A stretch of 64,000 nucleotides of DNA from Pontiella sp. (GCA_050290185.1 JBNKHE010000001.1:258713-322712), one strand, 5' to 3'. Positions 1-64,000 are shown, numbered from the stretch's first letter. Translations and numbers: made by a program. Notes: a model not told the origin generated them from the sequence alone.

Positions 1-120
1 GGGTCCGCCGTAAATTTGGTCTGCACAATTGGATCGGATGCATGACTTACACCAACGACAAAAACACCTGCAATGATTGCGATTCCTTTATTCATCATTC
101 TTTCCCTCTCCAAACCTGCT

Positions 121-3066
121 TTAAAACTTAACCTGAACCGGCTTGCCAGCATATTTGACCGGCTTCACGCCGCTCGTTCCCGTTTCAATCCCTGCATTCT
201 GTCCCGGCAGCGCCAGCACCACATTCAGCACGCGCTCCTTCACCATACCGGGGAACGATCCTTTACGCGGTCCGATGGTCAGCGTTCTGGCCGCATCGTT
301 CCACAACAACTCAATCGTGGCATATTCGCCCTTCTCATAGTCGTAGGTTTCGTTGTCGTCCTCATAGATCGTAAAGGTCGCGTCGGCCCCCGGATAGATG
401 CGGATCTCGTACGGTGCCTCCGGTTTTTCGGTGGCGTACTGCATGACCGGCCCCATCGACACGATCGAGCCGGCGCGTACATACAGCGGTAGGATGTTGA
501 GCGGACAGTCACGTTCAACCGTCTGACCGCCCTTCAGCGGCTTATTGTTCCAGAAATCAAACCAGTTGGCGCCTGCCGGCAGGTAGGTTGCATACGAAGT
601 GTCCATGCCGGCTTTCTCGGATTCCATCTTCCGGATATCAGCAGGCGTACGCCATCCAAGACGAAGAGAACGCTCCCCTCCACCCTGGAAAAACTCCAGC
701 CGGAGCTCCACCTTCTGCCCCTTGCGGAACGTAAGCTTCTTGCCGCGATAACGCGCAGCCCCCTGGCTCCAGTCCTCAACCACTTTCTGTCCGTCCAGAT
801 AGAGCCGGAAGCCGTCGTCGCCCTCGACTCCGACTTCATATTCGCCGCTTTCAGGCGCAATTAGCACCCCTTCCCAACGGGCGGAAAAATTGTTACAGCT
901 GTCCAGGCCGCCCGGAGGCTCAGCCAGCGGTGGGCCGGGCCAGTCGTGGTCGACAACGCGATCCACCGCGCTGCCCTTCGCTGTCTCAAAATTCATCCCG
1001 GCATAATACTGCACGGCCAGTCCGCGTTTGCCGTCAGGCGTGCGCAGATACTTCTGCGGAATGGTCGGTGCCGGAGGATTGTCCACGTTGAACATGGGAC
1101 GGGTCACCGGATGAACCAAAAACGCCGGACCGAACATGAAGGCATCGCTGATGTTGCGAGCCTTGGCGTCATTCGAAAAGTCCAGCGGCAGGGCGCGCAT
1201 GAGCGTATAGCCCTCGCTCGTGACCTTCCAGGTTTGACTGTAGAGATAGGGCATCAGGCGATAGCGCAAATGCGTAATGTCGAGCAGCGACTGATACATC
1301 TCCGGATCCATCTCCTTAAAGATGTAAGGCTCCCGCTCAATGTTGGTGCCGTGCACCCGCATCAACGGGTTGAACGCCCCGAACTGGTACCAGCGCGCAA
1401 ACAGTTCGCGATAAGCCGGGTTCTGTTCGCCGCCGGGGAAGTTGTTGACAAAGAAACCTCCAATATCCTGCGTCCACCAGGGATTGCCCGACATCGTCAC
1501 ATTGAGTCCGCCGGCCATCTGCGCCTTAAGCGTGTCCCAGCTGGCAAACGAATCGCCCGACCAGGACGCCGCCGCATAGCGCTGCGCGCCGGCCCAGGCA
1601 GAGCGCGTCAGGGTGAAAACGCGCTGGTTGTTCACGGCGCGCTGCCCTTCATAGGTTCCCTTCGTGGTCATCAGGGTATAGGGATTCAGATAGCGGGAAA
1701 AATCGCCCATGGCATTGATGCCGAGGCGCTTGATATCGCGCGACACTTCGTTTGGATTCCAGCAGGCCGTGCCGACCTCGACTTCGGTACCGTCCATCCA
1801 GAGTGCGTCAACTCCCTTGTCGAGCAGCCCCTTCTTAATATGCTTGAAATAAATTTCCCGCCCCTTTTCGCTGAAGGCATCGTAAATGCGGGCCTTTTTG
1901 GAAATCCAGTGCAGGGGTTCAAAACGTAGACCGTATTGATCCAGTTCCTCAGCGAGCGGCGTGTCGTTGCCTACGCCGGGCCAGATGGAAATCATCAGCT
2001 TCATGTCCAGATCGTGGATCGACTCAATCATGCCCTCCGGATCGGGATAGCGCTCCGGATTCCAGATCATCCCGCTCCAGGTACCGTCCTTGTCAGATCC
2101 CCAGTACTGCCAGTCCTGCACAATGTAATCGAGCGGGAACTGCTCCTTGCGGAAGGTCTTGGCCACTTCAACGATGCGCGCCTGCGTCTTATAGCGCTCC
2201 TTGCTCATGAACAGGCCGAGGGCCTGTTTCGGAATCATCGGCGCGTCGCCGGTGAGGTTCCGGTAGCCGACAATCGTGTCATTGAGGGTATCGCCGGTGA
2301 AAAAGTAATAATCCACCCCGCCCGGTGCACTCTCGGCCCAGAGCCGGGCCCCGTTTTCATCATCCTTGAAATTCATAATGGAATAGGTATCCCACATGAT
2401 TCCGTAGCGTTCGCTCGAAAGAATCATCGGAATCACAATCCCCAGATTCGTCTGAATCAGCTTCAGCTCCTGCCCGCGGCGGTTGATTTCCGCCGGAGAG
2501 GAATCAACATACCCGAAGCCATACCAGCCTTCGTCGGGCTTCAGGGTAAAGGTATTCGCCACTTCATAGGTCGGCGCACCGGAAATTTCCACCGGTTTAA
2601 TCTCCGACGGTCTGTCCGCCCTCTCCTGCGTCAGGACCTTGCCGGAGGCATCCATGAATGTCAGTGCGCCGGTTTCCTTGTCCGCCTTGATCTGCAGTTG
2701 GTCCGTGATAATGGTAATGTAGTCACCTATCTCCTTGACCTTGAACGGAACCGTCGCCGGCTTGCCCACGACCACGATGCTGGGATATTTCCAAAAGTTT
2801 TGGCCGAGGTTTTCGTTCACGCGGACGGTGGTCGGACCGTAGAAAATCACATTCTTCACCCGGTCGCCGATACGAAGTTGAACACCGCTTTCCAACTGAA
2901 CCGCGGAAAACCCGTTATTCACGGAGCTTTCCACCGCCATCAGATGTCCGTTTTCATCCAGCCCAGTCGGAGCCGCCTGGGAAATCAGGGCCACACCAAA
3001 CCATGCCACCGACAGCAGGCCGCATGCAGCCAGCCGGTTCCGCCCAACGTTTTTCAATACCATCAT
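121..3066 (-). CDS. GH31 alpha-xylosidase-like glycoside hydrolase with PA14 insertion
   Basis: GH31 motifs IVQDWQYW, WMDGTE, WSGD and WTQDIGGF; PA14-like segment (GLAVQYY...FSARWEG...GDDGFRLYLDG). Start moved to ATG 3066 (RBS-like GAGGGTGG), which is followed by a signal peptide. Confidence 0.9.
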   Translation of the reverse strand: MMVLKNVGRNRLAACGLLSVAWFGVALISQAAPTGLDENGHLMAVESSVNNGFSAVQLESGVQLRIGDRVKNVIFYGPTTVRVNENLGQNFWKYPSIVVVGKPATVPFKVKEIGDYITIITDQLQIKADKETGALTFMDASGKVLTQERADRPSEIKPVEISGAPTYEVANTFTLKPDEGWYGFGYVDSSPAEINRRGQELKLIQTNLGIVIPMILSSERYGIMWDTYSIMNFKDDENGARLWAESAPGGVDYYFFTGDTLNDTIVGYRNLTGDAPMIPKQALGLFMSKERYKTQARIVEVAKTFRKEQFPLDYIVQDWQYWGSDKDGTWSGMIWNPERYPDPEGMIESIHDLDMKLMISIWPGVGNDTPLAEELDQYGLRFEPLHWISKKARIYDAFSEKGREIYFKHIKKGLLDKGVDALWMDGTEVEVGTACWNPNEVSRDIKRLGINAMGDFSRYLNPYTLMTTKGTYEGQRAVNNQRVFTLTRSAWAGAQRYAAASWSGDSFASWDTLKAQMAGGLNVTMSGNPWWTQDIGGFFVNNFPGGEQNPAYRELFARWYQFGAFNPLMRVHGTNIEREPYIFKEMDPEMYQSLLDITHLRYRLMPYLYSQTWKVTSEGYTLMRALPLDFSNDAKARNISDAFMFGPAFLVHPVTRPMFNVDNPPAPTIPQKYLRTPDGKRGLAVQYYAGMNFETAKGSAVDRVVDHDWPGPPLAEPPGGLDSCNNFSARWEGVLIAPESGEYEVGVEGDDGFRLYLDGQKVVEDWSQGAARYRGKKLTFRKGQKVELRLEFFQGGGERSLRLGWRTPADIRKMESEKAGMDTSYATYLPAGANWFDFWNNKPLKGGQTVERDCPLNILPLYVRAGSIVSMGPVMQYATEKPEAPYEIRIYPGADATFTIYEDDNETYDYEKGEYATIELLWNDAARTLTIGPRKGSFPGMVKERVLNVVLALPGQNAGIETGTSGVKPVKYAGKPVQVKF

Positions 3067-3132
3067 ACCACCCTCTATGTTGAACCCCGTTCCGTTTGAA
3101 CCGCTAGAAAAAACGGAAAGAAGCGGTTTCAA

Positions 3133-3167
3133 TACATAGAGGCGCCATGCGGTCAAATTTCCGGCCA
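3133..3167 (-). promoter_or_regulatory. Putative ECF-sigma promoter, copy 1 (TGGCCG-N15-GGCGCCT)
   Basis: Minus strand reads TGGCCG GAAATTTGACCGCAT GGCGCCT CTATGTA, ~70 bp upstream of the GH31 start. Same boxes and spacing recur at 27.7 kb and 54.9 kb. Confidence 0.7.
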
Positions 3168-3236
3168 CCTATTTCAGGGGAATACCGCGCGCATTGCCAA
3201 AAATCCGCGCTCCGGAAATCCGGCAGGAACACCGTC

Positions 3237-5546
3237 TTAAAGCATTCCGGGAAAGGTCTTTTCCGCTTCCTCGACAAGGAGCGTGGCTAAAACCCAATCG
3301 TACCAGAACCCCCTGGGATTATCGCCGTATTCTTCTATTCTGTTCAAATCGCGAGGCAGTCCGGACTCGACCATAAAACGTCCCGCGGCCAATTCCCCGC
3401 GGGCTTCGTCGAACAGGCCCTGCCGGCCCAGTGCCATGGCCAACACGATGTGATCCAACGCGATCCGTGCCGCCGAGTGATCCGGGCAGATCAAATTCTT
3501 TTTGGACCATTGGGCTGCAGCTTTATAATTCCCCCTACGATATTCGTAAATGGAAAGCGCCCAGACCCGCCAGGCCATGACCGTCTCATCAAATTCAGAC
3601 ACTGGAACATCACTCGTCGCCGACCTTTCCAGAATGCCGGCCAATGGCTTCAAGGCCATGAGTACCGAATCTTCGCAGGGACGGACCAGACACATTTTTA
3701 TGATCTGCTCGGCCGCAATCGGATTTCGCGTGGCAGCAAAATGAACGAGGGTATCCTCGACGAATTCTTCGTATTCCTCCAGGTCTCCAGCCGCCACCAG
3801 CGATGGAGCGACGCAAATCAGACCGCGCGTTGCCTCGGAGGTCATGTCGGTTGGGTCCACCCGGCTTGCGCGTACAAATTTCAGCAGATGTTCTGCTCCT
3901 AACGACCAATTCCCGTCAAAAATGCGCCATTGCGCCAGATTCAGAAACAGATCCCGGGCCTCGAGCGAGGGTTTGATCACCGGAAGCTCACAATCCGCGA
4001 CCAGCTGCTCCGCCTCGGCATATTGATTCCGGCTCAGGCATACTGCGGCTGTGGCAATCTTTTCACGCGCTTCTGCCTCTTCGCGCAGGACGGCCTCATT
4101 TTTCCGGGCGGCTTCTGCCACACGTTCTGCCGCAACGGCGCGCTGACGTGCGACCCGCTCGCGAGCCAGCAGCCAGCTCGACGTTGCCAGTCCGGCCAGC
4201 AGGACCGCCAGCACGGCGCACACCGAAACCACCATGCCCCGGTGCCGGCGTACCATTTTTTGAAAACGGTAACGTCGGCTGGGCGGCCGGGCTATGACCG
4301 GCTCGTGGTTCAAGTACCGCTGGATATCCATGGCGAAGGCTTCCACCGTTTCATAGCGTCGATCCCGATCCTTCTCCAGCGCCTTCATCACGACCCAGTC
4401 CAGATCTCCCCCGAATGCGCGTTCCAACGACGCAAAATCTCCCATGCTTCGGCTCAGGCTATCGCGCTTGAAAACACTCAGTTGGAGCAGGCGGACGGAG
4501 GGTCGCGACGGCTCCTGTTCCATCAGGATTCTCCGCATTTCATCGATCCCATCATCCAGCAAAGCACGTCTTTCGAACGGCGTGCTGCCGGTCAGGAGTT
4601 CATAGAGCAGGGTTCCCAGACTGTAAATATCGCTGCGCGTGTCCAGATCGGCCCCGCCCTTCCGCGCCTGCTCGGGACTCATGTAGCAAGGAGTCCCGAT
4701 AAAGGGTTCGACCACCGTATCCCCATTGCGCCCTCCTGAAAGTCCTTCGTGGGTGGCCTTGGCGATGCCGAAATCGATCACCCGCGGACGCGGCGCGCCC
4801 TCCTGCAAATCCACCAATACATTGGAGGGTTTGATATCCCGATGGATGACGCCTTTTTGATGAGCATGCTGGATGGCATAGCAGACCTGGATGAAGAGTT
4901 CGAGACGCTGGTCGAGCTCCAACCGGTTTTCGTTGCAATAGTGCGTGATCGGAATTCCGGGCACCAGTTCCATCACAAAAAAGGGCCGGCCGGTTTCGGT
5001 TTCGCCAGCATCGTAGACGTGGGCTATGTTCGGGTGCTCCATCATCGCCAAGGTCTGTCGCTCTGCCTCAAAACGCGCAATGACACTTTTCGTGTCCATG
5101 CCCCGCTTGATGATCTTGAAGGCTACGAGCCGCCGGACCGGCGAGGACTGTTCCGCCACATAGACCTTGCCGGCTCCGCCCTCGCCGATTTTCCGCACCA
5201 GCTTGTACGGTCCGAACTGCTTGCCCACTTCTTCGTCTTTCTCGAAAGCGCTGCCGGCCTTTTGAAGGATGCCATCGATCCCGTCGAGGGTTTCGGCGAC
5301 CTCTGCGGTGGTCACATGCGTCGGGGCATCGGTTGAAAAAAAGGCTTCCGATTCGCCCACGGCCGACAGCAACCGTTCCACCTTGGCGCGCAGTTGCGGG
5401 TCGTCGCCGCAGGCCTGCTCTATATAGGCCGCCCTTTCCGAATCGGAATCGATTTCCATGGCGGAGAAGAAGATTTCGTCGGCCCGCAGCCGGTCCTGGA
5501 GTTCATCGCTCATCGAATCAGTTTGACTCCGCACGGATCCGTTCAT
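3237..5546 (-). CDS. Membrane-anchored Hanks-type Ser/Thr protein kinase (ECF-associated)
   Basis: GEGGAGKV, HRDIKPSN, DFG and GTPCYMSPE motifs; TM helix (MVVSVCAVLAVLLAGLATSSWLL); helical/TPR-like C-terminal region. Overlaps the sigma gene; the start may instead be ATG 5513. Confidence 0.93.
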   Translation of the reverse strand: MNGSVRSQTDSMSDELQDRLRADEIFFSAMEIDSDSERAAYIEQACGDDPQLRAKVERLLSAVGESEAFFSTDAPTHVTTAEVAETLDGIDGILQKAGSAFEKDEEVGKQFGPYKLVRKIGEGGAGKVYVAEQSSPVRRLVAFKIIKRGMDTKSVIARFEAERQTLAMMEHPNIAHVYDAGETETGRPFFVMELVPGIPITHYCNENRLELDQRLELFIQVCYAIQHAHQKGVIHRDIKPSNVLVDLQEGAPRPRVIDFGIAKATHEGLSGGRNGDTVVEPFIGTPCYMSPEQARKGGADLDTRSDIYSLGTLLYELLTGSTPFERRALLDDGIDEMRRILMEQEPSRPSVRLLQLSVFKRDSLSRSMGDFASLERAFGGDLDWVVMKALEKDRDRRYETVEAFAMDIQRYLNHEPVIARPPSRRYRFQKMVRRHRGMVVSVCAVLAVLLAGLATSSWLLARERVARQRAVAAERVAEAARKNEAVLREEAEAREKIATAAVCLSRNQYAEAEQLVADCELPVIKPSLEARDLFLNLAQWRIFDGNWSLGAEHLLKFVRASRVDPTDMTSEATRGLICVAPSLVAAGDLEEYEEFVEDTLVHFAATRNPIAAEQIIKMCLVRPCEDSVLMALKPLAGILERSATSDVPVSEFDETVMAWRVWALSIYEYRRGNYKAAAQWSKKNLICPDHSAARIALDHIVLAMALGRQGLFDEARGELAAGRFMVESGLPRDLNRIEEYGDNPRGFWYDWVLATLLVEEAEKTFPGML

Positions 5547-6078
5547 AGAGCCAGGCGCGTGCGCACGACCAATAGCGCCGGACGGAGCGTTCGCCCATAC
5601 CCAGCGCCTCGGCGATCTCCGGCTGGGTCATACCGCCGAAATATTTCATCACCACGATCTTAGCCCATTCCGGGTGAACCTGTTCCAACTGCGTCAGGGC
5701 ATCTTCCACCAGCAGGATTTTTTCGTCTGTTACCGCATCCGCCAGATCCGTGATTTCAAGATCGACGCGTTTGCGGGAGCCGCCCCGTTTCAAACGGTGT
5801 TTGCGGCGGGCATGTTCGACGAGAATATGTCGCATGGCCCGGGAGGCGGCTCCGAAAAAGCTGGCGCGGGTTTCCCAGCTCCGCTCCTCTTCACGCACCA
5901 TCCGCAGCCACGCCTCGTGCACCAGCGCGGTCGGCTGAAGAGTATGCTGCCCGGCCTCATCGGCCATGCGCGCACCCGCAAGCCGGCGCAATTCGTTGTA
6001 CACCAACGGCATTAGCTTTTCGGATTCGATACTGCCATCGTCTCCGATGGGAATCAGCTTTTCACTGTGATCATTCAT
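5518..6078 (-). CDS. ECF-type RNA polymerase sigma factor (Planctomycete/Verrucomicrobia TIGR02999-like)
   Basis: LMPLVYNELRRLA, HTLQPTALVHEAWLR, AMRHILVEHARRK...KRGG; region 4 HTH (GMTQPEIAEALG...VRRYW..ARAWL). Confidence 0.93.
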   Translation of the reverse strand: MNDHSEKLIPIGDDGSIESEKLMPLVYNELRRLAGARMADEAGQHTLQPTALVHEAWLRMVREEERSWETRASFFGAASRAMRHILVEHARRKHRLKRGGSRKRVDLEITDLADAVTDEKILLVEDALTQLEQVHPEWAKIVVMKYFGGMTQPEIAEALGMGERSVRRYWSCARAWLYERIRAESN

Positions 6079-6384
6079 ACTCTTGGCCGCAGAATTGGAA
6101 TTTAACCGTGTATATATGCCAAATTATACGGCTGATCGCAACTACAAGGATAAAGCGCATAGCCCCTCCGGGCATCCATTAAAGGAGAGAGATCAATCAG
6201 AGCCTCCCGTACATTCAGGAATAAACCCGAGGCGGCAGGGCTTCCGAAACGATCTCCTCCTCGAGGACAACCGACGCATGTGCCGGACGTGAAGAGAAAC
6301 ATACCATACCGGCAACGGCCAAAACCATAAGTGATTCCAACCTGTCGTTCCCAAAAAGCTTTTTATCCCCTCTTCCCTATCGAT

Positions 6385-10323
<3,939 letters not shown>

Positions 10324-10348
10324 CTACAGATGTTCCCCGCATCACTAC

Positions 10349-13300
10349 CTACTGCCGCTGAACGTCCAGCTTGAAGTAGCGGTTAGTGGACGAGCCTTCC
10401 ACGGGAATATTAAATTCAAGAGCAGATCCGCTTCCTGCCTGTCCGACACCCACCGGCTGCCAATCCGGCGTTGTCAGGTCGTCGCTGGCCCAGAGCTGGT
10501 AGTCGTGTCCAGGTACCGAATTCGAAACGGTCAGGGTCAGGTTGGAGCCACTAACCAGCGCATGATCCGCAATGAAGTATTCATCCGATGAAATCACCGC
10601 CGAGGGCACAGCATTGGTCTCGTTGGAATTGCCGCTTTCCTCGCCGGCGTTCACGGCGCTGACCACATAGTAGAAGCAGGTCCCGGCACTTAGCCCAGAG
10701 GTATCGATATAGGTCACCGCAACCACGTTCGAGGCGACGGTCGCGTAGGGCCCGCCGCTGATGATCGAGCGTTTGACATTGTAGCTGGCCGCGTTCGCGG
10801 ACGCGGTCCACGACAAGTCAATCTGGCTATCCGAAACCGCAGTCGCACCCAGCCCGGTCGGCACCGACGGTGCCGGTTCAGCATACGGGTAGCCATGGAA
10901 CTCCAATTCGGCCACGTTGCTGAAGCCGTTGTCGGGCGAAAGGAAGCGGACATAGCGGAATGCCGACGTATTGGAAATATCCACCGCCGTGAACACACCG
11001 GAGACCGGTAGCGCCGACACCGTGTACAGCGTGACGGCATCGCTGAAGTCGGATTGGTTCGCGCCCTGAAAAACGCCGCCGACCATGCGCGATTCAAATC
11101 CGGAGCGCGGACAATATTTGACCTGCGCGATGACGTTGCTGGTGCCGGCACCGAAATCCAGCCCGACCCAAGCCCCATTGCCGACGGGGGCGTCGAAGAA
11201 CGTGCCAAGGTTTCCGTCGAACACCTTGTCGATCGTGTCGCCCGAATCGCCCCATGAACCCGACGTGCCGATGACCGAGCCCGCAAGCATGGGGAAGTCC
11301 AGCGTCGTCTCGGCGCTGTTCAGCGTTTCACTGCCGTCGACCACGGCGCTGACCACGTAGTAGTATCGCGTCTCCGAAGCACCGGCATCCAGGTAATCGG
11401 GCGATGTGGTGCTGCCGATCACGCTGTAGGGGCCGCCGCTGACGCTGGAACGCCGGACGACATAATTCGTGGCTCCCGGTACGGTGTTCCATCCGAGTTG
11501 CACATCGCCGGCCGCATCTTCGGCCACGAGATCCGTTGGCCGGGTACGCAGCATGCTGACACCCGCAACCGTTTGGACGACCGGACGGATGGTTCCATCG
11601 GGATTGAAATCCATGTATTCAACGCAGACGCTGCGGCGGAAGGAACTCCCGCCCACGCCGTCCAACGACAGCGTAGCGTTGTGATAGAAGAAATACCATT
11701 GGTTGCGAACCTCAATGATCCCGGGATGGATTGTGTAGCTGTTCTGCGCGGTACCCGTAATCAGGCCCTGATAGGTCCATGGGCCGGTGACGGCCGGGGC
11801 GGTGGCGTAGGCGGTCCGTTCCGAGCCTCCATTCACCGAGTCGATGGAGGGGTAGGCCATATAGTAGAGATCATTGCGCTTGAACAACCACGGCCCTTCG
11901 GTGTAGTCTGGCAGCGAGAAGCTTTGGATCGCGCCATCGAGTTCCGTCAGGTTGTCCTTGAGCTTCGCAAGATAGAAGGTTCCATGGCCCCACCCCAGCC
12001 AGTATGAACCATCGTCGTCCTTGAAAATAGTCGGATCGATGTCGTCCCACGCATCCCCCCCGGTGGTCATGCCGTCGGTCACCAGCGCCGAGCCGCGCGC
12101 ATCCACGAACGGCCCGGTCGGTGAACTGGACACGGCCACCCCGACGGCCTTGCCGCCCTGCGTGGCATCGTGCTGCACCGTGGCATACAGAAAGTACTGC
12201 CCGTTCCTCTCGATCACCTGCGATGCCCACGCCGTGGCGCTGCCGTCCGACCACGAGAAATCACCGGGATTCATGATGGGCCCGTGCGCCGTCCAGTCGA
12301 GCAGGTTGGTGCTAGAATAACAGAGCCACTCGGTCATTTCGTAAAAATTTGTACCCTCGTCATGTCCGGTATACACGTAGACCGTGTCTCCGACCACCAG
12401 CGGCGCGGGGTCCGCCGTAAAGGCATCGCGGAAGATCGGGTTCTTGCCGGCAACGGATGGAACGTCCCCGGATATGGAAACCTGATCGAAAACCGCCGTG
12501 CACAGCTGCGAACTGTTGTGGGCGGTCACGGCCAGACCGACATACACCGTGCTGCCCATACTGATCGTCTGTGGAGATCCCTGCGTCAGCCAGTTCGTTC
12601 CATCCACCGAGCGGTAGGCTGTAAAGCTGTCACCACTCCGCACCAGCTTGATCCAGTATGGTGCGCCGAGGCCCGTAGTTCCGCTGTTATCGAAACCAGT
12701 GTCCCCGTCCGAGACCGAACGCCACTGGAAGGAAAGTCCGTTCCCGGGCGTCACACCAACCAGCGCATTGGGTGCACCATCCGCAAGACTACTTCGGATC
12801 ATGATTCCGCCCTTCGCCCACGGATCAGTGTTGTCCTGGCTAACGATGTGTGCCACGAGCGAACAATCGCCGGTGACGGCCGTGTAGACATAGCGGAAAG
12901 CGTCCGAATTGCCCCATATATCCGCCCCCGATCCGGTAACAGTAAACGTTCCTCCGGTGATGGAAGCGCTGCCCAAAAGCCCCACCGAGCCGATATCCAC
13001 CGACTGCCAGGGATCGGGCTGGCTGGCCGGCCCAGGATCAACGGGGCCAACCTTGTCGAGCCCCAAGAAGGGAATGACGTATTCCGCCAGAAAGAGCGCA
13101 TCCGACGGGCCGTGGTCCCCTCCGATATCTGCCCAGGCATCGAGCAGCGAAGCGCCGTTTTCATCCTTCCAGACCCGGTGCGTCCATTGGTTGGTAATGC
13201 CCGCGATGGACTCCGTGGTCGTGTATGTGGGATCGGGGTCTAAACCAAGAACATTGCTCCACTGCATGATGGACTCGAGATGATTGGTGTAGTTGACAAG

Positions 13301-13948
13301 GTCATCCGCTGTGCCATGCCAAAGCTGGACGCGGGGGCGCGGTCCCGAATATTCTGGATAACAGGCCCGTGCGAGATCTCCCCATTCCTGCACGGTATGT
13401 TCAATCGGAGCCCAAGCTCCTCCGATTGGCACGCCCGCCAACGCGACGCCAGCCTTGAAAATATCGGGATAAACCCCGAGCATCGCTTGTGTCATCATGC
13501 CGCCGCAGGAGTCTCCGGTCACATAAACCCGGTCCGCATTCGCTTGATAGGTGCTGATCGCATACTGCACCATCTGGGCAATTGCATGGGTCTCGCCGCC
13601 GCCATCGTGCGTGAGGGACTGCGTCGAGCCATAGTCCCAACAGTCAGAACTTCGCTCCGGAACGACCATAATGAAGCCATACTGATCCGCTGCCGCCACA
13701 ATGCCGCCCCACTCCGCCTGGGCAAAAACGCTGCTGGCAGTTCCTCCCCAATAATGCAGGAGCACCAGAATCGGAGGGTTTTCAACCACGGAGTCCGGCA
13801 CGTAGACATACATGCTTACATTCGTCGGTACGCCGCTGGCTCCCCATTCGGGAACCAGTTCGAGCGAGGCCGCCTTGGCTGGCAACACCTCAAGGAGTCC
13901 GAAACACGCGGAGAGCAGGAAACAGCTAAGAACGCTTTTTTTGTACAT
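10349..13948 (-). CDS. Modular enzyme: PHB-depolymerase-type CE1 esterase + ConA-like module + GH43 + FN3 + CBM62-like + FN3 + conserved C-terminal domain
   Basis: Esterase: MYVYVP, GDSCGG, QLWHGTAD. GH43: TADPAPLV, WASQV, IDP, EGPW. Start moved to ATG 13948 (MYKKSVLSCFLL signal peptide, RBS-like GAGGG). Confidence 0.88.
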   Translation of the reverse strand: MYKKSVLSCFLLSACFGLLEVLPAKAASLELVPEWGASGVPTNVSMYVYVPDSVVENPPILVLLHYWGGTASSVFAQAEWGGIVAAADQYGFIMVVPERSSDCWDYGSTQSLTHDGGGETHAIAQMVQYAISTYQANADRVYVTGDSCGGMMTQAMLGVYPDIFKAGVALAGVPIGGAWAPIEHTVQEWGDLARACYPEYSGPRPRVQLWHGTADDLVNYTNHLESIMQWSNVLGLDPDPTYTTTESIAGITNQWTHRVWKDENGASLLDAWADIGGDHGPSDALFLAEYVIPFLGLDKVGPVDPGPASQPDPWQSVDIGSVGLLGSASITGGTFTVTGSGADIWGNSDAFRYVYTAVTGDCSLVAHIVSQDNTDPWAKGGIMIRSSLADGAPNALVGVTPGNGLSFQWRSVSDGDTGFDNSGTTGLGAPYWIKLVRSGDSFTAYRSVDGTNWLTQGSPQTISMGSTVYVGLAVTAHNSSQLCTAVFDQVSISGDVPSVAGKNPIFRDAFTADPAPLVVGDTVYVYTGHDEGTNFYEMTEWLCYSSTNLLDWTAHGPIMNPGDFSWSDGSATAWASQVIERNGQYFLYATVQHDATQGGKAVGVAVSSSPTGPFVDARGSALVTDGMTTGGDAWDDIDPTIFKDDDGSYWLGWGHGTFYLAKLKDNLTELDGAIQSFSLPDYTEGPWLFKRNDLYYMAYPSIDSVNGGSERTAYATAPAVTGPWTYQGLITGTAQNSYTIHPGIIEVRNQWYFFYHNATLSLDGVGGSSFRRSVCVEYMDFNPDGTIRPVVQTVAGVSMLRTRPTDLVAEDAAGDVQLGWNTVPGATNYVVRRSSVSGGPYSVIGSTTSPDYLDAGASETRYYYVVSAVVDGSETLNSAETTLDFPMLAGSVIGTSGSWGDSGDTIDKVFDGNLGTFFDAPVGNGAWVGLDFGAGTSNVIAQVKYCPRSGFESRMVGGVFQGANQSDFSDAVTLYTVSALPVSGVFTAVDISNTSAFRYVRFLSPDNGFSNVAELEFHGYPYAEPAPSVPTGLGATAVSDSQIDLSWTASANAASYNVKRSIISGGPYATVASNVVAVTYIDTSGLSAGTCFYYVVSAVNAGEESGNSNETNAVPSAVISSDEYFIADHALVSGSNLTLTVSNSVPGHDYQLWASDDLTTPDWQPVGVGQAGSGSALEFNIPVEGSSTNRYFKLDVQRQ

Positions 13949-13965
13949 ACGAAACCCTCTGGAGC

Positions 13966-16900
13966 TTATTTCACCAATCGGTAGAACACTTGCACTTCGG
14001 ATGTCGGAGGAAGCATGACCTGCCAGTTGGTGCCGACGAGCTGCGGTACCGGCGACACGACATCTTCCCAAATGCCGGACACAAGATTCGTGCAAGCCTG
14101 CACCGTGAAGCCTGCGCTTTCCTGCGGCCATGAAAAGGTCAGATTCGTTCCATCCATCGTCAATTCCATCTGCGGAAAGGAGACCATCCCCAGCGGATAG
14201 CCATAAAACTCCAGCTCCGCCACATTGCCGAAGCCGTTGTCGGGCGACAGAAAGCGGACATAACGGAAGGCCGATGTGTTGGCGATGTTCAACGATGTAA
14301 ATACGCCCGATGCGGGTTGCGCCGACACGGTGCCCAGTGTAACGGCGTCGCTGAAGTCCGGCTGGTTAGCCCCTTGGAATACGCCACCCACCATCCGAGA
14401 CTCAAATGTAGCGCGCGGACAATATTTGATCTGCGTGATGGAACAGGCCGATCCATCGCCAAAATCCAATCCAACCCAGGCCCCGTTTCCGATGGGCGCG
14501 TCGAAGAAAGTGTCCAGATCGGTATCGAAAACCTTGTCGATCGTGGCTCCCGATCCACCCCACGAACCCGGTGTACCAATAATGTCGCCCTCGAGCTTTG
14601 AAAAGCCCACCGTCGCTTCGGGACCATTGCCCGACTCGCTGCCGCCGACCATGGCGCTGACCACGTAGTAATACCCATCCCTTACGGATGCGACGGTATC
14701 GGTGTACGTAGTGGTAGCAATGCCGGAGGCGACCGTCGTGTAGGGGCCACCACTGGTGGTCGAGCGTTTGACATTATAGCTGGTAGCACTGTCGTGCGCA
14801 TTCCATTCGAGGCCGATCTGGGTATCGGACAGAGCGACTGCCGTTGCCTCCAACGACGTGAGAGGCCAGCCCGGCAGCTCTACGTTGTCGAACGTGGCCT
14901 TGCACAAGGACGAGTTGTTGTGGCTACAGACTGCCAGGCCGATATATACAGTGGACGACATCGTCAGTGTCGTGGAACCAAGCTGCGTCCAGGCAGTGCC
15001 GTTCGAGGAACGGTATCCTGTGAACGTGTCACCGCTGCGCACCAGCTTGACCCAGTACGGCGCGGCCAGTCCGCCCGCATTGGCGAAGTCACAACCGCCA
15101 CCGGCGACCGCACGGTATTGCCATGAAATGCCGTTGCCCGGCGTTACGGCGACCAAGGTGTTCACCGCATTGGCATCCAGGCTCTCGCGCACCATGACCC
15201 CGGCCTTAGCCCACGAATCGCTGTATTGCATCGAGGCCACTCGCGCAACGACGGAGAAATCCCCGCTGTTGGTCACGTAGACGAAACGGAAGGCGTCTTC
15301 CGAATTCCAGATATCGCCTCCGGATCCGTTCACGGTGAACGTGCCGTTAGTAACCCCCGCGCTACCCGTCAACCCCACGGAACCAACATCCTTCGCCAGC
15401 CAAGGGGAAGGTACGCTTGAAATCGGAGTCGTACCGACCCGCGTAGAGTCGTCGCTCTCGCCGGCGGTATTGCTCAACGCCGAAACGACATAGTAATAGG
15501 TTGTGCGACCGACCACCGCGTTATCGGTGTAATTCGTCCCTGCCACATTGGCGATGGTGGTGTAGGGACCACCAAAGGAGGCGGCTCGTTTCACGTTGTA
15601 GCTGGAAGCGTTGGCGGAAGCCGACCAACTCAATGCTACCTGCTCGATGCCCGGCGTAGCCGCCAGACCGGTCGGAGCACTCACTGGAACAGGCTCCCAT
15701 CCCGGAGCCGTCACGTGGTCAAATGTTGCCGAGCACAAGGTATAGTCGTTGTGGCTGGTGAGCGCCAAGCCAACATGCACGGTGGAGGCCATGGCGAGCG
15801 TCGTGCTGCCGGTCTGGGTCCAACTTGTTCCATCCGAAGAAACGTATCCGGTGAACGTATTGCCACTACGCACCAGCTTGACCCAGTACGGAGCCGACGG
15901 CCCGGCCGTAGAACTGGAGCTGGTCGAACCACCGGTACTCGAACGGAACTGCCATGCAGCGCCATTGCCCGGCGTGACGCCAATGAAAACGTTTTTAGCG
16001 TCCTCATCCAGACTCTCGCGTATCATCACGCCGGCCTTAGACCAGGAGCTGATATGGTTTTCCAGCGAAGCCACGCGGGCAACAATGGTGCAATCGCCCG
16101 TCGCGGTCACATGGACAAAACGGAAGGCATCGGACGACGCACCAATGTCCGCGCCGGAGCCGATGAGCGAGAACACACCGTTGGTGAAACCTGCACTGCC
16201 CGTCAAACCCACCGGGCCGACATCCTGCGCCAGCCAGGGCGAAAGCACATCAACCGATGGAACCACGCTGGCCGGAGCCGAATCGGCGCTCTCGCCACCA
16301 ATGTTCAGCGCAGACACCGTATAGTAATAGGTTGTTCCAGCGATCACTTCGGTATCGACATATTCCGTTCCCGGAACGTTAGCAACCGTAGTGTAAGGCC
16401 CGCCGCTGGTCGTGGCCCTGTTCACGTTGTAGCTGGTAGCATCCGCAGAAGCCGTCCACTCCAGCATCGCCCGTTCGGAACCGGGTGTTGCTGCCAGAGA
16501 GCCCGGCGCCAACGGAATTGAAACCGGCGAAACGGGCCCGGTGCATTGCCACCAGTTGACGTTGAACAGGTAGCCGCTGCCACCGGTAAACTTCAGATAT
16601 ACATCATGCACCCCGGTTGCACCACTGACCGTACAGGACCGGGTTGTCCACGTCTGCCAGCCACCGGTGCCCGTCACGGAGCACGTTCCAACCAGCGTCC
16701 CGGTCAGGCTGTCCAGACGGACCTCGATGTTTCCGCCACTGGTCCCCGACGCCACTCTGGCCTGGAAGTTGATCGCACCGGTGCCGAAATCAATGTTGCG
16801 GTAAACGGCGTAGTAGCCATTCTGGATCGAGCCGATGTCCTGGCCACCTTCGCTGCATGTTTCGCGCAAGGCTCCACCATATGGACCGTCGCGGTCCTCC

Positions 16901-17760
16901 GCTTCGATCTTCGAATAGGCGGATTGAATGCGCACGGGATCGGAAATACCCGCCGCATCGGCCATCTGGAGAAAGTTCCACATGGCCGGCGTCCAGGTGC
17001 TGCCGCCATCGTGATTGCCGCCCTTCACCGGCAGCCAGGCATGAGGAATATCGTTTGAAACGCAAAAGTTGTGCGTCGCCTCGCTGGTCCCGAACAGGCC
17101 GAGCCAGTCGGCATCCCCGCAAGAGATCAGCAGTAGCTTGAGCTTTTCCTTCGCTTCGGCGCCGCCATCGGGAAACAGGGTGGTGTCGCCGGGTTTGCTG
17201 GGGGCCGCCGAGGATGGGCTGATATAGCGATACGTGTCCAGATTGCCCAATCCTTCCCTGAAAGCCATGCCACCGCCCCATGAAAATCCGTAAATCCCCC
17301 GATGTTCCGCGCCGGGGCGAACCGAATAATTCGACTCCATGTAGGGAATAATCACATTGGAGATCTCGCGGTGGACCAATCCAAAATCATGTTCAATATC
17401 CGCATAATCCGGTGCCACAATAATGACTGGCCTGATCTTTCCCTGACCGATCAGGTTGTCCGCCACCGTATTCGCGGTAGCTCCCCAGGGGGCCATGATG
17501 CTGTATCCGTCGGAATCGATTCCATGAAAGGCGTATATCACGGAATATTCCTGCGCCGTTGTATACCCCGGCGGTGTGTAGACCTGCATGGTCCGGTTGG
17601 TCCCGGTCTCGGTCGAAAAATAGCTGATCGACTGGAGCTGTCCCGCCGGATATTGACCGCCTTGGTCGTATCCTGCCGGCGGCAGGACCGGAAAGGCCTG
17701 TCCCAACACCCACAGCGGAATGGCAAAAAGCCCCGCCATAATCAAAGTAGATTGTTTCAT
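13966..17760 (-). CDS. Modular CE1 feruloyl-esterase-like enzyme + CBM6 + FN3/ConA-like repeats + CBM62-like + C-terminal domain
   Basis: PPAGYDQ...SYFST...VYTPPGY, GFSWGG and WNFLQMAD resemble the XynZ FAE domain as recalled; CBM6 IEAED...TGGWQTW...NVNWW; ends VFYRLVK. Confidence 0.87.
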   Translation of the reverse strand: MKQSTLIMAGLFAIPLWVLGQAFPVLPPAGYDQGGQYPAGQLQSISYFSTETGTNRTMQVYTPPGYTTAQEYSVIYAFHGIDSDGYSIMAPWGATANTVADNLIGQGKIRPVIIVAPDYADIEHDFGLVHREISNVIIPYMESNYSVRPGAEHRGIYGFSWGGGMAFREGLGNLDTYRYISPSSAAPSKPGDTTLFPDGGAEAKEKLKLLLISCGDADWLGLFGTSEATHNFCVSNDIPHAWLPVKGGNHDGGSTWTPAMWNFLQMADAAGISDPVRIQSAYSKIEAEDRDGPYGGALRETCSEGGQDIGSIQNGYYAVYRNIDFGTGAINFQARVASGTSGGNIEVRLDSLTGTLVGTCSVTGTGGWQTWTTRSCTVSGATGVHDVYLKFTGGSGYLFNVNWWQCTGPVSPVSIPLAPGSLAATPGSERAMLEWTASADATSYNVNRATTSGGPYTTVANVPGTEYVDTEVIAGTTYYYTVSALNIGGESADSAPASVVPSVDVLSPWLAQDVGPVGLTGSAGFTNGVFSLIGSGADIGASSDAFRFVHVTATGDCTIVARVASLENHISSWSKAGVMIRESLDEDAKNVFIGVTPGNGAAWQFRSSTGGSTSSSSTAGPSAPYWVKLVRSGNTFTGYVSSDGTSWTQTGSTTLAMASTVHVGLALTSHNDYTLCSATFDHVTAPGWEPVPVSAPTGLAATPGIEQVALSWSASANASSYNVKRAASFGGPYTTIANVAGTNYTDNAVVGRTTYYYVVSALSNTAGESDDSTRVGTTPISSVPSPWLAKDVGSVGLTGSAGVTNGTFTVNGSGGDIWNSEDAFRFVYVTNSGDFSVVARVASMQYSDSWAKAGVMVRESLDANAVNTLVAVTPGNGISWQYRAVAGGGCDFANAGGLAAPYWVKLVRSGDTFTGYRSSNGTAWTQLGSTTLTMSSTVYIGLAVCSHNNSSLCKATFDNVELPGWPLTSLEATAVALSDTQIGLEWNAHDSATSYNVKRSTTSGGPYTTVASGIATTTYTDTVASVRDGYYYVVSAMVGGSESGNGPEATVGFSKLEGDIIGTPGSWGGSGATIDKVFDTDLDTFFDAPIGNGAWVGLDFGDGSACSITQIKYCPRATFESRMVGGVFQGANQPDFSDAVTLGTVSAQPASGVFTSLNIANTSAFRYVRFLSPDNGFGNVAELEFYGYPLGMVSFPQMELTMDGTNLTFSWPQESAGFTVQACTNLVSGIWEDVVSPVPQLVGTNWQVMLPPTSEVQVFYRLVK

Positions 17761-17794
17761 TCTAGTTTCCTTTTTTTAGTTATTCCCTAAAACC

Positions 17795-20700
17795 CTACTG
17801 CCGTTGGACATCCAGCTTGAAGTAGCGATTGGTTGATATTCCATCAATCGGGATGCTGAACTCCAGATTCGATCCCGTGCCCGCCTGACCAACGCCTACA
17901 AGTTGCCAATCAGGAGCCAGCAGGCTGTCGGTTGCCAGGATCCAATAGTCATGGCCAGGTATTGAGTTTGAAACCGTCATGCTCATGTTGGCTCCGTCGA
18001 TGATTGCATGATCCGCAATGAAGTATTCGTTCGACGAAACCACCGCCGATGGAACGGCATTGGTCTCGTCGGAATTGCCGCTTTCGCCATCGGTGTTCAC
18101 GGCGCTGACCACATAGTAGTAACGGGTTCCGGCACTGAGTCCGGAGGCATCGCTGTAGCTGGTCGAAACCACATTCGAAACAACGGTTTCATACGGTGAG
18201 CCGCTGGTGGTCGAGCGTTTGACGTTGTAGCTGTCCGCACCGGCAGATGCCGCCCACGACAGGTCGATCCGCGTGTCGGAAACCGCAACCGCGCCAAGGT
18301 CGGCCGGAGCAGCCGGCGGCGGGACGAATCCCGAAATCTGGTCGAACGTCGCGGCACATAGTGCCGCGTTGTTGTGGGCGGTCACTGCAAGTCCGACATA
18401 GACCGTGCTTCCCATGCCGATCGTCTGCGACGTGCCCTGCTGCGTCCAGCTGGTTCCATTCGCCGAACGATAGGCCGTGAAGGCGTTTCCGCTGCGCACC
18501 AGCTTGACCCAGTAGGGAGCGACGAGCCCCGTTGTACCGGCATTGTTGTTGCCGCAGCCGGCACCGTCGCTCGAACGCCACTGGAATGAGATGCCGTTGC
18601 CGGGCGTCACGCCGATCAGCGCATTGGCGGCATTCGCGGACAGGCTCTTGCGAATCATGATGCCGCCCTTTGCCCACGGATCGGTGTCGTCCACACTGGC
18701 AACGCGCGCCACCAGCGCGCAGTCGCCTGTTATTTCCGTATAGACAAAGCGGAATGCGTCGTCCGTATCCCAGATGTCGGTACCCGATCCGGAAATCGTG
18801 AACGTCCCGCCGCTGACGACCGCGCTCCCCGCAAGGCCTACCGAACCGACATCCTGCGTCGACCACGGATACGGAAGCACGAGCACCTCGGCGCTGCTGG
18901 CGCTCTCCCGGGAATCGGCGACGGTGCTGACGACGTAGCAATAGGACTCGCCGTCCACCACGCCGGTATCGCTGTAGCCCGAGGCCACTACGTTCGACGC
19001 AATGGTGTCATACGGCCCGCCACGCGTGGTGGAACGCTTGATGTTGTAGCCTGTCGCGCCATCGACGGCATTCCAGTCAAGGTCGATCCGGCTACCCGAA
19101 ACCGCCACGACACTCAAGCCGTCGGGAACGGGCACCGGCTCAATGGTTGAATAGCCGCAGAACTCAAGCTCGGCCACGTTGCCAAAGCCGTTGTCGGGCG
19201 AAAGGTAGCGGATATAGCGGAAGGTCGCGGATCCGGCAATATCCACCGATGTGAATGCGCCCGAGGCTGGCTGCGTCGCAATGGTGTAGAGCGTGACTGC
19301 GTCGCTGAAGTCGAGCTGGTTCGCCCCTTGGAAAATGCCGCCCACCATGCGCGACTCAAAACCGGAGCGCGGGCAATAGTTGATCCGCGCGACGACATTG
19401 CTTGAGCCGGAACCGAAATCCAGCCCGACCCATGCCCCGTTCCCGTTGGGTGCGTCGAAGAACGTGTTGAAATCGTTGTCGAACACCTTGTCAATGGTGT
19501 TGCCAGATCCACCCCACGAACCCGCCGTTCCAATGATGGAACCTGAAAGTTCGGGATAGTCCAACGCTGCCTCGGCGCTGTCGAGGCCTTCCACACCGCC
19601 GGCCACGGCACTGACCACGTAGAAATATTCGATTCCCGATAGTCCGATGTCGGTGTAGTTGGTGGTGGCCACACCGGTCGCGATGGTCGTATACGGACCG
19701 CCGCTGGCGGTGGAGCGCTTGACATTATAGCTGGAGGCGCCGGTCACGGCGTTCCAGTTCAGGGTCGCCATGTTCGGACCGGCCACCATGGCGCTCACTC
19801 CCGAAGGGAACGCCGGAGTGGACGGAGAAACCACCGCCCATTTCTGCTCGGCGGCTCCCGAGTAGACCACATCTTCCAACAGCGGCGCATCGGCCACCGA
19901 AGGTTGGAAACATTTTCCGCCGCCGGCGGAAAACACCTGATAGAACCCGTCGCCCGTCGGCATAATAATGAAGCAACGGTCACCGCTGGTCCCCCACCAG
20001 GGTCCCAGATGCAGAGGACCGCCAAAAGTGGTCCAGCTATCGCCGGCGCCAACAGAAGTAATCTTGTACTGGCCGCCGCCGATGTTCTGCAGCGTCCATT
20101 GCTCATTTGCAACGCCCGTGTAATCTCCGACCACAACATTGTTGTCGACATCAACATCCATCGCCTGGACCGTCTTGGCATTCAGAAACTTGTAGGTGCC
20201 GTTGGCAATCGGTCCCGAGGACTGAACCGAAAGCTCGATCCAGTTCAGGTTGAACCCGCCCTCTAAAACGTTGATGCGCAGGATCTGTTGACCGGGGCGC
20301 AGGAACACGCTCTTGGCAACCGTCGTCCAGGACTGGTCACCCGCGGTAGCAGGCAAGGTCCAGTCTCCCGAGATATCCTCACCGTACGCAAGCACCTGCA
20401 CACTGCCGCCGCTTGCGCCCGCCACGCGCAGGCGCAGGTTGTACATCCCCGCTGCGCTCACCTTGGCCGTATACTCCAGCCATTCGCCGGCCTCTGTCGA
20501 AGTCACGTTGTACCCGCCGCCCGCGTCCGACGCCGCTTCGATATCCACGCCTTCCCCGGTTCGATACTGTCCCCCGCTGTTCGAGGTGTCCAGATCGTGA
20601 TAAGCCACACCCTCTCCGCCATTGTCAAAGTCTTCGGCCTGGATGCGCAGGGTGCCGCTCAAGGTGTTGTTTACATAGCCGGGCGTCGTCCATGGATATC

Positions 20701-21766
20701 CGCCGTTTTCGAACACGCTGCGCGCAACCGGCCAGGTGCCGTAATCCGGCGTCCAGGACAGCCCGGAATTATTCACCCGGTCCACATAGGCCGCCGGCGT
20801 CGTGATTTTATCGGATACGCCCCAGGGCGGAACACACTGGAAGGTGAGCCACGACACGTTCATGCGCTCCAGGTTCGCCACGGCCTCGACATCCAGGCCT
20901 CCGTTCTCGCCGCCCCATGTGCCGGCGGCGAACTCGGTCATGAAACAGGGATACCCTGCGGCAATGATATTGGCCACGGCAATTGCGTTGGCATCCGCGC
21001 CCGCATAGCCATGGAATCCAACCGCCTCGTTGGTCCACACCACGTCGGCGGAACCGAACACAGACGTGTTGAAGGCATGTATATCCGTCAAGGCGGCATC
21101 CGCCCCTCCCGAGTCGCCTAGCACCGCGTAGGTGAAAAGCAACACCGGCGTGTCCGGTGCATTCGCCCGGATGGTGTTGTAGGCGTCAATCTCCATATCG
21201 ACCGCCCCGGTAGGCGTGGCGGTCGGCGAAGAATAGGGAGGCCCCCAGGCGACCGGTTCGTTCTGGACTTCAAAAACGACATGCGTTTCATCGGCGTAGC
21301 GGGCGGCGTAGAAAGCCCAGAAGTCGTGAACCCACTGGGCGTTGTAGTTACCGTTGTTGGCCCCGTTGCCAATGGTCATAACCAGGTACATGCCCGCATC
21401 CCGCGTATACTGAACAATCTTGTCCACCTCGGTCGCATTGTAGCCCGGTGCCGTGCTGCCTGCATCGGGATAGTTTCCATCGAAGACCTCAGCGTACAGA
21501 TGCACCGCGTTGAATCCCATGTTGGTCATGGCCGCAATCTCCGCTTCGGGCACCGCCGAAGTCCATTCCGTGGAGGTGAAGGGGCCGCGCAACAACTGGC
21601 CGTTGTCGGCCACAAACGTCGTGCGCTCCGCATTGAGGTGCGGCCGGCCCCGTGCAACGCCATAGGCTGCAGGTGCAAGCATGACCTGCAACACAAGCAA
21701 CGCGAGCAAGGACAACGTGAAAAAAGGCAACCTGCCACGATCTCTTTCAAGCGGAATGGATTTCAT
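17795..21766 (-). CDS. GH5_34-like arabinoxylanase + CBM6 + CBM13-like + FN3 + CBM62-like + FN3 + ConA-like + FN3 + conserved C-terminal domain
   Basis: RGRPHLNAERTTFVADNG, NEPVAWGPPYS and CFMTE match the recalled CtXyl5A sequence. Start moved to ATG 21766 (RBS GAGG); the longer ORF overlaps the upstream gene. Confidence 0.88.
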   Translation of the reverse strand: MKSIPLERDRGRLPFFTLSLLALLVLQVMLAPAAYGVARGRPHLNAERTTFVADNGQLLRGPFTSTEWTSAVPEAEIAAMTNMGFNAVHLYAEVFDGNYPDAGSTAPGYNATEVDKIVQYTRDAGMYLVMTIGNGANNGNYNAQWVHDFWAFYAARYADETHVVFEVQNEPVAWGPPYSSPTATPTGAVDMEIDAYNTIRANAPDTPVLLFTYAVLGDSGGADAALTDIHAFNTSVFGSADVVWTNEAVGFHGYAGADANAIAVANIIAAGYPCFMTEFAAGTWGGENGGLDVEAVANLERMNVSWLTFQCVPPWGVSDKITTPAAYVDRVNNSGLSWTPDYGTWPVARSVFENGGYPWTTPGYVNNTLSGTLRIQAEDFDNGGEGVAYHDLDTSNSGGQYRTGEGVDIEAASDAGGGYNVTSTEAGEWLEYTAKVSAAGMYNLRLRVAGASGGSVQVLAYGEDISGDWTLPATAGDQSWTTVAKSVFLRPGQQILRINVLEGGFNLNWIELSVQSSGPIANGTYKFLNAKTVQAMDVDVDNNVVVGDYTGVANEQWTLQNIGGGQYKITSVGAGDSWTTFGGPLHLGPWWGTSGDRCFIIMPTGDGFYQVFSAGGGKCFQPSVADAPLLEDVVYSGAAEQKWAVVSPSTPAFPSGVSAMVAGPNMATLNWNAVTGASSYNVKRSTASGGPYTTIATGVATTNYTDIGLSGIEYFYVVSAVAGGVEGLDSAEAALDYPELSGSIIGTAGSWGGSGNTIDKVFDNDFNTFFDAPNGNGAWVGLDFGSGSSNVVARINYCPRSGFESRMVGGIFQGANQLDFSDAVTLYTIATQPASGAFTSVDIAGSATFRYIRYLSPDNGFGNVAELEFCGYSTIEPVPVPDGLSVVAVSGSRIDLDWNAVDGATGYNIKRSTTRGGPYDTIASNVVASGYSDTGVVDGESYCYVVSTVADSRESASSAEVLVLPYPWSTQDVGSVGLAGSAVVSGGTFTISGSGTDIWDTDDAFRFVYTEITGDCALVARVASVDDTDPWAKGGIMIRKSLSANAANALIGVTPGNGISFQWRSSDGAGCGNNNAGTTGLVAPYWVKLVRSGNAFTAYRSANGTSWTQQGTSQTIGMGSTVYVGLAVTAHNNAALCAATFDQISGFVPPPAAPADLGAVAVSDTRIDLSWAASAGADSYNVKRSTTSGSPYETVVSNVVSTSYSDASGLSAGTRYYYVVSAVNTDGESGNSDETNAVPSAVVSSNEYFIADHAIIDGANMSMTVSNSIPGHDYWILATDSLLAPDWQLVGVGQAGTGSNLEFSIPIDGISTNRYFKLDVQRQ

Positions 21767-21996
21767 TAATCTTCTACCTCTTTTGTTCAGAATCCAACGA
21801 CATGCAATCCGGGTCTGCGCATCCCCTTCGCGACGGTACGTCCACCCCGAAAGGTACTTTGAACCACTTTGCATGGTTGCATCTCTATGCAGGATCAGAC
21901 AATGGGTGTTTTTGAACGAAAAATACGGATTCATGAAACCCAACATCCGGATCAGCACGGCACAGGATGGATTTGCATGAACAGCCAGCCGAATCC

Positions 21997-24909
21997 TTAT
22001 CGTTCTACCGGCGTTTTCACTGCCAATGTTGCAATATCCCCGGGGCTGAGCGCGCTGGCGTAGATACGGAAGTCGTCCACCCTCGCCTTGAGCAAGGGAT
22101 CGGGAAACTGCGATGTGCCGATGTAGTTCCGGGAGGTTTTTCCAAGCGAGTCCGGCGCAAGCGCAAGTTCGGCATTGCGCCCGACGGCCTCGCCGTTGAG
22201 GTAGAGTGTACCGGCGCCGTCCTTCTCCACCACGGCGACATGCGCCCACTCGCCAACGGGCACGGATTTCGATCCGTTGATGGTCTTTTCGTCGCCGTCG
22301 TGCTTAATGGAAAATCGCATGTTCCCGCCATCACCGCTGATAGGTGAAAGATACATATAGGTTTCGGTATCGTTGCCGAAATCAAACAGCCGGGACCATG
22401 GTACCGGAGCATCAATATAAACCCACGCGGTGACACTGAAGTTCGTCAGCCCGGCCATAATGCCTTCAGGCAGTTCAACATAGTCGTTTTCCCCGTCGAG
22501 GACGATCGCCTTGCCGGAGACGCCCGGCCCATGGTCGGGCGAGCCGGAACATTTGCCGTCTAGATTGTTGCCGGATGAATCGGCTACTTTTCGATCGCTG
22601 GAATCATCGAACGTAAACTGCAGGTGCAGCTTTCCCGGGCTGGCTTCAATGCTGTCCGGCCCCTCGCCGCCTTTCCCGACGGCGCTGACAACATAGAAAT
22701 ACTCCTTGTCCTTGGCGGCACCGGGATCGGTGAACATCAGCTTTAAAACCGGCTTGGGGGCCGCCGTGTAGGGACCACCGCTCTGGTCCGCGCGTTTGAC
22801 GATGTAGCCCTTGGCCCCGGGAACAGGATTCCACGTCAGTTTCACTCGACTGGAAGATACGCGTTCAGCGGCCAATCCCGTCGGAATAGGCATTGCGCCG
22901 GCATCCTGGATGGCCCACTGCTGATCCCACCCAACGTTGGAATTGCGTTGGTCTAGCTGGGTGCCACTTTGGAGGGAGGCGTTTTTGACACCGATCCGGG
23001 AGCCTCTATTCACCGGCGCGATGCTGAAGTAGCCGTCGCCCTCCGCCCGAATGATGAAGCGCTGGTTGCTGCCCGTGTTCTCGCCGCCCCACCAGAAGAG
23101 GTTCACCCCTTTTCCGCCACCATCGCTCCAGAACCACTTGTTCTCCAGCGACGAAATGCGGTACTGCCCCGCCCCGAGATGTTCCAGCTTCCACAGTTGT
23201 GCTTTCATTTTCTTGAAGGGAGCCTGGATCACCACGTTGTCGCCGACCTTCTTGGCAAATTCGTTGCCGCCGGCGGCCTTGTTGGCAGCATCGAGTTTCA
23301 GAACTTCGTCCATATCGATGTTCTCGGTCTTGTTCATCATCGCCAGTCCGCTGTTGCGGTTCACGATCTTGTATTCCCCGGAGGGAAGCGGACCGTCCTC
23401 CAACGGCGCAAATTCAATCCAGTTCAAGGCGCAGCCGCCTTCTGGAACCTCCACCCGCAGCACATTGCGTCCATAGCCGAGGAATACATTCTGCTCGACC
23501 GTGCGGAAGGAACTGCCCGCCGGTTCAAGGGGAAGTTGCGCGATCTCGCCTCCACCGAGAAGCATGCGGAGTTTTGCGGGCTTCGCGGCCGCATAGCGCA
23601 GGGCGAGTTGGAAGACTCCGGGCTCCTTCACATAGATCGTGTATTCCAGCCACTCGCCTTCGTCGGCAACCACCGCAAAGCCAGATCCTCCGTCGGTGAC
23701 CGCCCGGATGTCCACCCCCTCCTCCGGACGATAGCCGCCGCGATGCGTCTTTGGACTCTTGACGTGAAAAGCGACGCCTTCTCCGCCCGTATCGAAATCC
23801 TCGAACTCCAGGCGCATCGTCCCCTTCAGCTCGTCGCCATCCCAGGTATGCGGGGTTTCCCGCGGCAGGCCGTCGTTGCCGTAGACCCCGCGCTCGGGTG
23901 GCCAGTGGCCGAAGTCGGGCGTCCACGAGAGCCCGCCTTGCTCAACACGATCCTTGAAGCTTTTCGGATCGGTGACGAATTCCGAAACGCCGGTTGGAGG
24001 AACGGTCAGAAAGGTGAGCCACGAAATGCCCATTCGCTCCAGCGAGGCCGTGAGTTCGATATCCTGGCCGCCCGCACCGCCCCACTTTCCGCCGTGGAAT
24101 TCGGTCATGATGCATGGATAGCCGGCAGCCAGAATTTCCTTCACCGCAAGCGGTGTGTTGTTGTGTCCGGCATAGCCGTGGAAAGCGATGGCCGCGTTGC
24201 TCCAGACCTTTGCGGGATCAATCCCGATTTCCTTATTGAAGATCTCAATATCCTGAAGCGCCGCCTCGCCACCTTCCTTGCCTCCCAGCACAGAATAGTC
24301 AAAGAGCAGGATCGGCGTATCTGGCGCGGCGGCGCGGATTGTCTTGTAGGCGTCGATCTCCATCGAAATGGCACCCGGCGGAGTCGCGTTGGGGTTGCTG
24401 TAGGGCGGGCCCCAGGCAACCGGCTCGTTCTGTACTTCGAAAAGGACGTGCGTCTCGTTCGCGTAGCGCTCCGCGTACAACGCCCAGAAATCATGGATCC
24501 ACTTCGCATTGTAGTTGCCGTTGTTCGCGCCGTTGCCGATGGTAATCACCAGATACAGGCCCAGATCGCGCGTATACTTCACGATCTTATCCACATCGTC
24601 CATATGATATCCCGGAGCCGTACTGCCCGGACTGGGATAGTTGATGTCGAAGCATTCCGCATACAGGTGAACCGCGTTGAAGCCGAGATCCTTCATCTTT
24701 GCGATTTCCGATTCGGGAGCCGCCGAAGTCCATTCGGTGGAGGTATAGGGTCCACGCAATAGTTTGCCGTTGTCGGCCACGAACGTCGTGCGCGCGGCAT
24801 TGAGTTGCGGGCGGCCGCGCGGAATGGTGATGGCAGCAGATGCGGTCTCCAGCCCCCACAGCACCATGAACAACATGCAGAGTATCAGTCTCGTTGCTTG
24901 TTTTTTCAT
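21997..24909 (-). CDS. GH5_34-like arabinoxylanase paralogue + CBM6 + CBM13-like + FN3 + LamG/ConA domain
   Basis: RGRPQLNAARTTFVADNG, NEPVAWGPPYS, CIMTE; C-terminal LamG-like segment (WSRLFDFG...WAHVAV...DDFRIYASALS); signal peptide. Confidence 0.88.
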   Translation of the reverse strand: MKKQATRLILCMLFMVLWGLETASAAITIPRGRPQLNAARTTFVADNGKLLRGPYTSTEWTSAAPESEIAKMKDLGFNAVHLYAECFDINYPSPGSTAPGYHMDDVDKIVKYTRDLGLYLVITIGNGANNGNYNAKWIHDFWALYAERYANETHVLFEVQNEPVAWGPPYSNPNATPPGAISMEIDAYKTIRAAAPDTPILLFDYSVLGGKEGGEAALQDIEIFNKEIGIDPAKVWSNAAIAFHGYAGHNNTPLAVKEILAAGYPCIMTEFHGGKWGGAGGQDIELTASLERMGISWLTFLTVPPTGVSEFVTDPKSFKDRVEQGGLSWTPDFGHWPPERGVYGNDGLPRETPHTWDGDELKGTMRLEFEDFDTGGEGVAFHVKSPKTHRGGYRPEEGVDIRAVTDGGSGFAVVADEGEWLEYTIYVKEPGVFQLALRYAAAKPAKLRMLLGGGEIAQLPLEPAGSSFRTVEQNVFLGYGRNVLRVEVPEGGCALNWIEFAPLEDGPLPSGEYKIVNRNSGLAMMNKTENIDMDEVLKLDAANKAAGGNEFAKKVGDNVVIQAPFKKMKAQLWKLEHLGAGQYRISSLENKWFWSDGGGKGVNLFWWGGENTGSNQRFIIRAEGDGYFSIAPVNRGSRIGVKNASLQSGTQLDQRNSNVGWDQQWAIQDAGAMPIPTGLAAERVSSSRVKLTWNPVPGAKGYIVKRADQSGGPYTAAPKPVLKLMFTDPGAAKDKEYFYVVSAVGKGGEGPDSIEASPGKLHLQFTFDDSSDRKVADSSGNNLDGKCSGSPDHGPGVSGKAIVLDGENDYVELPEGIMAGLTNFSVTAWVYIDAPVPWSRLFDFGNDTETYMYLSPISGDGGNMRFSIKHDGDEKTINGSKSVPVGEWAHVAVVEKDGAGTLYLNGEAVGRNAELALAPDSLGKTSRNYIGTSQFPDPLLKARVDDFRIYASALSPGDIATLAVKTPVER

Positions 24910-24933
24910 TTTATCAGCCTTTTTCGCCGGCTC

Positions 24934-27618
24934 CTATTTTACCGGCACCTGTACCGCCTGACCGGTGTACTTCACCACAGCATCCGGCTGTTCGGACGGA
25001 TCAATGCCGACCCCGTGATCAGATGATACCCACACAACATGGAACGTCCGGGTTTTGAGCATGCCGGGGAAAGTGCCCTTGCGCTTGCCGATGACGAGCG
25101 TCTGCTGCTCTTCATTCCATTGAATCGGAATAATGGCGTGGTTGCCCTTTTCATAGTCGTAGTTGTCGCCTTCGTCCTCATACAGCGCAAAGTGCCCGTC
25201 AGCCCCGGTATAAACACGCAGCTCGATCGTATCGGACGACTTCTCACCGACGTATTGTTGTTTCGGACCGAGCGGTACGATGGAACCGGCACGGACATGC
25301 AGCGGAATCTGATCAAGCGGCGACGCGGCCTTTACGCGCTGGCCGCCGTTTAGTTTTTTTCCGGTCCAGAAGTCAATCCAGCCTGCTTCGTTTTGCGGCA
25401 GGTAGACGTCCCACTCCTTCACGCCCGGCTCCAGCACCGGAGAGACAAGGAATGCGGGACCGAACATATATTCATAGCTTTGCGTCAGGGCCGTTTCATC
25501 GCCGGCAAAATCCATCACCAGCGGGCGCATGAGGGTTGTGCCCTCGAACGTCATGCGGGCGGCTTCGCTGTAGATGTACGGAAAGAGGCGGTAGCGAAGA
25601 TCAAGATAGCGTTTGGCCTCCTGCTCGACTTCCGCGCCATAGCGCCAGAATTCCGTATCGGTCTGGTAGCCGTGAACGCGCTGCAGCGGGCAGAACGTGG
25701 AATACTGGAACCAGCGGATAAACCGTTCATGGAAGCCCTTGTCCTGGTATTGTCCGCCGCCGGGCCGGAAGAAGCCGCCGGTATCGGTCGTCCAGTACGG
25801 AAGGCCCGCGGCGACAAAGTTCAGGCCCGCCGGAACCTGCCGGCGCAGGGTTTCCCAGCTGTTACCAATATCCCCCGACCACGTCGCAGCCGCATAGCGC
25901 TGCTGGCCGAGGAAGGCTGAACGGGTCAGTATGAAAACTCGTTGGTCAGGCCGACCATGGCGCTGCCCTTCATAGACGGTCTTCGTGACGAAGAGCGGAT
26001 AGACCAGGCGCATCTTTTCGCCGGGACCGACATGCGTCTTGCGTCCGACCAGATCGTCGTTTTCCGGTTCGGTGGCATCCTGCCACCATGCATCGATCCC
26101 CAGCGACAGCAGTTTTTCACTGAAGTTTTTCCAATAGAATGCGGCGGCATCGGGATTGAAGAAATCGACCCACTGGGTGCCGGGAATGTAATAGCCCTTC
26201 TCTGCAAACGCCCGGCCCACTTCGGAATTCGGATCAATCTTCGACCAGACCGAGAGCATCAGGCGGGCATTCATTGCATGCAGTTCCTCGACCATCTCAG
26301 CAGGATCGGGATATTGATCTTCATCGAAGCGCATGGCATTCCAGCCATACTTCCCCCAATACTGCCAATCCTGCACCATGACATCCATGGGTAGCTTGCG
26401 CTGGCGAAATTCACGCGCGTTTTCCAGCAACTGTTGCTGGGAACTGAAGCGTTCCCGGCAATGGATGTACCCGAAGATCCAGTCCGGAAGCAACGTGGCA
26501 GCACCCGTCAGATCGCGGTAGGCTCCGATCGCCTCGTCGCCCGTTCCGGCAAAAAAGACATAGTCCAGCGCATCGGCCACCGGGGACCGAAGAACGGTGG
26601 TATCCTGTTCCGAGCGGAAGAAAACCGACGGCTTGTCGTTCCGTTCCCCCCGAACCGTAATCGTATGGGTGCCGGCGGAGAGATCCATCTTCCAGCTGGT
26701 AGTAGGAGGCAACCATAAATTCCTGAAATCAAAGAGCGTTTCCCCGTCGATCTCGATGTGCCACCGGTTCGCCATGCTGCGGCCGACATCCAACAGGAAG
26801 GCGTAGCTCCCCGCCTTATCCACGATGAAGTTGCCGCCGAATACGCCCTGCTGGCGGGTCTCCTGACGGGTCCCTTCGGTCGTGGTAACATCCACCGTCT
26901 CGGCATCGCCGTTGGCTTCGCCGGGCGAAAGATCGATCCGGTTGTCGGCCGGATTCAGATCCACCAGCCCATAATTATGCCACAGCAATGCATAGCCCTT
27001 GCTGGAGAGAAAAAACGGTACCGCGATCTGGGAATTCACCTGGGTCAGCCGGCGCGGCAATCCACGCAGGTTGAACTCGCCATCCTGGAACTGGCCGGAG
27101 CCGAACAGATATTCATCCGGAGGGGAAACGAAGGTCTGTTCCACCGCCAGCGTCGGCTCGCCATGCAGGATCGACCGCCTCACCGTCCTACCGCCCCCCA
27201 CCGGCTCCTGCAGCAGCACATTGCCTTCCGCATCCAGAAACGTTATGCGGCCGGACTTCCTATCGACTGCTACGGTCATTTTATCGGTTGAAACCGTGAC
27301 GGCATCCTCCTGTTCGTTGAACTTGAACGGAACGGGCCTGGTTTCCTGCAGCACCAGGCTGTCCAGGTCCGGCAACGCCTTCTCCGGCGTGTACAGCACC
27401 CGCACCGCCCGATCCGAGCAAAGCTGCAGCCGCAGGAGTCCGGATTCCATCCTGCAGGTCACCCCGTATGCATCCCGGGCCGCCTCCTTCAGCAGAACCG
27501 GAGCGGCCAAGGTTACGTTAATCATGACGCCCCAGATAAACAGAGAGAAAACCAAACGTATCATGAACAACAGCCTTCCCGTGTTTCGACGACTCTTGAT
27601 CTGGAATGACTGCTTCAT
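24934..27618 (-). CDS. GH31 alpha-xylosidase-like glycoside hydrolase
   Basis: MVQDWQYWGKYGW, WWQDATEPE, TWSGDIG, WTTDTGGFFRP. ATG 27618 with RBS AGAGGAG. Confidence 0.9.
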   Translation of the reverse strand: MKQSFQIKSRRNTGRLLFMIRLVFSLFIWGVMINVTLAAPVLLKEAARDAYGVTCRMESGLLRLQLCSDRAVRVLYTPEKALPDLDSLVLQETRPVPFKFNEQEDAVTVSTDKMTVAVDRKSGRITFLDAEGNVLLQEPVGGGRTVRRSILHGEPTLAVEQTFVSPPDEYLFGSGQFQDGEFNLRGLPRRLTQVNSQIAVPFFLSSKGYALLWHNYGLVDLNPADNRIDLSPGEANGDAETVDVTTTEGTRQETRQQGVFGGNFIVDKAGSYAFLLDVGRSMANRWHIEIDGETLFDFRNLWLPPTTSWKMDLSAGTHTITVRGERNDKPSVFFRSEQDTTVLRSPVADALDYVFFAGTGDEAIGAYRDLTGAATLLPDWIFGYIHCRERFSSQQQLLENAREFRQRKLPMDVMVQDWQYWGKYGWNAMRFDEDQYPDPAEMVEELHAMNARLMLSVWSKIDPNSEVGRAFAEKGYYIPGTQWVDFFNPDAAAFYWKNFSEKLLSLGIDAWWQDATEPENDDLVGRKTHVGPGEKMRLVYPLFVTKTVYEGQRHGRPDQRVFILTRSAFLGQQRYAAATWSGDIGNSWETLRRQVPAGLNFVAAGLPYWTTDTGGFFRPGGGQYQDKGFHERFIRWFQYSTFCPLQRVHGYQTDTEFWRYGAEVEQEAKRYLDLRYRLFPYIYSEAARMTFEGTTLMRPLVMDFAGDETALTQSYEYMFGPAFLVSPVLEPGVKEWDVYLPQNEAGWIDFWTGKKLNGGQRVKAASPLDQIPLHVRAGSIVPLGPKQQYVGEKSSDTIELRVYTGADGHFALYEDEGDNYDYEKGNHAIIPIQWNEEQQTLVIGKRKGTFPGMLKTRTFHVVWVSSDHGVGIDPSEQPDAVVKYTGQAVQVPVK

Positions 27619-27700
27619 TCTTGCTCCTCTGTTCTTTTGCACGCTGCTATTTTCAAACACGGCGTCGTGACAACTGATCCGGGCCTGAAACAGCCCCGAT

Positions 27701-27734
27701 TACTATAGGCGCCGTTCGAGTATTTTTCCGGCCA
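27701..27734 (-). promoter_or_regulatory. Putative ECF-sigma promoter, copy 2
   Basis: Minus strand reads TGGCCG GAAAAATACTCGAAC GGCGCCT ATAGTA, just downstream of a terminator and ~85 bp before the GH31 start. Confidence 0.7.
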
Positions 27735-27767
27735 AGAAATAGTGTCGCTCTCTTCCGCATTGGGCTG

Positions 27768-27806
27768 ATAAAGAAACAGGCTGTTTCCTTGTTTAAAGAA
27801 ACAGCC
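27768..27806 (-). terminator. Rho-independent terminator after GH27
   Basis: 9-bp stem GGCTGTTTC/GAAACAGCC (27779-27787 and 27798-27806), followed on the minus strand by TGTTTCTTTAT. Confidence 0.6.
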
Positions 27807-27836
27807 CGTTCCTGCTGCGTATTCCGACTTAGAAGC

Positions 27837-29411
27837 TTATTTCACAAGCGTGAGCTTCACGAACACCACTCCGTGCGGGGCGACCTTGGATTCAAATTTG
27901 CCCTGGAATTCGCCCAGGTCCTTCTGCCGCCAGAGGTCGCGCACGACATATTTTTCCCCGCCGTTCGCTGTCGGAAGATTGCCCCATGGGCCCCACTTCA
28001 CGTCAACGGTCTGTTCGGATTCGCCCCGATTGAACAGGCCGACCGCAAAAGAGCCGTCTTCAAGCCGCTTCGCATAGACAACCCGGCCGTCCTCGTTGCT
28101 GAACTGCGTAGCCTGACGGCCCAACGCATCCTGATTGACAGACAGCACTTCATCGTTCGTCAGCAGCCCAAGTGTAAAATCATCCAGCTGCGCGAGATCG
28201 CACCCGAGAATCAGCGGTGCGGAGAGCAGGCACCAGAGGCTGATATGCGTATATTGCTCATCGGGCGTGAGATTGCTCGGATGCAGGTGGGGACCCCAGC
28301 CGACCATACCGACAACCAGCATATCGGGATCGCTCCAGTGGCCCGGTCCGGTATAGGCGGCCCAGCGGTCCTGGGAAAACCCTTTTTGGCTCATGCTCTT
28401 CCAACTGTCGTTGATGTCCCCGGTCGTGCGCCATAGGTTGGACAGGCGCGCGTATTCGGCGGCGTCTTCGTAGATGCCGCTGTTTGACAGGCTGTAGACA
28501 AAATCGCGGCCGGTTGCCCGCAAAGCATCGGCCATCTCCTCGACGTGCGGAATATCGTTCGGGAACCAGTCGTACTTCAGATAGTCCACGCCCCACTCCG
28601 CCCATTGTTTGGCGTCCTGCGTGGCGAATGAATGCTTGCCGAAGGTCCAGTTGACCCAGGTGGGCTTGTTGTCGGGGGTTTTGAGTTTGTAGAATTCATT
28701 GATGTGTCCGTCTTCAACCCAGTCGTAGGTGCCGTCCTTGTTGTCGGAGGAACCGCCCACATATCCTGCGTACGTTCCGCGCCAGGGTCCCGAGTAGATC
28801 CCGAACTTGAGTCCGAGACCGTGAATCTCGTCTGCAAGCTCCTTCATGTCCGGAAACTTCTTGTTCGGCTGGATGGCATTAAGCTTTCCGTCGCGCTTGC
28901 CCTGCCAGCCGTCGTCAATATTGATAAACGTCCAGCCATGCTGCTGCAGCCCCTTTTCCGCCATCGCCCGCGCCGAGCTGAGCACCTTTTCCTGGCTCAC
29001 CGCGTCGCCCCAGCAGTTCCAGCTGCTCCAGCCCATCGGCGGCGTGAGCGCGATTTGGTCCCCCACCACGATGCGGAACTCCTTCGTGTCCGTCCCCAAT
29101 GCGTTCTTCGCCCCCAGCGTCACCGTGTACTCACCGGGCTTGGCAATCTTGCCGGTAATCCGGCCGGTTTCCGCATCCACCTTCAGGCCAGCCGGCAGAT
29201 CCTTGACGCCGAAATTCATCGGGCGCTTTCCGGTGACCGGGATGGAATAGAGGAACGGAGCCCCCGGCCGCATCCCGAAGACGTTGGGCCCGTTGATCCG
29301 CGGTGTGTCCGGCGCCGGCGGCGTGAGGATGACCTTTTCCTGCGCACCGCACCAGGCGGCCGCGCCCAGCACAGCACAGACAATCAGTGATCTCAGATAT
29401 CTTTTATTCAT
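27837..29411 (-). CDS. GH27 alpha-galactosidase / beta-L-arabinopyranosidase with N-terminal Ig-like domain
   Basis: TPPMGWSSWN, INIDDGWQ, VDYLKYDW, WRTTGDI, DPDMLVVG; N-terminal LPAGLKVDAETGRITG (putative Ig repeat). Confidence 0.92.
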   Translation of the reverse strand: MNKRYLRSLIVCAVLGAAAWCGAQEKVILTPPAPDTPRINGPNVFGMRPGAPFLYSIPVTGKRPMNFGVKDLPAGLKVDAETGRITGKIAKPGEYTVTLGAKNALGTDTKEFRIVVGDQIALTPPMGWSSWNCWGDAVSQEKVLSSARAMAEKGLQQHGWTFINIDDGWQGKRDGKLNAIQPNKKFPDMKELADEIHGLGLKFGIYSGPWRGTYAGYVGGSSDNKDGTYDWVEDGHINEFYKLKTPDNKPTWVNWTFGKHSFATQDAKQWAEWGVDYLKYDWFPNDIPHVEEMADALRATGRDFVYSLSNSGIYEDAAEYARLSNLWRTTGDINDSWKSMSQKGFSQDRWAAYTGPGHWSDPDMLVVGMVGWGPHLHPSNLTPDEQYTHISLWCLLSAPLILGCDLAQLDDFTLGLLTNDEVLSVNQDALGRQATQFSNEDGRVVYAKRLEDGSFAVGLFNRGESEQTVDVKWGPWGNLPTANGGEKYVVRDLWRQKDLGEFQGKFESKVAPHGVVFVKLTLVK

Positions 29412-29426
29412 AATCTCCCCTCCTAC

Positions 29427-32192
29427 TTATCGATTAATTTTTACAGGCAGCGTGATACGAATATCATCGGATGCCGCACCGACCAGAATTTCATAGTCGC
29501 CCGGCTCCACCACATACTGCCTAGTCTCGGTGTCCCAATAATGCAGGCGCTCGGTTGGAATTTCCAGCGTCACTTTTTCGGAAGTACCGTTAGCTACCTC
29601 CACCCGGGCAAATCCGCACAGCACCTTGTTCGGTTGCTCAACGCGTGAATTCAGGTGGCGGTAATAGACCTGAACCACATCGGCCCCATCCATTTCTCCG
29701 GAATTTTCAATAGTTAACGACAGCTTGATCGTACCATCGGCGGGCACCACGTCGACCGCCAATGTCGCGTCCTTGTAATCGAAACGGGTATAGCTGAGTC
29801 CATGCCCGAAGGCATAGAGCGGCTTGCCGTCAAAATATCGATAGGTCCGGTTCGCAAAGGAATAGTCGGTAAACGGCGGCAGGTCGTCGGTGGAGCGGTA
29901 GAAGGTCATCGGCAGATGGCCGCATGGATTAAATTCGCCGAAGAGCACCTCTGCCACGGCCTGTCCGCCTTCCTGGCCGGGATACCAGGCCTGGAGAATC
30001 GCCGGCAGATGTTCGGCTTCCCAGGGAAATGCCACCGCCGAACCACTGCAGTTGACAAAGACCATCGGCTTGCCGGTGGCATGCAGCGCCTTCACGAGAT
30101 CCTGCTGCACGCGCGGCAGTTCAATCTGGTCGCGGTCCAGCCCTTCCCCTTCCTGCGCCGGCGTAATTCCGCCCACATAGATAATCAGGTCGGCCTGCTT
30201 CGCCAGCGCAATCGCCTCCGCCTTCAGCTCGTCCACCGGACGCTCCGTGGCGTTGTCCTGCGCACTCCAGGCGGCTTGTCTCTTGTCTAGCCACACCGGG
30301 CTTCCCAGTGCAGAGGTCACTTCGAGATCCGATCCCGCCAGCATTTTAACGCCGTCCAGCATGGAAATGGGGTGCGAGGCCGATCCATGATAATTACCTT
30401 CCAGCATCGATTTTGAAGCCCCGTTCGGACCGATGACGGCGATGGTTTTATACCTGGAGCGATCCAGCGGAAGAATTCCGTCGTTCTTCAGCAGCACCAT
30501 CGACTGGCGGGCCACGTCCAGCGCCACCTTGCCGTTTTCCGGCGTGTCGTTGTCTTCGATGGTATATTTATTAAACGGAACCAGATCCACCGGATCAAAC
30601 AGCCCGAGACGGAAGCGGGTCCAGAGGGTATAGTACAGCGCCTGATCGATTTCATCTTCGCTGATCAGCTCCATCTGGGCAGCCTTCATCAACGCGTTGT
30701 AGTCCCCGCCGCAGCAGAGATTGCAGCCGGCTTTAACCGCAACGGCGGCGGCCTCTTCGGGGGTTTCCACGTAGCCGTGTCCTCGCTGCTCGTTCCAGAT
30801 ATTTCCGATTGCACTGCAGTCGGAAACGACATACCCCTCAAAGCCCCATTTATCGCGCAGCAGTTCGGTCAGCAGAAATGCGCTGGCACTGGCCGGAACG
30901 CCGTACACCGCGTTGTAGGCACTCATTACACCGCCGACCTTTCCTTCGCGCACGGCGCGCTCAAACTGAGGCAGATACATTTCGTACAGGTCCCGTTCAG
31001 ACGGATCGGCATTGAACCGGTAGCGGGACCGCTCCGGACCGCTGTGCACCGCATAGTGCTTGGCGCAGGCCATCGACAGCATGTAGTCGGGATGATCGCC
31101 CTGCATGCCCTTAATAAACTCAATGCTCATCTCCGCCGTCAGATACGGATCTTCACCATAGGTTTCCTGACCACGCCCCCAGCGGGGATCGCGGAAAATG
31201 TTGATGTTCGGCGTCCAGAAGGTCAGGCCGGTCCACCACTTGGAGTTTCCGCCGTTTTTCGAGGCATAGTCATTATGCTTGGCACGCCCTTCAATGCCGA
31301 TCACCCGGCCTTCTTCACGCATCAGCGCGGGATTCCAGGTGGCGGCCATGCCGACCGGTTCCGGGAAGACGGTGGCAACGCCGTTGTTCGCCACGCCGTG
31401 CAGCGCTTCATTCCAATAGCGATACGCCGGAAGCCCGAGGCGTTCAATCGCCGGGGCGTCATCCTGCAGTTGCGCCACTTTTTCGGCAAACGACATTCTG
31501 CGAATCAGATCCTTGATACGCACTTCCAGCGGATGATCGGGATTACGCCAGATGGCTGGCTCTTCAATTTCCGGAACCTTAGTGGCTTCCGTAGCAAAAG
31601 GATCGGCAATTTCCGTGGCACCGAAAAAAACGACCCGTTCGCCGGATGTGTCAATCACCTCGAAGGTATTAAACTTTGCTTTCCCCTTCACGCCGACGAA
31701 CTCAACCTTGAGCGGTCCGCGCAGGGCATCGTCGGAGTGTTCCACCGTCTCAATAATATAACTTGCCTTTCGCGCTCCGCCGGACTCCTTAAAGACATCA
31801 TACTTTTCAGCCAGCGTTTTATCGCCGGAAGTCACCGTAAACAACCGCTCCCCGGCCTGCTGTATCTGCGTTTCGACCATTCCGATAATGACCGAGTAGC
31901 TCCCCTCGGGAAGCCCGGAAACCGTTACGGCAAACGAATCGCCGACAATCGCCTCGCGAAACGCCTGCAGATCTTCTCCCGCACCCTCAATCCGATCGGC
32001 ACCAAGCTCCCGTTCATGCGAAAACGCTCCGGCAACGCTGACCTGATGATTGCAGTAAGCACAGACCTCTTCCGCCGCGTCAACGTGTGATGACTGAGAC
32101 GCAAGCCCAACAAAAACAAAGAGCGCCGCGAGGGAATGCAAAAAGGTTCTCCGATGCGACGGCTTCTTCCTTTCCGGGTTACGAATATGCAT
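29427..32192 (-). CDS. GH3 beta-xylosidase with N-terminal malectin-like domain
   Basis: WNEALHG, RDPRWGRGQETYGEDP, KHYAVHSGPE, VSDC, AWYPGQEGG, FGHGLSYT; N-terminal GERLFTV...YDVFKESGG segment is malectin-like. Confidence 0.92.
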   Translation of the reverse strand: MHIRNPERKKPSHRRTFLHSLAALFVFVGLASQSSHVDAAEEVCAYCNHQVSVAGAFSHERELGADRIEGAGEDLQAFREAIVGDSFAVTVSGLPEGSYSVIIGMVETQIQQAGERLFTVTSGDKTLAEKYDVFKESGGARKASYIIETVEHSDDALRGPLKVEFVGVKGKAKFNTFEVIDTSGERVVFFGATEIADPFATEATKVPEIEEPAIWRNPDHPLEVRIKDLIRRMSFAEKVAQLQDDAPAIERLGLPAYRYWNEALHGVANNGVATVFPEPVGMAATWNPALMREEGRVIGIEGRAKHNDYASKNGGNSKWWTGLTFWTPNINIFRDPRWGRGQETYGEDPYLTAEMSIEFIKGMQGDHPDYMLSMACAKHYAVHSGPERSRYRFNADPSERDLYEMYLPQFERAVREGKVGGVMSAYNAVYGVPASASAFLLTELLRDKWGFEGYVVSDCSAIGNIWNEQRGHGYVETPEEAAAVAVKAGCNLCCGGDYNALMKAAQMELISEDEIDQALYYTLWTRFRLGLFDPVDLVPFNKYTIEDNDTPENGKVALDVARQSMVLLKNDGILPLDRSRYKTIAVIGPNGASKSMLEGNYHGSASHPISMLDGVKMLAGSDLEVTSALGSPVWLDKRQAAWSAQDNATERPVDELKAEAIALAKQADLIIYVGGITPAQEGEGLDRDQIELPRVQQDLVKALHATGKPMVFVNCSGSAVAFPWEAEHLPAILQAWYPGQEGGQAVAEVLFGEFNPCGHLPMTFYRSTDDLPPFTDYSFANRTYRYFDGKPLYAFGHGLSYTRFDYKDATLAVDVVPADGTIKLSLTIENSGEMDGADVVQVYYRHLNSRVEQPNKVLCGFARVEVANGTSEKVTLEIPTERLHYWDTETRQYVVEPGDYEILVGAASDDIRITLPVKINR

Positions 32193-32231
32193 TGGAGCTC
32201 CTGTAGTGATACACTTTGTTCACGACGGTCA

Positions 32232-33236
32232 CTACTCGGCGGGCGGAACCGTAATGCTCTCTGCCGTCTGGGGGACCGGTTTCATGGTGCCGTCATCGTT
32301 GTAGTAGAGGTAGTCGACGCATACGCTGCGGCGGCCCGTGGTTCCCTTCTGACCGTTCAGCGTGAGCGTGGCGTTGTGGTAGAACAGATACCACTGGTCC
32401 TTGAACTCAACAATGCCGGGATGAATCGTAAAACTGTTTTTGGCATTTCCCGACAGCTCGCCCCGGCTGGTCCAGGGTCCGGTTATTTTTTCTGCCGTTG
32501 CATAGCGGATGTTTTCCGAACCGCCCTTGAATCCGGCATAGGTCAGGTAGTAGAGATCACCGCGTTTATGCAGCCAGGGCCCTTCTACATAGCTTTCCAG
32601 TTCGATTTCCTGAATCTCGCCGTCGATCTCGATCATGTTGGGCTTGAGTTTGGCCATAAAGCAGGTCCCGTTGCCCCAGCACATCCAGGCGGTTCCGTCG
32701 TCATCGATCAGTACCGTTGGATCGATGTCGTTCCAGCCGCGTTTATTCGGTGTATCCGAGTCGATCACGAGTGCCTTGCCGCGCGCGTCCTTGAACGGCC
32801 CGGCCGGACTGTCGGATACGGCTACGCCGATAGCCTTACCCATATGGGGTTCCCCGTGCTGCGCCGTCGTGTAGTAGTAGAACTTCCCATCCTTCTCCAC
32901 CACCTGCGATGCCCACGCTTCTCCGGTGGCCCATTTAAAGTCCGTCGGCTTTAGCACAGAACCATGCGAAGTCCAGGTTTTCATATCCTTCGTGGAGTAA
33001 CAGAGCCACTCGGTAATGTTGTAGTACGGGCCACCGTCCACGGCCTCGTCGTGACCGACGTAAACGTACAGTGTATCCCCTACCACCAGCGGGGCCGGAT
33101 CGGCCGTGAATGCATCGCGGAAAATTGGATTTTCCTCCAGCTTGAATGTCCTGTCTTTCGCGGAACAGATGCCGTTTCCCAGCACTATGAAAAGCAGACC
33201 GAAGGTCAAAATTCTCAAGTTCATACCCTTATCCAT
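32232..33236 (-). CDS. Single-domain GH43 glycoside hydrolase
   Basis: TADPAPLV, WASQV, DIDP, EGPW; signal peptide. Close paralogue of the GH43 domain in 10349..13948. Confidence 0.9.
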   Translation of the reverse strand: MDKGMNLRILTFGLLFIVLGNGICSAKDRTFKLEENPIFRDAFTADPAPLVVGDTLYVYVGHDEAVDGGPYYNITEWLCYSTKDMKTWTSHGSVLKPTDFKWATGEAWASQVVEKDGKFYYYTTAQHGEPHMGKAIGVAVSDSPAGPFKDARGKALVIDSDTPNKRGWNDIDPTVLIDDDGTAWMCWGNGTCFMAKLKPNMIEIDGEIQEIELESYVEGPWLHKRGDLYYLTYAGFKGGSENIRYATAEKITGPWTSRGELSGNAKNSFTIHPGIVEFKDQWYLFYHNATLTLNGQKGTTGRRSVCVDYLYYNDDGTMKPVPQTAESITVPPAE

Positions 33237-33349
33237 CCTTATGATTCTGGTGTGAAAACTGATAGAAATTCACACGTTGATTTCTGCAAACGGAAATGCC
33301 CCCTTCACTTCCGCATAGGTTAAAGAGGGTACCGCATCTGGTCCTGTGC

Positions 33350-35747
<2,398 letters not shown>

Positions 35748-36016
35748 ATCCAGATTCCTTTGCGTCAGTGACTGAATGGCGATTGCGACATACAACATGC
35801 AACAAATAAAAATACCGCATGCGTTGAATTCATCAATCCCAGAAAATGAATGCAATATACCGACTGGTGAAACTCCCTTGCCGTCTGAGCTTTCGCGCAT
35901 GTCGGATGGCAAAGTCCTCGATTTCAATAACACGGAGCTGAAATTCAACAATCACAATACCCATGGCCGCGATCAAGGCGTATATACATACTATGTATTT
36001 TGGATTAGAGCCCTGC

Positions 36017-37351
36017 ATGAACAACAATAGACTTCAACTTTTGGCCCTAGCTTTCGGGGGGTTACTTTGCCTCTTTAGCGCCCATGCCCAGAATCCACTC
36101 GTCATGAATCAGTTTACGGCCGATCCGACGGCAAGAGTCTTTGACGGGAAAATCTATGTCTATCCCTCCCACGATATTTCCCCTCCTCCAGACGCTCGCG
36201 CGGACTGGTTCTGCATGGAAGACTACCATGTCTTCTCGTCGGAAAACCTGATGGACTGGACGGATCACGGCGTCATTGTCAGCCAGACCAACGTACCTTG
36301 GGTAGATGCATCGACCTACAGCATGTGGGCTCCGGATTGCGTGGAAAATGACGGCAAGTACTATTTCTATTTCCCCGCCAAGAACACGTCGGGTGAATTT
36401 TCCATCGGCGTGGCCATTTCGGAGACACCCTATGGCCCCTTCAAACCGGAATCCAAACCGATCGAGGGCGTACAGGGCATCGACCCGTGCGTATTCATCG
36501 ACACGGATGGCCAGGCCTACCTGTACTATTCCCTCGGCAAGATATTCGTGGCCAAACTGAAGAACAACATGCTGGAGCTGGATTCCGAACCGCAGGTGAT
36601 CGACAACCTGCCCACGCAAGGTCTTCTGGAGGGCCCCTTTGTCTTCGAGCACAACGGCATCTACTACTTGACCTATCCGCATGTGGAAAATGAAACCGAA
36701 CGGCTCGAATATGCCACCGGAAAAAGCCCGACGGGGCCCTTCAAACCCGAAGGCGTCATTCTGGACGAATCGTCCAGCGGCTGCTGGACGGTCCACCACT
36801 CCATTCTGGAATACAAAGACCAGTGGTATCTGTTTTACCACGACCGGGACCTCTCCCCGGAAGACGATAAACGGCGATCGATACGGGCCGACCGTCTGTT
36901 TTTCGAAACGGACGGCGACATCAAAAAGGTGATCCCCACCCTGCGCGGCATCGGAACAGCCGACGCCAAGTCCACGCTGCAGATCGACCGCTACAGCGAC
37001 ATCGGCAACAACGGCGCAACCGTAACATTCCTCGACAACGCAAACCGCCATGCGGGATGGAAAACAATTTTCTCTGCAAGCCGCTCCTGGATTCGCTTCA
37101 ACCGGGTCGACTTCGGGAACGCCGAATTAAAGTCGGTAAACATCCGCGCGCGTTCCCTAACGGGAGGAACCCTTGAAATCCGGCGCGACAAGAAAAACGG
37201 CCCCTTGATCGCGCAAGTTGAAATCGAAAAAGGGTCCGAATGGAAAACCGTGAAGGCACCCCTGCGCAGCGCCCCATCCGGCGTACATGATCTTTTCATT
37301 ACCCAGCGCCGCAAACAGGATGTCGAGCTCGACTGGATCCGCTTTGAATGA
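36017..37351 (+). CDS. GH43 xylosidase/arabinofuranosidase + C-terminal CBM6
   Basis: TADPTARVF, WAPD, IDP, EGPF; CBM6-like C-terminus (VDFG...GVHDL...LDWIRFE). Only + strand gene of the locus. Start at ATG 36017. Confidence 0.9.
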   Translation: MNNNRLQLLALAFGGLLCLFSAHAQNPLVMNQFTADPTARVFDGKIYVYPSHDISPPPDARADWFCMEDYHVFSSENLMDWTDHGVIVSQTNVPWVDASTYSMWAPDCVENDGKYYFYFPAKNTSGEFSIGVAISETPYGPFKPESKPIEGVQGIDPCVFIDTDGQAYLYYSLGKIFVAKLKNNMLELDSEPQVIDNLPTQGLLEGPFVFEHNGIYYLTYPHVENETERLEYATGKSPTGPFKPEGVILDESSSGCWTVHHSILEYKDQWYLFYHDRDLSPEDDKRRSIRADRLFFETDGDIKKVIPTLRGIGTADAKSTLQIDRYSDIGNNGATVTFLDNANRHAGWKTIFSASRSWIRFNRVDFGNAELKSVNIRARSLTGGTLEIRRDKKNGPLIAQVEIEKGSEWKTVKAPLRSAPSGVHDLFITQRRKQDVELDWIRFE

Positions 37352-37402
37352 TAGACGCGTGCTTCCCAGCCGCGTTACCGAGTGGGAACTCCGTTCCTGT
37401 GG

Positions 37403-37917
37403 CTACTGCCGATCTATATCCAGCTTGAAGTAGCGGTTGGTCGATACCCCATCAATCGCAACGCTGAAGTCCAAAGTTGAACCCGTACCTGCCTGTCCAA
37501 CGCCAACCGGCTGCCAGTCCGGTGTTGTCAGGCTGTCGGATGCCCATATCCAATAGGTATGGCCCGGCACCGAATTCGAGACCGCCAGATTCAAGTTGGT
37601 GCTATCGGCAATTGCATGATCCGCAATGAAATATTCGCCAGGTACAATGACCGCCGACGGAACGGCATTGGTCTCGCTCGAATCACTGCTTTCCCCTCCG
37701 GTATTTACGGCGCTGACCACATAGTAATAGCGGGTTCCGGCACTCAGTCCGGCGGTGTCGCTGTAACTGGTCGAAACCACGTTCGAACCCACGGTTTCAT
37801 ACAGTGCGCCACTGGTGATTGAACGTTTCACGTTGTAGCTGTCCGCACCGGCGGATGCCGTCCACGACAGGTCGATCCGGCTATCCGAAACCGCAACCGC
37901 TCCGAGTCCGGCCGGGG
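37403..37917. repeat. ~0.5 kb direct repeat (FN3 + C-terminal domain), copy A
   Basis: Aligns with 41068..41582 at offset 3665; 37728-37851 is identical to 41393-41516 (124 bp). More diverged copies start at 17795 and 10349. Confidence 0.85.
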
Positions 37918-40900
37918 CCGCCGGAGGCATCGGGTCCGGAGCAGCAAGCCCATAAAACTCGATTTCGGCAACATTGCAGAAACCATCTGTCGGTCCGTAG
38001 TAGCGCACATAGCGGTAGGCGCCGGCACCCGATATGGCGTTGGTCGTATATACACCTTCGGATGGAGCGGACCCCACGGTGTACAACGTAACCACATCGC
38101 TGCTGAAATCCGCCGTGCTGGAGGCTTGGAACACCCCGCCAACCATGCGTCCGGGGAATTGGGAACCTGAGCGCGGGGCAAAGCGAATTTCGGTTACAAC
38201 GGCGGTATCGCCCAGATCCAGCCCCGTCCAGCCGCCGGTGGCCAGATCGGAGTCGAAGAAAGTGGACAGGTTGCCATCGAATGCAGCATCCCGCGTGGTG
38301 GTGGGATCGCCACCCCATGAACCGGTAGTGCCGATGACGGTACCTGTGAGCACACGCTCGGTCAAGGTGGTGGCCTTGGCACTGTCGGCGCTCTCGCCGT
38401 CCGAGGAGACGGCGCTGACCACGTAGTAGTACGTCGTTCCGGCAGACACGCCGGTATCGCTGTAGTTCGTTGTGGCAACATTGGCAATCGTTGTGTACGG
38501 CCCTCCGCTACTGGTGGAGCGCTTCACGTTATAGCTGTCGGCACCATCGGATGTCGTCCAGACCAGGTCAACCTGGCTTACAGAAACCAGCGTAGCGGCC
38601 AGACCAGTCGGAGCCGCAAGGGGCCAGGGCGACAGGTAGGAGCCGGAAATCACTTCGCGGCCGATGCCGGGGCGCTGCCAGGCCACCGCGAGGTTGTCGC
38701 CCCATCCGCCTTCCTTGTGCCGGACTTCGATGTAGTAGCGCTGTCCGCCCGTCAATGCGATCGCCGCCGACTGCTGCTGGGCGTACTTCGTCCACTCGCG
38801 CGAATCCGTCCAGTCCGGCACGGACGCGATCTTCACCGCATTCGCCGGATTGTCGTCCGTGCTCAGCCACAATTCGCTGTTGTCGTCGCTGGCGATCCAG
38901 AACGTGTAGTTGACGCTGTACGATGGATGAAGATACCCGCGCACCCGGGTGCCATAATTGTCCGCGAAGTCCGTCGGGGCTTCAAATGAGGTGAGTTCCC
39001 CTGAGCCGGTGGGATGGTCGGGATAATTTGGATCCGACGTCAGGTCGCCGACCGACGACCCGCTGATCCCCTCCCACCACTCGCGCAGGATCGTGCCGCT
39101 ACCGCCTCCGGCGAGGGGCGTGATGTCGCCAGCTTCGCTGGAATAGCCCGACTCGTTGCCCGAACTGTCAACGGCCGTGACCGCGTAGTAATAGGTCGTG
39201 CCGTTGGTCACGGACGCATCAAGGTATTCCGAGATCGTGAGATGGTCAACGGGAAGCGAACCATTCAGCTTGCCGTAGCCCGAGCCGGACGTCGTCGAGC
39301 GGTAGACGTTGTAGCCGACCAGATCGGACTCGCCGTTGTCGTTCCAGTCGACCCAGACCTTCCCTTCGGCCGGCGTAGCCACCAGACCGGTCGGTACCGC
39401 CGGCGGCGTTACATCCCGGAACAGCGCAGCGTCCGGGATCAACGCCTTGGCAAAGCCCGGCCCTTCCCAGCGAACTTCAAGGCCTTCGCCCATGTTTTTT
39501 TCAAACATGGCGACCCGGATTGCATGCTTGCCGGCCTCTAGGGCAACTGTGCCGGAGACGTCCCCCATGCCGTGGAGACCGTCGTTGTCCACCACTTCCG
39601 GCGGACCGACGTACAACTTGCTGCCATCGTCCGAACTCGAGTAGAACGTGTAGGTTCCATTCGTCGGGATGTCGATGTAGCCTTCGAACACATACGCGAA
39701 ACCGTCGGCGCTGCGCGATGCGTAGGCATTGATGTCGAAATTTGCGCACAACCCGCTTGCGACCGGCGTGAGCGCGTCGAAATCCGGCACCGCATACCAC
39801 ATGCCCTCGTAGTACTTGTAGGTCAATCCGTTCACCGCTTCCGCTGGAGCCGGATGGCTTGGAATGGCGTTGCCGGGCGCGGACCAGGTGTAGTCGGCCC
39901 ACCACTCGAACGAATCCCGTCCGCAGGCAATCTCCGGATAGGTCCAGTTGGCCGGCCCCCCGGACAGGTTGCCGATCACCTCGCCGTTCATGCCGGTCAT
40001 CCAGCTGATGTTGCCCGCGGCATCGAAGAGCGTCTTTGTGGTGATGCCCCATCCGTCCGTTGTTGCCCGGCGAAGCCCCTGGTCCTCATCCATGGTATTC
40101 CACGAGCCCTCCGTGATCATCACCGGATGCACGTCCGAGCAGAGTTTGAAATCGTTGTTGAAGTTGTCGATGATCGTCGCCGGGTCGTTGTTTCCGATGG
40201 GATACCAGTGTCCCGAGTAGCCGATGTTGGTTCCTGCAACGGGATAATCGACGAAATTCTTCAACTTGGCCTGCCAAATCAGCCCCGGAACCCAGACCAC
40301 ATTGGTAGCCCCGGTGCTCCGTATCGCATCGACGATATCCTGCATGTAGTCCTGCATCGCAACGGCATGGGCGGTGGTTTCCGTTCCCCAGTCGCCGTTG
40401 CCCAGAACGGATTCGATGGTTACCGGTTCATTGAGAATCTCAAACATCACGTTGTCCGCATTCTTGATGCCGGGATAGGCCGCGATCCGCGCCCAATAGT
40501 CGATCAGGTTCTGCTTGTGCTGTGCGCCCATCAGTTCGCCCTCGAACGGCACGCTTCCGATAAGGACCACGTAAAGCCCGCGCGAGCGGCAGTAGTCGAT
40601 GTACGGTATATACAGATTGTCCCATGCCCGATCGGCCAGGTCGCCATCCACCAGCCCCGTATCGCCCCACCCGGCGCCGGGTGCCGCTATGCGCACGAAA
40701 CTTTGGTACCAGCCGTGGGTCCGGCCAAACAGCGGCGAAGTATCCGTCAACAGTTCGGCCTGCTGCTCCAGGATGCTGAGGGCTCCGGCGCAATCCGCCG
40801 CGGTATAGGTGGTCGGCTGGGTAAACAGGCGTTCGTTGAAATAAGAGTCGTTCGGTTGCATCCATCCGTGGAGAAGGACGTTTTTCCCGTTCGGATCCTT

Positions 40901-41023
40901 CAGGTAGCGGCCATCGACGTGCAAGGACGGCGTTTCCATTCCCACCCAGGCCTGCACCCCGGTGACAAACCCGGCAAAAATCGCCAGAGCCACCACAATG
41001 CGCTTGCATTGCATGTTCTTCAT
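37403..41023 (-). CDS. GH5 (subfamily 21-like) xylanase + 2x PA14 + FN3 repeats + CBM62-like + conserved C-terminal domain
   Basis: LHVDGRYLKDPNGKNVLLHG, FEILNEP, MITEG; PA14 motifs SSDDGSKL and ASDDNSELWLS; ends RYFKLDIDRQ. Confidence 0.85.
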   Translation of the reverse strand: MKNMQCKRIVVALAIFAGFVTGVQAWVGMETPSLHVDGRYLKDPNGKNVLLHGWMQPNDSYFNERLFTQPTTYTAADCAGALSILEQQAELLTDTSPLFGRTHGWYQSFVRIAAPGAGWGDTGLVDGDLADRAWDNLYIPYIDYCRSRGLYVVLIGSVPFEGELMGAQHKQNLIDYWARIAAYPGIKNADNVMFEILNEPVTIESVLGNGDWGTETTAHAVAMQDYMQDIVDAIRSTGATNVVWVPGLIWQAKLKNFVDYPVAGTNIGYSGHWYPIGNNDPATIIDNFNNDFKLCSDVHPVMITEGSWNTMDEDQGLRRATTDGWGITTKTLFDAAGNISWMTGMNGEVIGNLSGGPANWTYPEIACGRDSFEWWADYTWSAPGNAIPSHPAPAEAVNGLTYKYYEGMWYAVPDFDALTPVASGLCANFDINAYASRSADGFAYVFEGYIDIPTNGTYTFYSSSDDGSKLYVGPPEVVDNDGLHGMGDVSGTVALEAGKHAIRVAMFEKNMGEGLEVRWEGPGFAKALIPDAALFRDVTPPAVPTGLVATPAEGKVWVDWNDNGESDLVGYNVYRSTTSGSGYGKLNGSLPVDHLTISEYLDASVTNGTTYYYAVTAVDSSGNESGYSSEAGDITPLAGGGSGTILREWWEGISGSSVGDLTSDPNYPDHPTGSGELTSFEAPTDFADNYGTRVRGYLHPSYSVNYTFWIASDDNSELWLSTDDNPANAVKIASVPDWTDSREWTKYAQQQSAAIALTGGQRYYIEVRHKEGGWGDNLAVAWQRPGIGREVISGSYLSPWPLAAPTGLAATLVSVSQVDLVWTTSDGADSYNVKRSTSSGGPYTTIANVATTNYSDTGVSAGTTYYYVVSAVSSDGESADSAKATTLTERVLTGTVIGTTGSWGGDPTTTRDAAFDGNLSTFFDSDLATGGWTGLDLGDTAVVTEIRFAPRSGSQFPGRMVGGVFQASSTADFSSDVVTLYTVGSAPSEGVYTTNAISGAGAYRYVRYYGPTDGFCNVAEIEFYGLAAPDPMPPAAPAGLGAVAVSDSRIDLSWTASAGADSYNVKRSITSGALYETVGSNVVSTSYSDTAGLSAGTRYYYVVSAVNTGGESSDSSETNAVPSAVIVPGEYFIADHAIADSTNLNLAVSNSVPGHTYWIWASDSLTTPDWQPVGVGQAGTGSTLDFSVAIDGVSTNRYFKLDIDRQ

Positions 41024-41067
41024 TTCTTTCTCACTCTTCTCTGAGTCCGTACGTTTCGCGCCTATCC

Positions 41068-41582
41068 CTACTGCCGATCGACATCCAGCTTGAAGTAGCG
41101 ATTGGTCGATGCCCCATTAATGGCGACGTTGAAGTCCAAGCTTGAACCCGTACCTACCTGTCCAACGCCGACCGGCTGCCAGTCAGGAGTAATCAGATCC
41201 TCGGTGGCCCAGATTCGGTAGACATGGCCCGGCACCGAATTCGAGACCGTCAAATTCAGATTGGTGCCATCAGCGATTGCATGATCCGCAATGATATATT
41301 CGCCAGGCACAATGACCGCCGACGGAACGGCATTGGTCTCGCTCGAATCACCGCTTTCTCCTCCGGTGTTTACGGCGCTGACCACGTAGTAGTAGCGGGT
41401 TCCGGCACTCAGTCCGGCGGTGTCGCTGTAACTGGTCGAAACCACGTTCGAACCCACGGTTTCATACAGTGCGCCACTGGTGATTGAACGTTTCACGTTG
41501 TAGCTGTCCGCACCGGTGGAAGCGGTCCACGACAGGTCGATCCGGCTATCCGAAACCGCAACCGCACCGAGTCCGGCCGGAG
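41068..41582. repeat. ~0.5 kb direct repeat (FN3 + C-terminal domain), copy B
   Basis: Partner of 37403..37917; same alignment. Confidence 0.85.
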
Positions 41583-44277
41583 CCGCAGGAGGAAGGACGA
41601 ATCCAGAAACATGGTCGAACGTCGCCGTACACAGCGCGGAATTGTTATGGGCGGTCACCGCCAGGCCAACGTAGACCGTGCTTCCCATGCTGATCGTCTG
41701 CGGCGATCCCTGCTGCGTCCAGCTGGTTCCATTCGCCGAGCGGTAGGCCGTGAAGGAGTTTCCGCTGCGCACCAGCTTAATCCAGTACGGAGCAACCAGA
41801 CCCGGGATGTTGCTAAAACCGGTGGAGCCGGCGGTGGTCGAACGCCACTGGAAGGAGATGCCGTTGCCGGGCGTCACACAGATCATTGCATTCGGGGCGT
41901 TCGTATCCAAGCTGCTGCGTATCATGATGCAGCCCTTCGCCCACGGATCGGTGTAATCCAAACTGGCCACGCGCGCCACCAGCGCGCAGTCGCCGGTTGC
42001 TTCCGTGTAGACATAGCGAAACGCGTCCGCGGTGTTCCAGATGTCGTCCCCCGAGCCGGTGACGGTGAATGTCCCGTTGCCGATGGAGACGCTGCCCTCA
42101 ATGCCCACCGATCCAATGTCCTGCGTCGACCATGGATCGGGGCAAACGAATACCTCGGTGCTGTTCCCGCTTTCCCCGCCGGCGTTCACCGCCGAGACAA
42201 CATAGAAGGCGGTTGCTCCGCCGAGCGCGTTGGTGTCCGAGAAGGCGGTGGCAGAGAGGCTGGCGATCGTCGTGTAGGGCCCCCCGCTGACCGTCGCGCG
42301 CTTGACGTTGTAGCTGACGGCGGCGGACGAGGCTGACCAGGAAAGCTCGACCTGGTCTCCGTTGGGAAGGGCCGACAGGCCCGTGGGGATCTCCGGCGGC
42401 GCCACCTGCGGCTCGTAATGGAGGAATTGCACCTCCGCCACATTGCCCCAGCCATCGTCGGGCGAAAGATAGCGGACATAGCGGAAGGCATTCGTACTGG
42501 CCGACGCCACCAGCGTCAGTACGCCCCCCGGCGGCTCGCTACCAACGGAGGCCAGCACGACCGCGTCGCTGAAGTCCGGCTGGTTGGCCCCTTGGAATAC
42601 GCCTCCCACCATGCGGTACGCAAAGTGGCTGGAGCGCGGGCAATACTTGATTTGTTCAATGCTATGGCTTGAGCCGGCGCCGAAGTCCAGCCCGGCCCAG
42701 GCCCCGCTTCCGACAGGGGCGTCGAAGAAGGTGTCCAGGTCGTTGTCGAACACCTTGTCGATGGTGCTGTCCGAGTTGTTATAGGAACCCTCCGTGCCGA
42801 TGACGGTGCCGGAGAGCACGGCGCTGGACGGACCGGCCTGGACGATGCACGAGGACATCTGGTTGTCGGCGTCCGGCACGAGCGCCCCCAACGCCTCCGT
42901 GTCCGAATCGAGGATCCACGACGTTCCACTGAAATTGTCGTCTGCGTACAGGGTTACGGTCCAACCGAAGGGGATTTGCGCCGAGGAGGCCCAGTTGTCG
43001 GATACGCCCATGGCAGCCAGCTGCGACGCGGTGTAGCTACCCGCCGCCAGGGGCTGGCCAGCCGTTCCTCCATAGTTTTCGTTTTGGTAGAACACGACGC
43101 CCGTACTGCTCGTTTGCGTGAACGTAGTCACGCTTTGTGCCGGAAGCGTTGCCGCGAAACCGCCGTTGCGGACAGTGAAGCCGCCGATGTCGGACATGCT
43201 TTCGTTGGCGGAGGTCCGGTAGCCTTCGAAGGTGGCGGCATCGCCGTTCATAATGAAGAATGGCTGGGTGACGGCGCTTGTATTGGCGTTTACCGCCACG
43301 ATCACCGTTTCGCCGTTGACCCGGTAGGCGGTCACATAAACGTCGGAAGAAGGGTTGTAGTCGGCGGAAACCCGGACAGATCCGGGCCGGACCCATTTCG
43401 CAAATTGGCCGATGGTGTAGGCGTTTTTGAAGATGGTTCCGTTGCTGTCGACCAGGTTACCGTACGTGTCGTAGTCGGCGACCCACCACCAGAAATAGGC
43501 GCTGAACCAATTATTCATGGCATCGGACATTTCCCTGGCGAGGGTGATGCAGTTGCCCATATTGTATTTGGCGTCGTCGATGTAGTGCTCCGTCATCCAA
43601 ACGTGCTTGCCCTTGGAAAGTGCATTTCCATGCACATAGTTGCCGCTCCCGTAGAAGTGGCCCGCGACGATATCGATATTACCGACCGCCGTGGAATCGT
43701 TGAGCGTCGGGTCGGAATAGGAGTCGTTGAAGCCCAGGGCCTCGGGCATCACGACGGGAACACCGATGTTCTGCGCGTAGTCCCGGCAGAAGACCCTCAG
43801 CTGCTCCCCGTTCCAGACGCAGCCTTCGTAATCCGGATTCCAATCGGGCTCGTTCTGAATCGAAACATAGTCCAGCCCGATGCTGGTGGCGGCCTGGTCC
43901 AGATAGTCGGCATAGTCGGCGTAATACGCGGGCAGCAGGGACCCGTGGACAACATTGGTATTGTCCTTCATGTACGCGGGCGGCGTCCACGGCGTGCCGA
44001 GGACCGTTGCGCCGTGCGCATGCGCCGCGGCGGCATTGGCGGTCTCGTCGGCCCAATACTGGTTTGGATCGATGCGGATGCGCAGCAGCGACATGCCGAT
44101 CGTATCGTAGAGCGCGTTGTTTTTTACGGCGGAAAGCTGTCCACTCCATGCACTTGAAAAACCGAATCCGTCGATCGTCTGCTGGTCCGAGGCCATGTCC
44201 ACGCTGCACACGGCAGCATGGGCGTTAATGGAAAATACGGCCGCCACAACGGCAGCGCACGTTTTCTTAAATTTCAC
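41068..44277 (-). CDS. GH30_8-like endoxylanase + beta/gamma-crystallin + CBM62-like + FN3 + ConA-like + FN3 + conserved C-terminal domain
   Basis: QTIDGFG, PWTPP, SIQNEPDW, WMTEH, LPAQSVTTF. GTG 44277 with RBS GGAG gives a signal peptide; ends RYFKLDVDRQ. Confidence 0.87.
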   Translation of the reverse strand: MKFKKTCAAVVAAVFSINAHAAVCSVDMASDQQTIDGFGFSSAWSGQLSAVKNNALYDTIGMSLLRIRIDPNQYWADETANAAAAHAHGATVLGTPWTPPAYMKDNTNVVHGSLLPAYYADYADYLDQAATSIGLDYVSIQNEPDWNPDYEGCVWNGEQLRVFCRDYAQNIGVPVVMPEALGFNDSYSDPTLNDSTAVGNIDIVAGHFYGSGNYVHGNALSKGKHVWMTEHYIDDAKYNMGNCITLAREMSDAMNNWFSAYFWWWVADYDTYGNLVDSNGTIFKNAYTIGQFAKWVRPGSVRVSADYNPSSDVYVTAYRVNGETVIVAVNANTSAVTQPFFIMNGDAATFEGYRTSANESMSDIGGFTVRNGGFAATLPAQSVTTFTQTSSTGVVFYQNENYGGTAGQPLAAGSYTASQLAAMGVSDNWASSAQIPFGWTVTLYADDNFSGTSWILDSDTEALGALVPDADNQMSSCIVQAGPSSAVLSGTVIGTEGSYNNSDSTIDKVFDNDLDTFFDAPVGSGAWAGLDFGAGSSHSIEQIKYCPRSSHFAYRMVGGVFQGANQPDFSDAVVLASVGSEPPGGVLTLVASASTNAFRYVRYLSPDDGWGNVAEVQFLHYEPQVAPPEIPTGLSALPNGDQVELSWSASSAAVSYNVKRATVSGGPYTTIASLSATAFSDTNALGGATAFYVVSAVNAGGESGNSTEVFVCPDPWSTQDIGSVGIEGSVSIGNGTFTVTGSGDDIWNTADAFRYVYTEATGDCALVARVASLDYTDPWAKGCIMIRSSLDTNAPNAMICVTPGNGISFQWRSTTAGSTGFSNIPGLVAPYWIKLVRSGNSFTAYRSANGTSWTQQGSPQTISMGSTVYVGLAVTAHNNSALCTATFDHVSGFVLPPAAPAGLGAVAVSDSRIDLSWTASTGADSYNVKRSITSGALYETVGSNVVSTSYSDTAGLSAGTRYYYVVSAVNTGGESGDSSETNAVPSAVIVPGEYIIADHAIADGTNLNLTVSNSVPGHVYRIWATEDLITPDWQPVGVGQVGTGSSLDFNVAINGASTNRYFKLDVDRQ

Positions 44278-44343
44278 AGATCTACTCCAATAAATAATGA
44301 ACCGTGCCGCACGGCAGCCAAACATGAACCGCGTCCCGCCAGG

Positions 44344-46469
<2,126 letters not shown>

Positions 46470-46539
46470 CTATTCCTTTCCTATTCTCCGAATGGAGTTA
46501 AATCCTCTCTAAACAGTCCATGACGAAAACACGCTCCAT

Positions 46540-47907
46540 CTATTTCTTCGGGGCGAATTTCCACCAGTCAAGGTTTGTCAGCTTTTCAGCCTTGCCGGAA
46601 AACTTAATATAGAGGTCGTGCACACCGGTTGCCCCTGCCACATCGGCCACGACGTTTTCCCACTTCTGCGCTCCTCCGGTGGATGGAATCTTGCAGCTGG
46701 CTATCAGTTTCCCGTCAAGACTATCCAGGCGCAGTTCGATCTTGCATTCCTTGGCTTCGCTTGCCGTTCTTAGGGCAACTTTGGACGCTCCCTTAATCCC
46801 GAAATCAACGCCTGAGATTTTAATCCAGTCACCATCCTGCGTGTCGGTGACGTTCATACCGCCTTCTTCGCAAGGTTCGGTCTCTATGCCCTTCTGGGCG
46901 GCGAAGGTTTCGCCTTCCACGCGGTCGTAGGGATTCAGGTGGCCGACCTGCTGCACGCCGTCTGTAGTATATTCCACCTTCTTGATCGTACCGTCTTTGT
47001 TGTAGTCGAACGTTTCGATCGCGATATTGCGGCGGAAGCCAGTGGGGATACCAGCCTCTGTTGCGACGATACGGTTATGGTAGACATGGTACCATTTGCC
47101 CTTGAACTCAAATTCGCAGGCATGATTGTTGTTATTATTCAACGGCGGCTGGTCGGCCACGATGCCCGCATACTCAAACCCTTCGGTGGGTTTCTTGCTG
47201 GTCATGTAATCGATGCGCATGCCGGCGTTGGGCGTGGAGGAATAGGAGAAATAGTAGGTGTCCTTGATCTTCCAAACCCAGGCTGCCTCGAAAAAGTTCG
47301 GCGCATGCATCTTGATCACGTCGCCGTCGAGCGAGACCATGTCCGTCCCGAGTTTCGCGACCCGCACATTGTCGTCGCCATTGCCTCCGAAATAGATATA
47401 GGCCTGCCCATCGTCATCGATGAACACCCCGGGATCGAACAGCCACATGTGTTCGGCGGGCTGGACTCCGGGCGTTCCGTGGTTGATCAGCGCCTTGCCG
47501 ACCACATCCTTAAAGGGGCCAACCGGCTTGTCGCCGACCACGACACCAATATCCGCCCCGCCATTGCCGAAATAGAGATAGGTTTTCCCGTCGCGCTCAA
47601 CCGCACAGGGTGCCCAGGTTTTATGGGCCCATTTTGTATCCCGTTCGGCATCGAACACGATCCCGTGGTCCGTCCAGTTTTTCATGTCCGAGCTGGAAAC
47701 ACAGACGACGTTGGGAATGTTATAGCCACCTTCCAGCGGACTTTCGTCGTCGTTGGAGCAGTAGACATACACCCGGTCCTTGGTCACCAGCACCGACGGA
47801 TCGGCCAGATAGCGGTTCGAAACAATTGGATAATCCGCCACAGCCTGCACAGCACACCCGCAAACCGCAGCGATAAACAACCAAGACCGCATATTTGTAT
47901 TTTTCAT
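46540..47907 (-). CDS. GH43 arabinofuranosidase-like + CBM6
   Basis: YLADPSV, WAP, FDPGVFIDDDG, FFEA; CBM6 VEGETF...TGGAQKW...NLDWWKF. Confidence 0.88.
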   Translation of the reverse strand: MKNTNMRSWLFIAAVCGCAVQAVADYPIVSNRYLADPSVLVTKDRVYVYCSNDDESPLEGGYNIPNVVCVSSSDMKNWTDHGIVFDAERDTKWAHKTWAPCAVERDGKTYLYFGNGGADIGVVVGDKPVGPFKDVVGKALINHGTPGVQPAEHMWLFDPGVFIDDDGQAYIYFGGNGDDNVRVAKLGTDMVSLDGDVIKMHAPNFFEAAWVWKIKDTYYFSYSSTPNAGMRIDYMTSKKPTEGFEYAGIVADQPPLNNNNNHACEFEFKGKWYHVYHNRIVATEAGIPTGFRRNIAIETFDYNKDGTIKKVEYTTDGVQQVGHLNPYDRVEGETFAAQKGIETEPCEEGGMNVTDTQDGDWIKISGVDFGIKGASKVALRTASEAKECKIELRLDSLDGKLIASCKIPSTGGAQKWENVVADVAGATGVHDLYIKFSGKAEKLTNLDWWKFAPKK

Positions 47908-48075
47908 GGGAAACAACCTTTCAGAATACGTTTAAAAACCACGGGGCGGAGAGCAGCACGCTCCCCATCTCTACCGCCATTCAACCGAGTGTTTATGCAA
48001 GCACAGTCAACCAACAACTGGCAACGGATGATTCTGAACCCAAAATCGATTTTTATGAAACCTACCGTCCAAATC

Positions 48076-49656
48076 CTAATCCGCGCCGTTGATTGCATCA
48101 TCCACCCGGTAGTAATCGAATTCAACGTAGCCGCCGGCTTTTTCGGTGGCCTGGTTGAACAGGCCGAAGCGGTAGCCCATAAAATGCTTGAGATCGTAGG
48201 ACATTTTCAGCGGCTCGCCGATTTCCTTCCACTTCTTTCCGTCCAGGCTGTAGTAGAATAGGGCCTTGTCCGTCTGGTTTCTGAAATCGCAGTCGATTTT
48301 GAAGTAGACCACCTTTTGCTTCAGCGGAACGGCATCAACCTCCTCGGGGGATCCATTTTGTGCGCTGACCATGACGATCGAGGTTTTGCCGTGCTCCTTT
48401 TTGACTCCGACGTAACCATACTTGTACTGCAGGGCAATCAGTCCGGCGATGTCGCCATCTTTCATCTGACTTACATTGATGCACGTCGACGCCGAACTGA
48501 CGGGTCCGAAGGTTCGTTGCGTAAACATATTGCGCGCACTCAGCACATCCGCATCCACCCGTCCCGTCGTGATGCGCAGGCGTCCTGGGCTCTGGAGAAT
48601 ATCCCAGTGGTCGTTGTCAGGATTGTGGTTCCACTGCCATGCCAGCGGCAGTTTGGGATCGCCCGGTTTGCGCTCGAACTCGTCGGAGGCGACAATACCC
48701 CAGATCCCCTTGGAATTGTCAGGCAGGTTCAGGGTTTCGGGCACCTTGCCGTCTACCCCGATCACGGGCCATCTATCTTCCCACTTCACCGGCACCAGAT
48801 AGGGAATGCGGCCCACGGCCCCTCGATCACCAAACAGATAGGCGTACCATTCCCCTTCGGGCGTAGTTATCAGTCCCCCCTGGGCAACACCCTGATCCTT
48901 GAACCCGATCCGTCCTTCATAGGGGCCTTCAATGTTATCCGCGCGATAAATCAGCACCGTGCGGAACCAGTGGCTTCGCGGCGAGCCGATCAGGAAAAGA
49001 TAATACGTCCCATCGACTTTAAACAACTGGGAGCCCTCGGCATTCAGGCCACCGACTTCATTTTCACCGAACGCCAGATTGGCGTTTTCAATGATCACCT
49101 TACTGGTTCCACCCGACTTGATGCCCGAGACATCCTCCTTGAGCTCGGTCAGCGATATCCGCCCGCCACCGCTGATCATGTACACGCGCCCGTCATCGTC
49201 GAAAAACAGTGAATTATCGTGGAGCACCGGGCTGAACTCGACGGCCTTCCATGGCCCCTTTTCAATATCCTTGGTGGAATAGATATGCGTCTTGCCGGAC
49301 GTCGCGGAGAAGGTGGACACATAGTAGATTCCATTGTGGAACCGCAAGCTGCTGGCCCAGGAACCCTTGCCGTAGCAATCCCGGCCGTTTTCCAGATTCA
49401 TTTGGTCGTTCTCGACCAGCCGGTCGTAGGCATAGTTGACGATTTCCCAATTGACCAGATCCTTCGACTTCATGATCGGGACGCCCGGACTCATGTGCAT
49501 GGTAGTGCTGCTCATGTAGTAGGTATCGCCGACGCGAATCATCGACATGTCCGGCACATCGGCCCAGATAATGGGGTTGGCCGCCATTTCCCCGCACACG
49601 ATCCTTCCGATGAACAAACCGACACATACCATGACGACTGCAGTTCTTTTATTCAT
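48076..49656 (-). CDS. GH43 (subfamily 10-like) arabinofuranosidase with C-terminal beta-sandwich
   Basis: NPIIWADVPD, SSTTMHMSPG, GSWAS, AEGS, AQGG, WQWNHNPD, HFMGYRFGLFN. Confidence 0.87.
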   Translation of the reverse strand: MNKRTAVVMVCVGLFIGRIVCGEMAANPIIWADVPDMSMIRVGDTYYMSSTTMHMSPGVPIMKSKDLVNWEIVNYAYDRLVENDQMNLENGRDCYGKGSWASSLRFHNGIYYVSTFSATSGKTHIYSTKDIEKGPWKAVEFSPVLHDNSLFFDDDGRVYMISGGGRISLTELKEDVSGIKSGGTSKVIIENANLAFGENEVGGLNAEGSQLFKVDGTYYLFLIGSPRSHWFRTVLIYRADNIEGPYEGRIGFKDQGVAQGGLITTPEGEWYAYLFGDRGAVGRIPYLVPVKWEDRWPVIGVDGKVPETLNLPDNSKGIWGIVASDEFERKPGDPKLPLAWQWNHNPDNDHWDILQSPGRLRITTGRVDADVLSARNMFTQRTFGPVSSASTCINVSQMKDGDIAGLIALQYKYGYVGVKKEHGKTSIVMVSAQNGSPEEVDAVPLKQKVVYFKIDCDFRNQTDKALFYYSLDGKKWKEIGEPLKMSYDLKHFMGYRFGLFNQATEKAGGYVEFDYYRVDDAINGAD

Positions 49657-49699
49657 ATTCCCTACCCTTGCATTTTCAGGTTCCGTTCATTCGCTCCAT

Positions 49700-50620
49700 C
49701 TAAAATCGCATGAAGAAATCCCAGGTCTCTTTTGAGATCCAGTTTTCATCCGATCCGGGATCCCGCATATAGTCGGTATGGCCACCCACGAAGGAACCGA
49801 ACATCACGGGATATTCCTCCGGCAGCCCTTTAAATTCGGTGGTGACATGTTCGGGTGTCGTTGCCAGAGGGATTTCGGGAAGTTTTGAAAGCCCGTTATC
49901 CTCAATGTGCGTCAGGACACAATATTTTCCGCCCTCTTCCTTCTCGTCTGAATTGATCCACTTGCAAAGGCCGTCCTCCGTGCCGGTCGTACTGAAAAAC
50001 GCAAGGGGTTTGTGCCGTTTCCGAGGAAGATAGATATTCCAATTGGCGGGGGAATAGCAGGCCACGGCACGGAGTTCATCCTGAAACTCCAGCGACAGCG
50101 AGTAGGTAAACATGGCTCCGAAACTAAAACCGCAGCAAAACACGCGGGAGGTATCGATGCTCAGCTTTTTCTCTAACAGCTCCAGCAGGTCGGAGAAAAA
50201 AACGTGGTCTTTATCATCGCCGGCACGCCAAGGCGTATGGTCGGTGTATCCCTGAGGGGCCACGAAAATGACGGGGACATGCGCCTTTTCCGCATAGATT
50301 TTGAGTCCGTAAAAATTATTATCCACCATCGTCTGCATGCTCCCGCCCATCATGTGCATGCAGAAAATCACCCGGCAGGGCTTGTTCCTGTCGTAGTTTT
50401 TGGGAATGTCGATGATGTATGTACGCTCAAGACCGTCACTCCTCATCGTGTAGGTCCCGCTCTTGAAATCCCCGAGTCTTTTACCGTAACCGGCGCTTCG
50501 GACTGGAGTGTTCTTCAATTTATGTGCGGCATCAACGGATGACGACCTCGCAGCCGGGGCAGTTAAACAAACTCCGCAGGCCAGTATAACGACCAACGAA
50601 AATATCGGTGTACGATTCAT
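49700..50620 (-). CDS. Alpha/beta-hydrolase esterase (feruloyl esterase/LpqC-like, CE1-related)
   Basis: RTYIIDIP, IFVAPQG, IDTSRVFCCGFSFGAMF, FVGGH, ETWDFF. Confidence 0.78.
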   Translation of the reverse strand: MNRTPIFSLVVILACGVCLTAPAARSSSVDAAHKLKNTPVRSAGYGKRLGDFKSGTYTMRSDGLERTYIIDIPKNYDRNKPCRVIFCMHMMGGSMQTMVDNNFYGLKIYAEKAHVPVIFVAPQGYTDHTPWRAGDDKDHVFFSDLLELLEKKLSIDTSRVFCCGFSFGAMFTYSLSLEFQDELRAVACYSPANWNIYLPRKRHKPLAFFSTTGTEDGLCKWINSDEKEEGGKYCVLTHIEDNGLSKLPEIPLATTPEHVTTEFKGLPEEYPVMFGSFVGGHTDYMRDPGSDENWISKETWDFFMRF

Positions 50621-50692
50621 TGCATTCTCCTGAGTTATTTTACTCTTCCCTGGCGGCCTGCCACGGTCCTGTAAATGATATTTTCCTCACCA

Positions 50693-53053
<2,361 letters not shown>

Positions 53054-53074
53054 AACCACGAACCTTTCTGGACT

Positions 53075-54748
53075 TTATTTATCAATCCGCGCATGGGGAC
53101 CAACCGTCGCACCGATGAACATCGTGCTCGAATCCGGCACGCTGGAGGTAATGATCTTTGCATCGGCATCTTCGACCAGAGTATTCCAGCCCACCCAGCC
53201 CTGCTTGTAGCGGAACGAGCCCTTCGCTTCGTTGATATCGATCTCCAGCGTGACCTTCCCGTTTTCCGTAAGCTCCGCGGAAGCGACTTCCTCCACCTGG
53301 CCGCCCTCAACGCGTTCCAGATAGATGCGGGCGCTGTTTCCGTCACGCTTCACGGCGAGAAAATAATGGTATCGTTCGTTCATGAAAAGTACCAGCCCGG
53401 CAGAGACGCCTTCGTCCGCGGGGATCTCCAGCTTGGTCTTCGCCGTATAGATGTTATGCTGAACGCGGCGGGCCACGTAGCTGGGATTTTCCGTTCCCGA
53501 ATAGAGATTCACTGCGCGCGGCGTCACTTCCAACTTACCGCCGTCCAGTTTCCACCAGATTTCGGTCGGCTCACGGAACATGATCCATGCCGGGGACAAC
53601 GCTTCCTCATTGAACCGCTCGCGCCATTCGAAGGAACCGGTCATCGGTGTTTTCGACTTGCCGGCCACAACACCCTCCCGCCCTTTGACAACGCGCGGTA
53701 CCCGTTCGCCATGCGCCAGGATACGCGGCCATCCGTCGTCCGTCCATTCGACCGGCAGTATGAACGTTTCACGTCCCATCGCCGAGTGCTCGCCATCGTA
53801 TGGACGCACCGCGAGGAAGACCGCCCACCAGTTGCCGTCCGGCCCGATGGTCAAATCGGCATGCCCGGTGCAGGTCACCGAACCCTTGACGTTGCTGTCC
53901 AGGTCGCGCTGCGTCAGGATGGGATTCTGATCCCACGGTTTGTAAGGCCCATCGACCTTCTTGCTGCGGAAAATCACCTGCGAATGGTCGGTCCATGTAC
54001 CGCCTTCGGCACAATTGAGATAGTACCATCCGTTGTGCTTATAGATGTGCGGTCCCTCGATCCAGATGGGCTTCTTGGAGAGGTCGACACCGCCGTTGAT
54101 CAATACCGGCCGCGGCCCGACCATCTTCTGGGCCTTCGGATCATATTCCTGAATCCGCACGGCGCGGTGGCCTTCATACAACGGCTCGCCATCGGGATCA
54201 TCGTTGTTCACCACCCATACCCGTCCGTCATCATCAAAGAACAACGAGGGATCAATGCCGCTGAAATCCAAGGGAACTGGATCGGACCACGGGCCGGCCG
54301 GATCCGTCGCCGTCACCAGAAAATTACCAGGCCCCTCAATCATAGTGCAAATGACGTAGAAGGTTCCTTCGTGGTACGAAATAGCCGGGGCATAGAGACC
54401 CGCGCTCATGTTGGGGGCCTTGTAGTCAAGCTGCCCGGGGCGATGGATGACGTTGCCGATCTGCTCCCAGTTTACCAGATCGGTGCTGTGAAAGATCGGA
54501 AGGCCTGGAAAGTATTCAAAGGTGGAATTGACCAGATAATAGTCTTCGCCAACCCGGCAGATGCTCGGATCCGGATAAAATCCAGCCAGCATCGGATTGT
54601 AGTACTCCCCTTTCTCTACGTTCGCCTCTTCATAAAACGAGTCCACACCGCGGTAGTCCAAATAGTCGAACGCCACCGGCTTGGCACTTAGTGAAGATGT
54701 AACCGCGCAGAATGCGGCGACGCCGCACGCGACATGGTTTGTATTCAT
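53075..54748 (-). CDS. GH43 (subfamily 12-like) beta-xylosidase/arabinofuranosidase
   Basis: GFYPDPSICRVG, NSTFEYFPG, GIDPS, WIEGPH, AEGGT, TGHAD, GRETF. ATG 54748 with RBS AGGAGAG. Confidence 0.9.
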   Translation of the reverse strand: MNTNHVACGVAAFCAVTSSLSAKPVAFDYLDYRGVDSFYEEANVEKGEYYNPMLAGFYPDPSICRVGEDYYLVNSTFEYFPGLPIFHSTDLVNWEQIGNVIHRPGQLDYKAPNMSAGLYAPAISYHEGTFYVICTMIEGPGNFLVTATDPAGPWSDPVPLDFSGIDPSLFFDDDGRVWVVNNDDPDGEPLYEGHRAVRIQEYDPKAQKMVGPRPVLINGGVDLSKKPIWIEGPHIYKHNGWYYLNCAEGGTWTDHSQVIFRSKKVDGPYKPWDQNPILTQRDLDSNVKGSVTCTGHADLTIGPDGNWWAVFLAVRPYDGEHSAMGRETFILPVEWTDDGWPRILAHGERVPRVVKGREGVVAGKSKTPMTGSFEWRERFNEEALSPAWIMFREPTEIWWKLDGGKLEVTPRAVNLYSGTENPSYVARRVQHNIYTAKTKLEIPADEGVSAGLVLFMNERYHYFLAVKRDGNSARIYLERVEGGQVEEVASAELTENGKVTLEIDINEAKGSFRYKQGWVGWNTLVEDADAKIITSSVPDSSTMFIGATVGPHARIDK

Positions 54749-54896
54749 GAAATTCTCTCCTTGATCTTTCTTCATTTCAGCATACTGCGTTTGCTGCGCG
54801 TTCCCAGTCCTGACCCAAGTGAATTCACATACCGAACGTCACCAGATCCGGCATTTCCGGAAAATCAACCGGGCAGGCGGCGCAGTATGGTTCTGT

Positions 54897-54929
54897 TACA
54901 TAGGCGCCGTATGCCGGAAAAAGCGGCCA
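54897..54929 (-). promoter_or_regulatory. Putative ECF-sigma promoter, copy 3
   Basis: Minus strand reads TGGCCG CTTTTTCCGGCATAC GGCGCCT ATGTA, ~150 bp upstream of the first gene of the locus. Confidence 0.68.
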
Positions 54930-55053
54930 TCTATTTCCCAACCGGCCGCCATGCTCCATTGAACCGCGATACTTCAGCCTCGGCCCCGAATTAATCAACG
55001 GGAGGAAATGTCCCTGAAAACAAGGCTGACCGACAGACTGGTCGGCCCGAGGT

Positions 55054-55192
55054 GATGGCAATGCGAACCTCTCCAAAACGACTCTCCTTTCGGGGAGGTA
55101 CCTATCAGGATGGCAATGCGAAACGGTTCTCCGTTTGGTTCGCCATTGATTTCAGGTATCCTTTCAGGATAGCGATGCGAACCATGCTCTCC
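55054..55192. repeat. Three imperfect direct repeats GAT[GA]GC[AG]ATGCGAA...CTCC, 55-59 bp apart
   Basis: Copies start at 55054, 55109 and 55168; copies 2 and 3 also share the upstream AGGTA..CT.TCAG. Confidence 0.6.
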
Positions 55193-55196
55193 CGAG

Positions 55197-56553
55197 GGGT
55201 TCGGAAACATCTAAACCACGTTAACATATTGGTGGAAAACAGTTTTTGGTTTATGGAGTAAAAGGATATATGAGAGGTTATTTGAGTGTTTTCCAAGCTT
55301 TCTCGGCGCTTCTGGCGGAGAAATTCCGACCGAGATACGATGCCAGGCTCCAGTTGTTGGCCTTTCAGGTCAAGATGCTGCGGAACCGGATTGAGGACGA
55401 GAAAATCTATACCAAACCGGAGGAGCGGGCGGAGCTGTTGCGTCTGGGTGCCCTGCTCGACCACGACATCGGCGATGTCATGCTGGTCGTGAAACCGGGA
55501 ACCTACCGGAGCTGGCTTAAGCCCAAGGAAACCGAACCGCGAAGGCCGGGGCGACCGGGTACGGCGAAGGCAACCGTTGATCTTGTGCTTCGTTTCGCAC
55601 TTGAGAACCTTGGATGGGGATACAAACGCCTTCACGGCGAATTGAAAAAAATGGGTATACGGATTGGACTCACCACCATTTGCGACATCCTTAAACGGGA
55701 GGACATCCATCCAGTTCCGGACAAAGGACGGAGAAAGCCTTCCAGCACATGGAAACTGTTCATCAGCTCCCATATGGAAACGCTCGTGGCCTGCGACTTC
55801 TTCTCCAAGCCGGTCTGGACGTTCAAGGGCAGGTTCGACGCCTATGTGCTCGTGTTTATCCACATTGGCAGTCGCCGGGTTTTCATGAGTCCGGCGACGT
55901 TCAACCCCACCGAGGAATGGGTGCTTCAGCAGGCGCGCAATGCGGCCATGTGGCTTCAGGATATGGGCATTCAGGCGACTCATTTGATCCGCGACCGGGA
56001 CACGAAGTTTTCCGTTCGTTTTGATCAATTCTGGAAAAGTTCGGAAACCCAGATAACCAAGACTCCCGTGCGGACTCCGCAGGCGAACGGGTACGTCGAA
56101 AGCTGCATCGGCGTCTTTAAGAAACAGTGCCTCGATCACTTTGTTTACTTCAGCCTTGAGCATCTCAACCATATCAACCATGAGTGGGTGAAGTATTACA
56201 ACACGGAGAGACCGCATCAGGGCGTGGATATCGGGAACAAGGTTCTCCGACCCAACTTTACGCCAAGCGACAAAGGCGAGATCAAACGGGAACAGCGGCT
56301 CGGCGGAGTCATTTCGTGGTATTACCGCGACGCCGCATAGACCTGCCGCCCTCAAAATCATTGATTCTCCCCTACCCGTTCATTCCGAACGGAGATTCCG
56401 TCGTGCCTTGATTGTACAAAATCGCCTTTTTTCAGCTCAGCCATCAGTCTATTCACAATTCAAAATCGCGCCTCAATCCAGAAAAGTCTCTTCATAACCC
56501 TATTCTTGAGCTATCATCCATACTACTTCAGCCTTACAGATGTTTCCGGACCC
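55197..56553 (+). mobile_element. Insertion sequence (1357 bp) with 16-bp terminal inverted repeats
   Basis: Left end GGGTTCGGAAACATCT (55197-55212) and right end AGATGTTTCCGGACCC (56538-56553) match at 15/16 and enclose a DDE transposase gene. No target duplication seen. Confidence 0.75.
55270..56340 (+). CDS. Integrase-core (rve, DDE) transposase
   Basis: EN.GWGYKRLHGELKKMG, ACDFF, LIRDRDTKF, PQANGYVES, YYNTERPHQG. Confidence 0.9.
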   Translation: MRGYLSVFQAFSALLAEKFRPRYDARLQLLAFQVKMLRNRIEDEKIYTKPEERAELLRLGALLDHDIGDVMLVVKPGTYRSWLKPKETEPRRPGRPGTAKATVDLVLRFALENLGWGYKRLHGELKKMGIRIGLTTICDILKREDIHPVPDKGRRKPSSTWKLFISSHMETLVACDFFSKPVWTFKGRFDAYVLVFIHIGSRRVFMSPATFNPTEEWVLQQARNAAMWLQDMGIQATHLIRDRDTKFSVRFDQFWKSSETQITKTPVRTPQANGYVESCIGVFKKQCLDHFVYFSLEHLNHINHEWVKYYNTERPHQGVDIGNKVLRPNFTPSDKGEIKREQRLGGVISWYYRDAA

Positions 56554-56608
56554 TGCAGTATTTTGTGTTTGACCGGAACCTCTAATGGGTGACCCCTTTT
56601 TCCGCCAG

Positions 56609-56854
56609 TTATAGACGCATAATTCTGTTTACATGCTCTAACTCATCATCAAAAAAGTAACCATGCGAACTTATTCCCTTCAATGAAGCCTGAAGGTTCA
56701 AAAGAACCTCCCTTACCTCACGAGCAGATCTTTCTCTCGCTAGATATTCAAGCACCTTCGTGTATATAAATACCCCTTGTGTCCGCTCTCGCTTCCTAGC
56801 TAAAAGCAGTAAGGCTTCAGTATGATATTTTATACTATTATCTAAATCACTCAT
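56609..56854 (-). CDS. Putative immunity protein for the RHS toxin
   Basis: 81 aa, AT-rich, overlaps the RHS gene end by 8 bp, same strand. Function inferred from position only. Confidence 0.62.
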   Translation of the reverse strand: MSDLDNSIKYHTEALLLLARKRERTQGVFIYTKVLEYLARERSAREVREVLLNLQASLKGISSHGYFFDDELEHVNRIMRL

Positions 56855-59800
56855 TTAACCAAGGAGCCGGAACAGTACGTATAATTTCTGACTCTTTTAT
56901 ATCTGAACTTCGAATTAAACCTTGGTAATCACCACCGACACGGAATTCATCCGAAAAACGCCCACTCTGGGATGATGCTTTTCCGTATCTCATCCATGTA
57001 TTCCTCTTGGGTCGGAGCACCGTAACGCTATCAATCGTTGTTCCCCACTCCGACAGAACGGCAGCCCCAGTTCTAAGTTCGTCTTCAGTATGATACAAGA
57101 CATCTGTCACATAAGTATAATTTCTCCCCAACTTATTGTATCTTCCATGGTACCGATACAAAAAACGATTCCCATCTAGTCTCATCGGCGTCGAACCGCA
57201 TAAAAAATTTCTCCTTTCAGTTGCCATCATCGGAGAGAGATCAGTTGAACGCGCAAACATCATTGGCCAGGTAGTGGCCTCCCCTAGAGAAAATACATAT
57301 TGTCCTGATCCCCAAGCGACATTATGCATTCGTTCACTTTTATTATTATATGAATCATTATCCATATAACCAAATTCATCCATATCACGCTCATCAAACA
57401 AGGAATTAACCTTTGGTGCTCCGATAGCACGCAAAGCATACGCATATACTTTTCTCCCCATTCCAGGGCCGTGATTAGGAGGGTTAACAACACGGTATCG
57501 GGGGCGCTTAAATTTTTCTCCGATTGAAGAAAAATTCTCAGATAAAACAGTTCCCAACCCTTGCTGTCGTATTCGTTCAAAGACAGTTTCTAGCCCCGTC
57601 GGATCGGTGTAAATGAAAGGATTACCCCGAACATATGCATACACATTCGGGCCATCGACCCAGCCGGAGGGGTCGGTACTGATGAAGCGGCCAAGGTGGG
57701 AGACCATATATCGAGCCTCGAAGTAAAAGAGGCCGGTTTCGAAGTCCTGTTCCTTTTGGGTGTAGCCATAGTCGGCGATGCGGCCATTGGGGGCGTACAC
57801 GTGGCGGGGGCTGCCGAAGGGATAATATACGGTTTCTTCTATGAGATTTCCGTCGCGGTCGGTGATGCAACCGGCGGAGCCGAGGTGGTCACCAACATAA
57901 TAGCGAATGTCGTCGGTTTTAAGCAGTTCAAAGTTGAGCGTGGCGGCGGTGCCAAGCTTGACAACATTTACGCCTTCGGGAGGCATGGTACCTATTTGAA
58001 CAGAAAACGGCGCGTTTGTATCGGCATACCAAATATCCCATTGAACGTTCGTGGTGTTGTCGGCCAGTTTCCAGACCTCATTAAGTTCCTTATCCTTGAG
58101 CAGTTTAACCGGATCAACACTCCGCCCCCATGCAACCAACGGCTCGCCGGCCGGGATGTCCTGGATCATCGGCTGAACGTTCGTTCCGGTGGCGGTGACA
58201 ATCCGCTGCTCGGAGGCATGCACCATGTAGGGTACGTTGGGCAGAATGGGGTCGCCGGGGTCGAGGGAAATATAGGTATCGGTCGCGGCATCATACTGCG
58301 AAACGCTGAGCGACCAGTCGCCCAATCCAAAGAGCGAGGCGGCGGTTTCGCCGACGGGATCAACATAGAGGCCGATCAGGTTCCAGCCCTCGTTGATGCG
58401 TAGCCATTGTGTGCGTTCGGCGTCGGTGTCCAGCATGCGCGTAAAGCGCGCGACCCGGCTTGAGGCAAAGGCATATTTGGTGGGGACATTGTAGTTGCGG
58501 ATTTCGAAGCCTTTATCGACGTAGATGGTCAGGCTGTTGGTAGCGGTTCCATCCTTGGCCGTCACCTGTTTGGTTACGCGGCGCCCGGAATAGTCGTAGC
58601 CAAAGTCGGCGCGCATGGCATCGTTTTCGACAGAGGTTAAGCGGTCGGCAAAATCCCACGCGAGGGTCATGCCCTCCAGATCGGTCATGTTGCCGTTATC
58701 GTCGTAGAATATCTGGCGTCCATCGGAGGTGGCGGTAAGGGCGTGCGGACCGGGGGCATCGTCGGGGGCGCGGGGGCCGCGTCCTTCGGTTCCGACTGCC
58801 CCGCCCGAAGCCATGTAGCCCATATTGACGAGGGTGCGGCCGCGCTCGTCGTGCTCGATATGGCCTGGCTGCCCCGCGACAGGCGAACTTTTGTAGGCCA
58901 TGTTGCCGATAGAGTCGAAGACATAGCCCAGTTGGGCGAGGTTGACGGAATAGCCTGGGTCGGTGAGCGTGTAGTTCGTAAGGCGGTAGAGGTCGTCGTA
59001 GGTCAGCAACTGGGTATTGTGACGGCTGGTACGATCAGTCCCGACCGGAATCTGGGCCGTTGGACGCAGATCATTAATGGCGCGTATATTGGAGACGCCG
59101 TCGAAGGTGTAGGAATAGTGCACCAGATCGAGGCCGGAAGAGCCGGCGGAGCCGACGGTGTGGAGTTCCTTGAGGCGTTGGCGCGGATCGTAGCTGTAGG
59201 TGGTGGTGACGCCGTTGGCATAGGTGAAGGTTTTATATTGGTCGGTTTCAATATAGCTGATGTTGTCCACCAGCCCGGGAATCAACTGGAGCAGACTGCG
59301 CTGGTTGTAGGTGTATTCGATCCGGTCGCCGTCAGGGAAGGTGCGGGATTTTACCCGATCCATGGCATCGAAATCAAAGGAGGAAGCATAGTCCACAGGC
59401 TGCCCTCTCACCGGGTCGATAATCCGCTTTACGTTATGGATCAGACGTCCCCGTGCATCGAAGCTGTTGAATTCAGCCCCGGTGGCATCTTCCACGAAGG
59501 AGAGTTGACCGACGAGATTGCCAAAGGAAGGATAATCCACGGAGGGCTGGTCGTAATGATAGACCACATCCGGAGAGAGGCCCTTGCTGTCGTGATAATC
59601 CACCGTCTCGATCCGATTGGCTCCGTCATAGCCCATGTAGGTTATCTGCTGCTTGTTATCCATGCTCTGCACCACATTCCCTACCCGGTCGTAGCTGCTG
59701 CGCGAGGCACCGCGGTCGGGATCATTGGTCGCAATTTTTCGCCCCAGTCCATCGTAGCGCATGGTGACATAGTTTTGCTTGGCATCGGTGGCACGCACCA

Positions 59801-62800
59801 CGTTGCCCTGCAGGTCATAGTCGGAGGTGGTAACGTAGGTTTTCAGGACACCGTTTTCCCGGTTGATTTGCTCCGCGCGAACCGCACGGCCCAATCCATC
59901 GGTAAATCCACAGCCCGGGGTGTCGTAATGGGCGGAGGATGGATCCAGATCCTCGGCATCATACGCGATGGTTTCGAAGGGCAGATAAACCATCCGGCCT
60001 TCGGTACGCTTTGCACCATCCTTATCGGTCTCCGGCGGATTGACTGTGCGGATGGAACGCCCAGCCCCGTCGTAGAAATTTTCAACATGCTCCACGTCCA
60101 GCGGCGGAACCTGGAATTCCAACTGACTGGTGGTAAACGGCAGATAGGCCGACCGAACGCTGCCCCGGCTGGTATAGCGTTGCACTCCTTTGCAGATCCA
60201 ACTTCCAGGGGCCTCGCCCTCTTCAATGGTTCCCAGGGCGTGCCCGGCTCCGTCGGAGTAGGTATAGAGATCAAAGGTTTTTCCGGTTCCGCTCTCTTCG
60301 CGGGTACGGGAGGCCACCTGGCTTACGATCACCCGGCCATCAGTCACGTTTTGCAGGGTAAGATCGCCGTTTGCCGCATAGTTGTAATAGAGCTTGCGGA
60401 AGGGGTCGGCGGGGCGATAGCTGTATTCGGACGAAGGATAGGCGATGGAATCCCCCGGCCGGACGACGCTGACGGGGCGGTAGAAGCTGTCATACTGATA
60501 GGTGGTGGGATTCCCGTTATAGTCGACCGAAAGCTTAATGACACCGGCACCGTAATCATACATGGCAGCGGTTCCGATGGTTTTGGTGTCGCTGATGATG
60601 ATGTGCTCGGCGGTCATGTAGGTATGGAAGACCGGGTCGTAAAAGAACTGCGTCTCATGGCCTTCGTTGGTCTCCGACCATTCGGCATCGCGCACCGCCG
60701 CCAGGTTTCCATATTCATCGTAACGGTTCCGAATCGTAGTGATGACGGTGTTGGCCGGAAGGCGCGGGTCACCCGGCAGCTTGCTGAACTGATCCAGGCC
60801 CGGCACGGGATCCGGACCGTTGACGTTCGCGGTGTTGCGCATCAACAGTCCTTTGCTGCCAACATGGCCGAACGAAAGCCCCTGGAAGTCGTCGCCGTCA
60901 TAGTAGTTTTTTGATTCAGCTACGAAGGCGCCGTGTTCATCCTGAACCAGGGAGCGAGTCGGCAATCCGATGATCCATTCGTCCAGGTTGAAGCCGTATT
61001 CCATGAAGGAAAAGCGTTCGTCGTCGAAGGTGGATCCGGGGGTCACATCGCCGTATTCCCGTGTCCGCAGGGTGTTGCCATAATAATCCACATCGGTTTC
61101 GGTGCGGGTGATTTTCGGGGCGCGCACCGGGATCAGCGGATCCAAACCGGCCTGCGCACCGTTGGCCTCGAAAATCGAGGTACTTGTCGCGCCGGCATAG
61201 GCAAAGTTAACTTTCTTACCGTCCAAGGTTTTGACGAACGGCAGGGAAAGCTCGGGCTTTGTGACGTTAAAGGCGTCCACATAGGTAAAGCCGCCATCCG
61301 CATCGTGCACGGTTTTGAGGTTCCAAGTGCTGGAGGAACGGCTGAAGACCACGGCATCATCGGCCGGAAAGCCGTTCGGCTGACCTTCATCCGACTCATC
61401 GACCAAGCCGTCGCCATCATTATCGATACCGTCGAAATCCTTGGTTAAAAGGGTGGTCTCGGTCCAAAGCACCACCCCTTTCAGGCACTCTTCCTCATAA
61501 CCGGAGATGGGATCGAACTCATCATATTTTCCATCATGGTCATTATCCAGGTTATCCGGCACCCCGGTATGGAACGCCATGCGGGAGATGGTTGATGGGG
61601 CATTTACCTCGGTTTCGACCGCGGTTCCCTTATAGCGGTCATCGCCCCGTTGCACGGTCTTGGCAAAGGCGAATCCGCGGAACTCTTTTTCGAAGGTGTC
61701 GTAGTAGCCGTCATAATAGGCGTTTTCTGTGATGTAGGAATCGGTTCCCGGCACGGCATCGAGATCCAGCCCAAAGCTCTGGGTGGTTTTTGCAACCACT
61801 GTCGAAACAAACGGCAGGCGCGTATTCCACGGGGTTCCACCCTTTTTCGCCTTCAGATAAAAGTCGGTCGTGGTCTTATATTCAATCTCGGTGCGCAGGC
61901 CGATGCCGTTGTCGATGACCGCCATCAGGTTGGGTTTTACCCCGCCCATCAGGTCCACATAGTCGATCCGATACCCGCCGACGGAGGAATCCCAGTTTTC
62001 CCATAGAAAATCACTGGAACCGTTGCCATTGATATCGGCCATCCGCAATGCCGTCTGCCCCACGATATACTCCGGCGTATTTTCCACCACGAATTGCCGG
62101 GAGAAGCTGTTGTCGCCCTGGTTAATCCAATATTCGAGGTGGTCGTAGGCCACGGCCAGCACATCGGCGAGGCCGTCGCCATTGATATCGATAACCCTTG
62201 CATCCGATGCAGGAATCGCACCCAGATCGATATCAGAATTTATTTCGATGCGGCTACCCCAGGCTCCCCGCCCCAGATTGGGCCAGAAACTAAACGACAG
62301 ATTCCCAAGAAAATCGGTCATGCGCACCAGATCCGGCAGGCCGTCGCCATTCATATCCGCCAGCTTGACAAACGGGTTGGGCGCGCCATCCCCGTCGGTG
62401 AAGAGCAGATCGTCCGCATAGGTGATGTCGCCCAACTGCGGTTCGCCGAACAGATAGAGTCCATCCTCTTCCCAACCTGACGGATAGTTGTAGTAATAGA
62501 TGAATCCGTCGGGGGTCGTACGCATATAGTCGATCCGTCTATCGCCGTTCAGATCCAGCGAGCGCACATTGGGATCGGACAGGTCAAACGGAAGATGCGG
62601 CGTCGGCATCTCCTGTTCCCTGCCCCAGGCCGGATGGGACTCATCGTTCCCGCTAGGGGGCACGGTGCTGGCATAATAGACAAAGTGATCATATGCCCCG
62701 CCCGCCTTCTGGAGCAGGTCGATGCGGCTGTCGCCATCGAGATCCATCAACTGCACCCCCGGCTGGTCCAATGTGACTCCGGTGGGATAGTCCACAAAGG

Positions 62801-63977
62801 AGACGGGGTCTCCGAAGCGACAGTCACCTTCGTTGTAATAGACGGAATGTTCCCCCGAATACGGGTCGGTATAAAACAGATCCGGCAGCGCATCGCAGTT
62901 GATATCAACCAAGGCGATATTCGGATCGGCCAGCGAATACACGGGATTCCCGGAGACGGTTCCCCGAATGCGTTGCGCGGCATCAAACCGGGTATAGCCA
63001 AACCGTAGTGGAGGGAGATAGGAGGCCGACTTGCCCGTACGGTTATCGTATTGAGTCACCTTACGCAGCAGGGAAAAGTTGAGTCCGGCATCGTTGGGGG
63101 CAATCATTTCCACCGGATCGGAGGACGGCAGCTCATACTCCAACACATAGCGCCGAACCAGTTGGCCGCGCGATTCTACGCGAATCTGGCTGCACCTGCG
63201 CCCGGTCTTCACTTCAAAGCCGCTCAGGCAGGAGCTGAAAACATCCGAACGAACCTCATAATCAAAGATGATCGAATGATAGTTCAACCCGGAGATGCTG
63301 TAGCGGATCTCGCGACAATATTTTTTCCCGGGGGAATCGGAAAACGATGTGTAATGATATTCGATCCGGTTGCCGTGCACATCCTCCACCTCTTCCAGAT
63401 ACCAAGCGTAGGTATCGTAGGCCGAGGTGCCGGATGGACGATGCACGCGGGAAGCCGCTGTCGTTCCCAAACGGTAAACGGTTCCGTTGGGGGCCTGAAC
63501 CTCCCAGCCGCTGTCCTTTCGGGAAAAGCGCATAAAACCCGACGCATTTTCGACCCGGTACGATCCATCGCTGAGCCGCACCAACTCCTCCCCCTGGAAT
63601 ACATAGGTATCGGAATCGCTATAGGTCGGCAGCCCTTTTGCAACCTGCCGCCGAATACTTATCGGCTCATAGTTCCACGAAAGGCCAAAAGGAGAATTCC
63701 CGCCGCCGGAGTTGTAGCTGATCGCCACCGAGGGCGCGAGACCGGCCACGCCCGGCGGAGCTGCAATCGACACACTGTAGCTCGCCGTTCCGCTGTTCAA
63801 CTGCGGTTCAAAGGCCGAACCCAATCCTTCAATGGACCCCGGCCCGGAGGGCAGGGAAATCCTGGAAGCCCCAAGTCCGGTTTTTCCTTCGGCATATGCG
63901 GATGAACTCGTCACAGCCAGCCACAGCAAACACGAAAGACCGACAAAACAGATTCCCCGCATTTTCCTATTAAACAC
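56847..63977 (-). CDS. SpvB/TcdB-type RHS (YD-repeat) polymorphic toxin with signal peptide
   Basis: SpvB-like N-terminus (ISYNSGGGNSPFGLSW), FG-GAP-like DINGDGLAD repeats, EFRGF, YD repeats, DHLGS, and core end RFISTDP...NPFIYTDPTGL followed by a 247-aa tip. Start is GTG 63977 or ATG 63962; the frame stays open to the window edge. Confidence 0.9.
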   Translation of the reverse strand: MFNRKMRGICFVGLSCLLWLAVTSSSAYAEGKTGLGASRISLPSGPGSIEGLGSAFEPQLNSGTASYSVSIAAPPGVAGLAPSVAISYNSGGGNSPFGLSWNYEPISIRRQVAKGLPTYSDSDTYVFQGEELVRLSDGSYRVENASGFMRFSRKDSGWEVQAPNGTVYRLGTTAASRVHRPSGTSAYDTYAWYLEEVEDVHGNRIEYHYTSFSDSPGKKYCREIRYSISGLNYHSIIFDYEVRSDVFSSCLSGFEVKTGRRCSQIRVESRGQLVRRYVLEYELPSSDPVEMIAPNDAGLNFSLLRKVTQYDNRTGKSASYLPPLRFGYTRFDAAQRIRGTVSGNPVYSLADPNIALVDINCDALPDLFYTDPYSGEHSVYYNEGDCRFGDPVSFVDYPTGVTLDQPGVQLMDLDGDSRIDLLQKAGGAYDHFVYYASTVPPSGNDESHPAWGREQEMPTPHLPFDLSDPNVRSLDLNGDRRIDYMRTTPDGFIYYYNYPSGWEEDGLYLFGEPQLGDITYADDLLFTDGDGAPNPFVKLADMNGDGLPDLVRMTDFLGNLSFSFWPNLGRGAWGSRIEINSDIDLGAIPASDARVIDINGDGLADVLAVAYDHLEYWINQGDNSFSRQFVVENTPEYIVGQTALRMADINGNGSSDFLWENWDSSVGGYRIDYVDLMGGVKPNLMAVIDNGIGLRTEIEYKTTTDFYLKAKKGGTPWNTRLPFVSTVVAKTTQSFGLDLDAVPGTDSYITENAYYDGYYDTFEKEFRGFAFAKTVQRGDDRYKGTAVETEVNAPSTISRMAFHTGVPDNLDNDHDGKYDEFDPISGYEEECLKGVVLWTETTLLTKDFDGIDNDGDGLVDESDEGQPNGFPADDAVVFSRSSSTWNLKTVHDADGGFTYVDAFNVTKPELSLPFVKTLDGKKVNFAYAGATSTSIFEANGAQAGLDPLIPVRAPKITRTETDVDYYGNTLRTREYGDVTPGSTFDDERFSFMEYGFNLDEWIIGLPTRSLVQDEHGAFVAESKNYYDGDDFQGLSFGHVGSKGLLMRNTANVNGPDPVPGLDQFSKLPGDPRLPANTVITTIRNRYDEYGNLAAVRDAEWSETNEGHETQFFYDPVFHTYMTAEHIIISDTKTIGTAAMYDYGAGVIKLSVDYNGNPTTYQYDSFYRPVSVVRPGDSIAYPSSEYSYRPADPFRKLYYNYAANGDLTLQNVTDGRVIVSQVASRTREESGTGKTFDLYTYSDGAGHALGTIEEGEAPGSWICKGVQRYTSRGSVRSAYLPFTTSQLEFQVPPLDVEHVENFYDGAGRSIRTVNPPETDKDGAKRTEGRMVYLPFETIAYDAEDLDPSSAHYDTPGCGFTDGLGRAVRAEQINRENGVLKTYVTTSDYDLQGNVVRATDAKQNYVTMRYDGLGRKIATNDPDRGASRSSYDRVGNVVQSMDNKQQITYMGYDGANRIETVDYHDSKGLSPDVVYHYDQPSVDYPSFGNLVGQLSFVEDATGAEFNSFDARGRLIHNVKRIIDPVRGQPVDYASSFDFDAMDRVKSRTFPDGDRIEYTYNQRSLLQLIPGLVDNISYIETDQYKTFTYANGVTTTYSYDPRQRLKELHTVGSAGSSGLDLVHYSYTFDGVSNIRAINDLRPTAQIPVGTDRTSRHNTQLLTYDDLYRLTNYTLTDPGYSVNLAQLGYVFDSIGNMAYKSSPVAGQPGHIEHDERGRTLVNMGYMASGGAVGTEGRGPRAPDDAPGPHALTATSDGRQIFYDDNGNMTDLEGMTLAWDFADRLTSVENDAMRADFGYDYSGRRVTKQVTAKDGTATNSLTIYVDKGFEIRNYNVPTKYAFASSRVARFTRMLDTDAERTQWLRINEGWNLIGLYVDPVGETAASLFGLGDWSLSVSQYDAATDTYISLDPGDPILPNVPYMVHASEQRIVTATGTNVQPMIQDIPAGEPLVAWGRSVDPVKLLKDKELNEVWKLADNTTNVQWDIWYADTNAPFSVQIGTMPPEGVNVVKLGTAATLNFELLKTDDIRYYVGDHLGSAGCITDRDGNLIEETVYYPFGSPRHVYAPNGRIADYGYTQKEQDFETGLFYFEARYMVSHLGRFISTDPSGWVDGPNVYAYVRGNPFIYTDPTGLETVFERIRQQGLGTVLSENFSSIGEKFKRPRYRVVNPPNHGPGMGRKVYAYALRAIGAPKVNSLFDERDMDEFGYMDNDSYNNKSERMHNVAWGSGQYVFSLGEATTWPMMFARSTDLSPMMATERRNFLCGSTPMRLDGNRFLYRYHGRYNKLGRNYTYVTDVLYHTEDELRTGAAVLSEWGTTIDSVTVLRPKRNTWMRYGKASSQSGRFSDEFRVGGDYQGLIRSSDIKESEIIRTVPAPWLNE

Positions 63978-64000
63978 AGAGGCACAGCGACGCGGAGCAT

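Follow-up and report, generated by a model that had tools for sequence, protein, structure and literature searches.

In cellulosomal enzymes, unrelated catalytic domains carry one small C-terminal module, the dockerin, and belong to one degradative system. In monoderm bacteria, wall-binding repeats (SLH, CWB2 and GW modules) retain enzymes and adhesins non-covalently; they are terminal folded modules that occur singly or in tandem. The T9SS has, to our knowledge, not been described in Verrucomicrobiota. The literature describes the Verrucomicrobiota, including the Kiritimatiellia, as major degraders of polysaccharides from algae and plants, and the only export systems named in the paper on the Kiritimatiella genome are Sec, Tat and a type II system. 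In the available text of the literature that was searched (including PMC11685898, PMC13668718 and PMC5148204), no description was found of the C-terminal domain that is reported here, and the placement of enzymes on or outside Verrucomicrobiota cells is not addressed.

The domain was found in a stretch of 64,000 nucleotides from Pontiella sp. (the window), in which it closes five modular enzymes and is called the tail in the following. The tail resembles the dockerin in that it is a small C-terminal module common to enzymes with unrelated catalytic domains, but the Pfam dockerin model matches none of the tails. The tandem terminal SLH, CWB2 and GW modules serve as a working analogy for the mechanism proposed below; however, their hosts are monoderms and the present host is a diderm, and no relation of sequence or fold is expected. 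Like the T9SS CTD, the tail is small and consists of beta strands only, closes very diverse Sec-exported proteins at their extreme C-terminus, and has many carriers in a genome, with little sequence identity from copy to copy. In contrast to the T9SS CTD, it gave no match to the respective HMMs, it forms tandem arrays, and some of its copies are internal.

All five genes are located on the minus strand; a plus-strand reading of the tail coordinates yielded meaningless translations. Four of the proteins close with a common module of 84 aa, the pairwise identity of which is 66-82%, and each interval given here comprises the last 84 codons and the stop codon. The first is an esterase-GH43 protein, as assigned with Pfam (gene 10349-13948, tail 10349..10603, HMM E 5.3e-50, reaching the last residue). 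The others are a GH5-CBM6/35 protein (gene 17795-21766, tail 17795..18049, E 4.7e-50), a GH5-PA14 protein (gene 37403-41023, tail 37403..37657, E 1.2e-51), and a GH30-type protein (gene 41068-44325, tail 41068..41322, E 3.1e-51), a homologue of which has the JGI name glucuronoarabinoxylan endo-1,4-beta-xylanase. Pfam domains on the window carriers were GH5 (Cellulase), GH43, the GH30 C-terminal domain and esterase families. The start codons of the first and the third gene are probably at 13948 and 21766; the resulting lengths match those of the database proteins P0159 and P0163. The tails of the third to fifth genes are 70-73% identical to the first tail, and 47 of the 84 columns are invariant in the alignment of the four sequences.

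The second gene (13966-17760) encodes an esterase-CBM6-fn3-DUF1349 protein and ends in a diverged, canonical FYR-type tail with the end VFYRLVK (13966..14175, the last 69 codons and the stop codon). It was missed by the HMM built from the four tails and was recruited upon iteration with an E-value of 6.7e-9, ending 2 residues from the C-terminus. Because it had not been used as a seed, it is a genuine distant relative of the 84-aa tails. The iterated profile detected the domain on these five ORFs of the window only. The sequence-only reading had described the same tail on four enzymes, a diverged fifth copy, and its absence from the other enzymes of the window, and all three statements held. 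In a scan of the genome the four-tail HMM recovered its own seeds with E-values of about 1e-50 to 1e-52 and two extra copies, C2:290791-294102 (E 1.9e-30) and C4:42163-45099 (E 2.8e-29), and all six matches reached the stop or ended 1 residue short of it.

The shared region had been described as a module of ~84 aa, which is the correct length of the tail, but the sequence in common is longer. Directly upstream of each 84-aa tail lies a genuine fn3 domain (PF00041), also on the minus strand, at 10604..10876, 18050..18322, 37658..37930 and 41323..41595. All four were recognized by Pfam and alignment, the first, the third and the last also by the identity of the common C-terminal cassette. Fn3 domain and tail together (about 170-175 aa) are 71-90% identical among the window proteins, which can be aligned over up to 586 aa at 56-67%. 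The 84-aa subtype has thus been copied among neighbouring window enzymes within a larger fn3-plus-tail cassette. The cassettes of the GH5-PA14 and the GH30-type genes have 90.5% nucleotide identity over 175 codons and are, to judge from this identity, a very recent duplicate. The tail domain is under purifying selection; the amino-acid identity of the 84-aa paralogues is ~70%, versus a third-codon identity of 47-66%, which is near saturation.

The consensus of the family is L.W..G..Y.vq..nL...W...FYRv, and the four 84-aa tails have RYFKLD in place of the family's RFYRV. All five window tails match the profile with the pattern L.W / G..Y / nL...W / FYR, are terminal, and belong to proteins with Sec-like N-termini. 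Structure prediction for the tail of ~80 aa yielded a beta domain with a pLDDT of 84, in agreement with the terminal beta domain of ~70-80 aa with which the sequence-only reading had compared it. The models of terminal as well as internal copies contain six strands per copy, and both kinds of copies have one consensus and one architecture. The tail is thus predicted, with good confidence in its folding, to be a six-stranded fn3-like beta-sandwich. The conserved positions L, W, G, Y, L, W and FYR resemble the core of a beta-sandwich, and no binding surface common to the whole family is evident. An idea that was considered is that the terminal copy alone lacks a seventh strand and hence needs a partner strand; it was weakened by a protein with two copies, in which the internal copy is six-stranded as well. 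A complex prediction with two copies of the tail reached a score of 0.28, compared to a mark of 0.42. Searches of the ESM Atlas with the tail retrieved only nameless Verrucomicrobiota clusters.

The genome of 3.6 Mb contains 64 copies of the tail domain on 62 ORFs, which are about 2% of the gene-sized ORFs. No more than 10 residues separate 53 of the 64 copies from the stop. The genome also has 28 genuine fn3 domains, which were collected with an HMM of the aligned fn3 domains and do not overlap with the tail, and none of them is terminal in this way. The strict C-terminal position that had been proposed as a check is, therefore, the prevailing one, but 11 of the 64 copies are non-terminal and arrays exist elsewhere, so that the frequent internal occurrence which the sequence-only reading had named as a refutation is partly seen. 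In a library of 1.84 billion proteins, 40,792 protein-cluster representatives match the family. Each of the best 150 of these contains a tandem array of 2-13 copies, and in 139 of the 150 the last copy ends no more than 12 residues from the C-terminus. The chain stops 4-5 residues past the FYR in 91 of 126 terminal copies, and a proline occupies this end position in 60 of the 126 terminal copies versus 32 of 300 internal copies. The tail domain is almost always the last element of its protein. It had been regarded as lineage-specific, which is true for the 84-aa subtype, confined to Pontiella and Pontiellaceae, but not for the family, with matches in 87 of the 201 Verrucomicrobiota genomes that were sampled. 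The family thus occurs widely in the Verrucomicrobiota, and neither Pfam nor NCBIfam has a model for it.

The cargo is diverse. Among 40 carriers that were scanned, GH5, GH127, PL4, alginate lyase, and GDSL and SASA esterases were found, and also S8, M60 and M11 peptidases, a purple acid phosphatase, an arylsulfotransferase, an MtrC-like multihaem cytochrome, and adhesin-like cadherin/FG-GAP/RCC1 proteins. The proposal that the tail marks polymer-attacking enzymes is too narrow for this list. A Sec-like N-terminus was present in 42 of 53 large carriers and in 484 of 1484 other large ORFs, as scored with a crude rule, the background rate of which (33%) is probably inflated. All five window carriers have the N-terminal signal that had been claimed for them, but so do all tail-less enzymes of the window (by eye and by the crude rule), and the signal peptide therefore does not distinguish the tail-bearers. 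The tail-bearers of the window are large multi-modular enzymes with binding modules, and the tail-less enzymes are mostly GH2, GH3, GH27, GH31, GH43 and GH95; the exception is one large multi-modular GH5 without a tail.

We tentatively favour the reading that the tail is a C-terminal localisation module that docks exported proteins at the cell surface, and not a cleaved export signal of the T9SS type. After Sec export, the folded tail would bind non-covalently to a component of the envelope, which could be an outer-membrane protein, lipopolysaccharide or the cell's own exopolymer. Binding would be mediated by a single tail in the present species and by tandem arrays in other lineages. The tail would hold large endo-acting enzymes, proteases and adhesins on the cell, and the enzymes without a tail, most of them exo-acting, would be active in the periplasm. 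The four secretin systems of the genome would be the obvious candidate route across the outer membrane; their link to the tail is putative. Docking is favoured over an export signal because the arrays run to the C-terminus and because internal and terminal copies are alike. It is also favoured by the fact that the window tail-bearers are the large enzymes with binding modules. The idea of the sequence-only reading that the tail serves sorting or surface attachment, which we continue to infer, is partly supported.

A further argument for docking comes from PEP-CTERM, which, like the tail, is a C-terminal mark on exported proteins of the same genome. It differs in being a motif of ~24 residues that includes a membrane helix and has a basic end. 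The tail, in contrast, is soluble and folded and lacks a hydrophobic helix, and no PEP-CTERM model of Pfam or NCBIfam matched any of 25 tails. The genome has five PEP-CTERM matches (TIGR02595/PF07589), none of them in a tail carrier, and two exosortase matches. Two of the five PEP-CTERM proteins are homologous in their N-terminal part to tail carriers (E 1.8e-24 and 1.6e-15). Homologous N-terminal modules thus carry either PEP-CTERM or the tail, and the tail therefore stands in the place where a known C-terminal sorting signal is otherwise found. An exosortase was present in 86 of 87 tail-positive genomes, compared to 57 of 114 tail-negative genomes, in a comparison by hand; the genomes are related and the gene is a common one, so that this association may reflect lifestyle only. 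Both the alternation and the association with exosortase speak for docking.

A doubtful alternative is that the role of the tail is purely structural and passive, i.e., that of a stable fn3-like end-cap or stalk without address function, which became terminal by addition or duplication of modules at the 3'-end. The tail has the same general sandwich as fn3 domains (PF00041, or the bacterial Fn3-like linker, e.g., PDB 3mpc), with VIA Z-scores of 6-7, and the motif of strands B-C (L.W ... Y.v) is in common (PDB sequence profile E 0.005, hhalign register). The VIA search yielded generic fn3/Ig matches, with a best Z of 7.0 and none with Z>=8, a level that is common according to the tool. Foldseek found no match in the PDB at E<=0.001 for the tail model, which leaves room for a structural likeness. 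The core-like nature of the conserved residues, the similarity of the arrays to adhesin stalk domains, and the spread of the window copies inside the larger duplicated cassette are also consistent with a passive unit. However, none of 25 tails matched PF00041 at E<=1, and an hhalign comparison of the tail with seven fn3 domains from the carrier proteins themselves resulted in an E-value of 0.073 and a probability of 0.8%. Moreover, the tail has six predicted strands instead of seven, ending at the equivalent of strand F in the inferred register. Spacer domains are normally located between other domains, and against a passive unit stand the terminal position of the tail, which fn3 domains of the same genome do not have, and the arrays that reach the last residues. 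The ending that is specific for terminal copies, the near-invariant final residues of the 84-aa subtype, and the alternation with PEP-CTERM also argue against it.

It is unlikely that the tail is a signal for translocation across the outer membrane, i.e., a PVC analogue of the T9SS CTD that is read by a putative translocon and perhaps removed later. This reading would account for the T9SS-cargo layout with dozens of paralogues per genome, for the chain end at a fixed distance past the last strand, often with a terminal proline, which most internal copies do not have, and for the near-invariant final residues of the subtype. One copy suffices for a signal, but the tail forms arrays with as many as 13 copies, and its internal copies have the same consensus. 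The single terminal copy of T9SS cargo is not a constant feature of the tail: all of the best 150 of the 40,792 proteins contain arrays and, although most copies of the present genome are terminal, 11 of the 64 are not. On the level of sequence the T9SS analogy failed. The CTD models PF18962, TIGR04183 and TIGR04131 matched none of the five window tails at E<=10, and a Pfam and NCBIfam scan of 25 tails at E<=1 gave no match to them either. A T9SS CTD was absent among the best 50 VIA matches listed, which does not exclude likeness. SprA_N, GldM and Por_Secre_tail had no match in the 95.5%-complete genome, which is weak evidence, as there was also none in 14 control genomes. The same applies to a SlipAM (Slam) search, which found nothing in this genome and for which the control genomes were silent, too.

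The genomic context speaks for the translocation signal in one respect, namely that the operons of two of the four secretin systems end in tail genes. Among 16 related secretin loci this arrangement recurs only once, 5 of the 16 stretches being broken off at contig ends, and the secretin was dropped as a dedicated partner of the tail. The neighbourhood of tail genes is enriched in regulators (ECF sigma, Ser/Thr kinase), other CAZymes and LamG proteins. The check for co-occurring secretion or outer-membrane genes that had been proposed revealed no recurrent partner gene and no outer-membrane partner among the neighbours. Within the window there is no sorting or secretion machinery, as had been stated.

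That the tail is a carbohydrate-binding module which targets enzymes to their polysaccharide is highly improbable: the window tails do lie on CAZymes beside CBM6/35, PA14 and LamG-type modules, the usual CBM fold is a small beta-sandwich and the subtype has a conserved loop, but no CBM family of Pfam matched the five window tails, or then 25 tails, at E<=1 (F5_F8_type_C_2 matched 1 of 25 with E 0.014, below threshold), we know of no CBMs that are confined to the last residues of proteins, and the tail is not a substrate-specific CBM because its carriers span hydrolases, lyases, esterases, proteases, a phosphatase, a cytochrome and adhesins.

If docking at the surface is pursued further, the FYR tail might serve as the address label by which Verrucomicrobiota display proteins on their surface through a pathway independent of the T9SS, although this wider version is rather improbable. 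The exposed last strand and the fixed C-terminal ending of the six-stranded fn3-like domain would be read by an envelope receptor, and the tail would thereby select the exported enzymes, proteases and adhesins that are retained on the cell, and subtypes such as the 84-aa form of Pontiella would send whole sets of enzymes to one site. If the tail is indeed a localisation tag, the surface proteome could be predicted from sequence, and a handle for protein display on these bacteria would be available. If it is merely a structural cap, a family model is still merited, so that the tails are no longer reported as unknown. A domain that closes this share of the gene-sized ORFs of a genome and so many protein clusters, and that has no family model, represents an annotation gap. 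Of 15 database proteins with the 84-aa subtype, 14 retain the final RQ and 12 have the loop SNSVPGH without any change.

The large genes of the region all lie on the minus strand, and translating the noted intervals on the plus strand made no sense. Read on this strand, the intervals 10349-10603 (esterase-GH43), 17795-18049 (GH5-CBM6/35), 37403-37657 (GH5-PA14) and 41068-41322 (GH30-type) each comprise the last 84 codons and the stop codon of a gene, and the fifth interval, 13966-14175, comprises the last 69 codons and the stop of an esterase with CBM6, fn3 and DUF1349 modules. The four 84-residue tails were 66-82% identical in pairwise comparisons and 70-73% identical to the first one, with 47 of the 84 columns invariant. 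An HMM built from these four recovered its own tails at E values of about 1e-50 and detected two further copies elsewhere in the genome (C2:290791-294102; C4:42163-45099); each of the six ended at the stop codon or one residue short of it. The diverged fifth tail, of the FYR type, did not match this narrow HMM, and it joined an iterated search of the genome's own six-frame ORFs, in which it was not a seed, at E 6.7e-9. The view of the sequence-only reading that five enzymes share a terminal module was thus borne out. It had also stressed the signal peptides of the tail-bearers; Sec-type N-termini were indeed present, but every tail-less window enzyme had one as well.

The 84-residue tail is real, but the common region proved to be longer than had been proposed. 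A genuine fibronectin type III domain (fn3, PF00041) lies directly upstream of each 84-residue tail, and this cassette of fn3 plus tail (about 170-175 residues) was 71-90% identical among carriers, the longest carrier alignments extending up to 586 residues at 56-67% identity. Over their final 175 codons (37403-37930 and 41068-41595), the neighbouring GH5-PA14 and GH30 genes were 90.5% identical on the nucleotide level, and upstream of this stretch the amino-acid identity was about 48%. The high DNA identity indicates that the cassette was recently copied or converted between the two genes. The remaining tail pairs retained about 70% amino-acid identity with third-codon positions near saturation (47-66%), a sign of purifying selection.

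In the genome under study (3.58 Mb, 95.5% complete), the iterated search retrieved 64 domains in 62 ORFs; their core reads ..vLsW....G..Y.vq.tnL....W.pv...FYRv. The position was mostly terminal: 53 of the 64 copies were located at most 10 residues from the stop and 57 at most 30 residues. As a control, an HMM was built from the fn3 domains of the same proteins; it detected 28 domains distributed over 14 ORFs, with no terminal copy and no overlap with any tail. By a crude rule, a Sec-like N-terminus was found for 42 of 53 large carriers versus 484 of 1484 other large ORFs, and several carriers failing this rule look signal-peptide-like by eye. Tail subtypes tend to follow gene clusters: a 50 kb stretch, C9:139858-189984, contains nine tail-bearing genes, including a cadherin/FG-GAP protein, an arylsulfotransferase and an M60 peptidase, and several of these carry their own subtype (..SGLRYTL.GCTNLVEG.W..).

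None of 25 diverse tails matched Pfam or NCBIfam at E values of up to 1, and a sequence profile search of the PDB revealed only a weak likeness to fn3 (E 0.005 to an engineered FN3). An AlphaFold2 model based on the alignment of the 25 tails had six strands and a pLDDT of 84.1. Foldseek found no match for the model at E values of up to 0.001, and a wide VIA search retrieved many fn3/Ig domains at Z 6-7, a level the tool calls common, and none at Z 8 or above. Alignment with the neighbouring fn3 domains by hhalign was not significant (E 0.073) and covered only strands B-C; by this comparison the tail would stop where fn3 has its strand F. A natural two-copy protein was predicted to fold as 6 + 6 strands (pLDDT 82), and therefore the short form, as modelled, appears to be a property of the whole family and not special to the last copy. 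A prediction of a two-copy tail complex gave a score of 0.28 against a mark of 0.42. The fold class is known; the domain itself has no family model, and no description of it was found in those parts of the literature that the search reached. We conclude with high confidence that the tails belong to an uncatalogued domain, six-stranded and fn3-like, which forms the end of exported proteins, and that they represent its Pontiella subtype. New here are this subtype, the fn3-tail cassette, the fn3 position control and the comparison of terminal copies with internal ones.

The 84-residue subtype was present in 14 of 41 close relatives. Only 15 proteins of a 5.8-billion-protein collection contained it, all of them multi-domain CAZymes, and the named matches belonged to Pontiella sp. 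and Pontiellaceae MAGs; 14 of the 15 ended in RQ, and the loop SNSVPGH was exact in 12. The wider family was detected in 87 of 201 Verrucomicrobiota genomes at least 90% complete, with a patchy spread (17/17, 7/7 and 6/6 in some families, 0/32 and 0/17 in others), and it had 40,792 representatives in a library of 1.84 billion proteins (E at most 0.001). Neighbours of the tail in the ESM Atlas were unnamed Verrucomicrobiota clusters.

The 150 best-scoring library proteins all contained 2-13 tandem copies, a ranking by score that favours multi-copy proteins. Their N-terminal parts were giant subtilases or adhesins with cadherin, Big_9, MBG or YDG domains, and Pfam was blind to the tail repeats. 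In 139 of the 150 the last copy was at most 12 residues from the C-terminus. Internal and terminal copies had the same consensus, with mean scores of 34.9 and 43.7 bits, respectively. In 91 of 126 terminal copies the chain stopped 4-5 residues past FYR, and a proline occupied this position in 60 of 126 terminal versus 32 of 300 internal copies. Proline was the last residue of 86 of 139 array proteins; among the 53 terminal copies of the genome, Q (14) and P (11) were found there.

The cargo was surveyed with Pfam on 40 full-length carriers of the genome. It included polysaccharide-active enzymes and esterases (GH5, GH127, PL4, alginate lyase, GDSL and SASA esterases), peptidases (two S8, M60, M11), a purple acid phosphatase, an arylsulfotransferase, a CotH/LTD protein, repeat proteins (cadherin, FG-GAP, RCC1), an MtrC-like multihaem cytochrome and many LamG proteins. 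The five tail-bearers of the window are large multi-modular enzymes with CBM6/35, PA14 or LamG-type modules, and the tail-less ones are mostly GH2, GH3, GH27, GH31, GH43, GH95 and small esterases. This division agrees with the proposal that the tail marks polymer-attacking enzymes, but a 970-residue GH5-CBM35-ricin-LamG enzyme lacks the tail. The region 121-54775 is a hemicellulose-type degradation locus in which about 24 genes for exported CAZymes share one orientation (GH43 x7, GH5 x3, GH31 x2, GH2, GH3, GH27, GH30, GH95 and several esterases); no SusC/D-type genes were found among the window ORFs scanned.

The genome encodes two exosortase matches and five PEP-CTERM proteins. None of the five carried a tail, and two had N-terminal homology to tail carriers. 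At C1:643565-644746 (locus L088), a LamG protein with a PEP-CTERM end adjoins a homologous LamG protein with an FYR-type tail (31.8% identity over 286 residues). An exosortase was present in 86 of 87 tail-positive versus 57 of 114 tail-negative genomes in a hand comparison; because the genomes are related, this association is only a lead, new here like the PEP-CTERM one. An exosortase-like gene (C8:22252-22659) lies a few kb away from the genes of two small proteins of 125 and 128 residues (C8:29032-29406 and C8:32138-32521). Each of these is built from a signal peptide and a single tail-like domain, with a polyproline extension at the C-terminus.

As the mode of action we tentatively infer non-covalent surface retention. 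It fits best with a domain that sits strictly at the C-terminus of diverse exported proteins, forms arrays reaching the chain end, has equivalent internal and terminal copies and alternates with PEP-CTERM. That the domain is a passive cap or stalk element is possible, if rather improbable. An export signal of the T9SS-CTD type is unlikely; tandem arrays with equivalent internal copies cut against a simple sorting signal. T9SS parts and Slam had no match in the genome, a weak negative because the control genomes gave none either. A carbohydrate-binding module is very improbable, since a cargo ranging from hydrolases to peptidases, a phosphatase and a cytochrome rules out substrate-specific binding as the general function.

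A secretin as dedicated partner of the tail was also considered. The genome contains four full secretins, found in a search with a valid control, and two secretin operons close with a tail gene: PilM, PilN, two unknown genes, a secretin and then a 1905-residue tailed S8 peptidase (L099, C4:274142-285355), and a secretin, T2SS-E, T2SS-F, a PilM-like gene, a pseudopilin and then a 448-residue TSP3-tail protein (L100, C11:76527-88745). The test, also new here, was largely negative: a tail gene followed only 1 of 16 related secretins (L101 in the related genome G028, in the L099-type order), 5 of the 16 stretches ending at contig ends.

Within 6 kb of tail genes, ECF sigma factors, Ser/Thr kinases, CAZymes and LamG proteins were enriched, and none of the enriched families was a membrane-protein partner. 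Four of the five genome members of the sigma-factor family and seven of the nine of the kinase family lie within this distance, including a pair at the downstream end of the window enzyme locus (PF07638 sigma factor, 5521-6123; 769-residue kinase, 3237-5546; both minus strand). They are probably regulators of tail-bearing enzyme loci. Beside the CAZyme locus, a tail-less exported protein of 2376 residues (56847-63977, minus strand) has SpvB, TcdB_toxin_midN, FG-GAP and RHS-repeat domains, an architecture resembling Tc/Rhs-type polymorphic toxins.
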